A stretch of 64,000 nt of DNA, taken from contig CAVVEC010000002.1 of the NCBI GenBank assembly GCA_963747105.1, positions 219,438 through 283,437 on the forward strand, read 5' to 3'. Shown in pieces: positions 1 to 64,000 of this stretch. The number at the start of each line of letters is the position of its first letter. Position 1 is the first letter of the stretch. Below the pieces are notes generated by a model, which saw only the letters and a program-made list of their open reading frames with translations, was not told where the DNA came from and did not search any database. This DNA comes from an uncultured Acidobacteriota bacterium (lineage in GTDB: Bacteria > Acidobacteriota > Terriglobia > Terriglobales > Acidobacteriaceae). The translations under genes were made by a program, and so were the position numbers.

Positions 1-484
1 ACTGCGTTCCTTTCTTCTTGTATTCGTCCAGAACGCGTCCATCTTCTCTGCCGTCAGGTTCTCGTGGAAGTCGTAGTTCACCTGCGACCGCCGGAGCCCA
101 GCTGCAGGCGCCGATGCATTCGACTTCTTCCAGCGAAAACAGGCCGTCCGGCGGTGGTTCCCTTGTGCCCGATGCCCAGTTTCTTCTTGCAGTGATCCAG
201 GATTTCTTCGCCGCCGCGCAGCAGGCACGCGATATTGGTGCAAACCTGCACGTTGTATTTGCCGCGAGGCTTGGTGGTCAGCATGGAGTAGTAGCTGATC
301 ACGTTGCGGACTTCGAGTTCGGTCAGATCCGAGGCGCGCGGCAAGCTCCGCGATCACTTCGTCGCTCAGATAGCCGACTTCATCCTGCGCATAGAGCAGA
401 GTGGGCACCAGCACAGACCGTTTCGTCGGATAATGCGTCAGCATCTCCGTGAAGCGCTGACTCGAATTGATCTGAGAATTTCAT
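1..484 (-). pseudogene. nuoE: NADH-quinone oxidoreductase subunit E (NuoE, 24-kDa 2Fe-2S subunit); 3-prime end runs off the window; reading frame broken several times
   Basis: Minus-strand translation from the ATG at 484 gives colinear NuoE sequence in alternating frames. The segments are MKFSDQFESALH, then EMLTHYPTKRSVLVPTLLYAQDEVGYLSDEVIAELAARL, DLTELEVRNVISYYSMLTTKPRGKYNVQVCTNIACLLRGGEEILDHCKKKLGIGHKG, PDGLFSLEEVECIGACSWAPAV and QVNYDFHENLTAEKMDAF. The CTNIAC...CIGAC cysteine pattern is NuoE-like. The gene lies directly downstream of nuoD. Confidence 0.85.
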
Positions 485-556
485 CACGTCTGTGTCATCC
501 TCCGTACTCGTTCGTGCTTCCATGCTTTCCGAGTGCTGAAGCGCTGCGCTAGTTGG

Positions 557-636
557 GTCATCCTCCGCGATTCATCTGACTCTCAATGCCACCCAGGGCT
601 TACGCCCTGGGCTAAGCTCGTTCGCCCCTGCGGGGC
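557..636. repeat. GC-rich intergenic hairpin element starting with GTCATCCT (same 5-prime motif as the other intergenic repeats in this window)
   Basis: GTCATCCT lies at 557-564. A perfect hairpin CCCAGGGC-ttac-GCCCTGGG lies at 592-611. A second hairpin GCCCC-tgc-GGGGC lies at 624-636. The element sits between nuoD and nuoE. Confidence 0.4.
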
Positions 637-703
637 TTGACTTCTGTTCCCTCTGGCAAAACGACTAATGCCTAACGACCAACGACTAACGACCAACGGC
701 GTT

Positions 704-1912
704 TTACCGGTCGATTTCCCCCAGCACGATATCGATGCTCCCAATCGCCGCCACCACATCGGCAATCAACTGTCCTTCGCACATTTTCGGCAACAATTGC
801 AGATTGGCCAGACAAGCCGAGCGCATGTGCACCCGATAGGGCTTCGCCGTTCCGTCACTGACCACGTAATAGCCCATCTCGCCGCGCGGCGACTCCACCG
901 CCTGGTAAACCTCGCCCGCCGGCACCGCAAAACCCTCGGTAATGATCTTAAAGTGATAGATGAGGGCTTCCATCTGCGTCTTCATCTTCTCGCGGTCGGG
1001 CAGCACCACCTTGGGCGCGTCGGCTTTGATCGGGCCTTCGGGCATGCCGTCCAGCGCCTGTTGCACGATGCCGATCGATTCGCGAAGCTCCTGCACCCGG
1101 CATAGATAGCGGGCAAAAACATCACCTTCCTGGCGAACCGGCACTTTGAACTTGAAGTTCTCGTAGCCGGAGTACGGCATGTCGCGGCGCAGGTCGAAAT
1201 CGACGCCGCTGCCGCGCAGCGTAGGTCCGCTCGCTCCCAGCGCGATGGCATCTTCGGCCAGTAATCCGCGCCACGCCCTTAGTCCGCATCATCCAGATCG
1301 GATTGCCGGTCAGCAGGTTTTCGTACTCATCCACCTTGGAAGGGAAGCGGTTGGCGAAATCCCGCACTCGATCAAAGAAATCCCAGCGGCGGCTCCAGCG
1401 CCACTCCGCCGATGCGGAAGTAGGAGGTCATCATGCGCTGCCCACTGACCGCCTCAAACAGCCGCAGAATGTCTTCGCGCTCCCGGAAGCAATACAGAAA
1501 CACGGTCAGCGCGCCGATATCCATGGCGTGCGTGCCCAGCCAGACCAGATGCGAGTTGATGCGGGTCAGCTCGTTCATCAGAACTCGCAACCACTGCGCC
1601 TTCGGAGGAATCTCCAGCCCAAGCAGCTTCTCCACCGCCAGCGCATAGCAGAGATTGTTGGTCATCGGGCAGAGATAGTCGATGCGGTCGGTCAGCGGCA
1701 CCACCTGCTGATAGAACTTGGCTTCGCAGGTTTTCTCGATGCCGGTGTGCAGATAGCCGATATCCGGCATGATGCGCACCACGGTCTCGCCGTCGATTTC
1801 CAGGAGCACGCGCAACACGCCGTGAGTCGACGGGATGCTGCGGCCCCATGTTCAGGATCATGGTGCGGTCCTGACCGGCTTCAAGCACGGGAGTGGGTGT
1901 GAGGTGGGCCAT
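704..1912 (-). pseudogene. nuoD: NADH-quinone oxidoreductase subunit D (NuoD) with three single-nt frame changes (near 1830, 1370 and 1253)
   Basis: Four colinear NuoD segments lie in three frames: MAHLTPTPVLEAGQDRTMILNMGPQHP / LRVLLEIDGETVVRIMPDIGYLHTGIEKTCEAK...MTSYFRIGGVALEPP / DRVRDFANRFPSKVDEYENLLTGNPIWMMRTKGV / AEDAIALGASGPTLRGSGVDFDLRRDMPYSGYENFKF...SIDIVLGEIDR. The first and last segments share a frame (span is 1209 nt = 403 codons). Confidence 0.9.
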
Positions 1913-1919
1913 AGAGAAT

Positions 1920-2418
1920 CTAGCGGTAGCCCTCCACCGGATAGTCTTTCCGCAGCGGGTGGCCTTCCCAGTCCTCCGGCATCTGAATGCGCCGCAAGTA
2001 GGGGTGCCCGGTGAAGCGGATGCCGAACAGATCGAAGACTTCGCGCTCGAAAAAGTTGGCGGCCGGCCAAACCGAGGTGACCGACTCCACCGCCGGACTG
2101 TCGCCCCCGAGCCGTACCTTCAGCCGCACACGCTCTTTCTGCGGAATGGAGAGCAGATGGTAGATCACCTCAAAGCGCGGCTCGGAAGGATACCAATCCA
2201 CGCAGGTCACATCAGAAAGATAGTTGAACGGGCAATCGGCATCGTCCCGCAGCAGGGCGCAAGCTTCGCGGAGGAAGGAGCGTTCGATGTAAATGCTCAT
2301 CTCGTCGCGATCAAACTTCGCTCCCTCGACCGCCGCCGGGTTCCACCCCCGCAGCCGCGCGATCGCGGGATGCTCTTTCAGTTGCTCGAGGTCGGTAATG
2401 GCAGGGAGCGAGCGGCAT
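1920..2418 (-). pseudogene. nuoC: NADH-quinone oxidoreductase subunit C (NuoC), one frame change close to the 5-prime end
   Basis: The ORF reads ...LPAITDLEQLKEHPAIARLRGWNPAAVEGAKFDRDEMSIYIERSFLREACALLRDDADCPFNYLSDVTCVDWYP...FGIRFTGHPYLRRIQMPEDWEGHPLRKDYPVEGYR. The likely ATG (2418-2416, MPLAP) is one frame off, and the span of 499 nt is not a multiple of 3. Confidence 0.85.
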
Positions 2419-2814
2419 CAGACCTCGCCCCTTCCGGCCGATGGCAGTGCCCCAATCCAGCACGCCCTTTTTCCAGATATAGAAAAAGCCCACCAGAACG
2501 ATGCCGATGTACACCAGCATCTCCCAGAAACCAAACATCTTGAGCTGGCGCAGGATCACCGCCCAGGGATAGAGGAAGACCGCTTCCACGTCGAACAGAA
2601 TGAAGAGCATGGCCACCAGGTAGAACTTTACGGAGAAGCGCTCGCGGGCGTCTCCTACTGGCGTCATTCCGCATTCATAAGGGGAAAGCTTGGCGCGGGT
2701 GGGCGTGCGATAGCCCACCAGCCAGGAGAGCAGCACGATGGCCGTGGCCAAAGCTCCTGCTACCATGAAATGAATCAATAAAGGCAGGTAACGGGCGAAG
2801 TAATTGTCCGGCAT
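2418..2814 (-). CDS. nuoA: NADH-quinone oxidoreductase subunit A (NuoA); native stop probably the TGA at 2420-2418 that overlaps the nuoC ATG (TGATG), reached only after a 1-nt frame change near the 3-prime end
   Basis: MPDNYFARYLPLLIHFMVAGALATAIVLLSWLVGYRTPTRAKLSPYECGMTPVGDARERFSVKFYLVAMLFILFDVEAVFLYPWAVILRQL...FYIWKKGVLDWG is a typical three-TM NuoA. The listed ORF instead reads through into nuoC, to 2311. Confidence 0.85.
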
Positions 2815-2936
2815 AGAGGAGCTATATATAATTCGCAGCCAAGCATTACTTAAACATTCTAGAGTAGATTTCGCCGCTGGGAGTGTCAAGCGAGGGGATG
2901 GTTCGTGGAGTCAGTTTTGATCTTGTTTTGAAGGGC

Positions 2937-2990
2937 GTCATCCCGAAGCTCCGCGCTTTCACCAGCGGAGAGAGGGATCTGGCGCGGAGT
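2937..2990. repeat. Intergenic hairpin repeat (GTCATCCCGA...AGGGATCT family)
   Basis: The sequence is gtcatcccgaagCTCCGCgctttcaccaGCGGAGagagggatct. It shares the GTCATCC 5-prime end and the AGGxATC 3-prime end with the copies at 3998-4067, 5131-5186 and 5283-5342. Confidence 0.5.
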
Positions 2991-3061
2991 ATTTCGAAAC
3001 TAAGCAATGGATCGCGTTTCATAGTTTCTTAACATACATTCGCCCCTCTGGCCGATCGTGA

Positions 3062-3657
3062 GTGAAACGCATGATTTTTGGCTTCAATACCGACGTGAAG
3101 CACGAGGACACGATTTACCACGTGCAGAGCGAAGCCCGGGAGAACGAATTGCTGCTGCAGACCCAGGTTTTTGTCCGCGGACGCTGCATCGGCAAGCGCG
3201 CCACTCCATACGCGGATAAAGCCGCCGAGAGCGGGTTCACCGATCAGCAAAAGGAACAGGTTTTGCGCGACCAGCATCGCCTGGTGCTGGATTCGATCCG
3301 GGACGGGCGTCTGGCCGCCGTTCTGGACAAGCGCGACACTCCGGAATCGCTGGCCGCCATCAAGGAACTGGACGTGCACTGGCTGAATGCCGGCTCCGTC
3401 CACTCCGATCGGCGACTGGTACTGCGTTTGCGGGTCACCGACGGGGAAGCAGGCGCCGAGGGGGCGCGCCTTACCGTTCGTTTTGCCCGTCCCGATGCCG
3501 CTCCCTTCTACACCAGGTGGCACGGCTCGGACGGTGATGCCGAAATGAAGATTGATGTGGACGAATCGTTCTGCCCGATGCTGCCATTCTGGTGCAGGCA
3601 AGTTACTCGGGCCGCACCGCCACCCGCAAATTCCAGTTGCGCAAAGTGGAAGCGTGA
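3062..3657 (+). CDS. Conserved hypothetical protein; probable 1-nt frame change near 3560
   Basis: The ORF runs MIFGFNTDVKHEDTIYHVQSEARENELLLQTQVFVRGRCIGKR...AEMKIDVDE. A much more protein-like tail, IVLPDAAILVQASYSGRTATRKFQLRKVEA-stop (stop at 3655-3657), follows in the neighbouring frame. I recognise no domain. Confidence 0.55.
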
Positions 3658-3777
3658 CTGGCAATGACCCCGTAGGGCGGCCCGCCCCCGGCCATCCAGT
3701 AAAATACCTTTGACAGCGTTGGCTGTGATCGCAATTTTAGGACACAAAACTCGACCGACAACGATAGCCCTATTGCC

Positions 3778-3978
3778 ATGAACCTTCAGATCAACGGCGA
3801 AAACCGCGACTTTGATTCCGGGCTGACCCTGGCGGAATTGGTCGAACGCCTGGGCATGAAGCAGGATCGCGTGGCCGTGGAACTGAATCGCAACATCGTT
3901 CCCCGCGAGCGGTGGTCTGAAACGCGCCTTGCGGAAGGTGATCGCTTGGAGATTGTCCACTTCGTTGGCGGTGGCTGA
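3778..3978 (+). CDS. thiS: Sulfur-carrier protein ThiS (thiamine biosynthesis)
   Basis: The 66-aa product is MNLQINGENRDFDSGLTLAELVERLGMKQDRVAVELNRNIVPRERWSETRLAEGDRLEIVHFVGGG. Size, the ubiquitin-like pattern and the C-terminal GG are diagnostic. A TTGACA hexamer lies at 3713-3718 upstream. Confidence 0.9.
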   Translation: MNLQINGENRDFDSGLTLAELVERLGMKQDRVAVELNRNIVPRERWSETRLAEGDRLEIVHFVGGG

Positions 3979-3997
3979 GCGTTCCGCCCGTATTCCT

Positions 3998-4067
3998 GTC
4001 CATCCCGACCGAAGCGAAGCGCAGTGGAGAGCCTGCCCTGAGCGAGCGTAGCGAGTCGAACGGGGAC
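3998..4067. repeat. Two adjacent copies of the intergenic CC(C/T)GA(G/C)CGA...AGTxGAxxGG hairpin repeat
   Basis: The two units are gtccatcccgaccgaagcgaagcgcagtggagagcc and tgccctgagcgagcgtagcgagtcgaacggggacc. The second unit shares CCTGAGCGA and AGTCGAAxGG with 5131-5186. Confidence 0.5.
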
Positions 4068-4190
4068 CTGCTTTTGGGGCAGGCGCGCCACCCAAACGCA
4101 GACTTATGTCACGCACTCCGCCCTCGCATGCTGAGCCCGCCCGCCCCCACGGGAACTCCTCTAGTCACCCCTGGCTCACGATATCCACAG

Positions 4191-4253
4191 TTGACACCGG
4201 CCTGCCCATGCCTAGAATGTTTCAAACATTTCGTTCTCTAATTGTTTGAAACA
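4191..4253 (+). promoter_or_regulatory. Sigma-70-like promoter followed by two copies of the palindrome TGTTT-N-AAACA (putative MerR-type operators)
   Basis: TTGACA (4191-4196), a 16-nt spacer and TAGAAT (4213-4218) form the promoter. TGTTTCAAACA lies at 4218-4228 and TGTTTGAAACA at 4243-4253. The centres are 25 bp apart, immediately upstream of or overlapping the start of the MerR-family gene. Confidence 0.6.
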
Positions 4254-4255
4254 TT

Positions 4256-4750
4256 TTGCGCGCCAAAGTGCAAGGTCCATTTACATCTCGCGACGTAGTC
4301 TCGCTGACCGGGATCACGCCCCGCCAGTTGCAATGGTGGGACGAGCGGGGAATCGTGGTTCCGGACCGCGATGGCCACCGAAGGCTGTACTCGATGGAGG
4401 ATCTCGCGGAAGTGGCCGTGATCTGCGAGTTGCGGCGGCGGGGATTCTCCTTGCAGCGTGTGCGCAAGGTCATGCGCTTCCTGCAGCGCGAGTTCGGCAA
4501 ACGCCTGGCCCACACCGTCAGCGGCGCCTCCGAGTATCACCTACTCACCGACGGCAGCACTCTATATCTGGAGACTTCGCCCCGTCAGATTGTGGACATC
4601 CTGAAGAACGCGCGCCAGCCGATGCTGGGCATTTGCCTCAGCGACGCCGTACGGCAGGTGCGAGCAGTGATCCGCGCGAAGAAAAGCAGCGCTTCGACCG
4701 GAACTCCGGCCTTGACTCGTTCGGGACGCAAAGTAAAACAGGCTTCATAA
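4256..4750 (+). CDS. MerR-family HTH transcriptional regulator
   Basis: FTSRDVVSLTGITPRQLQWWDERGIVVPDRDGHRRLYSMEDLAEVAVICELRRRGFSLQRVRKVM is a canonical MerR N-terminal HTH plus wing. The start is uncertain (TTG at 4256 or GTG at 4268). Confidence 0.85.
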   Translation: MRAKVQGPFTSRDVVSLTGITPRQLQWWDERGIVVPDRDGHRRLYSMEDLAEVAVICELRRRGFSLQRVRKVMRFLQREFGKRLAHTVSGASEYHLLTDGSTLYLETSPRQIVDILKNARQPMLGICLSDAVRQVRAVIRAKKSSASTGTPALTRSGRKVKQAS

Positions 4751-4795
4751 GCAGGGAAGTTTGGTTCCTCGTGGGGTAGCCTTGAAGGAGGCGAG

Positions 4796-5059
4796 ATGGT
4801 TGGAGAACTGGACCTCTTGAGCGAATGGATCCCGGAGCAGATGCTCCCCGGCACGATCTTTGTGCTGGAGAATGCCGGCCGTGTTGGAGAAAAAGACGAC
4901 CCCTACTGGGCCGTGCTGTCCTGCCCTGAATGCGGCACCCTCGGCCTGATCACGCGCAAGCAACTCGCCGGCTTGCTGCCGGTCATCTGCGGCTCCGATC
5001 AGTGCGCCGCGCAGTTTTTCATCCACGATAGCGAGGTCGTGATTCGGAAACCGTTCTGA
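4796..5059 (+). CDS. Small hypothetical protein with a zinc-ribbon-like CPEC...C-x5-C motif
   Basis: 87-aa ORF containing LSCPECGTLGLITRKQLAGLLPVICGSDQCAAQF. GGAGG lies upstream of the ATG (aaggaggcgagATG). Confidence 0.55.
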   Translation: MVGELDLLSEWIPEQMLPGTIFVLENAGRVGEKDDPYWAVLSCPECGTLGLITRKQLAGLLPVICGSDQCAAQFFIHDSEVVIRKPF

Positions 5060-5130
5060 ACGTGTCATCTCGACCGGAGCTTACGTAGCGCGTGGGCCAG
5101 GACGCCTCCAAGATTCTGTCAGCAAGATCT

Positions 5131-5342
5131 GTCATCCTGAGCGAAGTTGACGTGCGCTTCGCGCACGTCAACACAGTCGAAGGACCCCGAAGCTCTGAAC
5201 CTTGGCAACGGCGCTGTAGGGAATTTCCACCTGGCAGGCTCGTGAAAACGCCGTGCCACATTCATCTTGGCCCGCGCAGCTAGGGATCCTTCGACTCCGC
5301 GTTGCTTCGCTTCGCGAAGCTGCCGCTCCGCTCAGGATGACC
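5131..5342. repeat. MITE-like composite: two inverted copies of the GTCATCCTGAGCG...GTCGAAGGAxCC hairpin repeat flanking 96 bp
   Basis: The left copy (5131-5186) contains a perfect 12-bp stem, GTTGACGTGCGC-ttc-GCGCACGTCAAC. The right copy (5283-5342) is its reverse orientation, GGGATCCTTCGAC...CGCTCAGGATGACC, with stem GCTTCGC-ttc-GCGAAGC. The outer ends are inverted GTCATCCTGAGCG. Confidence 0.6.
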
Positions 5343-5370
5343 TGATGAGTGGGTTTGTACCCTGAGGACG

Positions 5371-6542
5371 CTAGCTCTTCCCTGCCTTGACCCTATCCAG
5401 CGCCACCGGCACCTGCTCCACAATCTCGATGTCGAATCCTTCCAGCGCCGGCACTTTTCGCGGATGGTTGGTAAGCAGGCGAATGCGCCGCAGATTTAAA
5501 TCGGAAAGAATCTGTGCTCCGATGCCGATCTCACGTTGCGTCTTGCGCTCGCTCTCGGGCAGCGCAGGCAGACGCTTGTCGCGGTGAAAGGTCAGCGCGC
5601 TCCGCTCGCCGATGCTCTCCACCGAAAAGCCTTTCGACGTCTGATGCAAATAGATCAGCGCGCCCCGGCCTTCGCGCGCAATTGCCTGCATCGAGCCTTC
5701 AATGGTGGCGTGGCAATCGCAGGCCGTCGAGCCAAACACATCGCCCATCACGCAGTGCGAGTGCATGCGGACCAGCACCGGCTCGTTTCCGCTTTCGAGG
5801 TCGCCGCGAACCAGCGCCACGTGCGACTCCCCGCCATCGCACCTCGCTCTCATAGGCGATCAGGCGGAACTCCCCGTAACGGGTTCCAATGATCGCCTCG
5901 CCCACCCGGTGCACGTAGCACTCGTGCTGCATGCGGTAGCGGATGAGTTCGGCCACGGTCAGCATCTTCAGGCTGTGCGTCTGGCAGAATTCGATCAGGT
6001 CGGGCACACGGGCCATGGTGCCGTCATCGCGCATGATTTCGCAGATCACTCCCGCCGGAATCAGCCCCGCCAGGCGCGCCAGATCTACCGAAGCTTCCGT
6101 CTGGCCGGCGCGGACCAGCACGCCACCTTTGCGGGCCTGCAGCGGGAAAACATGCCCCGGGCGCGCCAGATCGGGAGGCCGCGTGGCGGGATCAATCGCC
6201 ACCTTGATCGTGCGGGCGCGATCGTAAGCGGAGATGCCGGTCGTCACGCCGTCGCGTGCGTCAATAGCCTCGCAAAAGGCGGTACCGTAGTTCGAGGTAT
6301 TCTCGGCGGTCATCGGGCCGATGCGCAGGTGATCCAACCGCTCTTCGGTCATCGCCAGGCAGACGAGCCCGCGGCCATACTTGGCCATAAAGTTAATGGC
6401 TTCGGGCGTAACTTTTTCTGCGGCGAGGGTCAGATCGCCCTCGTTCTCGCGATCCTCATCGTCCACCACCACAACCATGCGGCCGGCGCGGATTTCGTCA
6501 ATCGCGGCCGGGAACGTCGGTAAATGCCGAATTCGGGGCCAT
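5371..6542 (-). CDS. ribBA: Bifunctional 3,4-dihydroxy-2-butanone-4-phosphate synthase / GTP cyclohydrolase II (RibBA); two frame changes (near 5850 and 6510)
   Basis: The RibB half reads [53 protein letters not shown]...[17 protein letters not shown]. The RibA half reads [41 protein letters not shown]...[24 protein letters not shown]. The ATG at 6542 (MAPNSAF) and the two halves lie in different frames. Confidence 0.9.
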
Positions 6543-6632
6543 GATTGGCGATTGTAGCAGAGGGTCTTGGCAGGATTTGTCCCGGGACTGTCAACCTATG
6601 CGCCGGGATAATCAAGCGAAGAGAAGGCCCCC

Positions 6633-6662
6633 AAAAGCAAAAGGCCGTCGCGCGACGGCCTT
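6633..6662 (-). terminator. Rho-independent terminator downstream of the 6681-6908 gene
   Basis: The minus strand reads AAGGCCGTCGcgCGACGGCCTT followed by TTGCTTTTGG, a GC-rich stem plus T-tract 20 nt after the stop codon. Confidence 0.7.
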
Positions 6663-6680
6663 GCTTCCGATCAACTCTGG

Positions 6681-6908
6681 TTAGAGAGTAGATTCGATCT
6701 CGAATCCCCAAGCCTCAAGCAGGGGTTCCGGAATGTACTTCGAATTCTTGTTGCGCCGGGCCCACTCCCGCAGCCGGGTCGAACGCAGGTACTGGTCTGG
6801 GGAGAGCTTGTACTCGCGCACCACTTGCTCGAACTCCGTAATGGTCGGGGTAATGGGGCCAATGGGCTCCGGCTTGCCCCAGTTGGGATTTCCGCGTCGT
6901 TTAGCCAT
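6681..6908 (-). CDS. Small conserved hypothetical protein (75 aa, basic N-terminus)
   Basis: MAKRRGNPNWGKPEPIGPITPTITEFEQVVREYKLSPDQYLRSTRLREWARRNKNSKYIPEPLLEAWGFEIESTL. It is a clean ORF followed by a terminator. I recognise no family. Confidence 0.6.
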   Translation of the reverse strand: MAKRRGNPNWGKPEPIGPITPTITEFEQVVREYKLSPDQYLRSTRLREWARRNKNSKYIPEPLLEAWGFEIESTL

Positions 6909-7304
6909 AGAGAATAACGTCCTCGTCTTGCGATCAATTTACCGGTAAAAAGTTAGATTCGTTTCGTCCCGCCAGGGATTCACAGCTCACCGTCGACCCT
7001 AACAATAAGCAAGGTCCATGCATCTTACTCGTTCTAGCTAGCTGGAAGTCGATGATTCTATGGGTGTTTGAAGAGAATGTCAACAGAAATCTGATCTTGA
7101 GATGAAGTTCGTTCACCTAAGCGTATGAAAAAAAAGCATTTGTTCGCGTGGATGGCTCACTTAGCGCCCCGTGGGGCTTCAGAAGCTCCCGGAACCGGAA
7201 AACTGCCCTTTCCGGAGCGGTCAGAAGGTTACGGCAGTAATCCGGTCTAACCCCAACTCATTGACCTGCTTGGGAGTAGAACCCTACATTGCCTTAAGGA
7301 GGCA

Positions 7305-7469
7305 ATGGTGAAGGACATCTATGAAGTGCTTCGCAGGAAGCAGGCCGAGCAAGCCCAGTTGGGCAAGCAAATTGAAGCCCTGCAGACCGCTGCTGAACAA
7401 CTGCGCAATGTGGCTCATTTGTTGAACGAAGAAGAGATCGACAGGGAATCGGCCGCCATTGGTAGCTGA
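7305..7469 (+). CDS. 54-aa coiled-coil-like small protein (below the ORF-track size cut-off)
   Basis: An AAGGAGG Shine-Dalgarno precedes the ATG at 7305. The product is MVKDIYEVLRRKQAEQAQLGKQIEALQTAAEQLRNVAHLLNEEEIDRESAAIGS. A TTGACC-18 nt-TACATT promoter-like sequence lies just upstream. The ORF ends 24 nt before the REC-PilZ gene. Confidence 0.5.
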   Translation: MVKDIYEVLRRKQAEQAQLGKQIEALQTAAEQLRNVAHLLNEEEIDRESAAIGS

Positions 7470-7493
7470 GCCTGCCTGGTGGAGTAAGTTGAA

Positions 7494-8696
7494 ATGAGCC
7501 TGCAATCGCTGGTTCTGTGTTCCGACGAGATGATCATGCGGGTGCTGCGCCGCGTCTTGAGTGATCTTGAGATTAGCGTGGAGCAATGCACCAATGCGGA
7601 TTCTGCGGTCCGCCGGCTGACCCGCCAGAGATTTGAAGCCGTGATCGTGGACTGCAGCGACGAAGACGCCGCCGCCGGCGTGCTCAAGAGTGTCCGCTCG
7701 GCTCCGTGCAACAAACACGCCGTCGCCGTGGCCATTATTGATGGTCAAAAGGCGGTGCGCAGCGCCTTTGCGCTGGGGGCGCATTTCGTCCTCTACAAGC
7801 CCGTGTCTGCGGAACGAGCCCGCACCAGTTTCCGCGCGGCTCGCGCTTTGATGAAGTGCGAACGCCGCCGCAATACGCGGGTCGCCATCGAAATCCCAGT
7901 CCTGCTTAGCCTTGGAAATGGGTCGGGCCAGCAAAAGGCGACCACCTCCGATCTGAGTGAAGGCGGTATGGCTGTTTATCTCGCCCGGCGCGCTCAGAAA
8001 TCCGGTTCCTTTGGGATCAAATTCACTCTGCCTGGGACGGAATGCGTGGTCGAGTGCAAGGGCGAAGTGGCATGGGAGAATGGCGGCTCTCAGATCGGAA
8101 TTCGCTTCGTGGATCTGGCCTCCGAACTCCGTGCTCAGCTCAAAAGCTGGCTGGCGCGGCACTCTCCGGAAATCGAGAAGGAAGATCCGCCGGTTCCCTG
8201 CAGACTGACCGACCTCAGCCTCGGCGGTTGCTATTTGGAGGTGACGACGCCGTTTCCTGCGCATACCCGGGTCGCCCTGACCATGCGGATTGCGGAACTT
8301 CAAGTTCGCGTAGAAGGAGTTGTGCGGGTCATGCACCCGGAGATCGGGATGGGAGTGGAATTCGTCCGGACCACCAGCCAGCAACGCGAGCAGGTGGAAA
8401 AACTGATTCAGGCTCTCATGAACAGCAATGGAGCGTTGCCCGAACTGGTGGTGGAGCCTGAAGGCATGAGTGATCCGCAACCGGCCCAGCCATCTCAGCC
8501 GGTTGCCGACGAAACCGAAGATCCTCTGCTTGACCTCTTCCGGAGAAAGACCGAGTTTACTACCGAAACCTTCCTGAGCGAATTACGCCGCCAACGGGGC
8601 TCCCATCCCAGCCGGCCCAAGCTGCTGTTTCCGCGTAGCGTCGTGTCCCAGACGAGTCGCCCTAGAAGACCTGCCGGGTCAGGTCAAAGCCGATAA
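7494..8696 (+). CDS. Receiver (REC) domain protein with two PilZ domains (c-di-GMP-binding type)
   Basis: The N-terminus is CheY-like (LVLCSDEMIMRVL...AVIVDCSDED...HFVLYKP). The first PilZ carries ERRRNTR...DLSEGGMAV (RxxxR / DxSxxG). The second PilZ-like unit carries CRLTDLSLGGCYLEV. The 3-prime end overlaps the convergent gene by 35 nt, so the exact stop is uncertain. Confidence 0.8.
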   Translation: MSLQSLVLCSDEMIMRVLRRVLSDLEISVEQCTNADSAVRRLTRQRFEAVIVDCSDEDAAAGVLKSVRSAPCNKHAVAVAIIDGQKAVRSAFALGAHFVLYKPVSAERARTSFRAARALMKCERRRNTRVAIEIPVLLSLGNGSGQQKATTSDLSEGGMAVYLARRAQKSGSFGIKFTLPGTECVVECKGEVAWENGGSQIGIRFVDLASELRAQLKSWLARHSPEIEKEDPPVPCRLTDLSLGGCYLEVTTPFPAHTRVALTMRIAELQVRVEGVVRVMHPEIGMGVEFVRTTSQQREQVEKLIQALMNSNGALPELVVEPEGMSDPQPAQPSQPVADETEDPLLDLFRRKTEFTTETFLSELRRQRGSHPSRPKLLFPRSVVSQTSRPRRPAGSGQSR

Positions 8697-9870
8697 ACAT
8701 CTTTTTTGGCGTGTCGCCTGAAGGATCACCCAGGAAGGTCGCGTTCGTGGCAGCCCGTTGCGACACGATCGTAGCCGGATTGTTGCCAAAGCCTAGCGTG
8801 AACGCATGACGCCAAATCTTTTTCTGGATGCCAAAGCCGAACTCAGGACGATGTATGCCTAATTCGCGGCCATTCACCAGGGTGGGCGTGACTTCCGCAA
8901 CCAGCGCGACAGTGGGACGGATGTCTACGGACGCTGCCATGCCCAGAGAAACCGTGTTGGCGCAGGGCTTCAGGATGAGCGACCCCGAAGTTCCGTTCGC
9001 CACAGGAGCGCTGCAAGGCTGGTCAGGAATCGCATCCGCCAGAGTGGGATTGGAATCTTGAAGCAGCGGTCGGGCATGAATGGAAAACGTTGGCACAGCG
9101 TACAACTGCGCGCGTCGGCCGAGGCTGCGAGAGACAATCAGCTCAAAATTCTCCGCGAAATTCCGGCTAAAGTTGTTCTGTCCGTCCACCGAGAAACGGA
9201 CGGCTGCATTTAGAGGATTCCCATCATGCTCATCGAGAAAGTTATAGGCTGCCATCAGCTCAATCGGTCGTCCAATGAAGCTCGGCGAACGGTAGGCGAA
9301 CACGGAAAGCCGCGATGTCACTCCGTAACGGAAACCGAATGAGGGAATAGCAAAGTTATCCAAGCCGAGCAACGTGTCGCCACGTCCAGCCGTGGTGAAG
9401 GCGGGCTCAAACGGAAACCGGTGAGTGAAATTGATGTACAGGCCGTGACGCGCCACCCGCCGTCCCGTGGGCACGGTGAAAACGTTATCGTCTCCCGGCT
9501 TGTAGACCGTGTCCTTCTTCTTGGCAGGAGCAGGTTCGGTCGGAGTTTGGGCAGCGCTGGACGCTTGCAGGCTCGAAGCAGTAGCCGTTGATGACTCCGG
9601 AGTCGTTACTTCCCGAATCTGATGCGTGGCCAGGTCTACTACGTAATTCTTCCCGTCGCGCCGCACCATAACCTGGGAGGTCGAGCCTTCGACGAAGGAA
9701 ACGCCCACGTCCGCGGGTGTAACCGCGCCCTCTGCCCCCTGCGGCGACGATGATGAAGTCGGCTTCGTCGCGTCCGCAAGAGTAACCTGTGAAAGCGCGA
9801 GCGTGCCCAACGTGAGGATACCGGTAAACACAACTGATGCGACTCTATTCCGCATGCTCTCTTGGCTCAT
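8662..9870 (-). CDS. Putative outer-membrane beta-barrel protein
   Basis: A signal peptide (VVFTGILTLGTLALSQVTLADA) is followed by a Ser/Thr/Ala/Pro-rich linker, alternating amphipathic strands and a C-terminal ...GFDLTRQVF ending in Phe, as in OMPs. Confidence 0.65.
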   Translation of the reverse strand: MSQESMRNRVASVVFTGILTLGTLALSQVTLADATKPTSSSSPQGAEGAVTPADVGVSFVEGSTSQVMVRRDGKNYVVDLATHQIREVTTPESSTATASSLQASSAAQTPTEPAPAKKKDTVYKPGDDNVFTVPTGRRVARHGLYINFTHRFPFEPAFTTAGRGDTLLGLDNFAIPSFGFRYGVTSRLSVFAYRSPSFIGRPIELMAAYNFLDEHDGNPLNAAVRFSVDGQNNFSRNFAENFELIVSRSLGRRAQLYAVPTFSIHARPLLQDSNPTLADAIPDQPCSAPVANGTSGSLILKPCANTVSLGMAASVDIRPTVALVAEVTPTLVNGRELGIHRPEFGFGIQKKIWRHAFTLGFGNNPATIVSQRAATNATFLGDPSGDTPKKMFIGFDLTRQVF

Positions 9871-10082
9871 GTTTTCCCTCTTAGAATTGCTGTGTGTCTT
9901 TCCTGCCAGCTAGCTGAACAGCAGGAGCCCCAAGCTCAACCCAATCAGAGTCAGCGACCATCCTAAAGCCAAGTCCAACGGGGTCATCTCTGACGCCTCG
10001 GAGCACTGACCGTTGCTGGCTCAATGGAAAATAATTACAATCGCAGCATAGATGCGCGGGTGCGAAGTTGGTGTCATACAAA

Positions 10083-10110
10083 TGTCAACACTCTGTCACT
10101 TCTCTGTCGA
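10083..10110 (-). promoter_or_regulatory. Array of three hexamers phased at 11 bp, reading TCGACA/GTGACA/TTGACA toward the minus-strand gene that starts at 9870
   Basis: On the plus strand TGTCAA lies at 10083, TGTCAC at 10094 and TGTCGA at 10105, spaced exactly 11 and 11 bp. Confidence 0.6.
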
Positions 10111-10141
10111 AAGTGATTGATTCGATGTTGTCTCCCGGAAC

Positions 10142-10168
10142 TTGCAATCTGTTGACAACTCCGTGACA
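10142..10168 (+). promoter_or_regulatory. Array of phased hexamers TTGCAA/TTGACA/GTGACA reading toward the plus-strand gene at 10237
   Basis: TTGCAA lies at 10142, TTGACA at 10152 and GTGACA at 10163 (spacing 10 and 11 bp). It mirrors the array at 10083-10110. Confidence 0.55.
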
Positions 10169-10236
10169 AATGCCCGGCGCATCTTTTCTATTTTGAATTC
10201 TGCTACGGAGTCAACCTTTAATAACGGAGACATGAG

Positions 10237-10602
10237 ATGAAAACTTGCTTCGGTCGCATTCTACTCCTGCTTTCGACCACCTTGCTGGCTTTGCCACTTT
10301 GGGCTGGACAAAGTGACCCGCAGGTTTTCACCGGTGAAGTCATGGACTCGCTCTGCGCAAAGAACGGATCGCACGACGAGATGATGGACGAAATGAAAAG
10401 CATGGGGCGCGACAAGGCGTCCTGCAGTCAGAAGTGTATTCAGCTCGGTGCAAAGTACGTCCTGTATGACGCGGCCAAGAAGACGGTTTACAACCTCGAC
10501 GACCCGGACAAGGTTGAATCATTCGCCGGCCGGAAGGTCCGCGTCTCTGGAACCCTCGAAAAGAATAAGATCAAGATCGCGAGCGTCCAGGCCGCAGACT
10601 AG
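10237..10602 (+). CDS. Small secreted Cys-containing protein (possibly DUF5818-like)
   Basis: A signal peptide (MKTCFGRILLLLSTTLLALPLWAGQ) is followed by a 96-aa mature part with three Cys and a ...GRKVRVSGTLEKNKIKIASV tail. The family assignment is tentative. Confidence 0.6.
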   Translation: MKTCFGRILLLLSTTLLALPLWAGQSDPQVFTGEVMDSLCAKNGSHDEMMDEMKSMGRDKASCSQKCIQLGAKYVLYDAAKKTVYNLDDPDKVESFAGRKVRVSGTLEKNKIKIASVQAAD

Positions 10603-10704
10603 TCGAAGTCTGGCGAAGATTGAGCTGGGTGACATCGCAGCACCTAAAGAAAGCGCCAGTCAGACTTTCTCCTGGGCAGGCGCAAGCTGGGGAATCCTGT
10701 TCGG

Positions 10705-11764
10705 TTGCCGCCCCTCACTCCTCCTGGCGCGGAATATGCAGCGAACAGACGCACCGTCGGCAGACCGGATCTGTCTTGACATCCAGGTTTGCGCGAAAGC
10801 GCAACGCCTTGGGACTGTTCACAATCTCATGCAGCTTCTGGCTGTGAATACTTCCCAGCGCCGGGATGGAAGAAGCATGGGCGGACCTCGCCCGAGGCCT
10901 CGATCACCGCGGAAACCCAAGGCGCATTGCAGCGCGGAGCAACGTGCTGTGCCTGGCCGACGTGGGCGCGGAAATGGTGCGCAATGCGACGCAATTTGGC
11001 GGGCCTTTCCACCACAAATCCAAAATCCAAGTCGCAGCCGTGTTCCTGGATGAGCCGTTTGACTCTCCTCCAGTGCTTCGACCTCCTGTGCATTCAGGGC
11101 AACCCGGTCCTGGCGCTTGGATGACCGACCCTGCGGACGATTGAAAGCCTGGAGGTGAGGTCGGCCGCAAGGAACGAAATTGAGTTCAGACCAACTTCCT
11201 TCGCGGACTGAGCGGCGGCGCACAGTGAGTGATGGTTTGCCTTTTGAACAGTGCAGCGGGCGTGGAACGCCATGTCAGATCGGAACCTTCGCACCGCCAT
11301 CACCCCTGCCACCATTTGCTCAAAGGCGTTCGAAACGCGGCGGATGCGATTGTGCACGGCAGGTGGCCGTCAAGGAAGACGGTCACGTCGTTAATCGTCG
11401 CCGCAATGCTTTCAGCTTGCGATTCCAACAGCAATCCCGCGGTAAGAAGAGTGACACGAATTCCCCCGGCGCGAAGCATCTGCGCCAGGGTGAACAACTG
11501 GTTATTCAGCTGTGCTTCGCCGCCGGAGAAGACTACCCACCGAACTCCCAACTCGCGGAAGGAAGCCAACTGATGTTCGAGATCAGCGGGCGTGATTTCT
11601 TTCGGCTCGCGAATCCGCCAGATGTCGCACATCGCACAACGACAGTTACATTGGTTGTGCGGCGAAATAACCACGACCGGCATGGTACGGATCGTGTGCG
11701 CAGCCAGATCGCCAGTGTCATGCGCTGATTCGCTCGGGACCGAAATGGATACAAGGGAACTCAT
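10705..11764 (-). pseudogene. Radical SAM protein with SPASM/twitch-like C-terminal cysteine motif; about four frame changes
   Basis: The core reads MPVVVISPHNQCNCRCAMCDIW (CxxxCxxC), GVRWVVFSGGEAQL. Later segments lie in other frames: HNRIRRVSNAFEQMVAGVMAV..., QAFNRPQG...ALNAQEVEALEES, KRLIQEHGCDLDFGFVVE...RCNAPWVSAVIEASGEVRPCFFHP (C-x12-G-x4-C), and ALGSIHSQKLHEIVNSPKALRFRANLDVKTDPVCRRCVCSL-stop at 10705. Confidence 0.8.
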
Positions 11765-11866
11765 CAGCTTTGCACTTTAGCCCAGAGCAAGTAAAATTTT
11801 GCCGCTCGGCGCCGCGACAGGCGTGCCTTGACCGGCGCAGCGCCCAGCCGATCCCGTACCACGGCT

Positions 11867-12763
11867 TCAGAGTGGTCCACCGCAGTGATAATTTTCTTGC
11901 CACTCGTTCAATATTTCCGGTGTGAGATATTCACGGCTAGCAATGCTGTCGGAACGGAATCCGTACCGCTTTTGAAATGCCGCCCCCTTCTCTTCGAGCA
12001 TCGCCCGGCCACTCTCATCACGCGAATACAACGGAGAATCTGCGATGATCACATGGCCGGGGCGTCGCAAGCAGCGCAAAGCTTCACCGAGAGTCCCCGC
12101 GTAATCAACGGAGTAATGAAAGGAGGCGTTAAAGACGACCACATCAAACTGTTCTGCGGCAAACGGCAACCGATCCATTTCGGCTTGAAAGCGCGGGAAA
12201 GGCTCTGGGAGGTGCTGAAAATAGTGCTGGGCCGCGCCCAGACCGTCCGCATCATTATCCAGCAGGTCGACGGCGGCCGGCAGATGACCGCGGAGTGCCA
12301 GGCGATAACTCAACCACCCATTGCCGGCTCCGAGATCCAGCACGTCGCAGCCTCGAGGAAAAGTTCGCTCGATTTCAGGCAACACCTGTTTTTCCAAGTG
12401 ACGGAAAGTCCGACCGCGGATTCGCCACTGCCAACCGTTATTTCCTGTGAGGTCCCGAAAGGGAAGAGCCAAGTAGTAGTCCGCCGACGAAGAGCCCCGC
12501 CCCTCCTTGACCCGGACCGCTTCGTACTGCTCCACGAACTGCTGAAAATGGAGTTCGCGGCCCGGGGCTAAGGCGCGCAGGATTCCACCCATCTCGGAGA
12601 TCACGAACCCACATCCGGAACAAGCGTGGCGAGCAGAGGCGGAATGGAAAGCTGGAAAATCTTGACGGCAAGCCGGGCAACGGAGCCGTAGCGGCGTTTC
12701 CGCTCGGCGTGGCATCGTGATGATTTCCGCGGCAACCGCCGGTGATGCTGAGGCCCTGGTCAT
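11867..12763 (-). CDS. Class I SAM-dependent methyltransferase with N-terminal zinc-ribbon (CPAC...CSGC)
   Basis: LRCPACRQDFPAF...HACSGCGFVISEMGGILRAL is followed by the SAM motif VLDLGAGNGWLS and FDVVVFNASFHY. The start overlaps the stop of the upstream methyltransferase by 4 nt. Confidence 0.8.
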   Translation of the reverse strand: MTRASASPAVAAEIITMPRRAETPLRLRCPACRQDFPAFHSASARHACSGCGFVISEMGGILRALAPGRELHFQQFVEQYEAVRVKEGRGSSSADYYLALPFRDLTGNNGWQWRIRGRTFRHLEKQVLPEIERTFPRGCDVLDLGAGNGWLSYRLALRGHLPAAVDLLDNDADGLGAAQHYFQHLPEPFPRFQAEMDRLPFAAEQFDVVVFNASFHYSVDYAGTLGEALRCLRRPGHVIIADSPLYSRDESGRAMLEEKGAAFQKRYGFRSDSIASREYLTPEILNEWQENYHCGGPL

Positions 12764-13578
12764 ACAGCCTCACGCTCAAATCTCAACAGGATGTGATCGC
12801 CAAGCCCGCGAATACCCGGACAGAGACCAAGCATCGAATCCACGCGAACGCCTAACTGCAACACACCCGGGAATCGGCGAACCCACGGCTCGACGTAGCT
12901 CGGCGGCACCGCGACCCCAATTCCCTTGAAGGATTTGAGGCGAAACTCGGGAGCAAAAATGCGCTTGAGCCACCGTACGGGGGGGTAACGCACGTGCACG
13001 AGTGCCCCATCTGCGACTCGCGCGGTCACTCCTCCACGGCGCAGACGCCGGAGTGCCTTTCGTGGGTTTCCCTGCCCGAGGTACCAACCGACTTCCCACA
13101 GGCAGCAGGGACCCATCAGACACAGCAGCGCGGTCGCGCCGGGTCGGAGCAGCCTCCCCAAGTTTCTTGTCAATTTCCCGAGATCCGCAACACAATTGAG
13201 GGCGCCAAAGTTGGAGAACACGCCGTCAAAAGACCCACTGCTTTCCAGGCTGCCGATCTCCTCTGCAGCCAGCACGTGCGCCTGCACGAAGCTGTTCTTC
13301 ATGGCATTGCCAGCCCTGCGCGCCGTGACCTCAATCATTCGAGGTGAGCTATCGCAAGCCACCACCGTTACTCCCCGCTCGGCTAGGAAGCACGCGTCTA
13401 CGCCGGTACCGCAGCCAATTTCCAGCACGCGATCCCCGGGATGAAATGTCCTCTCCAGCTCTTTCCACACCGATGCACGCTGCGCCTGGCCAATCCGCGA
13501 TTCGGTGAAGATCTCGTCGTAGCGATCAGCGATGGCGTCGAATGGAGCCGAATAGACTTGTGGGTGCGCCAACGACAT
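12760..13578 (-). CDS. Class I SAM-dependent methyltransferase
   Basis: FDAIADRYDEIF...GDRVLEIGCGTGVDACFLAERGVTVVACDSSPRMI...FDGVFSNFGALNCV carries typical Methyltransf_11/25-type motifs. Confidence 0.85.
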   Translation of the reverse strand: MSLAHPQVYSAPFDAIADRYDEIFTESRIGQAQRASVWKELERTFHPGDRVLEIGCGTGVDACFLAERGVTVVACDSSPRMIEVTARRAGNAMKNSFVQAHVLAAEEIGSLESSGSFDGVFSNFGALNCVADLGKLTRNLGRLLRPGATALLCLMGPCCLWEVGWYLGQGNPRKALRRLRRGGVTARVADGALVHVRYPPVRWLKRIFAPEFRLKSFKGIGVAVPPSYVEPWVRRFPGVLQLGVRVDSMLGLCPGIRGLGDHILLRFEREAV

Positions 13579-13581
13579 TTT

Positions 13582-14995
13582 CTAGGCCTCAACCTCAACG
13601 GCACTTGCGCGTAGACCCGCGCGAGCATCCTTGATATCGCGTTGCAGAGATGCGATAGCGGAGACATCGGCATCCACGTTGTGTTGCAGCCTCTCGAGCT
13701 CCACCTCGCTGCGCAGCAACGCATCGGCGAACCCGTAGAATCGCCGCGAATGCCGGCCACGAATACGGGCTTCTCTATCGGAGCCGATGTCCCACGGTTT
13801 GAAGGTGTCAACCCGCTGCGCCACTTCTGAGAAGTAGGGCGTCCCTTTGATGGGATAAGCAACCGTGGTGAAGAAGATATCGGGATCGGTTTTTTTGACA
13901 TGCTCCACGGTGGCCTCGATATCGGAAAGTTCCTCACCTTCGTAGCCCCACATCAGAAACATTCCGATCTGAATTCCGTTCGAGCGGCACGTAGTTACCG
14001 AATTTTGCACTTGCTCTACGGTCACTCCCCGTTCCATGGCGTCCAGAATTCTTTGCGATCCGCTCTCAGACCCAATCCAAACACGGGAACAGCCTATCTC
14101 AGCCAGTGTTTCCGCAACTTGAGGGTTCAGCCGGTCGGCGCGCGAAATGCACTCAAAGGGAAACTTGATCTTGCGGCGCTTGAGTTCCGCAGCATACTGA
14201 AAGAGCCAACCATGGTGAATGGTGAATACGTCGTCGGCCATCCACGCCATTTCGGGCTGATAACGGTTGATCAACCATTCAAGTTCGTCGGCTACAGAGA
14301 CAGGCTTCCTGCGCCTATGGGTTTTCCCGAAGACATCGTGGCTGCACCAGCGGCAATGGTAAGGACAACCGCGGGCAGTGATGAGGGAAACAGAGCCCAT
14401 GCCGTGGTGCTCACGCCAAACCGCAACATACCGCGCCACATCGATGGATTCCCGGGCAGGCCACGGCTGCGCATCAATGTCCCTGATTTGCTCGCGCGGT
14501 TTTGTCCGGATCACCGATCCGTCCGGCCCGCGGAAGGCAATGCCGTCAATTTGCTGCAGTGTTTCGAAATGATTGCGACTTTAGCGCCGGCACCAATTCT
14601 TCCAGGGTAACTTCACCCTCGCCGATGACAACTACATCTGCTCCGGCTGCGAGGTACTCGTGAATATAGGCGCCCGGCTCCGGCCCACCGACAATCGTCT
14701 GCCAGCCCGCCTCCTTGGCGACGCGGAGAATTTCGACTGCATTGGGCCGTGTCATCAAATTCGCATACACGCCGACCACGGATGGCGGGCTTTGTCGGAG
14801 CAGGTCCCATAAGGCCTGACGCGACGAAAATGTTGAATCGAACACCTCGACATTCAGACCCTTCTTTCGCAAATGGGAGCAGATATAAAGGATTCCCAAC
14901 GGAGGGTAGGGCTTCATGATCTGGAGCTCCTTGGGATCCTCGTAAAGGAAATATCCGTGCGTGAGAAGAATATCCATAGTCCCGCGATTCCGCAT
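13582..14995 (-). CDS. B12-binding-domain radical SAM protein; single frame change near 14575
   Basis: The N-terminal fragment (14546-14995) reads MDILLTHGYFLYEDPKELQIMKPYPPLGILYICSHLRKKGLNVEVFD...VVIGEGEVTLEELV. The C-terminal fragment (13582-14514) contains ITARGCPYHCRWCSH and WIGSESGSQRILDAMERG. The junction sequence NHFETLQQIDGIAFRGPDGSVIRTKP is visible in the second frame. It is a paralog of the 15005-16519 product. Confidence 0.85.
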
Positions 14996-15004
14996 AGCGC
15001 GGAG

Positions 15005-16519
15005 CTAATCGTCACCGCTTGTCATGCCAGGGCCCGCGCGCAGCTGCACCAATGGCTCGCAGGCAAAACCAGGCAGAACTGTGGGACGCGCATTGCGGCA
15101 AGTCTTTTCCAGTCGTACCACCTGCTCCCACAGTTCATCCGGCTTGGGACGCCCTGGACTCGCGCCTTCTTGGCTAGTCGATGAATTCCAAAGATCCACT
15201 TGCGAATGCAGAGCGTCGTGCAAGGCATGATAAAACTCGTCGGTATAGGCGCCCTGAAACATCATTGCCAGATCCTCGCTGTCGGACCAATTAGTCTTTT
15301 CGCCCAACTGCGCATGCACCTGGTTGAAGAATTTGGTTCCAGGAAGAGGGTACGACACCGACACTCCAATGTCGTCCGGACGGGTATCGCGCACCAGTTG
15401 GGCGGTCTTCTGAATGTCCTCCCATGTCTCGCCCGGATATCCAAACTGCAAAAAATAACACGCCCGGATGCCCTGGCTCCGCAAGTTCTCCCTCGCCTTG
15501 GTGATCTGCTCGACCCGAGTGCCTTTGTCCATTGCATCCAGAATCTTTTGTGATCCCGACTCGGCACCCATCCAAACTTCCGCGCAACCTGCACGACGCA
15601 GGGCACCTACATTGTTGGCGGTCATCAGGTCCACCCGGGACTGCATCTTGAAGGGCACGGCAGCATCCGCCCTCTCGACTTCCGTGGCGAATTCGCGGAC
15701 CCAATTTGCGTGAAGCCCAAAGATGTCATCGGCAAACCAGAGATGCTCAGCGCCCAAATCGTACTTCAAACGGCGCATCTCTTCCGCCACACTCCAGGGC
15801 GACCGAACGGCAAACGAATCACCGTAAATGGGCTTGGCGCACCAGTTGCAACGAAACGGACAGCCGCGGCTGGAAACAATATTCATGGAAAAGTATCCGT
15901 GCGCAGCTTTCCAGGCGGCACGATATTCGTCGGCATCAATCAGGTCGCGAGCCGGGAATGGCAACAGATCAAGGTCTCGTATCAGAGGACGAGGGGCTGT
16001 CCGCATCAGTTCCCCGGTTTCCTCATCCAAGTACGACAATCCGGCAATAGCCGTGAATTGCCTGTCATCACCTTTCAAGAGCTGCCGAATCAATTCCAAC
16101 AATGTCCATTCCGCTTCCCCCAATAAGACGCAGCGGCAGCCCTTCCTTAGGTATTCGAGGGTGTGATCCGAAGCATCGGAGCCATTGACCAGGACTATTG
16201 CTCCTGCCCGCTGTGAGGATTCCAGAATGTGGTAGGCCACTTCTCGCATTCGGGTCAGGCACATCTTGGAAAGGAAGTTGAAGCTGTCCTCGTACACTAC
16301 TACGACACGTGGGCGATGCTGCTCAAGCGCAGCCTGGAATCCTTGCTCCGGATTGTTGAGCATGGTGTCAAAAACAGCGACCGAAATACCCACGCTTCGA
16401 AGGAGGGCTGCAGCATAAAGCGTACCGAGCGGCGGGTAAGGCTGCATCTTCCGCGTTTGCTTGCGGTCGTAATACACGTGATAGGAGTGAGTCAGCAGAA
16501 CGTCAGCCACGTTAGTCAT
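15005..16519 (-). CDS. B12-binding-domain radical SAM protein (class B-like)
   Basis: VLLTHSYHVYYDRKQTRKMQPYPPLGTLYAAALLRSVGISVAVFD is a Rossmann-like cobalamin-domain N-terminus. It also has VSSRGCPFRCNWCAK (CxxxCxxC), WMGAESGSQKILDAMDKG and an intact 504-aa ORF. Confidence 0.9.
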   Translation of the reverse strand: MTNVADVLLTHSYHVYYDRKQTRKMQPYPPLGTLYAAALLRSVGISVAVFDTMLNNPEQGFQAALEQHRPRVVVVYEDSFNFLSKMCLTRMREVAYHILESSQRAGAIVLVNGSDASDHTLEYLRKGCRCVLLGEAEWTLLELIRQLLKGDDRQFTAIAGLSYLDEETGELMRTAPRPLIRDLDLLPFPARDLIDADEYRAAWKAAHGYFSMNIVSSRGCPFRCNWCAKPIYGDSFAVRSPWSVAEEMRRLKYDLGAEHLWFADDIFGLHANWVREFATEVERADAAVPFKMQSRVDLMTANNVGALRRAGCAEVWMGAESGSQKILDAMDKGTRVEQITKARENLRSQGIRACYFLQFGYPGETWEDIQKTAQLVRDTRPDDIGVSVSYPLPGTKFFNQVHAQLGEKTNWSDSEDLAMMFQGAYTDEFYHALHDALHSQVDLWNSSTSQEGASPGRPKPDELWEQVVRLEKTCRNARPTVLPGFACEPLVQLRAGPGMTSGDD

Positions 16520-16759
16520 GCCTCGTCAAGCTTGGAACAGAAACCATCAGCAAACTTCGTGTGCGCGTTCGGCGAGGGCCCGGCACGACTTTGCGCTTCG
16601 CGGTCACTTTGCCTGCTGCACTACAAAAAAACTAGGAGCGCGCGACTCCCGCATCATTCTAAGTTGAGACAACGTCCTACGCGGCAGACCCCCACTCATT
16701 TTGCGCGCGCTGTTATGCAAAACGTATACCAGATTCTGGTGCTGACGTTCTAGACCAGT

Positions 16760-16787
16760 TGTCAACAGCTTGTCAAATTCCTGTCAA
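16760..16787 (-). promoter_or_regulatory. Three perfect TTGACA hexamers (plus strand TGTCAA) phased at exactly 11 bp, reading toward the minus-strand radical SAM operon (start 16519)
   Basis: TGTCAA lies at 16760, 16771 and 16782 in the 453-bp divergent intergenic region. Confidence 0.65.
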
Positions 16788-16832
16788 GTTTTGCTGTGCT
16801 GCCGCTCTTTGATGTTGGTCTGGTTTCGGAAT

Positions 16833-16860
16833 TTTACACAATGGTTACAATTCGGAGACA
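16833..16860 (+). promoter_or_regulatory. Three hexamers TTTACA/GTTACA/GAGACA phased at exactly 11 bp, reading toward the plus-strand radical SAM operon (start 16972)
   Basis: The hexamers lie at 16833, 16844 and 16855. The array mirrors the 16760-16787 array in the same intergenic region. Confidence 0.6.
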
Positions 16861-16971
16861 ATTCACCAATGTTGCCGCTGGTACTTTTCAGTTCTCGCGA
16901 CTAAAATCTGGCGATTGGGGATGCGTCGCCGTCTCGCAGTCTGAATTCTAGATCAGGATCGGGAGTATGAC

Positions 16972-18483
16972 ATGAGGTCATCGAAGAAAATCGTTTTTTT
17001 TGTCGCCTCATTTTCCAGTATCGAGGCTACCGCTCCCCTGGGTATCCTCGCCATTTCCACCCCGCTGTTACGTGCTGGCTATGATGTTCGCATCATCGAT
17101 TCCACGATTTTCCCTGACTACAAGAAGCGGGTGTTGTACGAAGTACAGGACGCTCTTTGCCTGGGCATTTCCGTTGTGACCGGACCCATGATCCGCGAGA
17201 CCGTGGAGGTAGCCAAAGCGGTCAAAAAATGGGATCCAGAGTTCCCCGTGATTCTTGGAGGCTGGCACCCGTCCCTTCTCCCCCAGCAAACCCTGGAAGC
17301 CGGCTACGTAGACATCATTGTTCGCGCCCAAGGCGAGGAGAGCATGCTCGAGGTTGCCGAGCGCCTTCGGGACGACGCCCCCCTAGACGACGTTCTCGGC
17401 ATCGGGTTCAAGCGTGACCGCAAGCTTCACCTCACTCCCGAACGTCCTCTCAAGACGCTCGATAAAATGCCTGCGAAGGCATATGAACTAGCCGATTTTG
17501 ATGGCTATGAGAAGGTGTGCGGCCGCCGCTGGGCGATGTATGTTTCCAGTCTGGCCTGCCCGTTCAATTGTTTCTACTGCACCAATGCCGGGGTCTACGG
17601 TCGCAAATGGAATGCACTGCCGGTCGAGCAAGTCGTGGAAGAGACCATGGAGTTGACACGGCGCTATAACCTCGAACTGCTCTGGATGGCCGACGACAAC
17701 TTTCTCGTGGATCTGAAACGCGCGCTGGAAATCGCGGAAGGACTCGTGCGTGCGAAGGCCACCTTTAAGTGGAGTGTCCAGGCCACCACGAACCTGACTG
17801 CCCGCCTTAGCATCGAGGAATTGTCGCTGCTCAAGAGATCGGGGCTGCACCAAATCTGTCAGGGGATCGAGACAGCGTCTCCCACTGTGATGAAATTAAT
17901 GAATAAGGACTTCCAGATCCTGGGGGACATTTATGAGTCTACTGAACGCTGCATCAAGGCGGGCGTCATCCCTTCTTTCAACATAATTTTTGGCTACCCC
18001 GGAGAAGGCGCGAAGGAACGGCGCGAAACCGTCAACTTCATGATGGACGTTTGCCGTCGTTTCCCGGGAGCTGAATTCTGGACCAACATCTTCACACCTT
18101 ACCCGGGTTCTCCTATTTTTCACCAGGCGGAAAAGCTCGGGATTGAGGTTCCCAACTCGCTCGAAGGCTGGGTGGATTATTTCCCGCGCTACACCGTGCT
18201 GCCCTGGCTGAAAGGCCGGGATCATCAGCGGGTACAAACTATGCGGGATTATCTCCGAATCGCCTTTGATCGGGCTCCCATCGCGTTGAAAGGCCCTGGC
18301 ACGCTGGCCAAAGCAGTTCAGCATTTGACCGCCTATCCGGCGCGCTGGAGATTGGATCACGACTTTTACAATTTTCCCGTCGAGCTGTGGTTGAACCGGA
18401 CATTGAAGAACATCGTCAAGCTTCCCAAGCCCAGCGTAGACGCCAAGATGATGGGACCGGAACAGGCTCCGAGTTGCACCTAA
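16972..18483 (+). CDS. B12-binding-domain radical SAM protein (second subfamily)
   Basis: IVFFVASFSSIEATAPLGILAISTPLLRAGYDVRIIDST, VSSLACPFNCFYCTN and QGIETASPTVMKLMNKD, in an intact 503-aa ORF with a GGGAG Shine-Dalgarno. Confidence 0.9.
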   Translation: MRSSKKIVFFVASFSSIEATAPLGILAISTPLLRAGYDVRIIDSTIFPDYKKRVLYEVQDALCLGISVVTGPMIRETVEVAKAVKKWDPEFPVILGGWHPSLLPQQTLEAGYVDIIVRAQGEESMLEVAERLRDDAPLDDVLGIGFKRDRKLHLTPERPLKTLDKMPAKAYELADFDGYEKVCGRRWAMYVSSLACPFNCFYCTNAGVYGRKWNALPVEQVVEETMELTRRYNLELLWMADDNFLVDLKRALEIAEGLVRAKATFKWSVQATTNLTARLSIEELSLLKRSGLHQICQGIETASPTVMKLMNKDFQILGDIYESTERCIKAGVIPSFNIIFGYPGEGAKERRETVNFMMDVCRRFPGAEFWTNIFTPYPGSPIFHQAEKLGIEVPNSLEGWVDYFPRYTVLPWLKGRDHQRVQTMRDYLRIAFDRAPIALKGPGTLAKAVQHLTAYPARWRLDHDFYNFPVELWLNRTLKNIVKLPKPSVDAKMMGPEQAPSCT

Positions 18484-18549
18484 GAACGGGATGCTCTGGA
18501 CTGATTTTTGGAGCCCGACAGCCCTACAGCCCCGGCTAGGCCTAGATGC

Positions 18550-20014
18550 ATGATCCTTTTCTACAACCCGAAAGCGACGAGGTTCCGCAACCGTCGGCTA
18601 CCGCTGTCGATCCTGGCAATCGCCGCAGTCCTGGAAGGAAAGGAGGAATACGCCATCGTAGATGGCAATCTCGATCCCCACCCCACCGAAAGCCTGATCG
18701 CGCTGATTCAAGAGCATTCGGTCGAACTGCTGGCGGTCACCGTTATGCCCGGGCCGCAGACCGTCGGCGCCGTCGCAAGCTGCCGTGAGATTCGCGCCTG
18801 CTTTCCGCAAATTCCGATCGTTTGGGGAGGCTATTTCGCCTACGAACTACACTTCGGCTGCGCTCAACGCTGGCTACGTCGATTATGCGGTTCGCGGTCA
18901 GGGGGAACTAACGCTGCTGGAGCTGCTCGAGGCGATTCGCGGACACCGCGAACTGAAGAGTGTATCCGGACTCTCCTACAAGGACGCCGACGGAGCTCCA
19001 CGCCACAATCCCGAACGTCCGATGAGAAGTCCTGACGATTTTCCGTGGTACCCGTATCATCGCATTCCGGTGGAAAAATATCTTCTGCCTACGTTTCTTG
19101 GCCGACGTACCGCAGTCCACCAAGCCAGCATTGGCTGCCCCTTTCGCTGCAACTTTTGCGGAGTGGTCAATTTTTCTGGAAGCCGCGAAAAAATGGAAGC
19201 GCCCGCCAGGACGGGAGATGTTCTGCGCCATCTGGCCCAAACTTACGGCGTCGACGCGGTCCAGTTCTACGACAACAACTTCTTCTTGCGCGAAGATCAC
19301 ACCCGCGAGCTGGTCGACCGCATTGCGCCGCTCAACCTGCGCTGGTGGTGCGAAGGCCGAACCGACATCATGATGGGTTACTCGGACGCCACCTTCGAAG
19401 CCATTCGCCGTGCCGGCTGCGCCATGATTTTCTTTGGCGCCGAGTCCGGCTCGAACGAAGTTCTGAAGGAAATGAAAAAGGATCTCTGCGCGGAAGATAC
19501 GCTGGCTCTGGCCTCGCGCATTCGCCGCTTCGGTATTATTCCCGAGTTTTCCATCATCTTCGGGAATCCCAAAGATCCCGAAGGAGATACGCGCGACTGT
19601 ATCCGGTTCATCCGGCAGTTGAAGCGACTGAATCCGGACGCGGAGATCATCGTTGAGCACTACACTCCGGTGCCGCAGCGCACGCGGATGTATGGCGACG
19701 TCGAGGATCAGATTCAATTTCCTACCACACCGGACGAGTGGGCCACAGAACGCTGGCAGCGATTCGCCACTCAGAAGGATCCCAGGACGCCTTGGCTCAG
19801 GCCTTGCACCAAGCAGTTGATCGACAACTTTGAGCTGGTAGTGTCTTCCCGCTGGCCGACCGTTCAGGATCTTCGACTGCCCAGCTGGGGACGATGGGTG
19901 CTCAAGATTCTAAGCAGCTGGCGCTACAAGCTGGGTGTGTATGCGACGCCGCTGGAACTCAGATGGGCGCAGCAGTTCATCGCCCTTCGCAAACCGAAGG
20001 AGGAGAGCTTGTGA
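18550..20014 (+). CDS. B12-binding-domain radical SAM protein (paralog of 16972-18483); 1-nt insertion near 18838
   Basis: MILFYNPKATRFRNRRLPLSILAIAAVLEGKEEYAIVDGN...IVWGGYF continues in the next frame as PTNYTSAALNAGYVDYAVRGQGE...ASIGCPFRCNFCGV...FFGAESGSNEVLKEMKKD. The shift maps to tatttcGcctacg. Confidence 0.85.
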
Positions 20015-20769
20015 TCTCGTCCCGAAGCGTCGGCGCAGGTTTGCCGGAGGCCCTCGGACAAGAGCCGATTGCGGCTTCGCGGGAAGCGGCACTGGTTGAC
20101 CCCAGGGAAGGTTACGAGCGTTGGGCCGCGAGCTACGATCAATTCCCCAATCCTCTTCTCGCTCGCGAAGAGCGTTATCTCATGCCTTTGCTTCCCGACC
20201 TGACTGGAAACGTCGTTCTCGACCTCGCCTGCGGCACCGGGCGATGGCTGCAAAAGCTTCTGGAACGCGGGGCCCGTTTGGGAATTGGAGTCGACTACTC
20301 AACCGCCATGTTGCGAGTCGCCAGCCTCAAAGTCGCAATCCCATGCCAGCTGGCGAGAGCCGATTGCCTTAGACTTCCGTTTCGCGCTTCGGTCTTCGAT
20401 CTTGCCGTCTGCTCATTCGCCCTGAGCCACGTCCAAGACTTGAGGCAAATGGCGCGCGAGTTAGCGCATGTGATGAAGCCGGATGCGGTGGTTTTCATCA
20501 GCGATCTTCATCCGGAGGCCTACGCCCGAGGATGGCGCACCGGTTTTCGTGATGGTCGCGGCGCTTGCCAAATCGAGGCGCAGACCCCGTCGGCTGAAGA
20601 AGTTGTCCGAGCGTTCGATTCAGGCGGGTTCGAGTGCCTGGCACGCGCCCCACTATGCATCGGTGACCCAGAAGAGGTGATCTTCACCGAAGCCGGCAAG
20701 GCCCACTTGTTTGTGGAAGCAGTTCAGCTACCGGCAGTGCTGGTCTGCCACTTCAGGCGCCGGCCGTGA
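20011..20769 (+). CDS. Class I SAM-dependent methyltransferase
   Basis: The GTG start overlaps the upstream stop (GTGA) and is preceded by AAGGAGGAG. Motifs are VVLDLACGTGRWLQKLLERGARLGIGVDYSTAML and FDLAVCSFALSHV. Confidence 0.8.
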   Translation: MISSRSVGAGLPEALGQEPIAASREAALVDPREGYERWAASYDQFPNPLLAREERYLMPLLPDLTGNVVLDLACGTGRWLQKLLERGARLGIGVDYSTAMLRVASLKVAIPCQLARADCLRLPFRASVFDLAVCSFALSHVQDLRQMARELAHVMKPDAVVFISDLHPEAYARGWRTGFRDGRGACQIEAQTPSAEEVVRAFDSGGFECLARAPLCIGDPEEVIFTEAGKAHLFVEAVQLPAVLVCHFRRRP

Positions 20770-20835
20770 AGAAGATCTTGGAAACTGAGAGATGAGCGAT
20801 TCATTTGTATTGTTTGCAGCCCCCGAGGTGGATTC

Positions 20836-22137
20836 GTGAAGCCAAGACTGGCGGAAGCAATAGTTGGGTTCATGAGCTTCTCCGGCGAGGCATGTGATCT
20901 AGCTCATCAGCTCAAGAAATTCGGCGAACGCGAGTGGTGGCGCACACTCAGATGGCTGGACGACGCCGGCTTGGCGCTTTACTTCCTGCAAAAGCTCAAA
21001 GACACAGACGCCGCCACCGTGCTGCCCGCGCGGGTCCTGTGTGGTCTCGAGAACAGGTTCACCGCCAACCGGAAGCGTATGGCTCATATGGCACGCCAGT
21101 TCGAGTTTCTGAACGCCAGGTTCCACAACAGCGGCGTGCGGTATGCGGTTCTGAAGGGGTTTTCCCTGGTTCCGCAATTCTGTCCTGATGCGTATCTGCG
21201 GCATCAGAGCGACTTTGACTACTTAGTAGACGATCAGTCACTGCCAATGGCGCGACGCGTTCTGGTGGACGCCGGATACGCCCCGAAGTCGTCCCGCTCC
21301 AGCAAGGAGTTCATTTTCCTGAGGCCCGCAATGGGAGACGTACCACCTGGCGATCAGCAATACGAAGCGCGGACGCCCTACGCAGTTGAATTGCAGCTCG
21401 ACCTCTGGGATGCCGATGCGCACAAAGTGTATTTACCATGCCCATTGTTTCTCCTGGACAACACAAGGATCCACCAATGGGATGGACTCGCGTTTCCCGT
21501 TCTTTCCGATGAGGACGCATTTTTGGTTCAGGTGTTGCATGCATGCCACCATCTTTTCACCTATTGGATGCGGATGTCCTGCCTGTTGGAGATCGGTTAC
21601 TTTTTGAAGCACCGGGCGTCGGATGCATCGCTGTGGCGCCGGATTGAGGAGCGCGTAGGAGGAAGTACCGTGCTTCGAGAGTTCGTTGTGCTTGTGACCG
21701 AACTGGCGGCGAAGCTTTTCTCAGCGCCTATTCCGCCCACGGTGAGAATTTGGGGTCAGCAAACTCGCCCAGCACCTCGCGTGTGGATTGAAAACTATGC
21801 GCGCCAGTGGGCATTTGGAGAATTACCAGCTTACCGATTCCGGTTACTTCCAAGAGCCAAGCTGGTTTTGTTTCTCCAGCAGCAGTACATGGGCAATGCC
21901 CGCGGCCAGAGAAGCTTTGTGCGAACTCAGCTGCTCCCTGTTTCGCGGTTTTCTCGCATGGGGCGGTCCATCAAAGCCGATCCTTCAATAATTCTGGAAG
22001 CCTCCTGGTGGAAACGCCAGCGTCTCGTGCAGCGGATCACTTTTCATGTTCTGGCGAGCCTCCGGTATGTGTGCGAAGTTCCCCGTTGGCGATGGCTGAA
22101 CCGAGCGAGAGCACACGCGGCTTCCCTTGAAGCGTGA
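20836..22137 (+). CDS. Uncharacterised nucleotidyltransferase family protein (NTP_transf_5-like)
   Basis: GVRYAVLKGFSLVPQFCPDAYLRHQSDFDYLVDDQSLPMARRVLVDAGY...LDLWD matches my memory of the NTP_transf_5 pattern (KG...R.(S/G)D.D.LV). The ORF is 433 aa. Confidence 0.65.
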   Translation: MKPRLAEAIVGFMSFSGEACDLAHQLKKFGEREWWRTLRWLDDAGLALYFLQKLKDTDAATVLPARVLCGLENRFTANRKRMAHMARQFEFLNARFHNSGVRYAVLKGFSLVPQFCPDAYLRHQSDFDYLVDDQSLPMARRVLVDAGYAPKSSRSSKEFIFLRPAMGDVPPGDQQYEARTPYAVELQLDLWDADAHKVYLPCPLFLLDNTRIHQWDGLAFPVLSDEDAFLVQVLHACHHLFTYWMRMSCLLEIGYFLKHRASDASLWRRIEERVGGSTVLREFVVLVTELAAKLFSAPIPPTVRIWGQQTRPAPRVWIENYARQWAFGELPAYRFRLLPRAKLVLFLQQQYMGNARGQRSFVRTQLLPVSRFSRMGRSIKADPSIILEASWWKRQRLVQRITFHVLASLRYVCEVPRWRWLNRARAHAASLEA

Positions 22138-24006
22138 TCCGCGCGTACCGGGTCCTGCATCCGCCCCGGCTAGACGTGCTCCTTCTGAGTTGAGGAACAT
22201 CAAAGCATTCGCCTTCGGTGGTGTTGGTTCTCTTTCGTGAGGACAGCGTGTTATCTGCTTCGCCCGGATCTGAACCTCATTAGAGAACACGTCGGCCACA
22301 TGGTAATATTCACGGTGGCAGATCCTTGGTGCCAAGCCGCGCAGGGGGCCGTCGAGATCAGAGTTCTTCTTTTCCATGGGGATGTCTCGCGCAGGTATAA
22401 CAAACAGCAGGTGGCCATATCCAACCTGAGCCACTGGCTTGTATCGCAGCAACCAGAACATCGGCTCATACCCGTGCCATTCGCCAACCAGACGGTTGAC
22501 GCTAACTAGAATTCTTCCGGGTTGAGGCTTTTGAGGGTCGAGTATTACATCAGGGTTCCGCTCTAAAAACTCATGTACAATGTCACCATCTTGACCGAAA
22601 TCGAGATTACTATCAACCAGGATCTTGTACGATTGCCTACGATCGAAGACCCACTCGTTCATGTAAGGAATCATGTTTGGAAAATAGCTCATCATTGAGA
22701 CGCACATCCACAGCAGCAGTAATCCCAACAATACCCTAGCCCTTAGCGGCTTGGCAGAAACATTTGAGAACGCTGCTCCAGCAACGACAACATTGATCGC
22801 CACAACTGGAAGAATGTTTCTGATGCCAAGTTCGCTTTTCCTGAACACTGAAAACCAAGTGAACAGCATCGCCGCGGCCACGAGCAACACTCCTTCCGCA
22901 ACAAGAAGTTCCTGATAGCTGCGGTTTTTCCAAATCCAGACCAGGCCTAGAAGATAGAGAACCTGCAATGGGATTGGTTCCTTAAAGAACATGGCCGCGG
23001 CATAATACGACTTGAAGCTATGGAATTGGGGATTGTAGGGGTCCCGCAACTCGCCGAGCAGATAGATCTTTCCGTACGTCAGTCCCGAGTCATCATCGTG
23101 TTTCATCATATCGAGCCCCTGCAGGAAGGAGTAGGGTAAGGGTAGGGGGAGACTGCGGAGAACAGGAACGTGTTGGAGGCTTACAAATGGCGCGCTCTCG
23201 AAACGATATGATTTCAGAGGAGTGAAAATTCGATCGAAGCAGAAGCCAACATTGATTACCAAAAGAAAAAGAACAAAGACGATCGAGATAAAACGTGCCA
23301 AATCCTTCCGACTCGGAGATGGCGAGTGAGCTTTCCTGTTAAGTGCCACAAGAACGATGAAAACCAGAACGACCGCGTACAGGTAAATCGCAAAAGACTT
23401 TGTGAGCTGAGCAAAGGCAAGTGCAACTCCACTCAGCCAAGCATTTCTGAGCGTGGGCTGGACAAGATAGTGACGGAAGAAATACAGCGACGTGATAACC
23501 CCAAGCGCAAAATATCCGTCGTTATTGGACAGGGTGCCATGCGCAATCAGATTGGGGGAGAATATGACCATGACGGAAACTGCTAACGCGGCGGCAGGCC
23601 CGTAGAGCTCACGCGCCCAGCAGTACACAAAGAAATTGAGACATAAGAGCGCAATAATGCTGGCTAAACGTGAGAAGCGTATAGAGCGAAGTATTCTCAA
23701 GGTATGGGAGGAAATGTCCCCAGCGTCGAGATATGCTGCGATCATTCGAGGGATTGCGTTCAGGGCAGCAACTGGTGACTTGCTGTTAAAAAGGGGATCT
23801 GAGCGGTCTGGCCGCAAGTGCAGAATCTGCTCGCCGTATGCGACAGACTGAGGTTCATCGTATGTCGTGCTCATCGACTTTGCCACGAGCACATCAAGCA
23901 CTCCTGCGCATCCGACAATTAGGAAAAGACACGCCAAGGTGGTTCTTGCCGACTTAGTGCGGCAGTCTGCCATTTGAAGTGAGACACTCGATGCCGGCAT
24001 ACACAA
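21985..24006 (-). CDS. GT-C-fold membrane glycosyltransferase (GT39/ArnT-PMT-like) with soluble C-terminal domain; the last ~85 codons are probably read-through past a native stop at about 22251
   Basis: It has a DE-type loop motif (TTYDEPQSVAYG) after the first TM and more than 10 hydrophobic helices. The C-terminal ...YYHVADVFSNEVQI is paralogous to the end of the 25368-26957 product (YHVAEVFSNGDQIWERNNS-stop). The tail is R/G/S/P-rich and overlaps the convergent gene by 153 nt. The region looks visibly AT-richer by eye. Confidence 0.7.
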   Translation of the reverse strand: MCMPASSVSLQMADCRTKSARTTLACLFLIVGCAGVLDVLVAKSMSTTYDEPQSVAYGEQILHLRPDRSDPLFNSKSPVAALNAIPRMIAAYLDAGDISSHTLRILRSIRFSRLASIIALLCLNFFVYCWARELYGPAAALAVSVMVIFSPNLIAHGTLSNNDGYFALGVITSLYFFRHYLVQPTLRNAWLSGVALAFAQLTKSFAIYLYAVVLVFIVLVALNRKAHSPSPSRKDLARFISIVFVLFLLVINVGFCFDRIFTPLKSYRFESAPFVSLQHVPVLRSLPLPLPYSFLQGLDMMKHDDDSGLTYGKIYLLGELRDPYNPQFHSFKSYYAAAMFFKEPIPLQVLYLLGLVWIWKNRSYQELLVAEGVLLVAAAMLFTWFSVFRKSELGIRNILPVVAINVVVAGAAFSNVSAKPLRARVLLGLLLLWMCVSMMSYFPNMIPYMNEWVFDRRQSYKILVDSNLDFGQDGDIVHEFLERNPDVILDPQKPQPGRILVSVNRLVGEWHGYEPMFWLLRYKPVAQVGYGHLLFVIPARDIPMEKKNSDLDGPLRGLAPRICHREYYHVADVFSNEVQIRAKQITRCPHEREPTPPKANALMFLNSEGARLAGADAGPGTRGSRFKGSRVCSRSVQPSPTGNFAHIPEARQNMKSDPLHETLAFPPGGFQNY

Positions 24007-24027
24007 TGCTCCAACTTACCGCCGGGT

Positions 24028-25302
24028 TTACCCGCACCGCCCTGGTTGTAAAACAAGCGGCGGCTGGGGCGGCTGGGTAAAATCGAAGCTGTCCAGCATG
24101 TTGCTCGCCGCTGAATCTCGGGGGGTTAGCGGCGGCAGACCGTAGCGCGTCTCTACGAACTTCAAGATCGACGAATGTTCGTAGATGGTATGCGAAATGT
24201 ACCCCGGTTTCGAATAGGGAGAAATGATCAATAGCGGTACGCGAGGGCCCAGTCCGAATTGGTCGATTTGTGGCGGTGGAACGTGGTCATAGAGTCCCCC
24301 GAAGTCGTCCCAAGTAATGAAGACTACAGTGGAATTCCAAGCCGGTCCCTGCATGACCGCGTTTAGAACCTGAACTGTCCAATTCTGACCGTCGCAGGGA
24401 CTTTCCGGAGGATGCTCATCGTCGGCTTCGGGTGCGAAAAGCCAGTTCATCGCTGCCAGCTTTCCATTTTCAGCATCGGTGACAAATTGTGTACCCGGTG
24501 CGAAATTCTTCGTCCACGCAGGGCCATTGCGGATATGTTTGATCGTGCTGAATGTGTTGGGCCCATCACCGTAATATTTCCAACCAATGCCTGCCTGCCC
24601 GAGACTGTCGGCCAAAGTCTTAAAGTCGAAGCAGGGCGACTGAATAGTTCGGTTGCCCTTAGAATCGATCACCGTCACAACTTCTGCCGGACTCCCGTCA
24701 CAAGCCACGCCGGACCCAAAGTGCGAACCATCGTCGATCACGCCGCCAGATTGGGCGGCAATAATATAAAAGTAGTTCGGAAGACTTGGTCCGTGGACCG
24801 ACGTGAAGTATCGATCAGCCAGAACGAAGCGATGTGCATAAGCCCAGTAGCTGGGAATGTCTTGCTCGTCCAGTTGGGTATATGCGTTCAAGGTTCCAGC
24901 ATCAATGAGGTCAAACTTGTTCATTCCCCCCCCATCCATAGCCTCGATGGCGCAATCCCAACCATTGCAAAGGTTGTCGAGTTGAGACGGATTGCCCAGG
25001 TGAGTAAGCGGTACGACTTGCCCAGTTGAGACTTTGCCAGTGGTCGCACCGTCCGCGCCAGGGAACGTACCGAAGTAATGGTCGAAGGTACGATTCTCTT
25101 TCACAACGAAGACCACATGCTGGACAACCCGAAGATCCCTTGGTCCCTGATTGCATGCCCCGACTGTAGCCATAAGAGTGCTCAGCCCCAGGGACATGGC
25201 CACTCTCTTCTTCCACTCCGTCGCTTGCCTCATCCTTCTTAACCACCTTATTGAGGTCGCAGACCCAAAACCTGATGCGAGCCGATTGTTGTCGTAGATC
25301 AA
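24028..25302 (-). CDS. Phosphoesterase-family protein (non-haemolytic phospholipase C / AcpA acid phosphatase family), probable lipoprotein
   Basis: [23 protein letters not shown] is the hallmark N-terminal motif of this family. The likely start is [27 protein letters not shown] (lipobox-like) at about 25233. Confidence 0.8.
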
Positions 25303-25367
25303 TTTACCAACAAGACGCGTCTGTTGCTATTGCCTGCTCTTGATCGCCGTTTACCACCGGCGGTTGC

Positions 25368-26957
25368 TCACGAGTTGTTTCGTTCCCAGATCTGATCCCC
25401 ATTGGAGAACACTTCGGCTACATGGTAATGCGCATGCAAGTAACTGCGCATAGGACCGAGATGATCGCCCGCAGGATGGAGGACAGCCTCGGCCTCATGG
25501 TCCAAGCCGCTGTACCAACTCACGAATCGCACCTGGTGCTTTTCTAACGCTTGCACCGCATCTTGCACCTCTTCTGGCCTGGTGTAGTCGGTGGGTCGAA
25601 GGAAGGGCACGCGACCAACATTCTGCAGCCGAAGCGTGAAGGCGATAAGATGGTCGCCGAAGAAATAATCGGAAGGCCGGGTTCGCGCGGAGACCCATTT
25701 ACACTTCTCGTACAGTACCGGTTCGAAAAAAGCTGTCCGACCGGTGGGAAGACTTAAAATGGCCTTCCAGCGTGTCTGCGTGACGATTGGCCTCGCGATG
25801 GCTAACGCCAGAGCGGTTGCCCAAGCCGTGCGCAACAGAATTTTCTCAGTCTTGAATGCAGGCTTCAGAAACCAAACCAGCAGAACCAGCGCGGGCAGCG
25901 AGGCTACGTACAACCTGCTGTACGCCGGCGCCAGCGCCACGCTGCTAAGCAAAGACAGTCCCGTGATGTTGACGAGCATTAGCCGATCCCATGGTTCGTC
26001 TGGCCGCCGCCGCTCGCGCCACCAACGCACAAAGAACAGGATGTAAATCAATGGGATGAGCGCGTGAATAAAGCAAAATGCCGTCAAGTCTGGCCAGTTC
26101 GTCCAAGAATGAATCAACGGCCGCCCTGTCATATAGACTCTAAAGTTATTGAAATAGTCTGCAGGGTAATACTTGGTGACAAATACCATCGTGAAGTACA
26201 GAAATCGTTTTATACCCACCTTCCAAATAAAATAGGAGTTGAATGCCACGATCGGAGAAAGAAAACCGGCGAATAGGAAAGCCTCCTTCTTCAGCAGAAC
26301 GCTCCATTCTTCCTCGCAGCTATATCTCTCCCATACCAGGTACAGAGCTAAGCCTAGGGCTCCCGCCGCGATCGACTGGGTAAAACACACCCCCACTCCC
26401 CAGAAGAATCCAGCCCAGAGCAGGTTCGTCTCGGTTCTCTTTTCCATCACGAGGGCAAGAGCAGCCGTTCCCGCCAGAGTGCTGAACCAGTGGTGCGTGG
26501 CGTCCAGATAGCTTGAGAAAGGCAGGGCAAGAAAAAGGAAAGCGGGCAACAATGCCGCAGGACCTGTTAGCACCTTCTTCGAGATCCCAATGCAGAGCCA
26601 AGCGGTGAGCACCCCGATCAGGACCAATATGGCCTGAGGAACCCAAGCTCGGACACCAAACAGCCTGAAAAGTGCCGCGTAAAGGACGTCTGTACCAGGG
26701 GTCGTAAAATGATCGTAATCGCGGTAAATCAGTTGACCTTCATACATTCGTGCGGCGTGATGCAGATAGATGCCCTGGTCACCAGCTGCGACGTGTGGTA
26801 TGTCGGGAAGAATAAACACCTGCAGATACAGAAAAGCGCCGCATGACAGCAGGGCGAGTGGCACGAGCCACTTTCGGCGTAAGAACATAGTTGAAGGGAC
26901 CGCTGAAACCTCATGGTCAGCGGGTCGGGCAGGTTGTTTATGCAGTAACACTTGCAT
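25368..26957 (-). CDS. Polytopic membrane protein, GT-C-like (ArnT/PMT-related) with soluble C-terminal domain
   Basis: It has about 12 hydrophobic helices and an early periplasmic loop AAGDQGIYLHHAARMYEG. Its C-terminal domain is shared with the 21985-24006 product. Confidence 0.6.
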   Translation of the reverse strand: MQVLLHKQPARPADHEVSAVPSTMFLRRKWLVPLALLSCGAFLYLQVFILPDIPHVAAGDQGIYLHHAARMYEGQLIYRDYDHFTTPGTDVLYAALFRLFGVRAWVPQAILVLIGVLTAWLCIGISKKVLTGPAALLPAFLFLALPFSSYLDATHHWFSTLAGTAALALVMEKRTETNLLWAGFFWGVGVCFTQSIAAGALGLALYLVWERYSCEEEWSVLLKKEAFLFAGFLSPIVAFNSYFIWKVGIKRFLYFTMVFVTKYYPADYFNNFRVYMTGRPLIHSWTNWPDLTAFCFIHALIPLIYILFFVRWWRERRRPDEPWDRLMLVNITGLSLLSSVALAPAYSRLYVASLPALVLLVWFLKPAFKTEKILLRTAWATALALAIARPIVTQTRWKAILSLPTGRTAFFEPVLYEKCKWVSARTRPSDYFFGDHLIAFTLRLQNVGRVPFLRPTDYTRPEEVQDAVQALEKHQVRFVSWYSGLDHEAEAVLHPAGDHLGPMRSYLHAHYHVAEVFSNGDQIWERNNS

Positions 26958-26976
26958 TGCTTGTCCTGGTAGCAGG

Positions 26977-29199
26977 CTAGCGAGAAACGCTCAGTTTCGA
27001 TAGAGCAGTTATTCCGAGTCCTCGGCCACAGTCTGTCGCGTAAATGAGATCGTTCGAATTTGGCATCCACACCGGGCTGACAGAATTGCACTCGCTAGCC
27101 GTAAGCTGGAGCCGTTCTCCGGTACGAACGTCCATAGTGTAGAGCTGCCAGTCGCCGTCCTGTTCACAGCTGAAAGCCAACCGCCGCCCATCCGGCGAGA
27201 TTGCAGGGTAACGCGCCGAACAACTCACGGCTGTCAGATCCGCGATTGTTCCGGTTTCAGGATCCACCGTATAGAGTTCGAACTTTCCCGCCCGCAGAGA
27301 ACTGAAAACCATTCGATGATCTGGGTAAAATGCGGCTTCCCGCACATCATATTGCTCCCCCACAAGTTGATGCTCTGCGCTGGGTTCGTCCCCAATTTCA
27401 GCTCTCCCGATCCGGCGCATCCACAAACTACCTCGGCCTTGTACCTCACGGATGTATGCCAACAACTTTCCATCATACGAAACCACCGGTTGTTCGGCAT
27501 TATCGGCCTCGACGGTGAGGCGGTCGCCAACGGTGATCGGGCCCTCAGACTCGAAGCGAACGATGTGTGAACTTTTTCCGGTGGCCACCTCCGCCCAGGT
27601 AACACCGTCCTTCGTCGCAGTGGGGTGGAACCAATCGCCGCCAGCTCCATACGAGGTGATCGAATCTCCCTTCAGCTTGTGAACTTCATAAGTGTCACGG
27701 GACGAAGCACTGAATCGCGGAACCAGCGCAGTGAAGAATAAACTATCCGAGCTGACCGCCGGATCTGTCGCAATTGCTGAGCCGGAAATCGTTGCCACTC
27801 GGCTGGCGTAATTGTCGAATTGCCCGTTTAAGTGTCGCAGGTTCGAAGTTAGGCCAACGGCGGTCAACGTCACAAGCGCCAATGCAGATGGCAAAGAAGA
27901 TCGGGACCTTAATCGAGTGCCGAAAGATTCTTTTGAACCCGAAGTCAGAATCCATAGCAATCCCCCGCCAAGCAGGACCATCAGGGATAGGCGGGGGAAG
28001 AAAAGCAGACTTTGCCATCCGCTTGGATGCATCCTGTACAGGCGGTCATAGGGCACACAAATGACCGCGTAAAGGGCTGTGACGACGCCCGCCGCGGCTG
28101 CTTGCTTACGTGCAACCAGGTAATCAATCACCAAAACTGCTGATAGGATCAGGGCCACAAAGTGGAAGGAGAGAGGCAGTGGAGAAACCAGCAACAACAA
28201 GAACAGATAGCTTGCCCATTCCAGCTTTCTTCTGCCCGGGTCCGTCTTCTGGGAAGTAATTGCCCACAGGAAAGCAATGAAAATAAAGCCGTGCATCCCA
28301 GCCTGAAGCAGGGCGTACAGGGTGGGCAGGTGTGCTACCGGAGCCGGATTTAGCTCCGGTTCCTCAATGAATAGCCGATGAAGGAGAGCGTTCAGCGAAT
28401 CCCATTCGATGGTGTAGGGATCGATGATCTCCCCTCGGAGACCCCAGGGGAGAACCTCTCTCAAGTATGTGCGACACGCATCCGCACCGAAAAGGTAAAC
28501 GGAAAGCACCAAGGCGCCAACTGTCCCAAGTGCAAGGCCGCAAGCGGCGCGCCACTGCTTTCTGACCACGAAGTAAACCAGAAACAGAGCAGGATATATC
28601 TTTATCACCGCGGCGCTCGCAAGCGCGATGCCGGACCAGAGATGCCAATCCCTGAAATACAACCAAGCTGCGAGAGCAAGCAGAAACAATATGACCAGGT
28701 GCACTTGCCCCAAAAGAAAGTTGCTGCGGAGAGGACCGACAGCGAGGAACATCAGCACTCCAATGCGTCGCCAGGCCAGCCGCGTGCTCAGTTTCAGAAG
28801 AACAGCAGTCATCGGCAGGAATACCAAACTCACAAGCAACCAACAGCGCTTTGCCTGTAATGGCGAAAGCGAACACAAAGGCACAACAAGCAGCGCCGAA
28901 GTTGGCGTCGAAGGTATGAAGCCAACGAGAGGTTGATCGATTCGTGCGTGATCTTTCTGGCGTTGAAACCATATCCAATCGTATACGCGCTCGACCGGAT
29001 ATCCTTCTCGATAGAGGCGTGCAACTAAATAGTAATTGGAGAAATCCGAGTCCAAGTGAATCCAAGCAGGAATGAATCCTTTTGCAGCGAACAAAAGGAC
29101 CAAGACTGCCAGCAATGCTCTCTCGGCCCATACTCCCCGAGCAAAGTGGCGGCGCGACCCGGAAGCCGCCGGTGCGATCAGAGCGCCCGATACCTGCAT
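26977..29199 (-). CDS. Fusion of a DUF2029/GT87-like polytopic membrane transferase with a C-terminal TolB/PD40-type beta-propeller
   Basis: The N-terminal ~450 aa are multi-TM (DSDFSNYYLVARLY..., AAVIKIYPALFLVYFVV). The C-terminal ~280 aa carry PD40-like repeats (VVSYDGKLLAYIRE, AAFYPDHRMVFSS, YPAISPDGRRLAFSCEQDGDWQLY, SPVWMPNSNDLIYA). Confidence 0.7.
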   Translation of the reverse strand: MQVSGALIAPAASGSRRHFARGVWAERALLAVLVLLFAAKGFIPAWIHLDSDFSNYYLVARLYREGYPVERVYDWIWFQRQKDHARIDQPLVGFIPSTPTSALLVVPLCSLSPLQAKRCWLLVSLVFLPMTAVLLKLSTRLAWRRIGVLMFLAVGPLRSNFLLGQVHLVILFLLALAAWLYFRDWHLWSGIALASAAVIKIYPALFLVYFVVRKQWRAACGLALGTVGALVLSVYLFGADACRTYLREVLPWGLRGEIIDPYTIEWDSLNALLHRLFIEEPELNPAPVAHLPTLYALLQAGMHGFIFIAFLWAITSQKTDPGRRKLEWASYLFLLLLVSPLPLSFHFVALILSAVLVIDYLVARKQAAAAGVVTALYAVICVPYDRLYRMHPSGWQSLLFFPRLSLMVLLGGGLLWILTSGSKESFGTRLRSRSSLPSALALVTLTAVGLTSNLRHLNGQFDNYASRVATISGSAIATDPAVSSDSLFFTALVPRFSASSRDTYEVHKLKGDSITSYGAGGDWFHPTATKDGVTWAEVATGKSSHIVRFESEGPITVGDRLTVEADNAEQPVVSYDGKLLAYIREVQGRGSLWMRRIGRAEIGDEPSAEHQLVGEQYDVREAAFYPDHRMVFSSLRAGKFELYTVDPETGTIADLTAVSCSARYPAISPDGRRLAFSCEQDGDWQLYTMDVRTGERLQLTASECNSVSPVWMPNSNDLIYATDCGRGLGITALSKLSVSR

Positions 29200-29284
29200 G
29201 ATTTCAATCCTGCCATGTCTACCAGCGCTAACGACCGAGAGGTCACTCCGCCGACCTTATTTTGCAACGCACAAGGGATTTAAT

Positions 29285-30358
29285 TTATCGGCGAGTCTGG
29301 AGCGTCTCATGACGCGCTAACAAATCGCCAAAGAATATAGCAGCGACCGCAGGGTCACTGCCATAGGCCAGATGATAAGCAGGTAACTCCACAAGCGAAC
29401 CGAGGGCACTTGCGCGTTGGGCGTTGAATTTGTCGTCATCTTTGAACGGAAGATTCTCAAAGAGTCGTCGGGACAAGTCGGCGCGAGAAACGGAAGAGAG
29501 GCGCGGCTGGGGCGCCGAATTCCTTTCGAGAAAAAGACAGCAGACCGGCACAACAGGGCGGGCCTGTTGAGGCTGAAACCTACGCTTGCTCAAGTAATAG
29601 AAAGTCAAATCACAGTAGGACAATGGACCAGCTGAAGTTTGAAGCTCCGGAAGAAACTGAAGGGTCTGAGGGCGGAAGGCCGCCGGGAAGAAGTCGCCCC
29701 ACGCGCTTACACCGGCGCTTCCCACTTCCAGAAAGATCGCCTGGTCTGCGTGGAAGTCGAGTCCGACTTTTGCCGCCAGATAACTGGCCGTGGTCTTGCC
29801 ACTATCGGGGGGGCCCATCACAAGGAGACCCTTTTGGCCCAACGCGACACAGGTAGCGGTCAGCGAAACCAATCCGAGACTTCCCGCCGTCAGATAAAAG
29901 ATGGTGTCGATAAAAGGGCAGGTCAGCCCATGCTGATCCTCTGCTAACCCCTCGGCCAGGTAACCAATCGCTTCGCGAGCCTCTAAATCGACGGCCAGAA
30001 AGTTGCTCTGCCCGAACTGGACAAGTCGCAAACCTGGATCTGAAAAGGCGGATCTCTTTGGCCACGGAGGACTCATCTGCGGGCCCGGCTGGACCAGGAT
30101 TCGCCAAAGGAATTGCGCGCGGCCACCAGGCGATCCAGGATAAGGCGCGAATAATTCCACGGCATGCTCCAGAACCCTTTCATCATTGGTTTCCAGTCGT
30201 ATGGTGCGGCCCATTACCGGCAACATGGCACTGTGCGGAGTCGGCGTGAAACGACGCAGAGGATCATGGCGCTTTGTCTCGACCCCGATCTCCCGCGAGA
30301 CAGGCTGATCCTCATGCCGAGGCTCATTCGGTTGTATCGTGCCGGGAATGCTTCCCAT
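29285..30358 (-). CDS. HPr-kinase C-terminal-domain-like P-loop protein (degenerate Walker A GPPDSGKT); start uncertain (ORF open to 30496)
   Basis: SLGLVSLTATCVALGQKGLLVMGPPDSGKTTASYLAAKVGLDFHADQAIFLE resembles HprK-related kinases. MLPVMGRTIRLETNDERVLEHAVELF parallels the N-terminus of the upstream paralog. Confidence 0.65.
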   Translation of the reverse strand: MGSIPGTIQPNEPRHEDQPVSREIGVETKRHDPLRRFTPTPHSAMLPVMGRTIRLETNDERVLEHAVELFAPYPGSPGGRAQFLWRILVQPGPQMSPPWPKRSAFSDPGLRLVQFGQSNFLAVDLEAREAIGYLAEGLAEDQHGLTCPFIDTIFYLTAGSLGLVSLTATCVALGQKGLLVMGPPDSGKTTASYLAAKVGLDFHADQAIFLEVGSAGVSAWGDFFPAAFRPQTLQFLPELQTSAGPLSYCDLTFYYLSKRRFQPQQARPVVPVCCLFLERNSAPQPRLSSVSRADLSRRLFENLPFKDDDKFNAQRASALGSLVELPAYHLAYGSDPAVAAIFFGDLLARHETLQTRR

Positions 30359-30389
30359 GTTGTTTCGGCCCGCAATCACACGCTTCACA

Positions 30390-31394
30390 TCACGACGGAC
30401 ATTCCAACCGATCAAAATAATGCGACAGTTGTTCGGCGATGATCTGCGGCGCTCCGCCGTACTCGAGACGCCAGCAGGGGAGTCCGGCGAGTTCATCGAT
30501 CGTCCTTGCCTGCTCCGCGGCTGCTTCGGGAAGCTCTGCCATCATGTCTGCCTCAAGCCGACGAGCGGCTTCGCTTCTCGGCACATGGTTGAGGCAGAAG
30601 CCACGAGCCTTCCGCTGATCGAGAAAAACAACCAATCGGGGCTCGCACTCGCGAACCCGTTGAACACCAAACTGCAGGTCCGCTTCGTATCGAAAAACGG
30701 ATTCGCCCTTCCACATGTCGGTCGGCGACTGCTGCCGGAGCTCTTGAAACCATGTCGCGGCGTCAGACCGCAGTTTGAGCAACAAGGGCAGTCCCCACGC
30801 GACCAGCTTACCTTGGCGCAGTGAGCAAAAAGTACGGTCGTCCGAAAGAAATCCAAAGCCGACTTGGCCGAGGGCCAAGGACAGGGTTGATTTTCCCGAG
30901 CCTGACGGTCCCGCCAAGAGGAGACCACCTTGATTTCTGGCCACGCAGGCGCAGTGTATCTCCGCGATGCCGAGAGAGCCGCTAACAATGGAGACAATCA
31001 TGGGCAGGATGACTTCCCTCCAATAGGCACGATCCCCACTGATTTGCGGTGAAAATCGACCGATAACACGCCGAGTACGAAGATCGATGAGCGCTGAACT
31101 ATCAGCCTCAAAACCGGCAAAGACAAGATGGTCCAAGCCCCGAACATAGGGCTTTGGCCTCGGCGCCTGGCCGGCGGCGCTTGCGTCTACCCACAACCTA
31201 ATGCGCAGTTCGGTCGGAATTCCCGGACCTTCGTTCCGAACAAAACTCTCACGGGCCGCCGCGAGAATGGATTCGGAATTGGTGCTGATTTCGCACCCTC
31301 TACCGCCCACAAGAAACAATTCATGAAGCGGCGTCTGCGCCTCCTTGCGCAAGAAGTCGCCAGAACAGGTCCCGGGACTGGCAGTTCTGCTCAA
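30390..31394 (-). CDS. HPr-kinase C-terminal-domain-like P-loop protein (HprK-related kinase)
   Basis: SLGIAEIHCACVARNQGGLLLAGPSGSGKSTLSLALGQVGFGFLSDDRTF shows the H-x-(A/S)-x-V...G-x-SG-x-GKST...SDD arrangement typical of the HprK catalytic domain. It has a TTG start. Confidence 0.7.
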   Translation of the reverse strand: MSRTASPGTCSGDFLRKEAQTPLHELFLVGGRGCEISTNSESILAAARESFVRNEGPGIPTELRIRLWVDASAAGQAPRPKPYVRGLDHLVFAGFEADSSALIDLRTRRVIGRFSPQISGDRAYWREVILPMIVSIVSGSLGIAEIHCACVARNQGGLLLAGPSGSGKSTLSLALGQVGFGFLSDDRTFCSLRQGKLVAWGLPLLLKLRSDAATWFQELRQQSPTDMWKGESVFRYEADLQFGVQRVRECEPRLVVFLDQRKARGFCLNHVPRSEAARRLEADMMAELPEAAAEQARTIDELAGLPCWRLEYGGAPQIIAEQLSHYFDRLECPS

Positions 31395-31484
31395 TACGGT
31401 TCGAATGACTTTGCAGCCCGTTCACTTCGGGCTTGCGGAGTTGGGGTGACAGCCATCACGTTGGCGAACACGCGGTCATAGACG

Positions 31485-31512
31485 CGTCACCAAATTCGTA
31501 ACACATTGTAAC
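31485..31512 (-). promoter_or_regulatory. Three hexamers GTTACA/GTTACG/GTGACG (minus-strand reading) with 10- and 12-bp spacing, upstream of the HprK-like/GT-C operon
   Basis: On the plus strand CGTCAC lies at 31485, CGTAAC at 31497 and TGTAAC at 31507. The site is about 90 nt upstream of the 31394 start. This array is less regular than the others. Confidence 0.4.
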
Positions 31513-31620
31513 AAGACGCCGCGGATGACATTGTTCGGGCTCTGGTTCACGTTCCGCTGAATCCCTGCTTGACCCAGCTTTACGCAGTCCAGAGCCCGAA
31601 TTTTTACGCACCAGCGATCG

Positions 31621-32636
31621 CTACTTAAAGTTGATCACTCCGAACAAGCCGTCCGCGTAGCCGTTCGGACCCGCGGTGAAGAACAGCTGATTGGGGTTGC
31701 CGTTCGAGCCGCCGCCTTGACCAAACGCCAGTCCCCAAAGCCCGCTAATGCTGATCACTTTCTTGTTGGTGCCTTTGAGCTGGGTCATGAATTTTCCGGT
31801 CTTGGCGTTGAACGCATTAATCTTGCCATCGCCCAGGTTCCCCACCAGCACGGCATTGCTGGCCGGACCAAAGTTCTTGGGTGCGAGCGCCAACCCCCAG
31901 GGTGCTTTGAGATGGCTATCCTTGGTGAGCGTCTTAATGAAGTTACCCGCCGTGTCGAAGATGTCCACAGCGCCCTTGGTGAAAGAGCCGTCGACAAAGG
32001 CTACGTACAACTGGCCGTTAAGGTTCTGAACGTTATAGACGGAGTAGCCGGAAAGGTTGCTGTCGGTGAAAGAACCCGCGGCGTTGAACTTTCCGTCATA
32101 GATCTCGACTTTATTGGCGGCGTTGTTCGCCGCATAAATGAAGTTAGCCCCGTTGGACTGACCGATCGCCAAGCCGGTGTACGAAGCGCCGTTGCCTGAA
32201 TTATCGATGGCAATCGCAGCGCTCGATCCCAAGAACGAGCTCCAGCCGCTGATGGTGCCGTCCAGACCGTCGAACAGGAAGGTAGAAGCCCAGCCCTTGA
32301 CCACAAAATCCTGGCTGCTGTTGTAGACCTGCCCGGTTGGGGTTCCTTGTTTGCCGCCGGCGCCTGGGATCGTGACTGTTCCCACCAGCACACCCTTGCC
32401 GCTGTAAAACGTGGAGAGGCCGGTTCCCTCGTCACTGATCCAGATCGGTCCGCCCGAGGCGAAAGACATTCCCCAGGCATTCTTAGGTTGGGGTCCTGAT
32501 GTTTCGCCTTGCCTGACTGGTCCGACACAAGGTTGGTTATTTTGTACTGAGCCGCAGCTGGGGCAATCAACCCCAGCACGACCACGAGGGAAGCGAGGAA
32601 AACGAGCGTGCGACTCGAACGCGGTTGAAACACCAT
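31621..32636 (-). CDS. Secreted beta-propeller protein, TIGR03118-like; 1-nt deletion near 32485
   Basis: The signal peptide and N-terminus (MVFQPRSSRTLVFLASLVVVLGLIAPAAAQYKITNLVSDQSGKAKHQDPNL) lie in one frame. The remainder lies in the next frame: KNAWGMSFASGGPIWISDEGTGLSTFY...LWGLAFGQGGGSNGNPNQLFFTAGPNGYADGLFGVINFK. Confidence 0.75.
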
Positions 32637-32771
32637 GATTCTTCTCCTTAAAGTTTTCTGAAATTAATGGGAGTGGCTGACGCGGCGTCATGCAGAACTC
32701 GAGTCGGATTCAAACGAGATCATCCACCCACGCCGAATCAGTGGCATTGTCGAGGTTCCACCCCACCCATA

Positions 32772-32799
32772 TGTCAAGAACATGTCTCCGAATTGTAAA
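32772..32799 (-). promoter_or_regulatory. Three hexamers TTTACA/GAGACA/TTGACA (minus-strand reading) phased at exactly 11 bp, upstream of the TIGR03118-like gene
   Basis: On the plus strand TGTCAA lies at 32772, TGTCTC at 32783 and TGTAAA at 32794. The site is about 135 nt upstream of the ATG at 32636. Confidence 0.55.
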
Positions 32800-32900
32800 T
32801 TCTTACACAGCGTGATCCCCCGGTAAGTATCGGAATCGCGAAGAAAATCTGCAGATCTCGAGGCCGCCGTCTGCGTTGGGCATGCCACTAGCTGTATCTC

Positions 32901-32959
32901 TGGTGCCCGGGACCTGAATCGAACCGGTACGTTCCTTTCGGAACTCGGGATTTTAAGTC
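32901..32959 (-). pseudogene. Displaced 3-prime fragment (anticodon loop to CCA) of a tRNA-Leu(UAA) gene
   Basis: It is 59 nt, colinear with 34475-34533 of the intact tRNA, with 7 mismatches. Six of them are paired changes that keep the variable-arm hairpin (GTTCC-tttc-GGAAC versus GGAGC-tttc-GCCCC). There is no 5-prime half. Confidence 0.8.
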
Positions 32960-33259
32960 ACCATCCAACCCTTTTTAAATTCCGTATCTAGTTGAGTTTA
33001 TAGCTGCTTGTATTTTTTCGGTGAGTCAATCTGTGCCGTCTCGTTACGACCTGCGACGAGCAGTTAGGCAGAGTTTGGGCACGATTATGACGTTGCGACC
33101 GTCAGGGAACTCCGCGATGGATCGTTAGAGCCCGAGAGCGGCAGACCTTGCCTGCCCGGAGTCCGAAAGTCTCCGTTGATAACCAAACGCCAGAGGGCTA
33201 GGATGGTTGGTGTTTAACGCGGCAATCATGACGACTCAGGGCAACATGGAGGCCGGATT

Positions 33260-34443
33260 TTGAGAGTGTGTTTCGGGGCCGCAAGTGTCGGGCTAACGCT
33301 AACGGTCGGGCTTGTGCTAGGGGCGCTGGCAATCCAATCAGGGCAGGCACAGACATTCGCTATACTTCACACCTTTTGCCCCAAGATCGGCTGCAGCGAC
33401 GGGTCGTTCCCCTACGCGGGTTTAATCCGGGACAGAGCCGGGAATCTCTACGGCACCACCAAGGAGGGCGGCTCTTCCGATTTCGGAACGGTGTTCGAGG
33501 TGGACACGAGTGGCACAGAGACCGTGCTCTACAGCTTCACCGGGGGAAACGACGGCGGATATCCTTACGCAAGCTTGATCCGGGACCCCGCGGGGAATCT
33601 TTATGGCACCACTGAGGCGGGCGGCTCTTCCGCAGTAGGAACGGTTTTCAAGCTGGATACCAGCGGCACGGAAACGGTACTGCACAGCTTCCCCTATGGG
33701 CCAACGGATGGGTGCTACCCCTACGCAGGGTTGATCCGGAGACGGCCGGGAATCTCTACGGCAGTACCGCGGAATGCGGCTCTTCCGACGCAGGGACAGT
33801 GTTCAAGCTCGATGCGAGCGGCATCGAGACCGTGTTGCACAGCTTCACCGGATACCCAACGGACGGGGCGTATCCCTACCTCGGCAGTTTGCTCTTGGAC
33901 AAGAAGGACAATCTCTACGGCGTCACGCAATACGGGGGCGCGTCCGATGTAGGAGTCGTGTACAGACTGAGCAAGAGTGGGAAATTGACCGTACTGCACA
34001 GCTTTACCGGGGGAACCACGGACGGGTGTATTCCTACGGAACCCCGGCCATGGACGAGAAGGGCGCTCTCTACGGTACTACCGTGTCGTGCGGTTCCTCC
34101 AACGACGGAATCGTGTGGAAGGTGAGCAAGAAAGGCACGGAGACCGTGCTGTACAACTTTGGGGCGGCGTCGTACCGGGGCCACTTCCTATGCAGGTGTG
34201 ATTATGGATGCGAAGGGTAATCTCTACGGCGACACCACTGCGGGCGGCGCGTCCAATGATGGAACGGTATACAAACTTAATAACAGAGGCGAGCTAACCC
34301 TGTTGCACAGCTTCACCGGGTACCCAACGGACGGGGCCCAGCCCATCGGAGGCTTGAACCGTGACGCGAAGGGCAGCCTCTTTGGCACTACGGTCGGCGG
34401 TGGCGGCAATGGCTACGGGACGGTGTGGAAGCTGACACCGTAA
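33260..34443 (+). pseudogene. Secreted tandem-repeat protein (GloVer-type repeat: ...LYSFTGG.DG..P...LI.D..GNLYGTT..GG....GTVFKL...G.ETVLHSF); at least three to four frame changes
   Basis: A signal peptide (MRVCFGAASVGLTLTVGLVLGALAIQSGQAQ) is followed by about 7 repeats of roughly 50 aa. These are spread over four overlapping ORFs (33260-33952, 33712-34125, 33774-34220, 34159-34443) that join colinearly. Confidence 0.8.
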
Positions 34444-34474
34444 TTGCCATAGCGGAAGCAGTGAATGGGTTGGA

Positions 34475-34563
34475 TGGTGCCCGGGACCGGAATCGAACCG
34501 GTACGGAGCTTTCGCCCCTCGGGATTTTAAGTCCCGTGCGTCTGCCAGTTTCGCCACCCGGGC
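34475..34563 (-). tRNA. tRNA-Leu (anticodon UAA), CCA encoded
   Basis: The reverse complement is GCCCGGGTGGCGAAACTGGCAGACGCACGGGACTTAAAATCCCGAGGGGCGAAAGCTCCGTACCGGTTCGATTCCGGTCCCGGGCACCA. It folds with a 7-bp acceptor stem, anticodon stem CGGGA/TCCCG with loop CTTAAAA, a long variable arm and a GGTTCGATTCC T-loop. Confidence 0.95.
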
Positions 34564-34751
34564 GCGAACCAATCAAGTATAGGTCATGCCACAGCTTTCT
34601 TAACGGCAGACGCAGCCAGCCGCGAATTCGTCAGTCCGCTGACAATGTCGCGCACTGGATCGCTATCGTGCCCCAGCGGGCTCAACTGAAGCCAGGCGTT
34701 CAAGTGCGCCAAATCACTCAATCAGCAAGCAGCACCAGCATTTGTCGGGCC

Positions 34752-36627
34752 CTACCTGCCACCGGGCCCCATGCCATCCAGAGCTTGCTTGGCGAAGACG
34801 AGCGCCGGATCCAACTGCAAGGCCTGCTCATAGGCGGCGCGCGCTTCCGCCAAGTTGCCAATCTCCTGCAGAAGAATCGCATACTGGGTGTAGTGCGGTG
34901 CAGTGGGCTGATCGTGGACAAAGACAGCGAGCCGCTGACTGATCTCCGCGCTCAGGCGCGGTTCGATTTGCAACGCCTGCCGATAACTCTCGCGTACCTT
35001 CGCAAAGTCCTCAAGGTTCGCGTACACGGTGGCCAGGCTTTCGTAAATGCGCGCTTGTATTTGAGGATCCTTGGTGGTCTGAAGGGCGACTGCAAACTCT
35101 CCGGCGGCATCCTGCTGCCGTCCAAGCATGGCGTAGGCGGTGGCCAGCCGGACGTGGTTCATCGGATCACCGAAATTTTGCGCCGCAGCTCTCTGCAGAC
35201 CGGGCAGCGCTTCCTCGGGACGATTCAGCATGAGCAGAGCCAGATAATTGTCTTGGGTAACCTCAGCCGCGTGCGACCAGAGTTCATCATTGTTGCGCCA
35301 ATAACGGAGTTGCCGCCAAGTCAGGTAAGGCAAGATGACCACAATCAACAGCCCGGCGACGGCCACGCGCAGATCAATACCGATATTCATGGCGTCAGCC
35401 AGATCAGAGGCAGCCCATATCACCATCACGAAGATTCCAATCAGCGGAAGGTAGGCATAGCGGTCGGCCATGGCTTGGTTGCCGACCTGCACCAGACCAA
35501 TCATGGGCACCAGAGTGCCGAGGTACCAAAGCCAGCCAGTTACTAGATAACGCTGCGAGGTTCGGCGTCTCCACACCAGGAAACTCACTGCCCCAAGAAA
35601 AACCGCCGCCAGCCCCACTCGCCCCGGCCCCAGAGAGTTTCCCGGATGCGGGTAATAGATCGCAAACCCCGCAGGCCAGAATGTTTTCCATACATACATC
35701 GCGTAGGCATAAACCGCATTCTCCAACCGGACGCCGAAAGAAAAACTTCCCTGTATGGAGGCGCCCGCCCGCTGGGCAATCATAGTGATCACCGCACTGG
35801 CAGCGGAGAGCGCGAATAATGGAAGCTTTTCCGTGACTAGCCAGGAGAATGAAGCGCGGGAAAACTTCTCGGATGGCCCGTCCTCGTTCCTGGATGTCGG
35901 TGTGGCCGCCAGGGAACGCGGTTTGCCCCGTCCCTGGATTCTCTCCAACGGCCAGAAATCCAGAAGCAGAAGAACAAAAGGCAGCGTAATCACCATCGGC
36001 TTGGCCGCGAGGCCCAGGGCGAACATTAGCGCCACGACAAGATAACGGCGAATGCTGGGCTTCCGCGAATACAAGCCGTAGGCGCCGAGGGCCAACAGGA
36101 AAAACAACATGCTGAGAACATTCTTGCGCTCCGCGATCCAGGCCACGGATTCGACATTAAAGGGATGGAGAGCAAACAGCGTCGCAAGCAGAAAACTTCG
36201 CCCCATCCGGCCCGTCGCCCACGCCGCTACCAGGAAGAGCAGCAGAACATTGATTACATGGATGAGGACACTGGTTAAGTGATGACCGGCGGGTTCGAGT
36301 CCGTAGAGTTGGCAATCCAGAGCGTGAGACAGCCACGTCAAGGGATGCCAGTTAGCTTGCTCAATGGATGTAAAGGCCCAGCGGAAGGCTTTGCCAGGTT
36401 AGCCCCACCTGCACATGCGCGTTGCCGGTGACATATTCATGATCGTCGAGGGTGGCAAAGGGATGGCTCGTGACCGAGCTGTAGATGGCAAAGGTCTCGA
36501 CCGCGAGAAACAGGCAAGTACCCAGGAGATACGCGCGTTTCCGACCCATCGGCGAGCCGATTGTAACAGCCGGTTCGCAGTGCCACAAGCCGGTGTACTC
36601 GTCCAGTAGATCGGTGACAGTTTTCAT
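34752..36627 (-). CDS. Polytopic membrane protein (GT-C / TMTC-like, DUF1736-type) with C-terminal TPR repeats; frame change near 36385
   Basis: The N-terminal fragment ...MGRKRAYLLGTCLFLAVETFAIYSSV...DDHEYVTGNAHVQVGLTW continues in the next frame as AFRWAFTSIEQANWHPLTWLSHALDCQLYG...FALHPFNVESVAWIAERKN. The C-terminal ~200 aa are TPR-like (ALLMLNRPEEALPGLQRAAAQN...AYEQALQLDPALV). Confidence 0.75.
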
Positions 36628-36853
36628 TCCTTTCGTTGAGATGAGAAATGGAGCAGGAACTGGTGTGGGCTCAGGCACGGGGTTGGCTGGCCCACCCTTT
36701 CCTAGAATTTCAGCGTAGTACGAAACTGAGGGTGCCCCGCCCTTTTCGCGCACTTTGCGAAAGGGTAGGAGGCGGGAATGTCATGTCGCCGTCACTTCGA
36801 AGTATCCTCCTAATTGCGCACTACGGCGACCGGCCCTGTGTTCGTCACGGCTC

Positions 36854-38010
36854 CTAGCGCCGCATGGCTGGGCAAATTCCGCCGGACGCCGGCAGCGGGA
36901 GGGGATTGGCTCCCGGTGTAAGCGCGCCCGATCCGGGATCAAAGCGATAGACGTGGACGCTATTGTCGCTGGCCAGGATCGCGTAAACCAGGGTTCCATC
37001 CGGACTGAACGAGAATCCTGGAGTCTCCGTGGTAAAGGGAATCGAACTGCCAGTGTCCGCAATCCGGTGCGCCGTCAGGTTGATGCCAGACACGTGAATG
37101 AGCTGCGTCTTTGGGTCGGTCAAAAACAGATAGCGTCCGGAGGGATCGAGCTGCACATTCGTCGCCGTCTCGCAGGCACTGAGCATCGCGCTGGTGCAGT
37201 GGATAAAAGGCTGGCGTGGCCTGGGAGCATTGGGAAAAACGTTCAGGTACCCGGATGAACTGGACGGCGGTAGTCGTCAATCATCAGTTTCTTGCCGATC
37301 ACAGGCTCGCCCCAGTGGTGGCCGGGGGCATAAAGGTTCACGTTGGAACTCAAGGTGCCGTTGCGCGGGTTCACGGAGCGTTCCCGGTACACAGTTCCCA
37401 GCGTGCTATACAGACTGAGGTAGAGCTTGCTGCCATCTGTGCTTAATCCGTATAGCGAGGCTGGCCAGTAGTAGTCCGGCCCGTAGGCCCCTTGGATCTG
37501 GGAGTCTTCGCTGAGCGCGCCCGTTTTAGAGTTCACCAGAAACAGGCGGATTTGAGAAGTGTACAGCCCGCTCGAATTGGTTACTTCCATCGTGTATGCG
37601 AAGTGCCCGCTGCGATGAATATTGAACTGGTAAAGTGAAGAAACATCCAGGGTTTGAGCCGCCGGCAGCTGTGGCACGCCTGATGAATCTGTCCCGTAAA
37701 CAGAAAAGTGCTCCTGGTTTTGCGCGTCCGACCACAAGACATACAGGAAGCGGTCATCTGGAGAGGGCTCGAACTGCATAAGGGCCGCTGTCGGTATCAG
37801 GCTGACTGGTGTTCCAACCGCCATGAAAGTCAAGGCGTTCGGATCGACGCTGTATGTGGCGAGCGTTCCCTGGCTGAATACGTAAAGAATCTGCGAACTT
37901 GGGCTCGGGGAAGACGACGACTGAGCGCTGTTGTTGGACCCCCCGCACGATACCAGCACCGACGCAGAGAACAGCAGGAACAAAGGAAAAATCAGCCGTC
38001 GGACGCCCAT
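36854..38010 (-). CDS. Beta-propeller lipoprotein (lactonase-like fold, tentative); frame change near 37250
   Basis: MGVRRLIFPLFLLFSASVLVSCGG carries a lipobox. Repeats follow (LYVFSQGTLATYSV, RFLYVLWSD, SKLYLSLYS). The tail continues in another frame: ...LDPSGRYLFLTDPKTQLIHVSGIN...FSPDGTLVYAILASDNSVHVYRFD. Confidence 0.65.
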
Positions 38011-38397
38011 AAGATCCCCGTTACCAATCAATCCTGACAGGGCACTCTGAAACTAAGTCTTAATGATGGCTGTTGCCGCCCTACGGATCAACTCTTTTTT
38101 TGAACCGTGCTACCCGTCCGGGCTGCGCAGCAGTCCGGCTGCCTTGCTGGCGTGGGTGCCACCGGGACGGTGTCCCGTTCAGGATAACCCAGCCCCCTGC
38201 GCCCCCTTTCGGTCTTTCGCCAGATCGCTAAAGAGGGACCCGCACTTCTGCTATCTCGAATACAATTTCTTGACATCATCCCTCTCGCATTTTGCGGGGA
38301 AAACCTATATCCTTATCTGCAATCAAAGCAGCAACTATTTCACAGCAGCACAATGAGCATCGCGTGGGGGGCGCATGCGAAGTTCTAGAGGTCAGTT

Positions 38398-39066
38398 ATG
38401 TCTAATGGTGTTGAAACCGTTCAGGTTTTCATCTTGGCCGAAAATCGGCTTTTGCGCGAAGCCCTTACGCGCATTCTCAGCAAAAAGAGCGACATTCGCG
38501 TGGTTGGAGCGGCTGCGTTTTCTCCAGGCGTGGTGCAGGAAATTCGTGCTACCGCACCGGATGTGCTGCTCTCTGATTCGGCTGCGGTGGCTCTGTCAGA
38601 GTTGCAACTGGTTTCCGAGGTTCGTTCCGCCCTCCTTGGCCTCAAAGTGGTCATGATCGGTATGGACGCCGACCGGGAAACCTTCCTGCGCGCCGTGCGG
38701 GACGGGGTCGCGGGTTATGTGCTGAAGGACGCCTCCGCCATTGAGGTAGCATCTGCAGTTCGCTCCGTGGCCAACGGCGAAGCCGTATGTCCACCGAGCC
38801 TGTGCCTGACCTTATTTGAGCAAGTGTCGAAGCAGGTTACGCCCCCGGCAAGTTTCGTTATCCGGCACAACCTCGGCCTCACTCGCAGAGAACAGCAATT
38901 GGTGCAAATGATTGGCCGCGGGCTCACCAACAAAGAGATCGCAGCCCAATTGAATCTCTCAGAGCAGACCATCAAGAATCACATTCATCGGATGTTGCGC
39001 AAGCTCGGTGCCAACGACCGGCTTGGCGCGGTCGAACTCTGCCGCATGCCGGGAGCTGTCGCGTGA
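38398..39066 (+). CDS. NarL/LuxR-family response regulator with degenerate acidic pocket
   Basis: The receiver reads VFILAENRLLREAL (EN instead of DD)...PDVLLSDS...GYVLKD. The C-terminal LuxR HTH reads LTRREQQLVQMIGRGLTNKEIAAQLNLSEQTIKNHIHRMLRKLG. Confidence 0.85.
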   Translation: MSNGVETVQVFILAENRLLREALTRILSKKSDIRVVGAAAFSPGVVQEIRATAPDVLLSDSAAVALSELQLVSEVRSALLGLKVVMIGMDADRETFLRAVRDGVAGYVLKDASAIEVASAVRSVANGEAVCPPSLCLTLFEQVSKQVTPPASFVIRHNLGLTRREQQLVQMIGRGLTNKEIAAQLNLSEQTIKNHIHRMLRKLGANDRLGAVELCRMPGAVA

Positions 39067-39232
39067 TTCGGCACAGCGCCGTTATTCAGGCAGTACTTTT
39101 TGGGTACTGATCCCTAGAGATCCAGCCAGATTTTGGTGGTTTAGCAGATCCCATTGGTACTTCTGTCCAAATCGCATTTGAATCTTACTTTTTTCTCGAG
39201 GACAAGAGACACTGCATGGCACGGAGAGGATC

Positions 39233-39604
39233 GTGCAAAAAATCAGAGTGTTAGTTGCCAACCGACCGCGACTCATGAAGGATCTGGTCCTCGCCACCAT
39301 CGGGGATCAGCCTGATATCGAAGTCGTCGGCGAGACCCAGGACGAGGCTGAAATCACGGAACTGGTGGAACGCACACGTCCAGATTACCTGATCATCGCG
39401 TTGCAGGAACCGGAAGTCCGGCCTGGACTGAGCGGATTTTTGCTGGGCCGGTACCCGCAAATGAAGATTCTTGCCCTTGCCGCGGAACGCAATAGCGGCG
39501 TTTTTTATTGGGCCTTTGTTGATATTCGCTCCCAGCGTGTGGAATCTTCCGAGCAAGGCATCCTCAGTGTGTTGCGGAATAAGCCGGAACTGGTGGGGAT
39601 TTAG
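39233..39604 (+). CDS. Stand-alone pseudo-receiver domain protein (no phospho-acceptor Asp)
   Basis: IRVLVANRPRLMKDLV...PDYLIIALQEP has Ala at the expected Asp position. The product is 123 aa with a GTG start. Confidence 0.65.
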   Translation: MQKIRVLVANRPRLMKDLVLATIGDQPDIEVVGETQDEAEITELVERTRPDYLIIALQEPEVRPGLSGFLLGRYPQMKILALAAERNSGVFYWAFVDIRSQRVESSEQGILSVLRNKPELVGI

Positions 39605-39898
39605 CCGCGCCATGGGGCGGCGTCAAACCGCCGGGAGAGTTCGCTGGTTCGAGGAGCGGGCGAACTGGAAGGTACTTTGTCCGCGACTTCGGGCGTTTAG
39701 AAGGGTTTGCACAGGATCGGTTCCAAAGCGTTTGATTGGCCGGTGTTTGCCGGTCTCGCTGCGCGAATCATGTAGTGGATGTTGAAGGAGCTGAAAGTAA
39801 ACGGGTTAGCTCACAGATGCCCTGTAAGTGAGGGGGCGAAGCTGTAGAATCACAACGCCCGGCTCTAACCCGGGCCTTGTGGACGAGCGTAATCTCAC

Positions 39899-40468
39899 AT
39901 GTACTCATTGGATGCGCCGACATGGTCAGGAGAAACGAGCCCGGTTCCGGCGCTCGAACTTCCGCCCGAGTACTTGGAATCGCATTGGTATGCCGCCCAC
40001 ACCAGTCCCCGGCATGAAAAAAAAGTCGCCCAACAGCTGGAAGGAAATCGAATTCAACACTTCCTGCCTCTTTACCGGTCGGTACGCCGCTGGAAGGACC
40101 GGCGCAAGCAACTCGACCTGCCACTGTTTCCCGGCTATATCTTCGCTCGCTTCGCCCTGAGGGATCGTTTGCAGGTGTTGCAACTGCCCGGAGTGGTCCA
40201 ACTCGTCGGTTTCAGTCGCAAACCCGCCCCTCTTCCGGACGCTGAGATTGAATCTCTCCGCAATGGCTTGGCGGGCAATTTACGGGTTGAGCCGCATCCC
40301 TATCTGCAAGTCGGCAAGCAGGTGCGGGTTCACAGCGGCCCGATGGCGGGGATGGAAGGCATTCTGGTTCGCCGGAAAGAAAAATTTCGCGTGGTGTTGT
40401 CTATTCACTTGATTAAGCGTTCGGTGGCAGTCGAGGTTGACGAGAGTGAAGTCGAACCTGTTCGCTGA
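39899..40468 (+). CDS. NusG-paralog transcription antiterminator (UpxY/RfaH-like) for the downstream polysaccharide operon
   Basis: WYAAHTSPRHEKKVAQQLEGNRIQHFLPLYRSVRRWKDRRKQLDLPLFPGYIFARF is the NGN domain. GKQVRVHSGPMAGMEGILV is the KOW motif. It lies directly upstream of the export gene. Confidence 0.8.
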   Translation: MYSLDAPTWSGETSPVPALELPPEYLESHWYAAHTSPRHEKKVAQQLEGNRIQHFLPLYRSVRRWKDRRKQLDLPLFPGYIFARFALRDRLQVLQLPGVVQLVGFSRKPAPLPDAEIESLRNGLAGNLRVEPHPYLQVGKQVRVHSGPMAGMEGILVRRKEKFRVVLSIHLIKRSVAVEVDESEVEPVR

Positions 40469-40591
40469 CACGCGTTTGTTTGGAACTGGCACCGGGGCTG
40501 AAAACCCGGATGTTCTCATTTTCGCGCTGGAGATTTCAATTTTCATCTCCATCCTGGCTTCGCCGATTTCCACGTCTCTGACGAGGTTCCC

Positions 40592-43500
40592 ATGAAGAAT
40601 CGCTCATCACTGGCTTCCATCCTGAACGCAGGAGGAGTGCTGTTTTTTCTGCTGATTATGGTTCTTGCTTTCCCAAGCGCTTCAAAGGCGCAGGAGCCCG
40701 GCCGGCCTCCTTATCCGAAGCGCACCACCGCGGCTCCCGCAGCCCAATCACGCGCCGAACAGGAAGCGGAGCAGTTGGTCTCGCTCTCTGCGGAGAAGAT
40801 CATCACGTTGCTCGACCAGGAACCTGGTCTGCTCTTGCAGGTTAAGAAGATGTTGGTGCGAAAGGCCTACGAACAGGGCCGGTTGGTGGCCCCGGAGGAC
40901 CTGACGGATGAGGCCTTGTTCCGCCTCATTGGGCGTGACGAAAACATACGGGTGCTCATCACTCGCGAGATTGAGGACCGTCAATACGTGCGGGCCAAGC
41001 CCACCCGCGAAGAGGCGGAGAAAGAGCGGGCCAAGCTGGCCGCGTTTCCGGGCAACGCCGCGAGTGCGGCACAAGAAGAATCAAAGCCCACAAACGGGCA
41101 AAGCCAGGAGGATTTGTATTGGTCGCAGCAGGATCGCTTGCTACAAAGTATCCCCAACAACCCTCCTCCGGCATCGCAGCCTCAGCCTTCGGTGCCCCAA
41201 CCGGAAATTCTTGCCCCTGACTCCCAGCGAAGTCTCTTGCAAGCACAGGCCCAGTATCCGCTGGGAGACTATGATTTCCCGGATTACTCAGGCGGTTTCG
41301 CCGGTGACTTGACAGGTATGCAGCGCATCAGTCCCGATCAGATGTCGGGACTCATGGCAGCCCGGATGGCGAGCAATTCCGACTCTGGTCCGGGTGGGCT
41401 AGAAGGTTCTTCGGGGCTTGGCATGTCTCCCATGGGTGGCATGGCCGGAGGCGGATCTACGGGTTCTTTGGCAAACCCGTTTGCCAACTCCTCCGGGCTG
41501 GAGTCAGCGCTGGCGGTCCCCTCCTTGGAATCGCCCCAACTGGGCACACAACAGTCTCCCCAACAGACTAATTTTCCGACCCGGTATCGTTCCTCGCGTC
41601 CGTCCGCTTCCGATCTTGGTCTGGACCGACCCGTTCTTACTCGTCGTCCTAATCCGTATGCGGACGTTCCCTCACTGTACGACTTATATTCCCAGTATTC
41701 CCGCCGGTCCCCGGTTCTCGTGAGGTTCGGCAGCGAAATTTTCCAAGGTGGTACGGGTAACTTCAATGCCTTGCCCATGGACATGCCAATGGGACCCGAC
41801 TACGTGCTCGGACCAGGCGATAGCCTCACCGTTAATCTCTGGGGCAGTGTTTCCCGACGCATGATAAGAGTGGTCGATCGTGAAGGGCGGGTCGCTCTGC
41901 CCGAGGTGGGTGCGCTCGAGGTCTCCGGACGCACTCTCGGGGACGTGCAACATGCCGTGCAGAGCGCGCTTCGCACCCAGTTTCGCGACGTCGAGGCGGA
42001 TGTCTCGATTTCCCGACTGCACAGCATCCGGGTCTATGTGGTAGGCGACGTAAAGTACCCGGGTGCATATGATGTGAGCTCCCTTTCGACTCCACTTAAC
42101 GCACTATTTGAAGCTGGTGGTCCCACCTCGCGGGGCTCGCTGAGGATTCTCCAGCACTATCGTGGCAAGCAGTTGATCCAGGAAGTGGATGTTTACGAGT
42201 TGCTCCTGCACGGAGTCCGGTCTGGAGTACAGAGGCTGGAGACCGGAGACACGATCCTAGTACCCCCGGTGGGGCCCGAAGTGACCGTGACAGGCATGGT
42301 ACGACGCCCTGCAATTTATGAACTGAACGGCGAGAAAAGCCTGGCGCAGGTACTGGAAGTAGCGGGTGGCGTGCTGCCCTCCGGTACGCTTCGGCATGTT
42401 GATGTAGAGCGGCTCGAGGCCCACGAGAGCCGGACCATGCTGGCTCTTGATGTGCCAGAGAACAACAACGAGGAATCTGTCACCAAGGCCCTGGAGGATT
42501 TCAAAATCCAGGATGGCGACAAGGTGAAGATTTCGCCGATCGTGTCTTTCGCCGACAAGACAGTCTATCTCGACGGCCATGTCTTCAGGCCAGGTAAGTA
42601 TGCCTACAGCGAAGGCATGAAGGTCACCGATCTGATCAAGTCCTACAAGGACGTTCTCCCCGAACCGTACAAGGCGCACGCCGAGGTCATCCGCCTCAAC
42701 TCCCCCGATTACACTCCCGAGGTTCTCGCCTTCAATCTGGAAGATGCCCTCGCGGGCAAGGACCAGGATCTTGTCCTGAAGCCTTTCGACACCGTGCGCG
42801 TGTTCGGGCGTTTCGATTTCGAAGATCCTCCTCTGATTACGGTTACCGGAGCGGTACGGGATCCGGGAGACCACGGCACCAACGGAGTGACCTATCTTCG
42901 CGATGCCATTTACCTGGCGGGCAACACCACGGCCGATGCTCGGCTCGATGATGTGCAGATCTTCCGCAGAACGGAGGATGGCAAACTGAAAGTTCTCAGC
43001 GTGAACCTGAGTGAGGCACTAGCGGGAAATCCGGCGGAGAACTTGCTTCTGGAGCCCAAAGACCGCGTATTCGTACATCGGGATTTGGCAAAAACGGATC
43101 CTCCCGTGGTCACGATTGAGGGTGAAGTGGCGCGTCCCGGTAAGTACCCCTTGGGTGAAAACATGACCGCCGCGGGTTTGGTCCGGCTGGCGGGCGGCCT
43201 AAAACGAGGGGCCTACACCCAGGAAGCAGACCTTACGCGTTACGAACTCGAGCAAGGCAGCCGGATCGTCAGCGACCACATCACGGTTGAGATCGCCAAG
43301 GCCCTGGCCAACGAACCCGACGCCGATGCACGGCTGCGCGACGGCGATGTCCTGACCATCCGGCAGCTCACCGGCTGGAAGGATGTGGGCGCAACCATCA
43401 AGGTCGACGGAGAAGTTCTCCATCCCGGCACCTACGGTATTCAGGACGGAGAGCGCCTCAGTTCGATCATCCAGCGGGCGGGGGGATTCGGTAACGACGC

Positions 43501-44137
43501 GTATCCGTACGGCACCATTTTTACGCGAGTGCAGGTCAGGCAGATGGAAGAGGAAAACCGCGCGGACCTTATCCGGCGTGTGAAAGGGGAACAAGCCGAA
43601 GTGCAGCTCACTGCTGGTGGGGAGCAGGAGGACATCAAACAGGCCACTCTCCTTCAGTACCAGGCGACGCTGGAAAAACTGGAGCACACCGCTCCCCCAG
43701 GCCGATTGGTAATCCATATTTCGAGCAACATGCGGAGCTGGGCCAATACGCCAAGAGATATCCAGGTGCGTGCCGGGGACACGATTTATATCCCCAAGAA
43801 ACCGAACATTGTCATTGTTAATGGCTCGGTGTACAACCCGACTGCCATTACCTATAAACCAGGCCGGAACGCAGGATGGTATCTCGAGCAGGCTGGAGGA
43901 CCGACTGAACTGGCCAACAAGAAAGCAGTGTTTGTGGTTCGGGCCGATGGCTCGGTCGTGGGCGGTCCCGGGGGATTGTTTACTGGCGGCGTGAAGAGTG
44001 CCGGACTGCAGCCAGGAGACATGGTGGTGGTGCCGGAAAAGACGTTTTCGGTCAGCCGCAAATTCCAGAACACGGTGCAGGTCGCTCAGATCTTAACCGC
44101 CGTGACGCTCGCCGTTTCCGCGGCGAGGAGCTTCTGA
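40592..44137 (+). CDS. Giant polysaccharide export protein (Poly_export domain plus multiple SLBB repeats) with a long P/Q/S/G-rich linker
   Basis: It has a signal peptide and a low-complexity region (...PPPASQPQPSVPQPEILAP...GGMAGGGSTGS...). PDYVLGPGDSLTVNLWG is the Wza-type export domain. Repeated ...GDxIxVP... / GEVxxPGxY units recur to the C-terminus. The ORF is an intact 1181 aa. Confidence 0.85.
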   Translation: MKNRSSLASILNAGGVLFFLLIMVLAFPSASKAQEPGRPPYPKRTTAAPAAQSRAEQEAEQLVSLSAEKIITLLDQEPGLLLQVKKMLVRKAYEQGRLVAPEDLTDEALFRLIGRDENIRVLITREIEDRQYVRAKPTREEAEKERAKLAAFPGNAASAAQEESKPTNGQSQEDLYWSQQDRLLQSIPNNPPPASQPQPSVPQPEILAPDSQRSLLQAQAQYPLGDYDFPDYSGGFAGDLTGMQRISPDQMSGLMAARMASNSDSGPGGLEGSSGLGMSPMGGMAGGGSTGSLANPFANSSGLESALAVPSLESPQLGTQQSPQQTNFPTRYRSSRPSASDLGLDRPVLTRRPNPYADVPSLYDLYSQYSRRSPVLVRFGSEIFQGGTGNFNALPMDMPMGPDYVLGPGDSLTVNLWGSVSRRMIRVVDREGRVALPEVGALEVSGRTLGDVQHAVQSALRTQFRDVEADVSISRLHSIRVYVVGDVKYPGAYDVSSLSTPLNALFEAGGPTSRGSLRILQHYRGKQLIQEVDVYELLLHGVRSGVQRLETGDTILVPPVGPEVTVTGMVRRPAIYELNGEKSLAQVLEVAGGVLPSGTLRHVDVERLEAHESRTMLALDVPENNNEESVTKALEDFKIQDGDKVKISPIVSFADKTVYLDGHVFRPGKYAYSEGMKVTDLIKSYKDVLPEPYKAHAEVIRLNSPDYTPEVLAFNLEDALAGKDQDLVLKPFDTVRVFGRFDFEDPPLITVTGAVRDPGDHGTNGVTYLRDAIYLAGNTTADARLDDVQIFRRTEDGKLKVLSVNLSEALAGNPAENLLLEPKDRVFVHRDLAKTDPPVVTIEGEVARPGKYPLGENMTAAGLVRLAGGLKRGAYTQEADLTRYELEQGSRIVSDHITVEIAKALANEPDADARLRDGDVLTIRQLTGWKDVGATIKVDGEVLHPGTYGIQDGERLSSIIQRAGGFGNDAYPYGTIFTRVQVRQMEEENRADLIRRVKGEQAEVQLTAGGEQEDIKQATLLQYQATLEKLEHTAPPGRLVIHISSNMRSWANTPRDIQVRAGDTIYIPKKPNIVIVNGSVYNPTAITYKPGRNAGWYLEQAGGPTELANKKAVFVVRADGSVVGGPGGLFTGGVKSAGLQPGDMVVVPEKTFSVSRKFQNTVQVAQILTAVTLAVSAARSF

Positions 44138-44153
44138 GGGCTGGGTTGAAGGT

Positions 44154-46625
44154 TTGATTCTCTCTTGGGTTAGGCGCTGGCTTCTGCTGGGTTTGTTACT
44201 GGCTGCCTTTGCTCTTTCGGCTCGCGCCCAGATAGTGGCAGGAAAGGATTCCGGGTCGGTCGCCAAGCACAGCGACGCGGTCGATCCCTACACGCTACAG
44301 CCGGGCGAAGATCCTGAGAACCGCTTGGTTTCGCCTTTTCTGAAGCATCTGGCTGGCGACCAGAAGGAGTTCTGGACCGCTCCGGCGCGCCTTAAGACCA
44401 AAGATCTCAAGTGGATATTGCCGGGAGCCGGAATTACGGCAGCGTTCATCGCCAGCGATAGCTGGTGGGCGAAGCAAGTCAACCCGAGTCACATGCAAAC
44501 CAGTCTGCATATTTCCGATTACACAACTTACGCGATGATCGCAGCCGGCGGCGGGTCGTTTCTGCTGGGGCACATGACGCACAACGATCACTTGCAAGAG
44601 GCTGGTCTGCTGAGTGGCGAGGCTGCGATCAACAGCACTGCCGTGACGTACCTGTTCAAGGAGACGACCCAGAGACAACGTCCGCTAGAAGGCAATCACA
44701 ACGGAAATTTTTTCACGGGCGGGGCCTCATTTCCGTCCGAGCACTCGGCGATTGCCTGGTCCATAGCGAGTGTTTGGGCGCACGAGTATCCTGGTTGGCT
44801 CAGCCAGGCGGGCGCCTACGGTTTGGCTTCCGCCGTGACCATCACCCGCGTAACCGCCCAGCAGCACTTCCCCTCTGACGTCGTCATCGGCAGCGCGCTG
44901 GGCTGGTACTTTGGCCGTCAAGTCTACCGCGCCCACCACGATCCCGAAGTGGGCGGGTCGGGTTGGCGCAACCTGTTCGAGGAAAAGGGCGAATCCTCTC
45001 GCAATCCAAATTACATGGCTTCGCCCTACGTCCCACTCGACAGTTGGATTTACCCAGCGTTGGAGCGTCTTATCGCTTTGGGTTACGTGCAATCCGCGGT
45101 GTTGGGCATGCGTCCCTGGACGCGCATGGAATGTGCCCGTCTTCTGGAAGAAGCCGGAGAGCGACTGGTGAACGCCAACGCTGACGCCGGCCCAGCCTCA
45201 AAGCTTTATGACGCATTGGCCAATGAGTTCCAGACCGAAACCGGCCGGCTAAACGGAGATGTCAACGTGGGTGTGCGTGTGGATTCGGTTTACACGCGAG
45301 CGACGGGGATCTCCGGTACCCCGCTGCGAGACGGATATCATTTTGGGCAAACCCTCGTCAACGATTACGGGCGCCCCTACTGGTCGGGCTTTAATGATGT
45401 CACTGGGGTGAGCGCAGATGCTGAGGTCGGGCCGGTAGCATTTAGTTTTCAGGGGGAGTATCAGCATGCGCCGGCTATGCCGTCGTATCCCGCTTCGGTA
45501 CTGACAGCGACGGCAGCGGCGGATTTTACTCCGCCATCTCCCAACGGCATGGCACAAGCTGATCGGTTTCAGTTGCTGAACAGCACCGTGTCCGTCAACG
45601 TTAATAACGTGCAATTTTCTTTTGGCGAGCAGAGCGAGTGGCTCGGTCCCGGCGAAACAGGCCCGCTCCTGATGAGTGACAACGCCGCACCTTTTCCGGC
45701 CTTCAAGATCGACGATGTTGTGCCACATCGTATTCCAGGGATTTCGCGGGCGCTGGGACCGGTGCGCACGGAGTTCTTCATCGGGCAACTATCCGGGCAG
45801 CGCTGGGAAGCTTGCGTCGTGTCCACATGCGTTCTGGCGGACCAAAACCTGAGTGTTGTCGGGCCTAATGTCAATCCGCAGCCCTTTATCCACGGAGAGA
45901 AGATCAGCTTTCAACCAACCCCGAATCTGGAGTTCGGAATGGGGATAACGGCAATGTTCGGTGGTCCCGGGCTGCCGGTAACGTGGGGCAATTTTCTGCG
46001 CACGTACTATGCGCACTCGACTACGGCGGCCAACAATCCCGGTAAGCGGATTTCGGCTGCTGATTTCACCTATCGGGTTCCGGGCCTAAGGAACTGGCTG
46101 ACCATTTATGGCGATAGTTTGGTCGTCGACGAAGTTTCGCCAATCGGGTCAACGCGCGCAACCGTGAATCCTGGCATATACCTGCCACAAATACCGAAAA
46201 TCCCGAGGTTGGAACTTCGGGCGGAGGGGTTGAACGAGCCGGTGCATCAGGCGTTCTTCCCGGGATTTGTCTACTACGATCTTCGCCGTTATCGGAGCGG
46301 CTATGCGAACGATGGAAATCTCTTAGCGAGTTGGATCGGACGGGAAGGACGCGGCGGGCAGGGCTGGTTGACTTACTGGTTGTCGCCCCGCACCAAATTT
46401 CAGCTGGGCTATCGCCTGCAAGAAGTGGCCCACGCTTTCATCGAGGGTGGCCGGCTCGTGGACTATTCGGGTCAGGGTGAGTTTATGTTGGGTCCGCAGG
46501 TTGCTATTTCAGGTTTCCTGCAGTATGAGCAGTGGAGGTTTCCTGTCTTGAATCAGGCCAGACAATCCGACGTGACGGCGTCATTGCAATTAACGTTCTA
46601 TCCCCATTGGCGCATTGGAAGATGA
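44154..46625 (+). CDS. Fusion protein: N-terminal PAP2 (acid phosphatase/lipid phosphatase) domain + C-terminal Wzi-family capsule-assembly outer-membrane barrel
   Basis: The signal peptide is MILSWVRRWLLLGLLLAAFALSARAQ. PAP2 motifs are KETTQRQRP, SFPSEHS and TAQQHFPSDVVIGS. The Wzi-type signature DSWIYPALERLIALGYVQSAVLGMRPWTRMECARLLEEAG is followed by about 500 aa of beta-strand-rich sequence. Confidence 0.75.
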   Translation: MILSWVRRWLLLGLLLAAFALSARAQIVAGKDSGSVAKHSDAVDPYTLQPGEDPENRLVSPFLKHLAGDQKEFWTAPARLKTKDLKWILPGAGITAAFIASDSWWAKQVNPSHMQTSLHISDYTTYAMIAAGGGSFLLGHMTHNDHLQEAGLLSGEAAINSTAVTYLFKETTQRQRPLEGNHNGNFFTGGASFPSEHSAIAWSIASVWAHEYPGWLSQAGAYGLASAVTITRVTAQQHFPSDVVIGSALGWYFGRQVYRAHHDPEVGGSGWRNLFEEKGESSRNPNYMASPYVPLDSWIYPALERLIALGYVQSAVLGMRPWTRMECARLLEEAGERLVNANADAGPASKLYDALANEFQTETGRLNGDVNVGVRVDSVYTRATGISGTPLRDGYHFGQTLVNDYGRPYWSGFNDVTGVSADAEVGPVAFSFQGEYQHAPAMPSYPASVLTATAAADFTPPSPNGMAQADRFQLLNSTVSVNVNNVQFSFGEQSEWLGPGETGPLLMSDNAAPFPAFKIDDVVPHRIPGISRALGPVRTEFFIGQLSGQRWEACVVSTCVLADQNLSVVGPNVNPQPFIHGEKISFQPTPNLEFGMGITAMFGGPGLPVTWGNFLRTYYAHSTTAANNPGKRISAADFTYRVPGLRNWLTIYGDSLVVDEVSPIGSTRATVNPGIYLPQIPKIPRLELRAEGLNEPVHQAFFPGFVYYDLRRYRSGYANDGNLLASWIGREGRGGQGWLTYWLSPRTKFQLGYRLQEVAHAFIEGGRLVDYSGQGEFMLGPQVAISGFLQYEQWRFPVLNQARQSDVTASLQLTFYPHWRIGR

Positions 46626-48133
46626 CGAAGACTGTACCCATAGATTCCGCGCTTACCGCTGCCCCCGGTATGATGTGTAACAGCAAGGACGGGGAATCGA
46701 GGATTTCGAAGGTGAACCCGCATAAACAGGCCGCTGTTCCAATCATTGACCGCCCGCCCGAATTCGAGCCCGATGCCCAGGGCTACGGCATCACCAGGAG
46801 TAATGGCAGTGAGCCGAAACACATCATTTGGCTGCGACGGCTGTGGGCAGAGCGTCGCTTCTTGGGACGGATTACCATCTACGGGCTCATTTTCACGGCT
46901 CTGGTTTCGCTTGTGTTGCCTCCACGATATCAGTCGGCCACTCGGCTGATGCCGCCCGACGAATCTGGATCCGGTATTGCCATGGCGGCGATGATGGCTG
47001 CCAAGAACAGTTTGGGTTCAATGGGGGGGATGGGAGCGAACCTTGCGGGAGCCGCCAGCGATCTCCTCGGATTGAAAAACTCGACTGCGCTGTTCAGCGA
47101 CATGCTGGGCAGCCGGACCGTGCAAGATCGCATGATTGAGCGGTTCGACCTGCGCAAAGTATACGGCGACCGTTATTGGGTGGATGCGCGCAAAGACCTG
47201 GCCAAGCATACCGACGTAACTGAGGACAGAAAAAGCAACGTGATGACGATCACCGTTACGGACCGGGATCCTCATCGTGCTGAACAGATGGCACAAGCCT
47301 ACGTGGAGGAATTGGATCGAGTGGTGGCACAGGTTTCAACGTCCGCGGCCCGCCGCGAAAGAATATTCATCGAGCAACGCCTTCAAACGGTAAGACAGGA
47401 TCTCGACAAAACCTCCAAAGAGTTCAGTGAATATGAGAGTAAGAATACTGTTCTCGACATGCCCTATCAGGCTAAGGCAATGGTTGAAGCAGCCGCTCAA
47501 TTGCAAGGACAACTGATAGCCGCCCAGTCCGAACTCGATGGCCTTGAGCAGATTTACACTAGTAGCAATGTACGAGTCCGCTCTCTCAGGGCTCGGGTCA
47601 ATGAGCTGAAAAGCCAGTTGGCAAGGATGAGTGGCGCAGCGGAAGGCGGCGACCGCAGTACCGGCTCCGACGAAAGCGCAAGTGATTTGTACCCGTCAAT
47701 CCGTCAGCTTCCACTGCTCGGAGTGCATTGGCTCGATCTTTATCGCGAGGCAAAGATTCAAGAAACGGTTTACGAGTTGCTCACACAGCAGTACGAACTT
47801 GCCAAAATTCAGGAGGCCAAAGAGATTCCTACCGTGAAGGTTCTGGATCCTGCGGATGTTCCGGAAAAACGATCATTCCCGAAGCGGACGCTGATAGTCT
47901 TCCTGGGAACTTTCCTGGCCTTCTCGCTAGGTGTGGTTGTGGTCTTGGGCGCGGCCCGCTGGAGGGAAATTGAGCCGCATGTTCCTGAAAAGCAGTTTGC
48001 GACGGAGATTTGGGTTCATCTCAAAGCACAAATGCAATTGGCAAGAGAGGACGGTTACAATCCGAGGGCCATTGTGCGTCGATTTTGGCGGGGTACAGAC
48101 GACGGCATGTCGCGAGGTGAAAGCGGCGAATGA
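46622..48133 (+). CDS. Polysaccharide co-polymerase (Wzz/GumC-like chain-length determinant) without a tyrosine-kinase domain
   Basis: The ATG overlaps the upstream stop (ATGA). It has an N-terminal TM (ITIYGLIFTALVSLVLPPRYQSATRLMPPD), a long coiled-coil periplasmic region and a C-terminal TM (LIVFLGTFLAFSLGVVVVLGAA). No Walker A box is present. Confidence 0.8.
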   Translation: MTKTVPIDSALTAAPGMMCNSKDGESRISKVNPHKQAAVPIIDRPPEFEPDAQGYGITRSNGSEPKHIIWLRRLWAERRFLGRITIYGLIFTALVSLVLPPRYQSATRLMPPDESGSGIAMAAMMAAKNSLGSMGGMGANLAGAASDLLGLKNSTALFSDMLGSRTVQDRMIERFDLRKVYGDRYWVDARKDLAKHTDVTEDRKSNVMTITVTDRDPHRAEQMAQAYVEELDRVVAQVSTSAARRERIFIEQRLQTVRQDLDKTSKEFSEYESKNTVLDMPYQAKAMVEAAAQLQGQLIAAQSELDGLEQIYTSSNVRVRSLRARVNELKSQLARMSGAAEGGDRSTGSDESASDLYPSIRQLPLLGVHWLDLYREAKIQETVYELLTQQYELAKIQEAKEIPTVKVLDPADVPEKRSFPKRTLIVFLGTFLAFSLGVVVVLGAARWREIEPHVPEKQFATEIWVHLKAQMQLAREDGYNPRAIVRRFWRGTDDGMSRGESGE

Positions 48134-48951
48134 GTACCCGAAGCACCCGAGAAACCTTTCGCACCGGCTTTATCGCGCTACGAAACATTGTCATGGGCAG
48201 CAATCTGCGCTCGCTCAGCAAAATCTCTAGACCCCGCGACCTAGTCCGCTTTTCTACCCAGAGCCTGTTTATCTACGATTCTTTGTTCCGGCACGGACTT
48301 CCGCAAAAAAATGTCCGAGATGTTTTGCCCCACAACAGCAAAGCAGACATAACCCTTTTACTCGATTGCGGGGAGTTCTGGATTAACGAATTGTCATGTT
48401 CCGCCGAGGACATTTTGAGTTTGTGCTTGATCACTCGCTTATTGAAGCCGAAACAAATATTTGAGATCGGGACTCTCCACGGTTACACCGCATTACATTT
48501 TGCGGCCAACGCGCCTGAGGCCACCGTTTACACTCTCGATCTTCCGCCCAACAGTCACGGGGTGCTTCCAACCACGGTTGTTGACGACCAATTGGTAGAA
48601 GATCAGAATGAGGATTTTTTTGGCCGGAGGCCCGAGGCGGCGCGGATCGTGCGTCTGTTCGGCGACAGCGCGACATTTGACTACAGTCCCTTTCGAGGGA
48701 AAACCGATCTCTTCTTCATTGACGGAGCTCACTCCTCCGAGTATGTCCGCAATGACACCCTCAAGGCTATCGAATGCTGCCACGCGGGCAGCGTTATTGC
48801 TTGGCACGACTACGGCAGGCGCGGGGTAAACGGAGTGTCGCCCTGGTTGCATCAGTTCTCAAAGTCTCATTTCCCGGTCTATCGTGTGCCAAGCGGTAGC
48901 TTGGCGTTTGGTGTGGTTCCAGCCGCCAGGCCGGCGCACCACAGCCTGTAA
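48130..48951 (+). CDS. Class I SAM-dependent methyltransferase (Methyltransf_24 / O-methyltransferase-like)
   Basis: IFEIGTLHGYTALHFAANAPEATVYTLDLPP...DLFFIDGAHSSEYVRNDTLKAIE...VIAWHDY. The start overlaps the upstream stop (ATGA). Confidence 0.75.
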   Translation: MSTRSTRETFRTGFIALRNIVMGSNLRSLSKISRPRDLVRFSTQSLFIYDSLFRHGLPQKNVRDVLPHNSKADITLLLDCGEFWINELSCSAEDILSLCLITRLLKPKQIFEIGTLHGYTALHFAANAPEATVYTLDLPPNSHGVLPTTVVDDQLVEDQNEDFFGRRPEAARIVRLFGDSATFDYSPFRGKTDLFFIDGAHSSEYVRNDTLKAIECCHAGSVIAWHDYGRRGVNGVSPWLHQFSKSHFPVYRVPSGSLAFGVVPAARPAHHSL

Positions 48952-49017
48952 ATCGTGCCGTACAGAAATCCGTCGAAGATGAGTGACAGAATGAGTCATT
49001 CTGAGCGCTGCGAAGAC

Positions 49018-49919
49018 ATGACCGTACCGCGGATCGACAATCCGTTGGCGAAGGCTTCCTATACCTGTCAGAGGAGGGCGACAACGGGCCCTCGCGCCTT
49101 ACTGTCTCGCCGTCTGCCCAGTTCATTTAAGCGACAGCTCCGACTTTTGCTCCAGCTTTCGTTAGACGGTGTGGATCTATTGGTCGCCGCCGCCGCGGCG
49201 AGTTGGTTCCTCCCCGGCACTTGAATTTTGTGGGGGATGGTGATTTCGAAGCGACGGGAGACGAGTTCCTCCGATATTTCGTGGACCTCGGCGGCCTCAA
49301 ACCTGACGACCGAGTACTCGATGTGGGCTGTGGAGTTGGACGCATGGCGAGACCACTAACGAAGTATCTGGGGAGGGGAAGTTACGAGGGAATCGACATC
49401 GTTCCACGGGGTATTCAGTGGGCCCAGCGCCATATCACTGGTCGGTACCCAAGCTTTCGCTTCCAACTGGCGGACATTCACAATCTCGCGTACAACCCGA
49501 GCGGAAGGTTCCCGCCAACACGCTATCGATTTCCGTTCAACGACAATGAGTTCGATTTTGTTTTTCTCACGTCCGTCTTCACGCACATGTTAACCCCAGA
49601 CATGCATCACTATTTACGTGAAATCGCTCGTATGCTGCGCCCGGGTGGTAGGTCCCTGATCACGTATTTTCTCCTGAACGACGAGGCTCGCCAACTCAGC
49701 AACGTTGGACTGAGTTCGCTGGATTTCCGCTTCTCCCGGGATGGGTGCCGCGTAGTTGATGATCGCGTTCCGGAGAATGTGGTTGCGTTCGAGGAGGCCG
49801 ACATTCGCGAACTGTATCGCGACCTAGGTTTCAGCGTGGAAACTGTGCGGTATGGTGCTTGGCCTGGCCGAACGGATTACCTCAGCTATCAGGACCTTGT
49901 GGTCGCGCGAAAGAACTGA
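49018..49919 (+). CDS. Class I SAM-dependent methyltransferase; frame change near 49181
   Basis: The N-terminal part ...RRLPSSFKRQLRLLLQLSLDGVDLL continues in the next frame as GRRRRGELVPPRHLNFVGDGDFEATGDEFLRYFVDLGGLKPDDRVLDVGCGVGRMARPL...FDFVFLTSVFTHM. The start codon choice is tentative. Confidence 0.7.
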
Positions 49920-50008
49920 GACCACTGCCGTGTTTCGGATTTAGAACGGACCAAAACCGGCGCCACCCAGGCCCAGATCCACACACAGGCGTTCGCTTCG
50001 AGTCGAAT

Positions 50009-51472
50009 GTGAAGACTGGTCTGTTAGCATCGGTGCCAATTCGGACGACCTGGAGAGACAACGCCCCAGCGCTGGCAGTTGCCCTCGCGGGGGCGATGCT
50101 GGCGGCCTCTCTGTTTTACACGCCCATTCCCTTCGTGGTCTTACTGGCGATACCGGCGTTTTTTTATTTTATTCCGCGGCCCTACGAACTGCTCCTGTTC
50201 ATGGTCTTTTTGATTCCGTTTAACTTTGTATTCACCATCGGGCCGGTTCCGGTCGCGGTAGAACTTCTGAAGATTTTTGCCTGGGTTCCTTTTCTCATCC
50301 ATCGTGCCAATGGCGGGATACGCCTTAAGTCGAGCAGATACAACAAATGGTTTGCAGTTTGGGCCGGAATCCTGTTGTTGTCGGTTCTGCGTTCCAACAA
50401 TCTACCTCTGACAATTAAGGATTCTGTCCGCCTTGGTTCAGACCTGGGGCTATGTTATCTAGTCCTGAATTTGGTGGACAGTCGGGAGAAGATTTTCCAA
50501 GTCTTCCGAGTTTTAACCGTTTCCACCTTTATCGTGGCCTGCTATGGCTTTTACCAATGGGCAATTCAGGATTACGGCGCACTCTTCTGGATTGTCAACG
50601 CTCGTCTAGATACCGGCCTGGCTCCTGGTCGTGACGTTTTCTGGCAGTGGCGTGGTCGCATGATTTCCGTGCTCACCTCCGAGATGGAATTGGGTCATTA
50701 CTTTAATTTGTGCCTGCCGATCGGGGTTGCCCTCTGGCTGACTGAGGGACGTGGCCGTCCCGGCTCTAAATGGTTGTTGATGACCCTGGCTATGTTGACG
50801 GGGCTGTTGCTCACCTTTACTTTCGGGGCGTGGTTAGCTCTGGCAGCCACCACCGCCCTTTTTGTCCTGTTGCTGGATAATAAAAAGAGACGTTGGAAAA
50901 TGCTCCTCGCCGGATCATTGGTCCTTTCGCTCCTCGCCTCGATTTTGATTTTCGGTCCGCTCAGGCCGTTTGTAGAGGGTAAGGCCCTGGGAACCCAGGT
51001 GGGAAGCTTAGCATTCGACGTTGTCACCCGGTTGGATGCCTGGCTGTTTGCCCTGCAGACGTGGTGGTCTCATCCCTGGCTCGGCGTTGGTGTTGGAAGC
51101 TACCAGTTGCTGGAATACAGCCATGAGATTTTCCGCTCCGCCTCGGTTCCCAGCGGCAGTACACCCCAAGAAGCCTACCTGTTTCTCCTGGCGCAGTCGG
51201 GCATCATCGGGCTGGCAAGCATGCTTGTACTTCTGCTGGGCACAATTTGGACTAACGTGAGGATGAAACCGAATCCACGTCTAGGGTTGATAGCTCTGAC
51301 GTTGGCTTTCGCCCTTACGACTGCGATGTTTTCTTCGTTTACCGACAACTCAGCTCTGTTCGGTCCGCATGCTGGCTATCTTTTCTGGCTGCTTGTGGGT
51401 TTAAGCGAGGCAGTTCGTAACTTGGCGGTTGCGGAACCCGAGTTGATCGCCGCGCAACCGAAAATCCGCTAG
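50009..51472 (+). CDS. O-antigen polymerase/ligase family membrane protein (Wzy-like)
   Basis: It has about 11 TM helices and a large loop with ...WWSHPWLGVGVGSYQLL..., typical of the O-antigen ligase/Wzy_C family. A GTG start at 50009 is preferred over the upstream ORF extension that overlaps the methyltransferase. Confidence 0.75.
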   Translation: MKTGLLASVPIRTTWRDNAPALAVALAGAMLAASLFYTPIPFVVLLAIPAFFYFIPRPYELLLFMVFLIPFNFVFTIGPVPVAVELLKIFAWVPFLIHRANGGIRLKSSRYNKWFAVWAGILLLSVLRSNNLPLTIKDSVRLGSDLGLCYLVLNLVDSREKIFQVFRVLTVSTFIVACYGFYQWAIQDYGALFWIVNARLDTGLAPGRDVFWQWRGRMISVLTSEMELGHYFNLCLPIGVALWLTEGRGRPGSKWLLMTLAMLTGLLLTFTFGAWLALAATTALFVLLLDNKKRRWKMLLAGSLVLSLLASILIFGPLRPFVEGKALGTQVGSLAFDVVTRLDAWLFALQTWWSHPWLGVGVGSYQLLEYSHEIFRSASVPSGSTPQEAYLFLLAQSGIIGLASMLVLLLGTIWTNVRMKPNPRLGLIALTLAFALTTAMFSSFTDNSALFGPHAGYLFWLLVGLSEAVRNLAVAEPELIAAQPKIR

Positions 51473-51476
51473 CAAT

Positions 51477-53039
51477 ATGGTACTCAGCGTGGAGGAAAAG
51501 AAGCCGCTTAGCGCCAAGATGATGCGGAACGTGGCTTTTGGCGGATTGCGGGCGCTGGTAGTGGCACCGGTGCCTTTCCTCTTAACTCCGCTGATTCTGA
51601 GCAAGATTGGGAGCCGCGGCTACGGAACGTGGGCTGTTTTTGTCGCCATGAATGGCCTCAGTTCGCTAGCTGATCTGGGACTCTTGGGTACCCTGAGCAA
51701 GTACGTTGCTGAATATTATGCGCATCGAGACATTCCGCGCTTGGACCGCTTGCTGAACACAGGCATTGTGATCTTTACGGCGCTTGCTTCAGTGATCGTT
51801 GCCCTGCTATGGATTGCATCTTCCAAAGCCGTGGGGTGGTTATTTCACGGAAGTACGCTGAGCGCTGGCGAACTCCTGAGTTTATTTCATTGCGCATTGA
51901 TTCTGATATGGGTCAACATCATCACCATTCTCTTATCATCGGTGACTTCGGGGCTGCAGCGTCTTGACCTGACGCATATTATGACGGCATCAAATATCGT
52001 GTGCGCAGCCGTTGGAAGTGCGGCATTGTTGCTCAAGGGTTGGGGGGTGCGCGGCCTTCTCTATGCTAGTCTTGGGTCAGCCTCTTTAACTCTGCTCGCC
52101 TACTGCGGATTGGTTCATTGGCTCTTGCCTCAATTTGTCTTTAATCCGCTTGCTGCGGATGCCCGTGAGGCGAGAAAGATCTTCAAGTTCAGCCTGCAGA
52201 TTTATCTAACCCAGGCTGCGGCAGCGATTCACTTTCAGGCTGAGAAACTGTTGCTGGCGTTGTTTGTAGGTGTCGTGCCGGCAGGATGGTATGACATTGC
52301 CAGCGACGTTGCGCTTAAAGTGCGAGGGGTATCGGTTTTGCTGCTAGGGCCGGTCATGCCAGCCGCTTCGGAATTGGATGCACGGGGTGAGCGGGATAAG
52401 GTCATCGAGCTGTACTATCGGGCACACAAGTACATGGCCTTTGTTGGAGTACCCCTAACCCTTTTCGCGGTGGCGGTGTCCGCCCGCTTTGTAGATCTCT
52501 GGCTCGGATCAAACCTCAGAATCGTAGCGATGCCACTGAGCGTCTTGCTGGTTGTGAACTTTCTAAATGTAACAACTGCACCCGGATACTTGATCTTCGC
52601 GGGTCAGGGCCACTTGCGACCTGGAGTTGACTCCGCCCTCGCCGGAATCGGATTGAATATACCGTTGAGTTTTGCTCTCATTTACTTCTTTGGGTTTGCT
52701 GGTGCCGTCATCGGAAGCTCGGTGTCATTGGTCACGGGAGCCGCATTCTTCATCTACTTATTCCATCGGGACACCCGAACCTCATTTGCGATACTGCTCC
52801 GGGAAGCGTACCTAAAGCCCGTTGCGTGCTCATTAGGACTCTTGATCTTGCTCTTTGTCGCCAGACCAGCAAGCAATCTTTCGTGGATGGGCCTTTTTCT
52901 CCAGGGGCTGATCTTCGGCCTTCTTTACGCAACGTTCCTGCTTTTTGGTAGTTTCTTCGATCAGTATGACTGGAAGAAAATTGAGAGCGTGGTACCGATC
53001 GCGAGACTGGCCAGGAGGATCGTTCCCGTTCCGCAGTGA
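51477..53039 (+). CDS. Oligosaccharide flippase (Wzx-like, MOP superfamily)
   Basis: 520 aa with about 14 TM helices. The N-terminal LRALVVAPVPFLLTPLILSKIGSRGYGTWAVF pattern is typical of polysaccharide biosynthesis/flippase proteins. Confidence 0.8.
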   Translation: MVLSVEEKKPLSAKMMRNVAFGGLRALVVAPVPFLLTPLILSKIGSRGYGTWAVFVAMNGLSSLADLGLLGTLSKYVAEYYAHRDIPRLDRLLNTGIVIFTALASVIVALLWIASSKAVGWLFHGSTLSAGELLSLFHCALILIWVNIITILLSSVTSGLQRLDLTHIMTASNIVCAAVGSAALLLKGWGVRGLLYASLGSASLTLLAYCGLVHWLLPQFVFNPLAADAREARKIFKFSLQIYLTQAAAAIHFQAEKLLLALFVGVVPAGWYDIASDVALKVRGVSVLLLGPVMPAASELDARGERDKVIELYYRAHKYMAFVGVPLTLFAVAVSARFVDLWLGSNLRIVAMPLSVLLVVNFLNVTTAPGYLIFAGQGHLRPGVDSALAGIGLNIPLSFALIYFFGFAGAVIGSSVSLVTGAAFFIYLFHRDTRTSFAILLREAYLKPVACSLGLLILLFVARPASNLSWMGLFLQGLIFGLLYATFLLFGSFFDQYDWKKIESVVPIARLARRIVPVPQ

Positions 53040-53167
53040 GTCTTTTGCAAGGCTGATCAGAGACCATTAAAATCATTGTGTCGGACCACGACTGCGGGAC
53101 TGGCCAGACGAGATATGGGACTGCGAACTTGTTGGCGGTTGTAAAGAGAAACGCGGGCTAAAACGAA

Positions 53168-54116
53168 ATGCCAGAGGATGCTGAGCCGAAGGTTTCGATT
53201 ATTCTCCTGAACCTCAACGGTTACAAGGACACCCGGGATTGCCTCGAGTCGCTCGCACAACTGAAGTACACTAATTTTGATGTGATCGTCGTGGACAACG
53301 GGTCCACGGACGATTCTGCTGGCGCGTCTCGAGAAGGAATTTCCAAGCGCGAAGCTTTTTCGAACTGGGGAGAACTTGGGATTTACGGGAGGAAACAACT
53401 TGGGAACAGAGGGTGCGTTGCGGCAGGGTGCGGATTATGTCCTCTTGCTGAATAACGATACCCTCGTTGACCCCAGTTTCTTGGGCGAATTGGTTCAAGT
53501 CGGGCAGACCGACCCGCAGATCGGAATTTTGGGCCCGAAGATCCTGTATGCATCTGAGCCGGAGCGCATTTGGTATGCGGGGGGTCGTGTGAAGTATGGC
53601 GCTTGTCATCACTTGGGTTTGGACGAGCTTGACCAGGATGGCAAGTTCTCCCGCGTGCAGGACACGGGATTCATCAGTGGATGCGCTTTCCTGGTCAAGG
53701 CCAAAGTGCTTCGAGAAATAGGCCTTTTGGATCCCAAGCTCTTCGTGTATCACGAAGATACGGACTTTTGTATGCGGGCGCGGAACGCCGGTTATCGTTG
53801 TGTCTTCGTGCCGACAGCGCGGGTCTGGCACAAGGTTTCTAGAACCTGTGGCCACGAATCCGCTTTCACACTTTATCTGTCCACCCGAAATCAGTTGGCC
53901 TGGGTCGCCAAACACGTACCGTTCCCTTACAAACCTGCTGCGCTGGCGTTCACATTCACCAAGAAGCTGCTGAAGATGACAATTCTCGCTTCCCGAAGCC
54001 GCACCGCGGCATCCGCAGTGTGGGCGGGAATGTGGGCCTTTCTCCGTGGCGCGTATGGCCCACCCAGAAAAGAAAGACCGGAACGACAGGTTGTTCCGTC
54101 GAACTTGGCCGGCTGA
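53168..54116 (+). CDS. Family 2 glycosyltransferase; frame change near 53325
   Basis: [42 protein letters not shown] continues in the next frame as [26 protein letters not shown]...LLLNNDT...[39 protein letters not shown]. Confidence 0.85.
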
Positions 54117-54125
54117 AAACTTACA

Positions 54126-54164
54126 AAGGATACAAAGTATAAGGATACAAAGTATAAGGATACC
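54126..54164. repeat. 15-bp tandem repeat AAGGATACAAAGTAT x 2.6 in the GT2-GT4 intergenic spacer
   Basis: Units lie at 54126-54140 and 54141-55 (identical), with a partial unit AAGGATACC at 54156-54164. The last AAGGA sits about 8 nt before the ATG at 54169. Confidence 0.9.
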
Positions 54165-54168
54165 AGTG

Positions 54169-55361
54169 ATGAAGCTTGCATTCGTAGGCGGGTTCGGCTT
54201 TAGGCCCAAGGGCACGATCCAGGGGCGTGCATATCCCCTGGCCGCCGAATTGGTACGTCAGGGGCATGAGGTAACCATCTTTGTCACTCCCTACGACAAT
54301 CTGGAAGAGTCCTGGCGGGAGTGGGTCGAGGAAGGAGTACGAATCAAGGGTTTCGAAAGGCAGGCCCTACCCCCCTGAGCTATCCCAGCCTGTTGATCAG
54401 GCTGCTGCGTGCTCTGGATGAGTACTCACCTGACGTGGTTCACATTTTCAAACCCAAGGGCTTTGCGGCGGCAGCCGGCACGTACTTGCGAATGAAGGGA
54501 ATGCGGAACATCGTCCTGGACTGTGACGATTGGGAGGGGTGGGGCGGATGGAACGACATCTTGTCATATCCCTGGTTTGTTAAGGAATACATCGACCGAC
54601 AAGAACGTTGGATGATGCGTTCCACCCCGGCGGTAACGGTAGCGAGTCGGGCCCTTCTCGACCGGGTGTATGAGGTTCGGAAACACTCAACCGGAGTCTA
54701 CTATGTTCCAAATTGTGGAGCATCGTTCGGTAATGTGAAGGCTCATGAGACCGCTCGGGCGCGGTCACAAACTGAAGTCCGGAAAGATCTGGGTCTCCCA
54801 GAGGGGCTCATCATCTTCTACAACGGGCACTTCGAACCGGGCGACGACATCATGCTCTTCTGTCGCACGGCTGCGCCTGTGGCCGAGCGGAACAATGCTT
54901 CGATTGTCTTCGTTGGAGAGGGGCCAGATTTACCGAAGGTCAAGGAGTTTTTTGTCCGTCATCCCGCGGTTAGGGTTTTCTTTTTCCCCCGGTTGCCTTA
55001 TGAACAGTTCATTCGGGCGATCTGGGCTTCAGATGTCACCGCCTTCCCGTACCCGGACAACCCGGTGCACCGTTCCAAGTGTTCCTTGCGAGTCATTGAC
55101 TACATGGCGATGGGGAAACCAGTGATCACGTCTGCAGTGGGACAGAACAAGGAATACATTCTTGACGGAGAGAGTGGCATTCTAGCGCCGGCCGAGGATG
55201 AAGATGCTTTCGCAGAGAAATTGGAAATGCTGCTGCAGATTCCTGAGCTGCGGGACAGGCTCGGACGGAACGCTGAAAAACGGATTCGCGAACAGTTCAG
55301 TTGGGGCGGTGAGCCCTTGCAGCAATGTCTCGCCGCGTATGACCAAGTTGCTGGCAGGTAG
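54169..55361 (+). CDS. Family 4 (GT-B, group 1) glycosyltransferase; frame change near 54350
   Basis: MKLAFVGGFGFRPKGTIQGRAYPLAAELVRQGHEVTIFVTPYD continues in another frame as LSYPSLLIRLLRALDEYSPDVVHIFKP...VFVGEGPD...DNPVHRSKCSLRVIDYMAMGKPVITSAVGQNKEYILDGESG. Confidence 0.85.
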
Positions 55362-55421
55362 ATTTTAAGAAATGGTAACGCGCAACTGAAGAGGTTCATT
55401 TCAAGGTAAAGGATCAGTCAA

Positions 55422-56478
55422 ATGCCTGTTTCATTGGTTACCGGGGGTGCAGGTTTTATGGGCTCGCACGTTGCCGAGCACCTGCTGAATTCTCGCCACG
55501 AAGTCGTCATTCTAGACGACCTTAGCGGAGGATTCACCGAGAACGTTCCAAGCAAAGCTGCATTCATTAAGGGTTCCATCCTTGACGAGTGCCTAATTGA
55601 GGAACTCTTTGACAAGTACAGGTTCGACTACGTGTACCACTTGGCGGCGTACGCGGCGGAGGGCTTGAGCCACTTTATCAAGCGGTTTAACTACATGAAC
55701 AACTTGATGGGGTCTGTCAATCTCATCAACGCCGCCATCAATCACGGGGTGCGTTGCTTTGTCTTTACGTCGTCTATCGCAGTGTACGGTGCCGGGCGAA
55801 CGCCACTCTCGGAAGACATGACTCCTCACCCGGAGGACTCGTACGGTATCGCAAAACTGGCGGTAGAGCAGGAACTAAAGATCAGTCACGAGATGTTTGG
55901 ACTGGACTACATCATCTTGCGTCCGCACAACGTCTATGGCGAAAGGCAGAACATCGGGGACCGGTACCGCAATGTTGCTGGCATATTCATGAACCAGTTG
56001 CTCCGAGGAGAACCTATGACAATCTTTGGAGACGGATCTCAGGTGCGCGCGTTCACAAATATCAGGGACATCGCACCTGTTATCGCCAACTGCGTGGACT
56101 ATCCTCTCGCCAGGAATCAGATCTTCAATGTGGGCGCAGACCAGCCCTACACGGTCGAAGCTCTGGCGAAGATCGTCTTGACGGCCATGGACAAAGAGGG
56201 CGACATCCGGCATCTGGATCCGCGAAACGAAGTGAAGATCGCGTTTTCGGACCACCACAAGGCCGCGTCCATTTTTGGGGAAGTGGGGCGAAACCTCTCT
56301 CGAAACCGGAATTCGTGAGATGGCTCGCTGGGTGAGGAAACATGGTGCTCGAGAGAGCTCTGTTTTTGAAGGCGTCGAGATAACAAAAAACATGCCCCCG
56401 AGCTGGGCCAAGGTCGTAAGGACCAACGCCTTGTCGGAGAGAAGCGATAGGAAATTGAGAGTGGCTACTCATAGTTGA
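55422..56478 (+). CDS. NAD-dependent sugar epimerase/dehydratase (extended SDR); frame change near 56275
   Basis: VTGGAGFMGSHVAEHLL, FTSSIAVYG and YGIAKLAVE (YxxxK). The C-terminal GKWGETSLETGIREMARWVRKHGARESSVFEGVEITKNMPPSW lies in the neighbouring frame. Confidence 0.85.
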
Positions 56479-56491
56479 ATCCCTGCCTCGC

Positions 56492-57628
56492 ATGAAATCG
56501 ATTCTGTTTCTTGTTCCACATCCGATCGACTGTTCCGACTATCGTTATCGGGCACAGCAGTTTGTCCCGTATCTGGAACGCGCAGGATATCAGTGCACTA
56601 TCCGGCCTTTTTCGACAAGCGGTTTGTATTCGGCATTGCAGTCGAAAGAACAACTCGCGACCAAGGCGCTACATATGCTGTTCTGCACTATGCGTCGCGC
56701 TCTGGAAGTGTCAAGTGTGTCTCGGTTCGATCTTGTTGTTATTAACCGGGAGGTGTTTCCTTTCTTCGCGCCGCTGGTGGAAAAATTGGTTTTGCGGCTC
56801 AACCCGAGGGTTGTCTTTGGTTTTGATGATGCAATCTACGCCTGCCATCACGATGTTTCGCAGTTGAATCACGCGTGGTTGTACAAGTTCAAGTACGGCA
56901 GCGGAGTGGAAGAGGTCCTGCGCCGGAGCTCCCATGTTATTGCGGGGAACCGGATTCTCGCGGATTACGCCCAGCGGTTTAACGCCCACGTGACCGTTGT
57001 ACCCACGGTGGTTGATTGCTCGGTGTATGTTCCCAAGGGTGAACCTCAGAATGACGCGCGGCCGGTCACCGTAGGGTGGATTGGAAGCCGTTCAACCTTT
57101 CATCATCTCTTCGATATAGAACCAGCGTTGAAGAGACTGGCCGAGGCAAACCGAGCGAGAGTGTGTTTTCGTGCTTTCGGTTACGCGAACGGCCAACTGG
57201 GTCTTCCGGACTTCAGATCCTTGCCATTTCGCCTCGATGGAGAAGTCGAATACCTTGGCTCTCTGGACATAGGAATCATGCCGCTCCCCGACACAGAATG
57301 GACGCGAGGCAAATGCGCATTCAAGGCGATCCAATACATGGCTATGGGCATCCCGACAGTGGCTTCCCCGGTTGGAATTACCGGCGACGTCATCCACCAC
57401 AATGTGAATGGCTTGTTGGCGACTTCGATTGATGATTGGTTTGATTCTCTTAACCGTCTGGTGAATGCTGAAGATCTGCGTCGGCGGCTCGGGTTGCAAG
57501 CTCGCCGTACAATCGAGGACTCGTACTCACTTCAGGTTTGGGGTCCTCGTTTAGTGTCGTTGTTTGATCAGCTCTGCAGCGTGCAGACGAAGCCAGACGC
57601 AGAACACGTAGCGGTCCTGAACTGCTGA
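56492..57628 (+). CDS. Glycosyltransferase (GT-B fold, GT4-like)
   Basis: ...VGWIGSRSTFHHL...DIGIMPLPDTEWTRGKCAFKAIQYMAMGIPTVASPVGITGDVIHHNVNGLLA is an E-x7-E-like C-terminal donor-binding region. The ORF is an intact 378 aa. Confidence 0.75.
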   Translation: MKSILFLVPHPIDCSDYRYRAQQFVPYLERAGYQCTIRPFSTSGLYSALQSKEQLATKALHMLFCTMRRALEVSSVSRFDLVVINREVFPFFAPLVEKLVLRLNPRVVFGFDDAIYACHHDVSQLNHAWLYKFKYGSGVEEVLRRSSHVIAGNRILADYAQRFNAHVTVVPTVVDCSVYVPKGEPQNDARPVTVGWIGSRSTFHHLFDIEPALKRLAEANRARVCFRAFGYANGQLGLPDFRSLPFRLDGEVEYLGSLDIGIMPLPDTEWTRGKCAFKAIQYMAMGIPTVASPVGITGDVIHHNVNGLLATSIDDWFDSLNRLVNAEDLRRRLGLQARRTIEDSYSLQVWGPRLVSLFDQLCSVQTKPDAEHVAVLNC

Positions 57629-57940
57629 GATTCTGGACATAGTAGTTTCTGCGGGGATGCTTGACGGTTGGAGAATGCGCTTGAAGGAATCCGGCGATTC
57701 AAGCGTTAGCCACCCGACGGAACCGGGCTCGGAAAGGGTTTTCGCTGGGGTCCGGCTCTTCAGGCGCTGCTGTAATCGGCGAAACCGGGTGTGGAGCCAC
57801 CGAGATGGAACCCCGGCATTTCTCAGGCTTCTTGCTTCTGATCAGCGGATCAGCGCTATTTGGCAGCAGCGGACAGCAGCCACGGCGGCCATGATTGAAG
57901 TCGGCGTGAACTAGCTCTTGAGATCAACACCGTTACGACT

Positions 57941-59056
57941 ATGCGAATACTGATTACTGGTGGTGCAGGATTCATAGGCTCCCATATCGCAGACCGGTTC
58001 TTGCGGGAGGGTTGGTCGGTCCGGGTTATGGACTCTCTCCAACCGCGAGTTCACCCAGAAGGAATGCCGAAGTACATCCCGAAAGAGGTCGAGTTTTTCC
58101 AGGGCGATGTCACCAGGAGAGAAGACTGGGAGCGGTCGCTCGAAGATGTGGATATCGTTTCGCATCAAGCTGCCTACCAAGACTATGTGCCGGATTACAG
58201 TGAATTTATTGCGACGAACGTAGTCAGCACGGCGCTGCTTTTCGAAGTCATTGCAGCCCGAAGGCTACAGGTGCAGCGCGTGGTCATTGCGTCGTCTCAG
58301 GCAGTTTACGGAGAGGGACAGTACTTATGCCCACAGCATAAGCGCACTTTGGCAGTTCCACGGCGGCGGAAGGATCTGGAGAATCGGCTATGGGAAGTCA
58401 CTTGTCCCGAGTGCGGGATGCCCACCACACCTCTGTTACTGGACGAAGCTTATCCCAATCCGTTGAGCCCGTACGGTACTTCGAAGTACGCCCAGGAGAT
58501 GACGGGTTTGAAACTGGCGAGTCTGCTCGGTATTCCATGTGTGGCAATGCGTTATTCCATAACTCAAGGTCCGCGGCAGTCGCTGTTTAACCAGTATTCC
58601 GGGATCGCGCGAATTTTCACCGTGCGGTTGCTGGCCAACAAGGCACCGATTGCGTTCGAAGATGGGCTCCTGCAGCGCGACTATGTGCACGTGGCGGATG
58701 TGGTTGAGGCCAACTGGTTGGTGACCCACGACGATCGTGCCATCGGCCAAGCTTTTAACGTAGGTAGCGGGAAGCCAACCACGGTTTTGGAGTATGCACA
58801 GAAACTAGCTATCAAGTTAAGAAAGTCGATCGAGCCAGAGATTCCCGGAATGTACCGGTTGGGGGACGCTCGGCATTCGGTGTCGTCAATAGAAAAGCTC
58901 AAATGCCTTGGATGGCGGCCGCAGCGGGATCTCGACGGTATCCTGGAAGACTTCCTCGGATGGGTTGACAGTCTAGGGAACATTGGAAGGTACTTCTCCG
59001 ATGCGCACCAGAAACTGATCGCCATGCAGGTGCTGAGGGCGTGTCATGCCGACTGA
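57941..59056 (+). CDS. NAD-dependent epimerase/dehydratase (extended SDR) carrying an inserted CPxH...CPxCG zinc-ribbon-like segment
   Basis: ITGGAGFIGSHIADRFL, ASSQAVYG and YGTSKYAQE. A ~35-aa insert YLCPQHKRTLAVPRRRKDLENRLWEVTCPECGMPT sits between the Ser and Tyr catalytic motifs. Confidence 0.85.
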   Translation: MRILITGGAGFIGSHIADRFLREGWSVRVMDSLQPRVHPEGMPKYIPKEVEFFQGDVTRREDWERSLEDVDIVSHQAAYQDYVPDYSEFIATNVVSTALLFEVIAARRLQVQRVVIASSQAVYGEGQYLCPQHKRTLAVPRRRKDLENRLWEVTCPECGMPTTPLLLDEAYPNPLSPYGTSKYAQEMTGLKLASLLGIPCVAMRYSITQGPRQSLFNQYSGIARIFTVRLLANKAPIAFEDGLLQRDYVHVADVVEANWLVTHDDRAIGQAFNVGSGKPTTVLEYAQKLAIKLRKSIEPEIPGMYRLGDARHSVSSIEKLKCLGWRPQRDLDGILEDFLGWVDSLGNIGRYFSDAHQKLIAMQVLRACHAD

Positions 59057-59744
59057 TTTGGGCGAAGCGCGTTTCACCGGCGCTAGGGAATCGGGGGCTC
59101 CGATTTCAACTCATGTCCCTGCCGACAGGGCCTACGACCATAGGTTCAAGCGACCGATAGATCTGGTGTTCACTCTGCTGACTCTGCCGTTTTTTCTTCC
59201 GGTTGCTTTGCTGATCGCGCTTCTAATTAAGCTGGACTCACCCGGACCCGTGTTGGTGAAACTCAAACGACTGGGCAAGAACCGCTCAAGCTTCTATAAG
59301 TACAAGTTCCGCACTATGGTTCCAGATGCGGAGAAGGTTCTGCAGGAACTGCTTGGTTCGAATCAAGAAATTCGTGAAGAGTACCAAAACACATACAAGA
59401 TCAGGAACGATCCGCGAATCACTCGTTTCGGGCGCTTATTACGCCGGACCAGCCTCGACGAGCTTCCCCAAATTCTTAATGTGATACGGGGCGAGATGAG
59501 TTGGGTTGGCCCACGTGACATTTTAGATCGTGAACTCGAAATGTATGGCGAGTTTGCGGATCAATTTGTCACGGTGAAGCCAGGTGTCACGGGTTTATGG
59601 CAAGTCAGCGGGCGCTCCAAGTTGCCCTATTCGGAGCGTGTGCGTCTGGACCTCTATTACATTGAACACGCTTCGCTTTTCTTGGATCTCCAGATTCTTT
59701 CTAGGACTGTCCCGGTTGTGCTTTTCGGCGACGGCGCCGTCTAG
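59046..59744 (+). CDS. Small (monotopic) phosphoglycosyl transferase, bacterial sugar transferase family
   Basis: FKRPIDLVFTLLTLPFFLPVALLIALLIKLDSPGPVL...YKFRTM...DPRITRFGRLLRRTSLDELPQILNVIRGEMSWVGPR...KPGVTGLWQVSGRS. Confidence 0.9.
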   Translation: MPTDLGEARFTGARESGAPISTHVPADRAYDHRFKRPIDLVFTLLTLPFFLPVALLIALLIKLDSPGPVLVKLKRLGKNRSSFYKYKFRTMVPDAEKVLQELLGSNQEIREEYQNTYKIRNDPRITRFGRLLRRTSLDELPQILNVIRGEMSWVGPRDILDRELEMYGEFADQFVTVKPGVTGLWQVSGRSKLPYSERVRLDLYYIEHASLFLDLQILSRTVPVVLFGDGAV

Positions 59745-59785
59745 TTAGTGGCCAATGCTGAGTTGGCGCTGGTTTTGAGTCTTTT

Positions 59786-60802
59786 ATGAATGTGCTTGTT
59801 ACGGGTGGAGCTGGCTACATCGGCAGCATTTGCACCGAACACTTGCTTGAAGAAGGCCACACGGTAGTTGTCGTGGATAACCTGTCGACCGGGCATCGGG
59901 AAGCGGTGTCTTCCAACGCGTTATTCGAGGAAGGCGATTTCGGCGACACCGTACTCATCCGTGATCTTGTGAACCAACACAGGATAGAGGCGGTGATGCA
60001 CTTCGCGGGCGAAACTCTAGTCGGGAAATCGATGACGGACCCGCAGGCTTACTTCCGCACCAACGTCAGGAAAGGGATCGATTTTCTCGACACAGTTTTG
60101 GCAAACGGCGTTCGCAAGTTGATCTTCTCTTCCACCGCGGCGGTTTACGGCGAGCCCATTTCGTTTCCGATCAGCGAGGATCATCCTACGCGGCCTATTA
60201 ACGCCTATGGCGAATCGAAGTTGATGTTTGAGCGGATACTGGAATGGTATCGCCGGGCTTATGGGCTTATGTATGCCGCGCCGCGTTACTTCAATGCCGC
60301 GGGGGCCACTCAGGACTATGGGGAGTTTCATAATCCTGAAACACACCTTATTCCTTTGCTTCTGTGGTCGCTCCTAGATCCGAGCTACAAATTCATTATT
60401 CACGGGGACGACTATCCCACGCCGGACGGTACCTGTGTCCGGGATTATGTTCACGTCCTGGATATAGCGCGGGCCCATGTTTTGGCATTGAATGCACTGA
60501 AAGAGGGGAGCTTCTACGGCGCGTTCAACATTGGTTCAAGCACAGGGTATTCGGTTCGTGATGTCCTGCGAGCCGTGGAAAAGGTTAGTGGGAAAAACCT
60601 GACCTTTCGAGTGGGCCCGAGACGACAGGGCGACCCCGCCGTACTGGTGGCCAGCCAAGAGCGCTTGTGTCGCGAGCTAAGATGGCAACCTCGCTACTCC
60701 AGCCTTGAAAGCATCGTCCGAAGTGCTTGGGAGTGGCGATGTCGATATCCCGAGGGCTATGGCAACCGCAAGGAGAGGCCTGAAATCGCCACAGAGGCAT
60801 GA
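59786..60802 (+). CDS. galE: UDP-glucose 4-epimerase
   Basis: MNVLVTGGAGYIGSICTEHLLEEGHTVVVVDNLSTGHREAV, SSTAAVYGEP, YGESKLMFERIL, RYFNAAGA and DGTCVRDYVHVLDIA. Confidence 0.85.
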   Translation: MNVLVTGGAGYIGSICTEHLLEEGHTVVVVDNLSTGHREAVSSNALFEEGDFGDTVLIRDLVNQHRIEAVMHFAGETLVGKSMTDPQAYFRTNVRKGIDFLDTVLANGVRKLIFSSTAAVYGEPISFPISEDHPTRPINAYGESKLMFERILEWYRRAYGLMYAAPRYFNAAGATQDYGEFHNPETHLIPLLLWSLLDPSYKFIIHGDDYPTPDGTCVRDYVHVLDIARAHVLALNALKEGSFYGAFNIGSSTGYSVRDVLRAVEKVSGKNLTFRVGPRRQGDPAVLVASQERLCRELRWQPRYSSLESIVRSAWEWRCRYPEGYGNRKERPEIATEA

Positions 60803-60899
60803 CTGTCACGATGCATCGAGTGGTGGGCTTTGGATTCGTCGAGTTTTCTTACCTTAGAGCGACCACTGTATTCCCTTGCTTCCAAGAGAAGGAATAGAC

Positions 60900-61493
60900 A
60901 TGAACGGTATGGCTGAAATCCGATCCTACCTTGGACTCCTGTCCAGCACTGTCGAGAAGCTGCCCCTCGACAGTATTGAAATGATTGCGAAGGTTCTGCT
61001 TCGGGCTTATGAAACGGAGCACACCATCTATCTTTTCGGCAATGGTGGCAGCGCGGCTCTGGCCTCGCACTTTGCTTGCGACCTTGGGAAGGGAACGGTT
61101 AATGGTTCTGGAAAGCGCTTTAGGGTTGTCGCATTAACCGACAATCTGCCGCTCATTACTGCATGGGCCAACGATTCCCACTATGAGAATATTTTTGCGG
61201 AGCAGTTGGCTAACTTGGTTCGCTCCCACGACGTGGCATTTGCGATCAGCGGCAGTGGAAACTCGGGAAACGTGCTGCGTGCGTTGGAGGTAGCCCGTGA
61301 GGCCGGCGCCATTACCGTTGGACTCACAGGTTTCCAGGGGGGCAAGATGAGGGAACTCTGCGATACGTGTATGATTGTTCCATCCAACAACATGCAAGTC
61401 ATCGAGGACCTGCACCTTAGTGTCGCACATGCAGTGTTCACCGCAATCAAACGGAGAATTTCCCAGCGTGCTCAGGCTGTTCTCGCAGGCTGA
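60900..61493 (+). CDS. gmhA: SIS-domain phosphoheptose isomerase (D-sedoheptulose-7-phosphate isomerase)
   Basis: IYLFGNGGSAALASHFACDLGKG..., AFAISGSGNSGNVLRALEVAREAGAITVGLTGFQGG and VIEDLHLSVAHAV. An ATG at 60900 is preferred (GAAGGAA upstream). Confidence 0.75.
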   Translation: MNGMAEIRSYLGLLSSTVEKLPLDSIEMIAKVLLRAYETEHTIYLFGNGGSAALASHFACDLGKGTVNGSGKRFRVVALTDNLPLITAWANDSHYENIFAEQLANLVRSHDVAFAISGSGNSGNVLRALEVAREAGAITVGLTGFQGGKMRELCDTCMIVPSNNMQVIEDLHLSVAHAVFTAIKRRISQRAQAVLAG

Positions 61494-61693
61494 CCCGATG
61501 CAGCGAAGTAAGGATGGACCAGTATGAAAACGCGTAGTGTCACGAAGGCGTTCCACAACGATACACGGCGAGCGAAGCGGAAGAATGGGAGTTGCCCTCC
61601 CGTGGCAGCGAACTGTAAGAGACATCTTTTCGGGAGCCAATTTATCGCTTGGCGGTTCACCAAGACTAGGTCCACGCGGCTCTTGGAGAGTTA

Positions 61694-63154
61694 ATGAAGG
61701 TCAAGAGAAGAAGGTTAGCACACTACATATTGGCTTCGGACGTGCTCTGGATCCCCGTAGCTTTAGCCCTGGCATACGCTTTGCGCTATGGTCTGGTTTG
61801 GAATGGCCCGAGTTCGCTCCTCAGTTTCTTGCCGGTTGCCTTCGTGGCTCTGTTGGCTTGGTTGTTCCTGTCCTTCTGGATGAAGCTAGACTGCTTTGGA
61901 GGCGGTTGGCGTTTTCCGGCCGTAGTGTCGCAGGTGTTTCTGGCTCTGGGTTGTTTGATGGGCCTGTTGCTGGCCACGAGCTATCTAGCCCGAGAGTCCG
62001 TATCTCGATTGGCGTTGATCTATTTCGGAATTCTTCTGTTTGTTGGTTTTATCGGCATTCGTTACGCTGCCCGCCTCTTGCTGCGCGCCCGTTATCTTGC
62101 TGGGCAGGTTCGGAAGGTCGTGATCGTGGGAACAGGAAGAGTCGCCCGCGAGTTGGCCATCAAGATCGAACATCACCCTGAGATGCTCTGTAAAGTAGTC
62201 GGTTATCTCTTTCCAGAAGACGACGGTGTTGATCTTCGCCTTGCGCCCGAGCCTGCAAATCCTGCGTCCACGGTTTCGACCTTGGACGTGGTAGAACTGC
62301 TTCGGGCTCAAGAGATCGACGAACTGGTGCTGGCGCTGTCCAAACCGGTTTGGCCTGAAGTTCTAAATCTGGCAGGGCGATGTCGTGAATGTGGAATCAA
62401 TATCAGCTTAGTGCCCCAGCCCTACGAGTTGTATCTTTCCAAGCCGGACTTGCTGGATCTCGACGGACTTCCCGTGCTGCAACTGCAAGAGCCCTCGGCC
62501 TCTTCTGCTCTGCGAGATTGGTGGAAACGGACTGCGGACGTCGTTCTTGTCTTGGTCTTGTCGGTAGTAGCTATCCCAATCCTGCTACCCGCCGTTATCT
62601 GGCTCCGTTTAAGAAAGGGTCAAGCATTTCGATGGGAAACCCGTTGTGGCCGGCACGGCAAGCCGTTCTCGATGTTGCGCCTTAACATTGATCGTTTCGT
62701 TACCGAGGCACCAGCTTTTGAGCGTGTACTGGAGAAACTGAGTGTGACCGAAATACCGCAACTGTGGAACGTGCTGCGTGGAGAAATGACGGCGGTGGGG
62801 CCGCGTCCCGAAGCACCGGAGCGGGTAAAGTGTTACTCCGAATGGCAGCGGCAGCGACTAAGCGTCAGGCCCGGCATGACGGGGCTTGCCCAAGTCCATG
62901 GCCTGCGCGAACACCATTCTTCGGAAGAGAAAACTCGGTTCGACCTGCAGTATCTCTTAAATCCGTCGCCTTTAACGGACATTTCACTTCTGCTCCAAAC
63001 TTTCTGGACTCTCGCCATCAGGCTAGTCCGCTACTCTCAACTGGTCAACCCAGTGTCGACTACTACGGACCAAACCGCGTATAACGAGTTTACACCACAT
63101 TTCGTACAGGAGAGGCTGCAGAGTGCTCATCGTTCGCAGTCCGGTTCGGATTAG
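61694..63154 (+). CDS. Large polytopic phosphoglycosyl transferase (WbaP/exopolysaccharide polyprenyl glycosylphosphotransferase type)
   Basis: It has four N-terminal TM helices and a central Rossmann-like region (VVIVGTGRVARELA). The C-terminal sugar-transferase domain reads WKRTADVVLVLVLSVVAIPILLPAVIWL...PQLWNVLRGEMTAVGPRPE...RPGMTGLAQVHG. Confidence 0.85.
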   Translation: MKVKRRRLAHYILASDVLWIPVALALAYALRYGLVWNGPSSLLSFLPVAFVALLAWLFLSFWMKLDCFGGGWRFPAVVSQVFLALGCLMGLLLATSYLARESVSRLALIYFGILLFVGFIGIRYAARLLLRARYLAGQVRKVVIVGTGRVARELAIKIEHHPEMLCKVVGYLFPEDDGVDLRLAPEPANPASTVSTLDVVELLRAQEIDELVLALSKPVWPEVLNLAGRCRECGINISLVPQPYELYLSKPDLLDLDGLPVLQLQEPSASSALRDWWKRTADVVLVLVLSVVAIPILLPAVIWLRLRKGQAFRWETRCGRHGKPFSMLRLNIDRFVTEAPAFERVLEKLSVTEIPQLWNVLRGEMTAVGPRPEAPERVKCYSEWQRQRLSVRPGMTGLAQVHGLREHHSSEEKTRFDLQYLLNPSPLTDISLLLQTFWTLAIRLVRYSQLVNPVSTTTDQTAYNEFTPHFVQERLQSAHRSQSGSD

Positions 63155-64000
63155 CTTCGCGGGAGGAGGCACAGACCTTCCGGCTTATTACCAGCAGTTC
63201 GGCGGCGCGGTGCTCAGCGTGGCCATCAACAAGTACTTCTACACGATCCTGGGCAAGCGTACGGACGGGCACGTCCAGGTTATCTCTTCCGACCTCCGCG
63301 TTTTTGAAAACTGGCACGACATTGCCGCCACGAATGTCGCCGGCAGCGGAATCGAAATCCCACTCGCGGTTTTGAAGGATCTGGCGTGCGACATCTCAGT
63401 GGATCTCTTTCTCGCGTCCGAGATTCCGCCTGGCACGGGGTTAGGTTCGTCGGCGAGTGTCTGTGTCAACATCCTGAAGACGCTGACATCTTATCTGCGC
63501 AGACCTCTCTCCAAGTATGAGCTTGCAGAGCGCGCCTTTCACATCGCCCGGCACAACCTGGGACACCATGTAGGCAAGCAGGATGAATATGCCGCTGCCT
63601 TTGGAGGCCTGAACTTCATTACGTTTAGTCGTGACGGTACAACCCAAGTAGAACAGCTGGACCTCGATGCCGAGGTCATGCGCCAACTGCAGGCCAACCT
63701 TATGCTGTTCTTCACGGGTTCGGCGCACCACTCCTGGACTATCTTGGAAGAGCAGGAGAAATCGGCCAGCGCACACAAAGGCACTACCGTTGATGCTTTG
63801 CATGAAGTGCGTCAGCTAGCCGAGCGCATGCGAGAGACGTTGATGAAAAGCGACCTGGGAACATTTGGCACATTGCTGGACGAGGCTTGGCAGGCAAAGA
63901 AGCGTGTCTCCAACAGAATCTCGAGTCCGCGGATTGACCAGCTGTATCAAGCAGCTCGCCGACAAGGCGCCTCGGGCGGCAAGATCACCGGCGCAGGCGG
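63123..64000 (+). CDS. hddA: GHMP-family kinase, D-glycero-alpha-D-manno-heptose-7-phosphate kinase-like; runs off the window end
   Basis: Hand translation from the GTG at 63123 gives VLIVRSPVRISFAGGGTDLPAYYQQFGGAVLSVAINKYFY...LASEIPPGTGLGSSASVCVNIL...GKQDEYAAAFGGLNFI...GASGGKITGAGG. The frame is open to position 64000, so it is absent from the ORF track. Confidence 0.75.
   Translation, partial: MLIVRSPVRISFAGGGTDLPAYYQQFGGAVLSVAINKYFYTILGKRTDGHVQVISSDLRVFENWHDIAATNVAGSGIEIPLAVLKDLACDISVDLFLASEIPPGTGLGSSASVCVNILKTLTSYLRRPLSKYELAERAFHIARHNLGHHVGKQDEYAAAFGGLNFITFSRDGTTQVEQLDLDAEVMRQLQANLMLFFTGSAHHSWTILEEQEKSASAHKGTTVDALHEVRQLAERMRETLMKSDLGTFGTLLDEAWQAKKRVSNRISSPRIDQLYQAARRQGASGGKITGAG

Follow-up and report, generated by a model that had tools for sequence, protein, structure and literature searches.

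A ~22-kb island, which many uncultured Acidobacteria of the class Terriglobia from soil and peat have kept, on balance probably encodes an undescribed, co-regulated pathway for the synthesis, export and attachment of a cell-envelope glycan or glycoconjugate unit that is tailored by radical SAM (rSAM) enzymes. The window, by which we mean the whole 64,000-nucleotide stretch of DNA analysed here, carries this island as a block of three operons. Their gene content, as described in the first-pass annotation, proved real, and every cysteine motif and domain quoted there was recovered with Pfam and NCBIfam models; the frameshifted genes and the placement of a promoter array at the third operon had to be corrected. 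Of the earlier interpretation, joint function and novelty stood: no characterised pathway had been known to match the block, none does, and full-text literature searches found no description of it. The list of parts, and the choice left open between a RiPP and a lipid or glycan product, are refined below.

Conservation of the island in Terriglobia

A 503-aa B12-binding rSAM (B12-rSAM) of the window served as reference for a genome scan, in which relatives were found in 435 species genomes; the best 80 of the 435 (79-96% identical to the reference), Terriglobia MAGs without exception, formed the synteny set. By tblastn and ORF clustering, the gene set lay together in nearly all 80 loci, although order and orientation were shuffled. 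The conserved set consists of five B12-rSAMs, one SPASM rSAM, two methyltransferases, an NTP_transf_5 protein, a pair of HprK-like proteins and a GT87-PD40 protein; the window has four B12-rSAMs versus five in the typical system, one having been lost from it. Because the set has been kept together through reordering, chance juxtaposition, the outcome against which a synteny check across Acidobacteriota had been proposed, is refuted. Three observations together indicate one functional unit, as had been claimed: this synteny in 80 species genomes, the sharing of two promoter-array elements, and the fusion of the HprK-like pair (HprK-A and HprK-B) into one gene in four loci.

Radical SAM enzymes and methyltransferases

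The four B12-rSAMs, whose clusters had been reported exactly, all contain B12-binding and Radical_SAM domains. Two are intact, the 504-aa enzyme at 15005..16519 on the minus strand (CPFRCNWC) and the 503-aa enzyme at 16972..18483 on the plus strand (CPFNCFYC); no other gene of the island is as well conserved as the latter (79-96% identity in 79 loci), which has the aminoglycoside enzyme AprD4 and TokK among its nearest solved relatives. The other two are each interrupted once: the gene at 13582..14995 (minus strand; CPYHCRWC; ortholog 464 aa) by a frameshift at ~14570-14577, and that at 18550..20014 (plus strand; CPFRCNFC; ortholog 487 aa) by a one-base insertion at ~18836-18840. The fifth rSAM, described earlier as having a SPASM/twitch-like tail, lies at 10715..11764 on the minus strand (ortholog 348 aa) and does show CNCRCAMC followed by a C-x12-G-x4-C and CRRCVC tail; it carries two frameshifts (~11324-11360 and ~10848-10864), and its intact ortholog matches Radical_SAM and PF13186 SPASM, the closest solved structure being that of the sugar-acid decarboxylase BlsE. 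In the window, frameshifts thus affect three of its five rSAM genes, two for B12-rSAMs and the SPASM gene, most likely through assembly error of the long-read type, since the damage extends to nuoD and ribBA and since, in relatives, such splits occur almost only in nanopore-derived MAGs. None of the rSAMs comes near an equivalog cut-off in its family matches, which counts against a glycan product.

The three class I SAM methyltransferases that had been claimed are all present. That at 12760..13578 (minus strand) is a core gene with a median identity of 60% in 39 loci; that at 19894..20769 (plus strand) is UbiE/MenG-like by family match, with its start probably near 20011-20053; and the third, at 11867..12763 (minus strand), which bears the N-terminal CPAC...CSGC zinc ribbon, is an accessory found in ~11 relatives and missing from the closest one.

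A phased promoter array

Within the 452-nt divergent control region (16.5-17.0 kb), three TTGTCAA copies at 11-bp phase are followed by GTTACAA-N4-GAGACAA (16749..16861, plus strand), an architecture which is seen directly in the window and is conserved in relatives. The same two-part architecture recurs at 10061..10179 (plus strand), where a phased TGTCA-N6 array of three and a downstream TTGACAA-N4-GTGACAA element precede the gene for a Cys-containing secreted protein of 121 aa (10237..10602, plus strand); this protein is an accessory which shares the array but lies outside the core, had no NCBIfam match, and by tblastn is encoded beside the SPASM gene in just 3 of the 80 loci. The window holds 12 array matches against 1.17 expected. 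Across 1.52 Mb of loci there were 160 triple arrays, 143 of them intergenic, versus 2 in the shuffle; such arrays stood at most 400 nt upstream of the sub-operon leaders B12_493 (62), B12c (38), B12_487 (38), HprK-A (37) and UpxY (11), and in some genomes the phased array also precedes neighbouring UpxY-led capsule-export genes. The array is a predicted operator-like element common to the block. The claim that all three operons carry it holds for the divergent pair at 16.5-17.0 kb, but no array was found directly upstream of the gene at 31394. An element reading TTTACAA-N4-GGAGACA...TTGACA lies instead at 32772..32799 (minus strand), upstream of a TIGR03118 family gene (31621..32691, minus strand; 245 bits, cut-off 80) which in 4 relatives adjoins the HprK-like gene. 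The TIGR03118 gene is therefore probably the first of the third operon, whose start would move out by one gene, to 32691.

The array bears on the idea that the block merely juxtaposes two or more unrelated pathways, for example an rSAM pathway for a small molecule or (tetrapyrrole-like) cofactor beside an ordinary envelope-glycosylation operon. BchE, AhbC/AhbD/NirJ and BchM/CpaM-like models do appear among the best generic matches, yet tetrapyrrole genes are absent nearby; and while the rSAM genes are conserved far above those for the GT-C, kinase and nucleotidyltransferase proteins (median identity 73-85% versus 45-53%), and a few loci, L075 and L078 among them, show only B12c, B12_487 and a methyltransferase within the available sequence, the two halves are preceded by the same array and remain linked despite many rearrangements. 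Moreover, the rSAM operon itself contains NTP_transf_5 and a Wzx or ABC-2 exporter, and one subclade has a single operon of the order rSAM-rSAM-MT-ABC2-NTase-HprK fusion. We regard such an accident of position as very improbable.

A kinase-like pair and a nucleotidyltransferase

Both of the P-loop proteins reported as HprK-like are present, and they are paralogs (mutual identity 28%, E 1e-31). For the first, at 30390..31394 on the minus strand (GPSGSGKST, DDR), the family assignment is weak, with Hpr_kinase_C, TIGR04352 (47 bits) and TIGR04355 (39 bits) matches, the last two against cut-offs of 200; its fold was taken from a model (pLDDT 88), which has the PEPCK/HprK fold and matches small-molecule PEP carboxykinases across both domains, as well as HprK/P. 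The second, at 29285..30496 on the minus strand, has a degenerate active site (GPPDSGKT; ADQ replacing DDR), and its start probably lies downstream of 30496. The claimed NTP_transf_5-like protein (20836..22137, plus strand) was recovered at 123.6 bits, and an identical protein occurs on an independent Logan contig. An AF2 model searched with Foldseek gave it a pol-beta-type nucleotidyltransferase core, which weakly resembles ANT(2''), LnuA and the CDP-ribitol phosphotransferase FKRP (E 5e-4 to 5e-2).

These proteins could also be read as parts of a RiPP-like or protein-modifying system, in which the substrate, a peptide or protein, would receive C-methyl groups or cross-links from the B12-rSAMs and the SPASM enzyme and a phosphate on serine from the HprK-like pair; NTP_transf_5 would extend that phosphate, and after export PMT-type GT-C enzymes would glycosylate the substrate. 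HprK-related kinases A and B and ScmC, families defined beside SPASM maturases, are the best family matches of the HprK-like protein (although at the low scores given above), and these peptide-modification contexts speak against a glycan; HprK-like kinases are paired with nucleotidyltransferases in lasso clusters, models for ApyD and for RiPP C-methyltransferases rank high among the generic matches of the rSAMs, and a sulfotransferase is present in 2 loci. Protein O-mannosyltransferases, too, belong to the PMT family. A survey of 77 loci, however, found no conserved small ORF within or beside the core, the recurrent candidates being translations of the promoter array or shadows of the PEMT gene. 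By the ORF map, the 452-nt control region is the only intergenic space in the window that could take a precursor or RRE gene. No RRE was found, nor was a PqqD domain, a protease, a cyclase or an ABC-peptidase exporter of the peptide type seen; the first-pass annotation had likewise reported no lasso cyclase, leader protease, PqqD/RRE or convincing precursor. The exporters that are present (Wzx or ABC-2) are of glycan types. A peptide or protein substrate is thus an unlikely one.

Membrane glycosyltransferases and phosphoesterase

Of three proteins proposed as GT-C-like, two were solid matches: a core GT87 glycosyltransferase with a C-terminal PD40/TolB-like propeller (26977..29199, minus strand) and a 673-aa PMT_2/PMT enzyme (21985..24006, minus strand), their GT87 and PMT_2 domains being GT-C types with 8-9 hydrophobic segments. 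The third, a polytopic protein of 529 aa with 8 hydrophobic segments (25368..26957, minus strand; a frequent accessory, in 15 loci), gave only a sub-threshold PMT_2 match. The PLC/AcpA-type phosphoesterase (24028..25302, minus strand) was confirmed (PF04185, 241 bits) and is probably a lipoprotein, to judge from a plausible lipobox (...TVGAC). As parts of the system, however, the phosphoesterase and the 673-aa PMT had to be dropped; they are rare accessories, found in just 1 and 2 of 80 loci, respectively.

A membrane-lipid suite was considered next to these enzymes. Under that explanation alkyl chains, either of the acidobacterial membrane-spanning lipids (iso-diabolic acid, brGDGT) or of hopanoids, would be methylated, cyclised or bridged by the B12-rSAMs together with the SPASM enzyme, while kinase, nucleotidyltransferase, GT-C enzymes, flippase and PEMT would build or move a polar head group. 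PimE, a glycolipid enzyme, belongs to GT87; PEMT/ICMT-like genes occur in 26 loci, and together with the PLC-type enzyme they would fit a lipid as well as a glycan; the best generic matches include HpnJ, HpnR and a ladderane-lipid B12-rSAM. The Terriglobia that carry the island are uncultured and come from peat and soil. Its rSAM classes are exactly those of the archaeal GDGT modifiers, a SPASM/twitch rSAM (Gms) and B12-rSAMs (Gmm, GrsA/B) (PMC11214058), and Acidobacteria have no Mss homologs, their own pathway not having been identified (PMC13159169). Against this, no Tes/Mss homolog or ether-forming enzyme was present in or beside the block (Tes 19.7 bits, cut-off 450), and the recurrent accessories (NodU-like, FkbM, Acyl_transf_3, GDSL, Wzx, ABC-2, UpxY, Wza, Wzz) are of carbohydrate type; that none of the sparsely named relatives is a cultured acidobacterium of the lipid-analysed kind is weak evidence in the same direction. 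We consider a lipid suite distinctly unlikely.

Export context and a proposed pathway

Comparative data instead favour a carrier-linked glycan or glycoconjugate, first because in 24 loci the rSAM operon includes a lipid-linked-glycan exporter, which is Wzx in 20 relatives and a Wzm/Wzt-like ABC-2 permease and ATPase at the same position in 4 loci. Second, carbamoyl-, acyl-, methyl- and sulfo-transferases recur as variable accessories (NodU-like carbamoyltransferase, FkbM, Acyl_transf_3, GDSL, GT2, sulfotransferase and a PEMT/ICMT-like membrane methyltransferase). Third, UpxY followed by Wza or Wzz is a recurrent neighbour, abutting the island in ~12 loci, often beside the HprK-like gene. In the window, a module of UpxY-family antiterminator, Wza (Poly_export/SLBB) and PAP2-Wzi fusion lies at 39899..46625 on the plus strand, followed to ~63 kb by Wzz, Wzy, Wzx, GT4s, epimerases and two Bac_transf genes. 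Weighing against a glycan, this capsule locus is 8.5 kb from the block, with a tRNA and unrelated genes between, and the core set has no initiating phosphoglycosyl transferase and includes a GT2 in only 2 loci.

We propose that a sugar or polyol unit, carried by a nucleotide or a polyprenyl phosphate, would be remodelled in the cytoplasm by the class-B (B12-binding) rSAMs, four to five in number, together with the SPASM/twitch rSAM and two to three SAM methyltransferases, possibly through C-methylation, rearrangement or decarboxylation. The PEPCK/HprK-fold pair, one member catalytic and one degenerate, may phosphorylate a hydroxyl, and NTP_transf_5, with its NTase fold, would then activate the phosphate or convert it to a phosphodiester; PsmN provides a precedent for a kinase and nucleotidyltransferase building a sugar-on-phosphate (PMC11912497). 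The Wzx or ABC-2 exporter would carry the carrier-linked product over the inner membrane, and GT87-PD40 would transfer it to a periplasmic or surface acceptor, joined in some genomes by extra PMT_2-type GT-C enzymes. That the rSAM enzymes are very highly conserved while the transferases vary suggests an invariant core moiety which is attached in lineage-specific ways; most likely, the island makes a chemically unusual decoration of the cell surface.

Gene content of the island

Profile searches against Pfam and NCBIfam, together with an ORF listing, bore out the gene inventory of the first-pass annotation, which had proposed an undescribed tailoring system arranged in three operons; all of the cysteine motifs that it quoted were found in window proteins. 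The first operon of this approximately 22-kb island, which covers 16519 to about 10715 of the minus strand, encodes a 504-aa B12-binding radical SAM protein (B12-rSAM; B12a, 15005-16519), a second B12-rSAM (B12_464, 13582-14995), two class I methyltransferases, one of them with a CPAC...CSGC ribbon, and a radical SAM protein with a SPASM tail. The second begins at 16972 on the plus strand and encodes a 503-aa B12-rSAM (B12c, 16972-18483), a further B12-rSAM (B12_487, 18550-20014), a UbiE-like methyltransferase and an NTP_transf_5 protein. The third, like the first, is read from the minus strand (31394 to 21985) and encodes two paralogous, HprK-like P-loop proteins (HprK-A, 30390-31394, and HprK-B, 29285-30496; 28% mutual identity, E 1e-31), a GT87-PD40 fusion, a weak PMT_2-like protein, a PF04185 phosphoesterase and a PMT_2/PMT protein.

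All four B12-rSAM genes, two of which are split by frameshifts, combine an N-terminal PF02310 domain with Radical_SAM and a CxxxCxxC motif, as in class B radical SAM enzymes. The NTP_transf_5 protein scored 123.6 bits for PF14907 (gathering threshold 31.2) over 248 of 249 profile positions; the GT87 protein, which has 9 hydrophobic segments, scored 115.5 bits for PF09594 (threshold 25) and 26.7 bits for the PimE-type equivalog NF009915, for which the cut-off is 413. A lipobox-like ...TVGAC is present in the phosphoesterase, which scored 241 bits for the PF04185 superfamily and fell below TIGR03396 and TIGR03397 (phosphocholine-specific phospholipase C and Burkholderia-type acid phosphatase; 179 against 580 bits and 144 against 363, respectively). 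Elsewhere in the window, the product of a plus-strand gene at 7494-8696 joins a response-regulator receiver to a TIGR02266 (PilZ-type) domain; beside this gene lies that for an unannotated 402-aa protein (8662-9870), which recurs next to the island in several relatives and whose relatives have a cluster representative matching cytochrome c and DUF5777.

The genes and motifs of the five radical SAM proteins first described are present, but three of the five are frameshifted as the sequence stands. Orthologs from a relative align to B12_464 in two frames, with a break near 14570, to B12_487 in two frames, with a one-base insertion at about 18836-18840, and to the SPASM gene through three frames (breaks near 11340 and 10850), over which its motifs are spread; the pieces are 78-95% identical to their orthologs and contain no stop codons in the correct frames. 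Two housekeeping genes of the same window, nuoD (707-1851) and ribBA (5374-6595), are likewise split, as is a GloVer-repeat gene outside the block (33260-34443). Of 36 related loci taken from Microflora Danica long-read MAGs, 11 showed such splits (23 in all), against 1 of 44 from other assemblies, and the closest relative of the window among the 80 best is a Microflora Danica long-read MAG (96% identity). From the split nuoD and ribBA, the long-read bias and the intact flanking frames we infer that the radical SAM frameshifts are indel errors of long-read assembly; true pseudogenes were set aside as the first choice because of these same splits and bias and of the 78-95% identical, stop-free frames. 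An independent Logan contig matched window 20152-24932, a stretch that spans no frameshift site, at 99.96% identity with no gap. Exact-sequence look-ups gave no match for three window proteins.

Conservation of the gene set in Terriglobia

The 503-aa B12c has thousands of database relatives; the best 120 are 79-96% identical to it, and those with names are Terriglobales MAGs. When it was used as the anchor of a one-genome-per-species scan, 435 genomes were found to contain a relative, the best 80 of which all come from Terriglobia MAGs (among them Sulfotelmatobacter, Acidiferrales and Acidobacteriaceae). Genes at the best 80 loci were counted by tblastn and ORF clustering; within flanks of only 10 kb, which limits the counts, B12c was found in 78 loci, B12_487 and the methyltransferase following it in 68 each, a fifth B12-rSAM (B12_493) in 64, B12a and B12_464 in 60 each, NTP_transf_5 in 50, HprK-like A and B in 46 and 44, a GT87-PD40 fusion (of two types) in 44, a second methyltransferase in 39 and the SPASM enzyme in 36. 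Gene order and orientation vary by lineage, in that B12c moves, the HprK pair flips, and NTP_transf_5 lies either after the methyltransferase or beside the HprK pair; despite this shuffling the same set is kept together, which answers, for these Terriglobia loci, the question of synteny that the earlier reading had raised. Two genes that it had counted as parts of the system, those for the PLC-type phosphoesterase and a 673-aa PMT, are present in only 1 and 2 of the 80 loci, respectively, and are accessories.

Among the five B12-rSAMs the median identity to the window or reference proteins ran from 85% down to 73% (85, 84, 84, 79 and 73%); the SPASM enzyme reached 64%, and the nucleotidyltransferase, HprK-like and GT87 proteins 45-53%. 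The window differs from its closest relative (L004) by two clean whole-gene indels: B12_493 has been cleanly deleted from the window at the 16570/16583 junction, and an extra zinc-ribbon methyltransferase gene (11867-12763) is missing in L004. In four loci (L035, at 16804-18891, L015, L053 and L059) the HprK-like pair is fused into one protein of approximately 700 aa, which suggests that the two paralogs may work as a heterodimer with one catalytic and one non-catalytic partner. One subclade has, directly beside the SPASM gene and often accompanied by an FkbM methyltransferase, a third, divergent HprK-like gene (L030, L041, L046, L050, L061, L068 and L083, at about 1100-3300); its product of about 378 aa is 28-33% identical to the window protein and scored 42.6 bits for TIGR04352.

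A shared control element

Three copies of TTGTCAA at an 11-bp phase lie in the divergent region at 16520-16971, with GTTACAA-N4-GAGACAA approximately 45 nt further on. The same two-part architecture is found at 10061-10179, upstream of a gene for a small secreted protein, and a partial element at 32772-32799, upstream of a TIGR03118-family gene after which, in the same orientation, comes the first HprK-like gene. Across the 80 related loci the consensus is three TGTCA(A) hexamers at an 11-bp phase, followed about 45-60 nt downstream by TTGCAGAAT-TTGACAA-N4-GAGACAA. The triple pattern was matched 12 times in the window, against 1.17 expected from shuffling, and 160 times in 1.52 Mb of related loci (at most 2 mismatches), against 2 in shuffled sequence; 143 of the 160 sites are intergenic. 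Counting genes that start no more than 400 nt downstream of an intergenic site, the array was found before B12_493 in 62 cases, B12c and B12_487 in 38 each, HprK-like A in 37 and, in 11 cases, the UpxY antiterminator of the neighbouring capsule-export operon. These counts, in the window and in the related loci alike, back the co-regulation that had been argued from promoter arrays, and in some genomes extend it to capsule export. That the island reflects chance, or pathways that are merely adjacent, is very unlikely, given a linkage that survives rearrangement, operons of mixed content, the HprK fusion and the common promoter array.

A TGGTAC element is conserved after the arrays in many loci; by eye it had been read as sigma-54, a reading dropped because the GG-GC spacing is off consensus. 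A LuxR-type response regulator is encoded near the island in the window (38398-39066) and in three relatives, and is a candidate regulator of the TGTCA-N6 arrays. An Rfam search of the window for riboswitch or other RNA control returned only two features, both outside the block: an Acido-Lenti-1 small RNA at 592-637 on the plus strand (56.6 bits), and a tRNA gene at 34478-34563 on the minus strand, between the island and the capsule locus.

Radical SAM, kinase-like and nucleotidyltransferase enzymes

No radical SAM protein of the window reached the NCBIfam cut-off of a named B12-rSAM equivalog (HpnJ, BchE, ApyD, HpnR, PhpK, the ladderane B12-rSAM or AprD4). The best scores, for HpnJ, BchE, ApyD, the ladderane-lipid and PhpK-type families, were 85-129 bits against cut-offs of 360-750, far too low for any of them to be assigned to a named function. 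HpnJ was the top NCBIfam match for two of the B12-rSAM paralogs, and the solved structures nearest the 503-aa protein are TokK, AprD4, OxsB and CysS. An intact SPASM ortholog matched Radical_SAM at 66.7 bits and SPASM (PF13186) at 51.1 bits, and its nearest solved structure is the cytosylglucuronate decarboxylase BlsE; its NCBIfam ranking was led by PTO1314, a tungsten-cofactor maturase, AhbC/AhbD, BlsE and NirJ, with ScmE as the best peptide-type match. The leading families act on small molecules, as far as their functions are known.

HprK-A, which carries GPSGSGKST and DDR motifs, scored 46.7 and 38.8 bits for the HprK-related kinase A and B families (TIGR04352 and TIGR04355), for which the cut-off is 200; the second paralog gave no match to either. 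An AlphaFold2 model of HprK-A (pLDDT 88, from a 48-sequence alignment) has the HprK/PEPCK fold: by Foldseek it matched PEP carboxykinases over both domains (E 8e-9) and HprK/P over the P-loop domain (E 3e-7). G162, GKST167-170 and DDR185-187 are invariant in the 48 homologs; HprK-B keeps GPPDSGKT and has ADQ instead of DDR. The NTP_transf_5 model (pLDDT 78) shows a pol-beta-type nucleotidyltransferase core with weak Foldseek similarity to MenT1, LnuA, ANT(2'') and the CDP-ribitol phosphotransferase FKRP (E about 0.03-0.07 for FKRP).

Matches to HprK-related, ScmC and SPASM families suggest a RiPP or protein-modification system, a reading that we consider unlikely. No PqqD/RRE, protease or cyclase domain was found in any block protein, there is no spare coding space in the window for a precursor or RRE, and clustering of 25-130-aa ORFs in the unassigned DNA of 77 loci yielded no conserved small ORF, which agrees with the earlier view that a convincing precursor is missing. 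Within the block there is thus no precursor with PqqD/RRE or a leader protease, a result compatible with a distant or unlinked precursor. Three kinds of candidate precursor were rejected: recurrent small-ORF clusters proved to be translated promoter arrays or shadow ORFs antisense to PEMT, tandem matches labelled unk230 belong to the frameshifted GloVer-repeat protein, and a 121-aa secreted protein was found in only 3 loci.

Genes of the PEMT-like, PLC-type and GT87 kinds hint at a lipid, and in enzyme-class composition the island resembles the suite that modifies archaeal GDGTs, in which one SPASM/twitch enzyme (Gms) accompanies several B12-rSAMs (Gmm, GrsA/B) (PMC11214058). Acidobacteria lack Mss, with their own pathway to membrane-spanning lipids unidentified (PMC13159169) and still an open question in a further report (PMC13274423). 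A membrane-lipid tailoring suite is nonetheless distinctly improbable: the island, unlike the archaeal suite, has no Tes/Mss partner in or beside it and sits among glycan-type genes, and its accessories are of carbohydrate type. The sole Tes match, on a SPASM fragment, scored 19.7 bits against a cut-off of 450, and no large non-B12 radical SAM gene was present in any of the related loci examined.

Exporters, accessories and the capsule neighbourhood

Window positions 39.9-63 kb hold a classical polysaccharide locus with UpxY, Wza with multiple SLBB domains, PAP2-Wzi, Wzz/GNVR, Wzy and Wzx, together with GT4 glycosyltransferases, epimerases/dehydratases and two Bac_transf initiating transferases. 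The antiterminator at 39899-40468 belongs to the UpxY family (NF033644, 122.8 bits against a cut-off of 100). The Wza homolog (40592-44137) is unusually long at 1181 aa, with a low-complexity N-terminal extension of approximately 400 aa and six SLBB matches, and Wzi (44154-46625) carries a fused N-terminal PAP2 phosphatase domain. Between this locus and the island, a minus-strand gene at 34752-36341 encodes a 529-aa protein whose N-terminal part is a polytopic membrane region and whose C-terminal part carries TPR repeats; it resembles TMTC/PMT-TPR glycosyltransferases and is possibly another GT-C enzyme. In about a dozen relatives the HprK-like gene directly adjoins a divergently oriented UpxY gene, after which comes Wza or Wzz.

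In 20 loci Wzx follows NTP_transf_5 within the radical SAM operon. In four loci of another subclade the equivalent position holds an ABC-2 permease and an ABC ATPase, a pair of the Wzm/Wzt, TagG/TagH type, in an operon of the order rSAM-rSAM-MT-ABC2-ATPase-NTase-HprK fusion. In our view, nothing else argues as strongly for a carrier-linked carbohydrate substrate as this occupation of one operon position by two types of exporter for lipid-linked glycans. Recurrent accessories are a PEMT/ICMT-like membrane methyltransferase (26 loci), an FkbM methyltransferase (15), a GDSL/SGNH protein (8), a NodU-like carbamoyltransferase (6), Acyl_transf_3 (5), and GT2 and a sulfotransferase (2 each), as well as further PMT_2 proteins.

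Discussion

We consider that the island probably encodes the tailoring of a carrier-linked envelope glycan, which is then exported and attached; this class of pathway is reasonably supported, and the individual steps are proposed from gene content. In the cytoplasm, a sugar or polyol unit bound to a nucleotide or polyprenyl-phosphate carrier would be remodelled by the radical SAM enzymes and methyltransferases, and the kinase-like pair with the nucleotidyltransferase-fold enzyme would form a phosphate linkage or activate one. The product would be translocated by Wzx or the ABC-2 exporter, and GT87-PD40, aided in some genomes by PMT_2-type enzymes, would transfer the unit to an envelope acceptor; acyl, carbamoyl, methyl and sulfo groups may be lineage-specific extras.

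Described systems each share a part of this arrangement. As at UpxY-type Wzx/Wzy and ABC-2 capsule or O-antigen loci (e.g. Bacteroides CPS), Wzx or ABC-2 is found in an island operon, UpxY, Wza, Wzi, Wzz, Wzy and Bac_transf are its neighbours, and O-acyl, carbamoyl and methyl genes are variable; unlike them, the island core has no initiating transferase or cytoplasmic glycosyltransferase set, and its glycosyltransferases are GT-C enzymes in place of the customary GT-A/GT-B types. Modified sugars are delivered by GT-C enzymes from a polyprenyl-phosphate carrier in the ArnT pathway (L-Ara4N on lipid A) and, in mycobacteria, in those of PimE/GT87 and Emb/Aft. With these pathways the island shares polytopic GT87 and PMT_2 enzymes, a periplasmic phosphoesterase in the window, and an implied logic of cytoplasmic tailoring of a carrier-linked unit, flipping and periplasmic transfer; it differs in the fusion of GT87 to a PD40 propeller, in its use of radical SAM enzymes for tailoring, and in a core without a polyprenyl-phosphate sugar synthase (GT2). 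In phospho-substituent pathways of surface glycans (LicA/LicC/LicD phosphocholine, CDP-ribitol/FKRP and Campylobacter MeOPN) a kinase, a nucleotidyltransferase and a nucleotidyltransferase-fold transferase act together. The island resembles them in combining a kinase, a nucleotidyltransferase-fold enzyme and SAM methyltransferases in a capsule context, but its kinase has a PEPCK/HprK fold rather than being of choline- or glutamine-kinase type, and those pathways have no radical SAM enzyme.

Among sugar-remodelling radical SAM enzymes (AprD4, GenK/GenD1, BlsE and HpnJ), AprD4, BlsE and HpnJ are among the nearest to those of the island, which score 4- to 10-fold under the family cut-offs; each of the known enzymes works on its own in an antibiotic or hopanoid pathway, whereas the island has a five-paralog set at an envelope locus. 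The lasso-peptide pairs of paeninodin and pseudomycoidin (PsmK/PsmN) and the HprK-related kinase A/B families likewise join a P-loop HprK-type protein to an uncharacterised nucleotidyltransferase, and a SPASM radical SAM is also found in the island. Unlike the lasso pair, the island has no lasso cyclase, protease, PqqD/RRE or precursor, and its scores for TIGR04352/TIGR04355 are 47 and 39 against 200. PsmN is needed for the addition of hexoses to phospho-serine (PMC11912497).

Full-text literature searches returned no paper describing the gene set of the island, in keeping with the first-pass annotation, and none combining B12-rSAMs with capsule or O-antigen loci; PF14907 was mentioned once in the literature searched, in an unrelated phosphonate context. 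No capsule or O-antigen locus that is known to us or appears in the literature searched has five B12-rSAMs and a SPASM enzyme, and the same holds for envelope-glycan pathways with five B12-dependent radical SAM enzymes. The components of the island all belong to known superfamilies and its overall logic is that of envelope-glycan tailoring, with a radical SAM complement that, to our knowledge and in the literature searched, is new for a pathway of this kind. The known carriers of the island are all uncultured, which explains how it has escaped study and restricts the conclusions drawn here.

A composite reading is that the radical SAM half is the missing acidobacterial machinery that methylates, cyclises and bridges membrane-spanning lipids, while the kinase, nucleotidyltransferase, flippase and GT-C half builds a large glycan head group. 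The enzyme classes do mirror archaeal Gms/Gmm/Grs, Acidobacteria lack Mss, and the island is carried by uncultured Terriglobia of peat and soil; with accessories of carbohydrate type and no Tes/Mss nearby, however, this reading is highly unlikely. Were it true, the radical SAM half would yield the penta- and hexamethylated, ring-bearing and H-shaped brGDGTs that serve as palaeoclimate proxies, and the island is a testable candidate for the modification of acidobacterial membrane-spanning lipids, though this is the less likely reading.

Returning to the favoured reading of envelope-glycan tailoring, Terriglobia are among the most abundant bacteria of peat and acidic soils, and soil aggregation, desiccation tolerance and carbon storage are all shaped by the polymers of their envelopes. 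The recurrence of the island in the best 80 of 435 genomes, with radical SAM proteins 73-85% identical (median), points to a modification that would be strongly selected, chemically demanding and hitherto undescribed. If the glycan reading is right, the known radical chemistry on carbohydrates would be extended, and the gene set, promoter element and candidate regulator would give metatranscriptomic and glycan-chemistry work on uncultured Acidobacteria a defined target.

Follow-up and report, generated by a model that had tools for sequence, protein, structure and literature searches.

The window analysed here, a 64,000-nt stretch of DNA from an uncultured acidobacterium, raises the question of what controls two divergent B12-radical SAM genes, and through which sites in the DNA. 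The genes, 15005-16519 on the minus strand and 16972-18483 on the plus strand, both encode B12-binding and radical SAM domains according to Pfam and are separated by a 452-bp intergenic region (16520-16971). This region contains TGTCAA at 16760-16765, 16771-16776 and 16782-16787, which reads as TTGACA three times on the minus strand, and also TTTACA (16833-16838), GTTACA (16844-16849) and GAGACA (16855-16860). The period is exactly 11 bp within each of the two arrays, as the initial annotation had noted for the hexamers beginning at 16760, 16771 and 16782 and at 16833, 16844 and 16855. Tandem direct repeats with an 11-bp period are a hallmark of winged-helix response regulators, and the initial annotation had proposed an OmpR/PhoB-family regulator, with phosphate-starvation control as one hypothesis. 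Acidobacteria are among the most abundant bacteria in soil, and to our knowledge little is known of how their genes are controlled.

Phased arrays in the window

The phased arrays in the 64-kb window are far beyond chance. The pattern TTGACA-N5-TTGACA, with up to two mismatches, matched the window 13 times, compared with 3.9 +/- 2.1 times in shuffled sequences, and none of 100 shuffles reached 13. When the trinucleotide ACA was required in at least three phased units, we found four cases at a period of 11 bp, one at 6 and none at 7-10 or 12-17; in 300 shuffles, the period of 11 bp gave a mean of 0.19 and a maximum of 2. A three-unit weight-matrix scan, with its threshold set at the median of the shuffle maxima, gave 10 matches at the 11-bp period and 0-1 at the control periods.

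Five arrays are spread over three intergenic regions of the window, each aimed at the adjacent gene. They are listed below with their predicted -10 elements, together with one weak and one decayed site.

16760-16787, minus strand: array TTGACA-N5-TTGACA-N5-TTGACA, toward the radical SAM operon 15005-16519; 31.6 bits
16733-16738, minus strand: predicted -10 CAGAAT, 21 nt downstream of the nearest TTGACA
16833-16860, plus strand: array TTTACA-N5-GTTACA-N5-GAGACA, toward the radical SAM operon 16972-18483; 23.8 bits
16879-16887, plus strand: predicted extended -10 TGgTACTTT, with the hexamer at 16882-16887, 21 nt past GAGACA
10072-10110, minus strand: four-unit array TCGACA-GTGACA-TTGACA-ATGACA, toward the DUF5777 beta-barrel gene 8662-9870
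10045-10050, minus strand: predicted -10 TATGCT of the 10072 array
10141-10168, plus strand: array CTTGCA-N5-TTGACA-N5-GTGACA, toward the secreted DUF5818-like gene 10237-10602; 24.5 bits
10189-10194, plus strand: predicted -10 TATTTT of the 10141 array
32772-32799, minus strand: array TTTACA-N5-GAGACA-N5-TTGACA, toward the TIGR03118-family gene 31621-32691; 23.8 bits
32746-32751, minus strand: predicted -10 GACAAT of the 32772 array
38259-38275, plus strand: weak two-unit site AATACA-N5-TTGACA, upstream of the NarL/LuxR-type regulator gene 38398-39066; 11.4 bits, sub-threshold
31495-31525 (approximate), minus strand: decayed array GTTACA-4-GTTACG-6-GTGACG, upstream of the HprK-related kinase gene 30390-31394

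The array at 16760 has the top weight-matrix score in the window. The minus operon would be transcribed from near 16726, and CAGAAT or CACAAT occurs at an equal offset in two related loci (L001 and L003). The predicted start of the plus operon lies near 16894, and a TTGnTAnnTT block is kept across species at the offset of the plus-promoter -10. For the other three arrays the predicted starts are near 10201 (plus strand), 10038 and 32739 (both minus strand). The arrays at 10072 and 10141 make up a second mirror-image control region in the window; the four units of the former are identical in L001, and arrays orthologous to the latter were found in L001, L050 and L065. The TIGR03118-family gene heads a long minus-strand operon, and its array at 32772 has orthologous arrays in L005, L007 and L061. 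The 16-mer TTACAATTCGGAGACA is common to the arrays at 32772 and 16833. The NarL/LuxR-type regulator gene 38398-39066, downstream of the weak site, is a possible member of the regulon. As for the HprK-related kinase gene with its decayed array, a clean TTTACA-TTGACA-GTGACA array was found at this gene in 40 other species.

The arrays at 16760 and 16833 had been described as mirror images of each other. Two phased arrays are indeed present, but they do not form a single composite structure: because the gap separating the mirrored arrays is 41, 45, 56 or 82 bp among species, the mirror image consists of two independent divergent promoters. A riboswitch in the leader of the minus operon was also considered, and was dropped because Rfam returned no match for the intergenic region 16520-16971 at the gathering threshold, and none at E-values up to 1, and because the leader (about 207 nt) folds no better than shuffled sequence (z = +1.9).

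Conservation and promoter geometry

To follow the arrays beyond the window we used 80 loci from as many species-level genomes of the class Terriglobia (Acidobacteriota), which had been retrieved with the plus-strand radical SAM protein at 79 to 96% protein identity. Strict ACA-phased arrays in these loci (1.52 Mb) numbered 151 at a period of 11 bp and 3-10 at periods of 9, 10, 12 and 13 bp. When the array score was defined as a single-unit weight matrix summed over three units, with a cut-off of 18 bits, the window and the 80 loci together (81 genomes, 1.59 Mb) gave 254 arrays at 11 bp and 0-2 at 9, 10, 12 and 13 bp. Because many of the counted arrays are orthologous copies, the independent cases are fewer than these totals imply. 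Neither the period specificity nor the occurrence in several unrelated promoter classes depends on the counting of orthologues.

The unit consensus is (T/G)T(G/T)ACA(a), followed by a 5-nt spacer. Unit positions that had not been used in the selection are conserved too: position 2 is T in 86%, position 3 is G or T in 92% and position 7 is A in 62%. In most of the 80 species the plus radical SAM promoter carries gATTTTGCA-N5-TTGACA-N5-GAGACAaa, with TTTGCA/TTTACA-N5-TTGACA/TTAACA-N5-GAGACA as the variants among species, and in ten species with mirrored arrays the hexamers and the -10 are invariant and the spacers have diverged. Phasing and conservation are direct observations, and by this comparative evidence the phased hexamers are real, conserved DNA sites.

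The position of the arrays relative to the putative promoters is also fixed, as was observed directly. A -10-like hexamer, defined by A at position 2 and T at position 6, begins 20-21 nt past the gene-proximal hexamer in 226 of 251 distinct arrays, compared with about 26 at control offsets. The 20-nt spacer from array to -10 is GC-rich and unconserved. The sequence 16-18 nt ahead of the predicted -10 is ACAAnn, which offers no usable -35. A fourth unit between array and -10 was looked for in the general profile and was not found, and four-unit arrays do exist at the DUF5777 promoters. Taking an operator of this kind as two or more head-to-tail units, each with a core of 5-7 bp, at 10-11 bp, the arrays consist of three or four units at 11 bp. 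Because the array stands at a fixed 20-21 nt before the -10 and no usable -35 is present, the arrays are most likely operators of activator-dependent promoters, covering the -35 region of promoters whose -10 elements are predicted.

Two other readings of the same geometry have to be weighed. If the arrays were instead repressor operators, the bound regulator would block RNA polymerase; the sites do overlap the -35 region, where binding can occlude the polymerase, and repression is known from multi-repeat sites of ArcA and MtrA (PMC4173790, PMC5650626). With ACAAnn and no -35-like hexamer 16-18 nt from the -10, however, the promoters look too weak to work unaided, and a rigid spacing of 20-21 nt in unrelated promoter classes is typical of contact between an activator and polymerase, which makes repression quite unlikely; from this geometry we infer activation. 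It is harder still to credit that no dedicated direct-repeat protein is involved and that the hexamers are tandem -35 elements for the housekeeping sigma factor, or parts of a MerR-type promoter with an over-long spacer. TTGACA is the sigma-70 -35 consensus, and a consensus scan pairs TTTACA (16833) with GACAAT at 18-nt spacing, but this pair was rejected as unconserved in other species, most of which have GAGACAAA, without the final T. The hexamer nearest to the conserved -10 is 20-21 nt away, not 16-18, and sigma binding needs no three phased copies with conserved identities of their own. The MerR-type mechanism was rejected because the spacer is unconserved, and no conserved palindrome was found in it. 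Taken together, we regard this last reading as extremely improbable, and return to the arrays as activator operators.

The regulon and its candidate regulator

Membership of the regulon was observed directly from the genes that lie downstream of the arrays. B12-radical SAM paralogues are the targets of 177 arrays in 79 loci, the HprK-related kinase gene is a target in 40 loci, and a UpxY-type antiterminator preceding a polysaccharide export and assembly cluster is one in 8 loci. Further recurring targets are TIGR03118 proteins, DUF5818 proteins, a di-haem cytochrome c, a NarL-type regulator and DUF5777 barrels, the last often fused to cytochrome c; most of the recurring target families are also encoded in the 64-kb window. 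In other clades the arrays precede genes for a multicopper oxidase, a cupredoxin, a ferritin-like protein and a glycosyltransferase. The radical SAM, methyltransferase, HprK-like and NTP_transf_5 genes themselves are present in 58-80 of the 80 loci. NCBIfam assigned no specific function to any of the radical SAM proteins, all scores being far below cut-off, and we found no literature on DUF5777 or on the combination of HprK-related, NTP_transf_5 and radical SAM genes.

The initial annotation had stated that no OmpR-family regulator is encoded in the window, and this agrees with our searches for an OmpR-type DNA-binding domain there, by tblastn with an E. coli PhoB query and by Pfam scans, both of which were empty. 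Such a regulator was found in related loci. Four of the 80 loci encode a 225-aa OmpR-family regulator and a 583-aa kinase, back-to-back with a DUF5777/cytochrome c gene; in these four, a four-unit array lies in the gap between the regulator gene and the DUF5777 gene, and a second array lies past the kinase gene. Counting all radical SAM-anchored loci with the pair within 10 kb gives only five of the 80, four with both genes and one with a partial kinase at the locus edge. A database search extended the regulator group to more than 120 sequence clusters at 71-100% identity, and long contigs provided six further contexts, in which the regulator and a HAMP-domain kinase are again back-to-back with DUF5777. 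As in the four loci, a second array lies past the kinase gene. The surrounding genes in these six contexts are B12-radical SAM genes, with a varying set of GT87, HprK-like, NTP_transf_5, Bac_transf, Wzz and Wzy genes.

In all 10 contexts, orthologues of the regulator and kinase (72-100% identity) lie inside the same gene cluster, and in 9 of the 10 the regulator-DUF5777 gap holds an array; the exception is L083, in which an inserted base makes one spacing 12. The co-location of regulator and arrays, which is thus a direct observation, was also seen in a metagenome scan by generic OmpR-family peptide patterns, in which most of the 80 loci recovered were unrelated regulators and served as a negative control. 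Of the 12 homologues with at least 53% identity, 8 have an array in the 600 nt that precede the regulator gene, compared with 1 of the 28 less similar ones (cut-off 16.5 bits; control periods gave none). The arrays of L094 and L095 are directed into the regulator gene itself, and their orientation suggests that the regulator is autoregulated. L058 and L065 also have an OmpR-type gene, with 55% identity to the cluster regulator. It was set aside as a candidate: its neighbours are an ECF sigma factor and a PAS kinase, and the array scans reported no array near it.

The nearest characterised relatives of the regulator are MtrA and RegX3. MtrA comes first in NCBIfam and among solved structures, and RegX3 is the second-best solved relative. 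The regulator nevertheless scores 214 on the MtrA model against a cut-off of 300, and 142 on the ArcA model against 334; on three PhoB models it scores 209 against 296 (TIGR02154), 162 against 270 and 153 against 471. The kinase scores 127 on MtrB against 450, and 111 on PhoR against 334. Because the regulator falls below every equivalog cut-off, it is not MtrA, PhoB or ArcA.

These data bear on two other proposals for the protein that binds the arrays. One is that they are Pho boxes bound by a PhoB/PhoP orthologue under phosphate starvation, with the cluster serving phosphate-sparing remodelling of the envelope. In sequence the unit is similar to the TT(A/T/C)ACA repeat of B. subtilis PhoP and to E. 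coli CTGTCAT read on the opposite strand, and one related locus has a sulfatase/phosphodiesterase gene. RegX3, the second-best structural match, is the mycobacterial phosphate regulator. The PLC/AcpA-type phosphoesterase on which the initial annotation had based its suggestion is also where it was said to be, as a PF04185 gene at 24028-25302 within the minus operon. However, it occurs in 1 of the 80 loci, against 58-80 for the core genes, and a tblastn search with E. coli PstS across the related loci around the cluster (1.5 Mb) gave no homologue. The PhoB and PhoR scores given above, the location of the regulator pair inside the cluster in 10 of 10 contexts and not beside pst/phoU, and the targets in other clades (copper and redox proteins and a glycosyltransferase) all point elsewhere. 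A phosphate-starvation response of the arrays is not supported, and we consider the Pho reading very unlikely. The other proposal, which we hold to be unlikely, is that the arrays are bound not by an OmpR-type protein but by the NarL/LuxR-type response regulator of the window (38398-39066). No other regulator of the window combines a receiver with a DNA-binding domain, and in L002, L004 and L030 an orthologue is encoded close to the cluster. Arrays stand in front of the gene in L030 (22.1 bits) and L004 (18.3 bits), as does the weak site in the window, which would fit autoregulation. An upstream array is explained equally well if the gene is just one more target, acting in a cascade that leads to the UpxY antiterminator and the polysaccharide cluster. 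Inverted repeats are the typical binding sites of NarL/LuxR helix-turn-helix dimers, whereas the sites here are strictly head-to-tail at 11 bp, the winged-helix signature; we found no NarL/FixJ-type inverted heptamer pairs, the units being co-oriented with no conserved dyad symmetry. In addition, seven loci retrieved around the OmpR-type pair (L081-L087) have no orthologue of the NarL-type regulator within 10 kb, yet carry arrays with equal period and promoter spacing. A SARP operator, which has heptamer repeats at 11 bp, was rejected as well, there being no Trans_reg_C or BTAD domain in the scanned ORFs of the window, and the regulator associated with the arrays having a receiver domain instead.

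Of the original assignment to an OmpR/PhoB-family site, the architecture has held, with conservation in 80 species, a fixed distance to the -10 and a regulator pair beside arrays in other genomes; the connection with phosphate has not. On the sequence comparisons made here, we consider it probable that the arrays are activator operators for an MtrA-like OmpR/PhoB-family regulator, which would drive the radical SAM and envelope gene cluster.

Proposed mechanism and comparison with known systems

Under this model, three, sometimes four, head-to-tail units 11 bp apart would occupy roughly -64 to -28, over the usual place of the -35, and an ordinary or extended -10 would follow the last hexamer by 20-21 nt. 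A phosphorylated OmpR/PhoB-family regulator would occupy the units along one face of the helix, with a head-to-tail dimer joined by one or two more protomers, and would recruit RNA polymerase by standing in for the contact between sigma region 4 and the -35. The arrays at 16760 and 16833 would act as back-to-back promoters, each driving one of the divergent B12-radical SAM operons, and the promoters at 10072, 10141 and 32772 would answer to the same regulator. Its targets in other species would include the operon of the HprK-related kinase and nucleotidyltransferase and the UpxY-type antiterminator that heads the polysaccharide cluster. The likely regulator is an MtrA-like protein of about 225 aa that has a HAMP-domain histidine kinase of about 585 aa as its partner; the pair is encoded inside the cluster in many Acidobacteria, and in the present organism would be encoded outside the 64-kb window.

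Redox or oxygen is weakly suggested as the signal by the c-type cytochromes, the copper proteins and the radical SAM enzymes among the targets, and such a signal would suit a regulon with beta-barrel/cytochrome c fusions, copper proteins and di-haem cytochromes. The gene content also hints at an envelope signal. That the arrays define an undescribed two-component regulon of several acidobacterial lineages, serving as an oxygen or redox switch for B12-radical SAM, methyltransferase and envelope glycosyltransferase genes, is a speculative proposal to which we give little credence. Cultured Acidobacteria show oxygen-dependent lipid patterns (PMC10087280), and the array regulon would be the switch behind these patterns if membrane lipids are what the radical SAM enzymes modify, as in the methylation of branched tetraethers.

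The analysis supplies a cis-regulatory motif with its weight matrix, a fixed promoter geometry with predicted starts, a multi-operon regulon across at least 80 species, and a specific candidate regulator and kinase. The cluster contains several B12-radical SAM enzymes whose substrates are uncharacterised, and because the cluster itself is uncharacterised too, knowledge of its regulon is useful: the switch offers a practical route to its function. The arrays are a familiar type of regulatory element, and they define a regulon not described before, in a phylum that has received little study.

Among the known systems of this type, the E. coli Pho box consists of CTGTCAT repeats and the core site of B. 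subtilis PhoP of TT(A/T/C)ACA repeats, both with an 11-bp period. The arrays share with them this period, a TGTCA/TGACA-type core and a site that replaces the -35. They differ in that the array ends 20-21 nt from the -10, compared with about 10 nt in the Pho sites, in having no link to pst/pho genes, and in a regulator that is no PhoB equivalog; the acidobacterial units are also in reverse orientation relative to the repeats of the E. coli Pho box.

The closest likeness in the unit itself is to MtrA. The published MtrA site is (G/T)T(G/A)ACC-N5-GT(G/T)ACN (PMC5650626), and the sites are given as GTnACC-N5-GTnACn in Streptomyces and as GTCACAgcg direct repeats in Mycobacterium (PMC5650626, PMC13189361). 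The 6-5-6 direct repeat and the 11-bp period are the same in both systems, the (G/T)T(G/T)AC core is near-identical to the array unit, and the array units show the 6-5-6 repeat with GTnAC core by which an MtrA box is recognised. In the promoter of S. venezuelae mtrA the site is centred near -34, suggesting autoactivation there, a further resemblance. On the other hand, the cluster regulator and kinase score below the MtrA/MtrB equivalog cut-offs, and three or four units are usual in the acidobacterial arrays, compared with two. No LpqB, as in MtrAB-LpqB, was found among the precomputed Pfam domains of the neighbours in six contexts, where several genes are without a Pfam match. MtrA is also an actinobacterial protein whose regulon concerns cell division and development, whereas the arrays here are acidobacterial and have another regulon.

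S. coelicolor PhoP likewise binds tandem 11-nt units with a conserved core of 6-7 nt, in two, three or more consecutive copies (PMC2275107). It extends cooperatively along the DNA, and deletion of one base in a unit sharply cuts binding (PMC2275107), which is why the strict 11-bp period matters. Its core, GTTCAY, is different from TGACA, and its regulon is that of phosphate scavenging. E. coli ArcA binds three direct repeats with a centre-to-centre distance of 11 bp (PMC4173790), all three of which contribute to binding (PMC4173790), and its cores TGTTA, TGTAA and TGTCA are the reverse complements of the array cores TAACA, TTACA and TGACA. ArcA mainly represses, however, with the icdA repeats covering -12 to +21, unlike the acidobacterial arrays, which are fixed upstream of the -10.

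The mechanism adopted here is taken from M. tuberculosis PhoP, for which cryo-EM revealed head-to-tail dimers, tetramers and hexamers over the -35, replacing the contact of sigma region 4 (PMC11825685). It was solved structurally there and is deduced from geometry here, and the acidobacterial arrays differ in that an odd number of units, three, is the commonest. In every feature testable here, the arrays fit the site of a winged-helix response regulator, as judged from their sequence.

Repeat arrays and a shared 16-mer

Two of the arrays of head-to-tail hexamers, the plus-strand one between the divergent B12-radical SAM operons and that upstream of the TIGR03118-family gene, have an identical 16-mer in common, TTACAATTCGGAGACA, spacer included, at 16845-16860 (+) and 32783-32798 (-), respectively. 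This identity is greater than the unit consensus would demand, and either duplication of a promoter or an extra constraint might be its source. The gene for the HprK-related kinase is preceded by a decayed array, GTTACA-4-GTTACG-6-GTGACG (window about 31495-31525, minus strand), in which the spacings are 10 and 12, not 11, and the cores are ACG; the promoter of the HprK-related kinase has a clean array in 40 other species.

Predicted leader and open reading frames of the radical SAM genes

16634-16650 (-): terminator-like hairpin followed by a T-run, inside the predicted leader (about 207 nt) of the minus radical SAM operon
14546-14995 (-): B12-binding domain ORF, 149 aa
13582-14514 (-): radical SAM core ORF, 310 aa
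11300-11764: additional radical SAM fragment

The minus radical SAM operon could be attenuated through the hairpin and T-run; in folding, the predicted leader did not surpass shuffled sequence (z = +1.9), and Rfam gave no match to it. In the region 13582-14995 (-), the B12-binding domain and the radical SAM core are on separate, adjoining ORFs: the enzyme is naturally split, or else a frameshift has broken the gene.

Signalling and RNA genes

7494-8696 (+): receiver and double PilZ domain protein, directly adjoining the array-controlled DUF5777 gene
38398-40468 (+): row of three genes, the first for a NarL-type response regulator
39233-39604 (+): receiver-only protein, second in the row
39899-40468 (+): UpxY-family antiterminator, third in the row
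592-637 (+): Acido-Lenti-1 small RNA (Rfam, 56.6 bits; gathering score 37)
34478-34563 (-): tRNA gene (Rfam, 58 bits)

The position of the receiver/double-PilZ protein beside the DUF5777 gene makes a link to cyclic-di-GMP signalling possible. Downstream of the row of three genes comes a cluster for polysaccharide export and assembly, about 22 kb long (40592-63154), and the antiterminator gene has an array of its own, ATGACA-TTTACA-GGGACA, in eight other species. The Acido-Lenti-1 match fits an acidobacterial origin. Two long mechanical ORFs, 34425-35546 (+) and 34752-36341 (-), span the region in which the tRNA gene lies, which casts doubt on the left end of their calls.

Arrays in other acidobacterial clades

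Similar arrays adjoin a homologous pair of OmpR-family regulator and histidine kinase in five metagenome loci from other acidobacterial clades (L091, L097, L099, L100 and L101). The genes after these arrays encode a multicopper oxidase, a cupredoxin/COX2-like protein, a family 2 glycosyltransferase and a ferritin-like protein, the last carrying a twin-arginine (TAT) export signal. These products give a hint that the regulon may centre on redox or metals.
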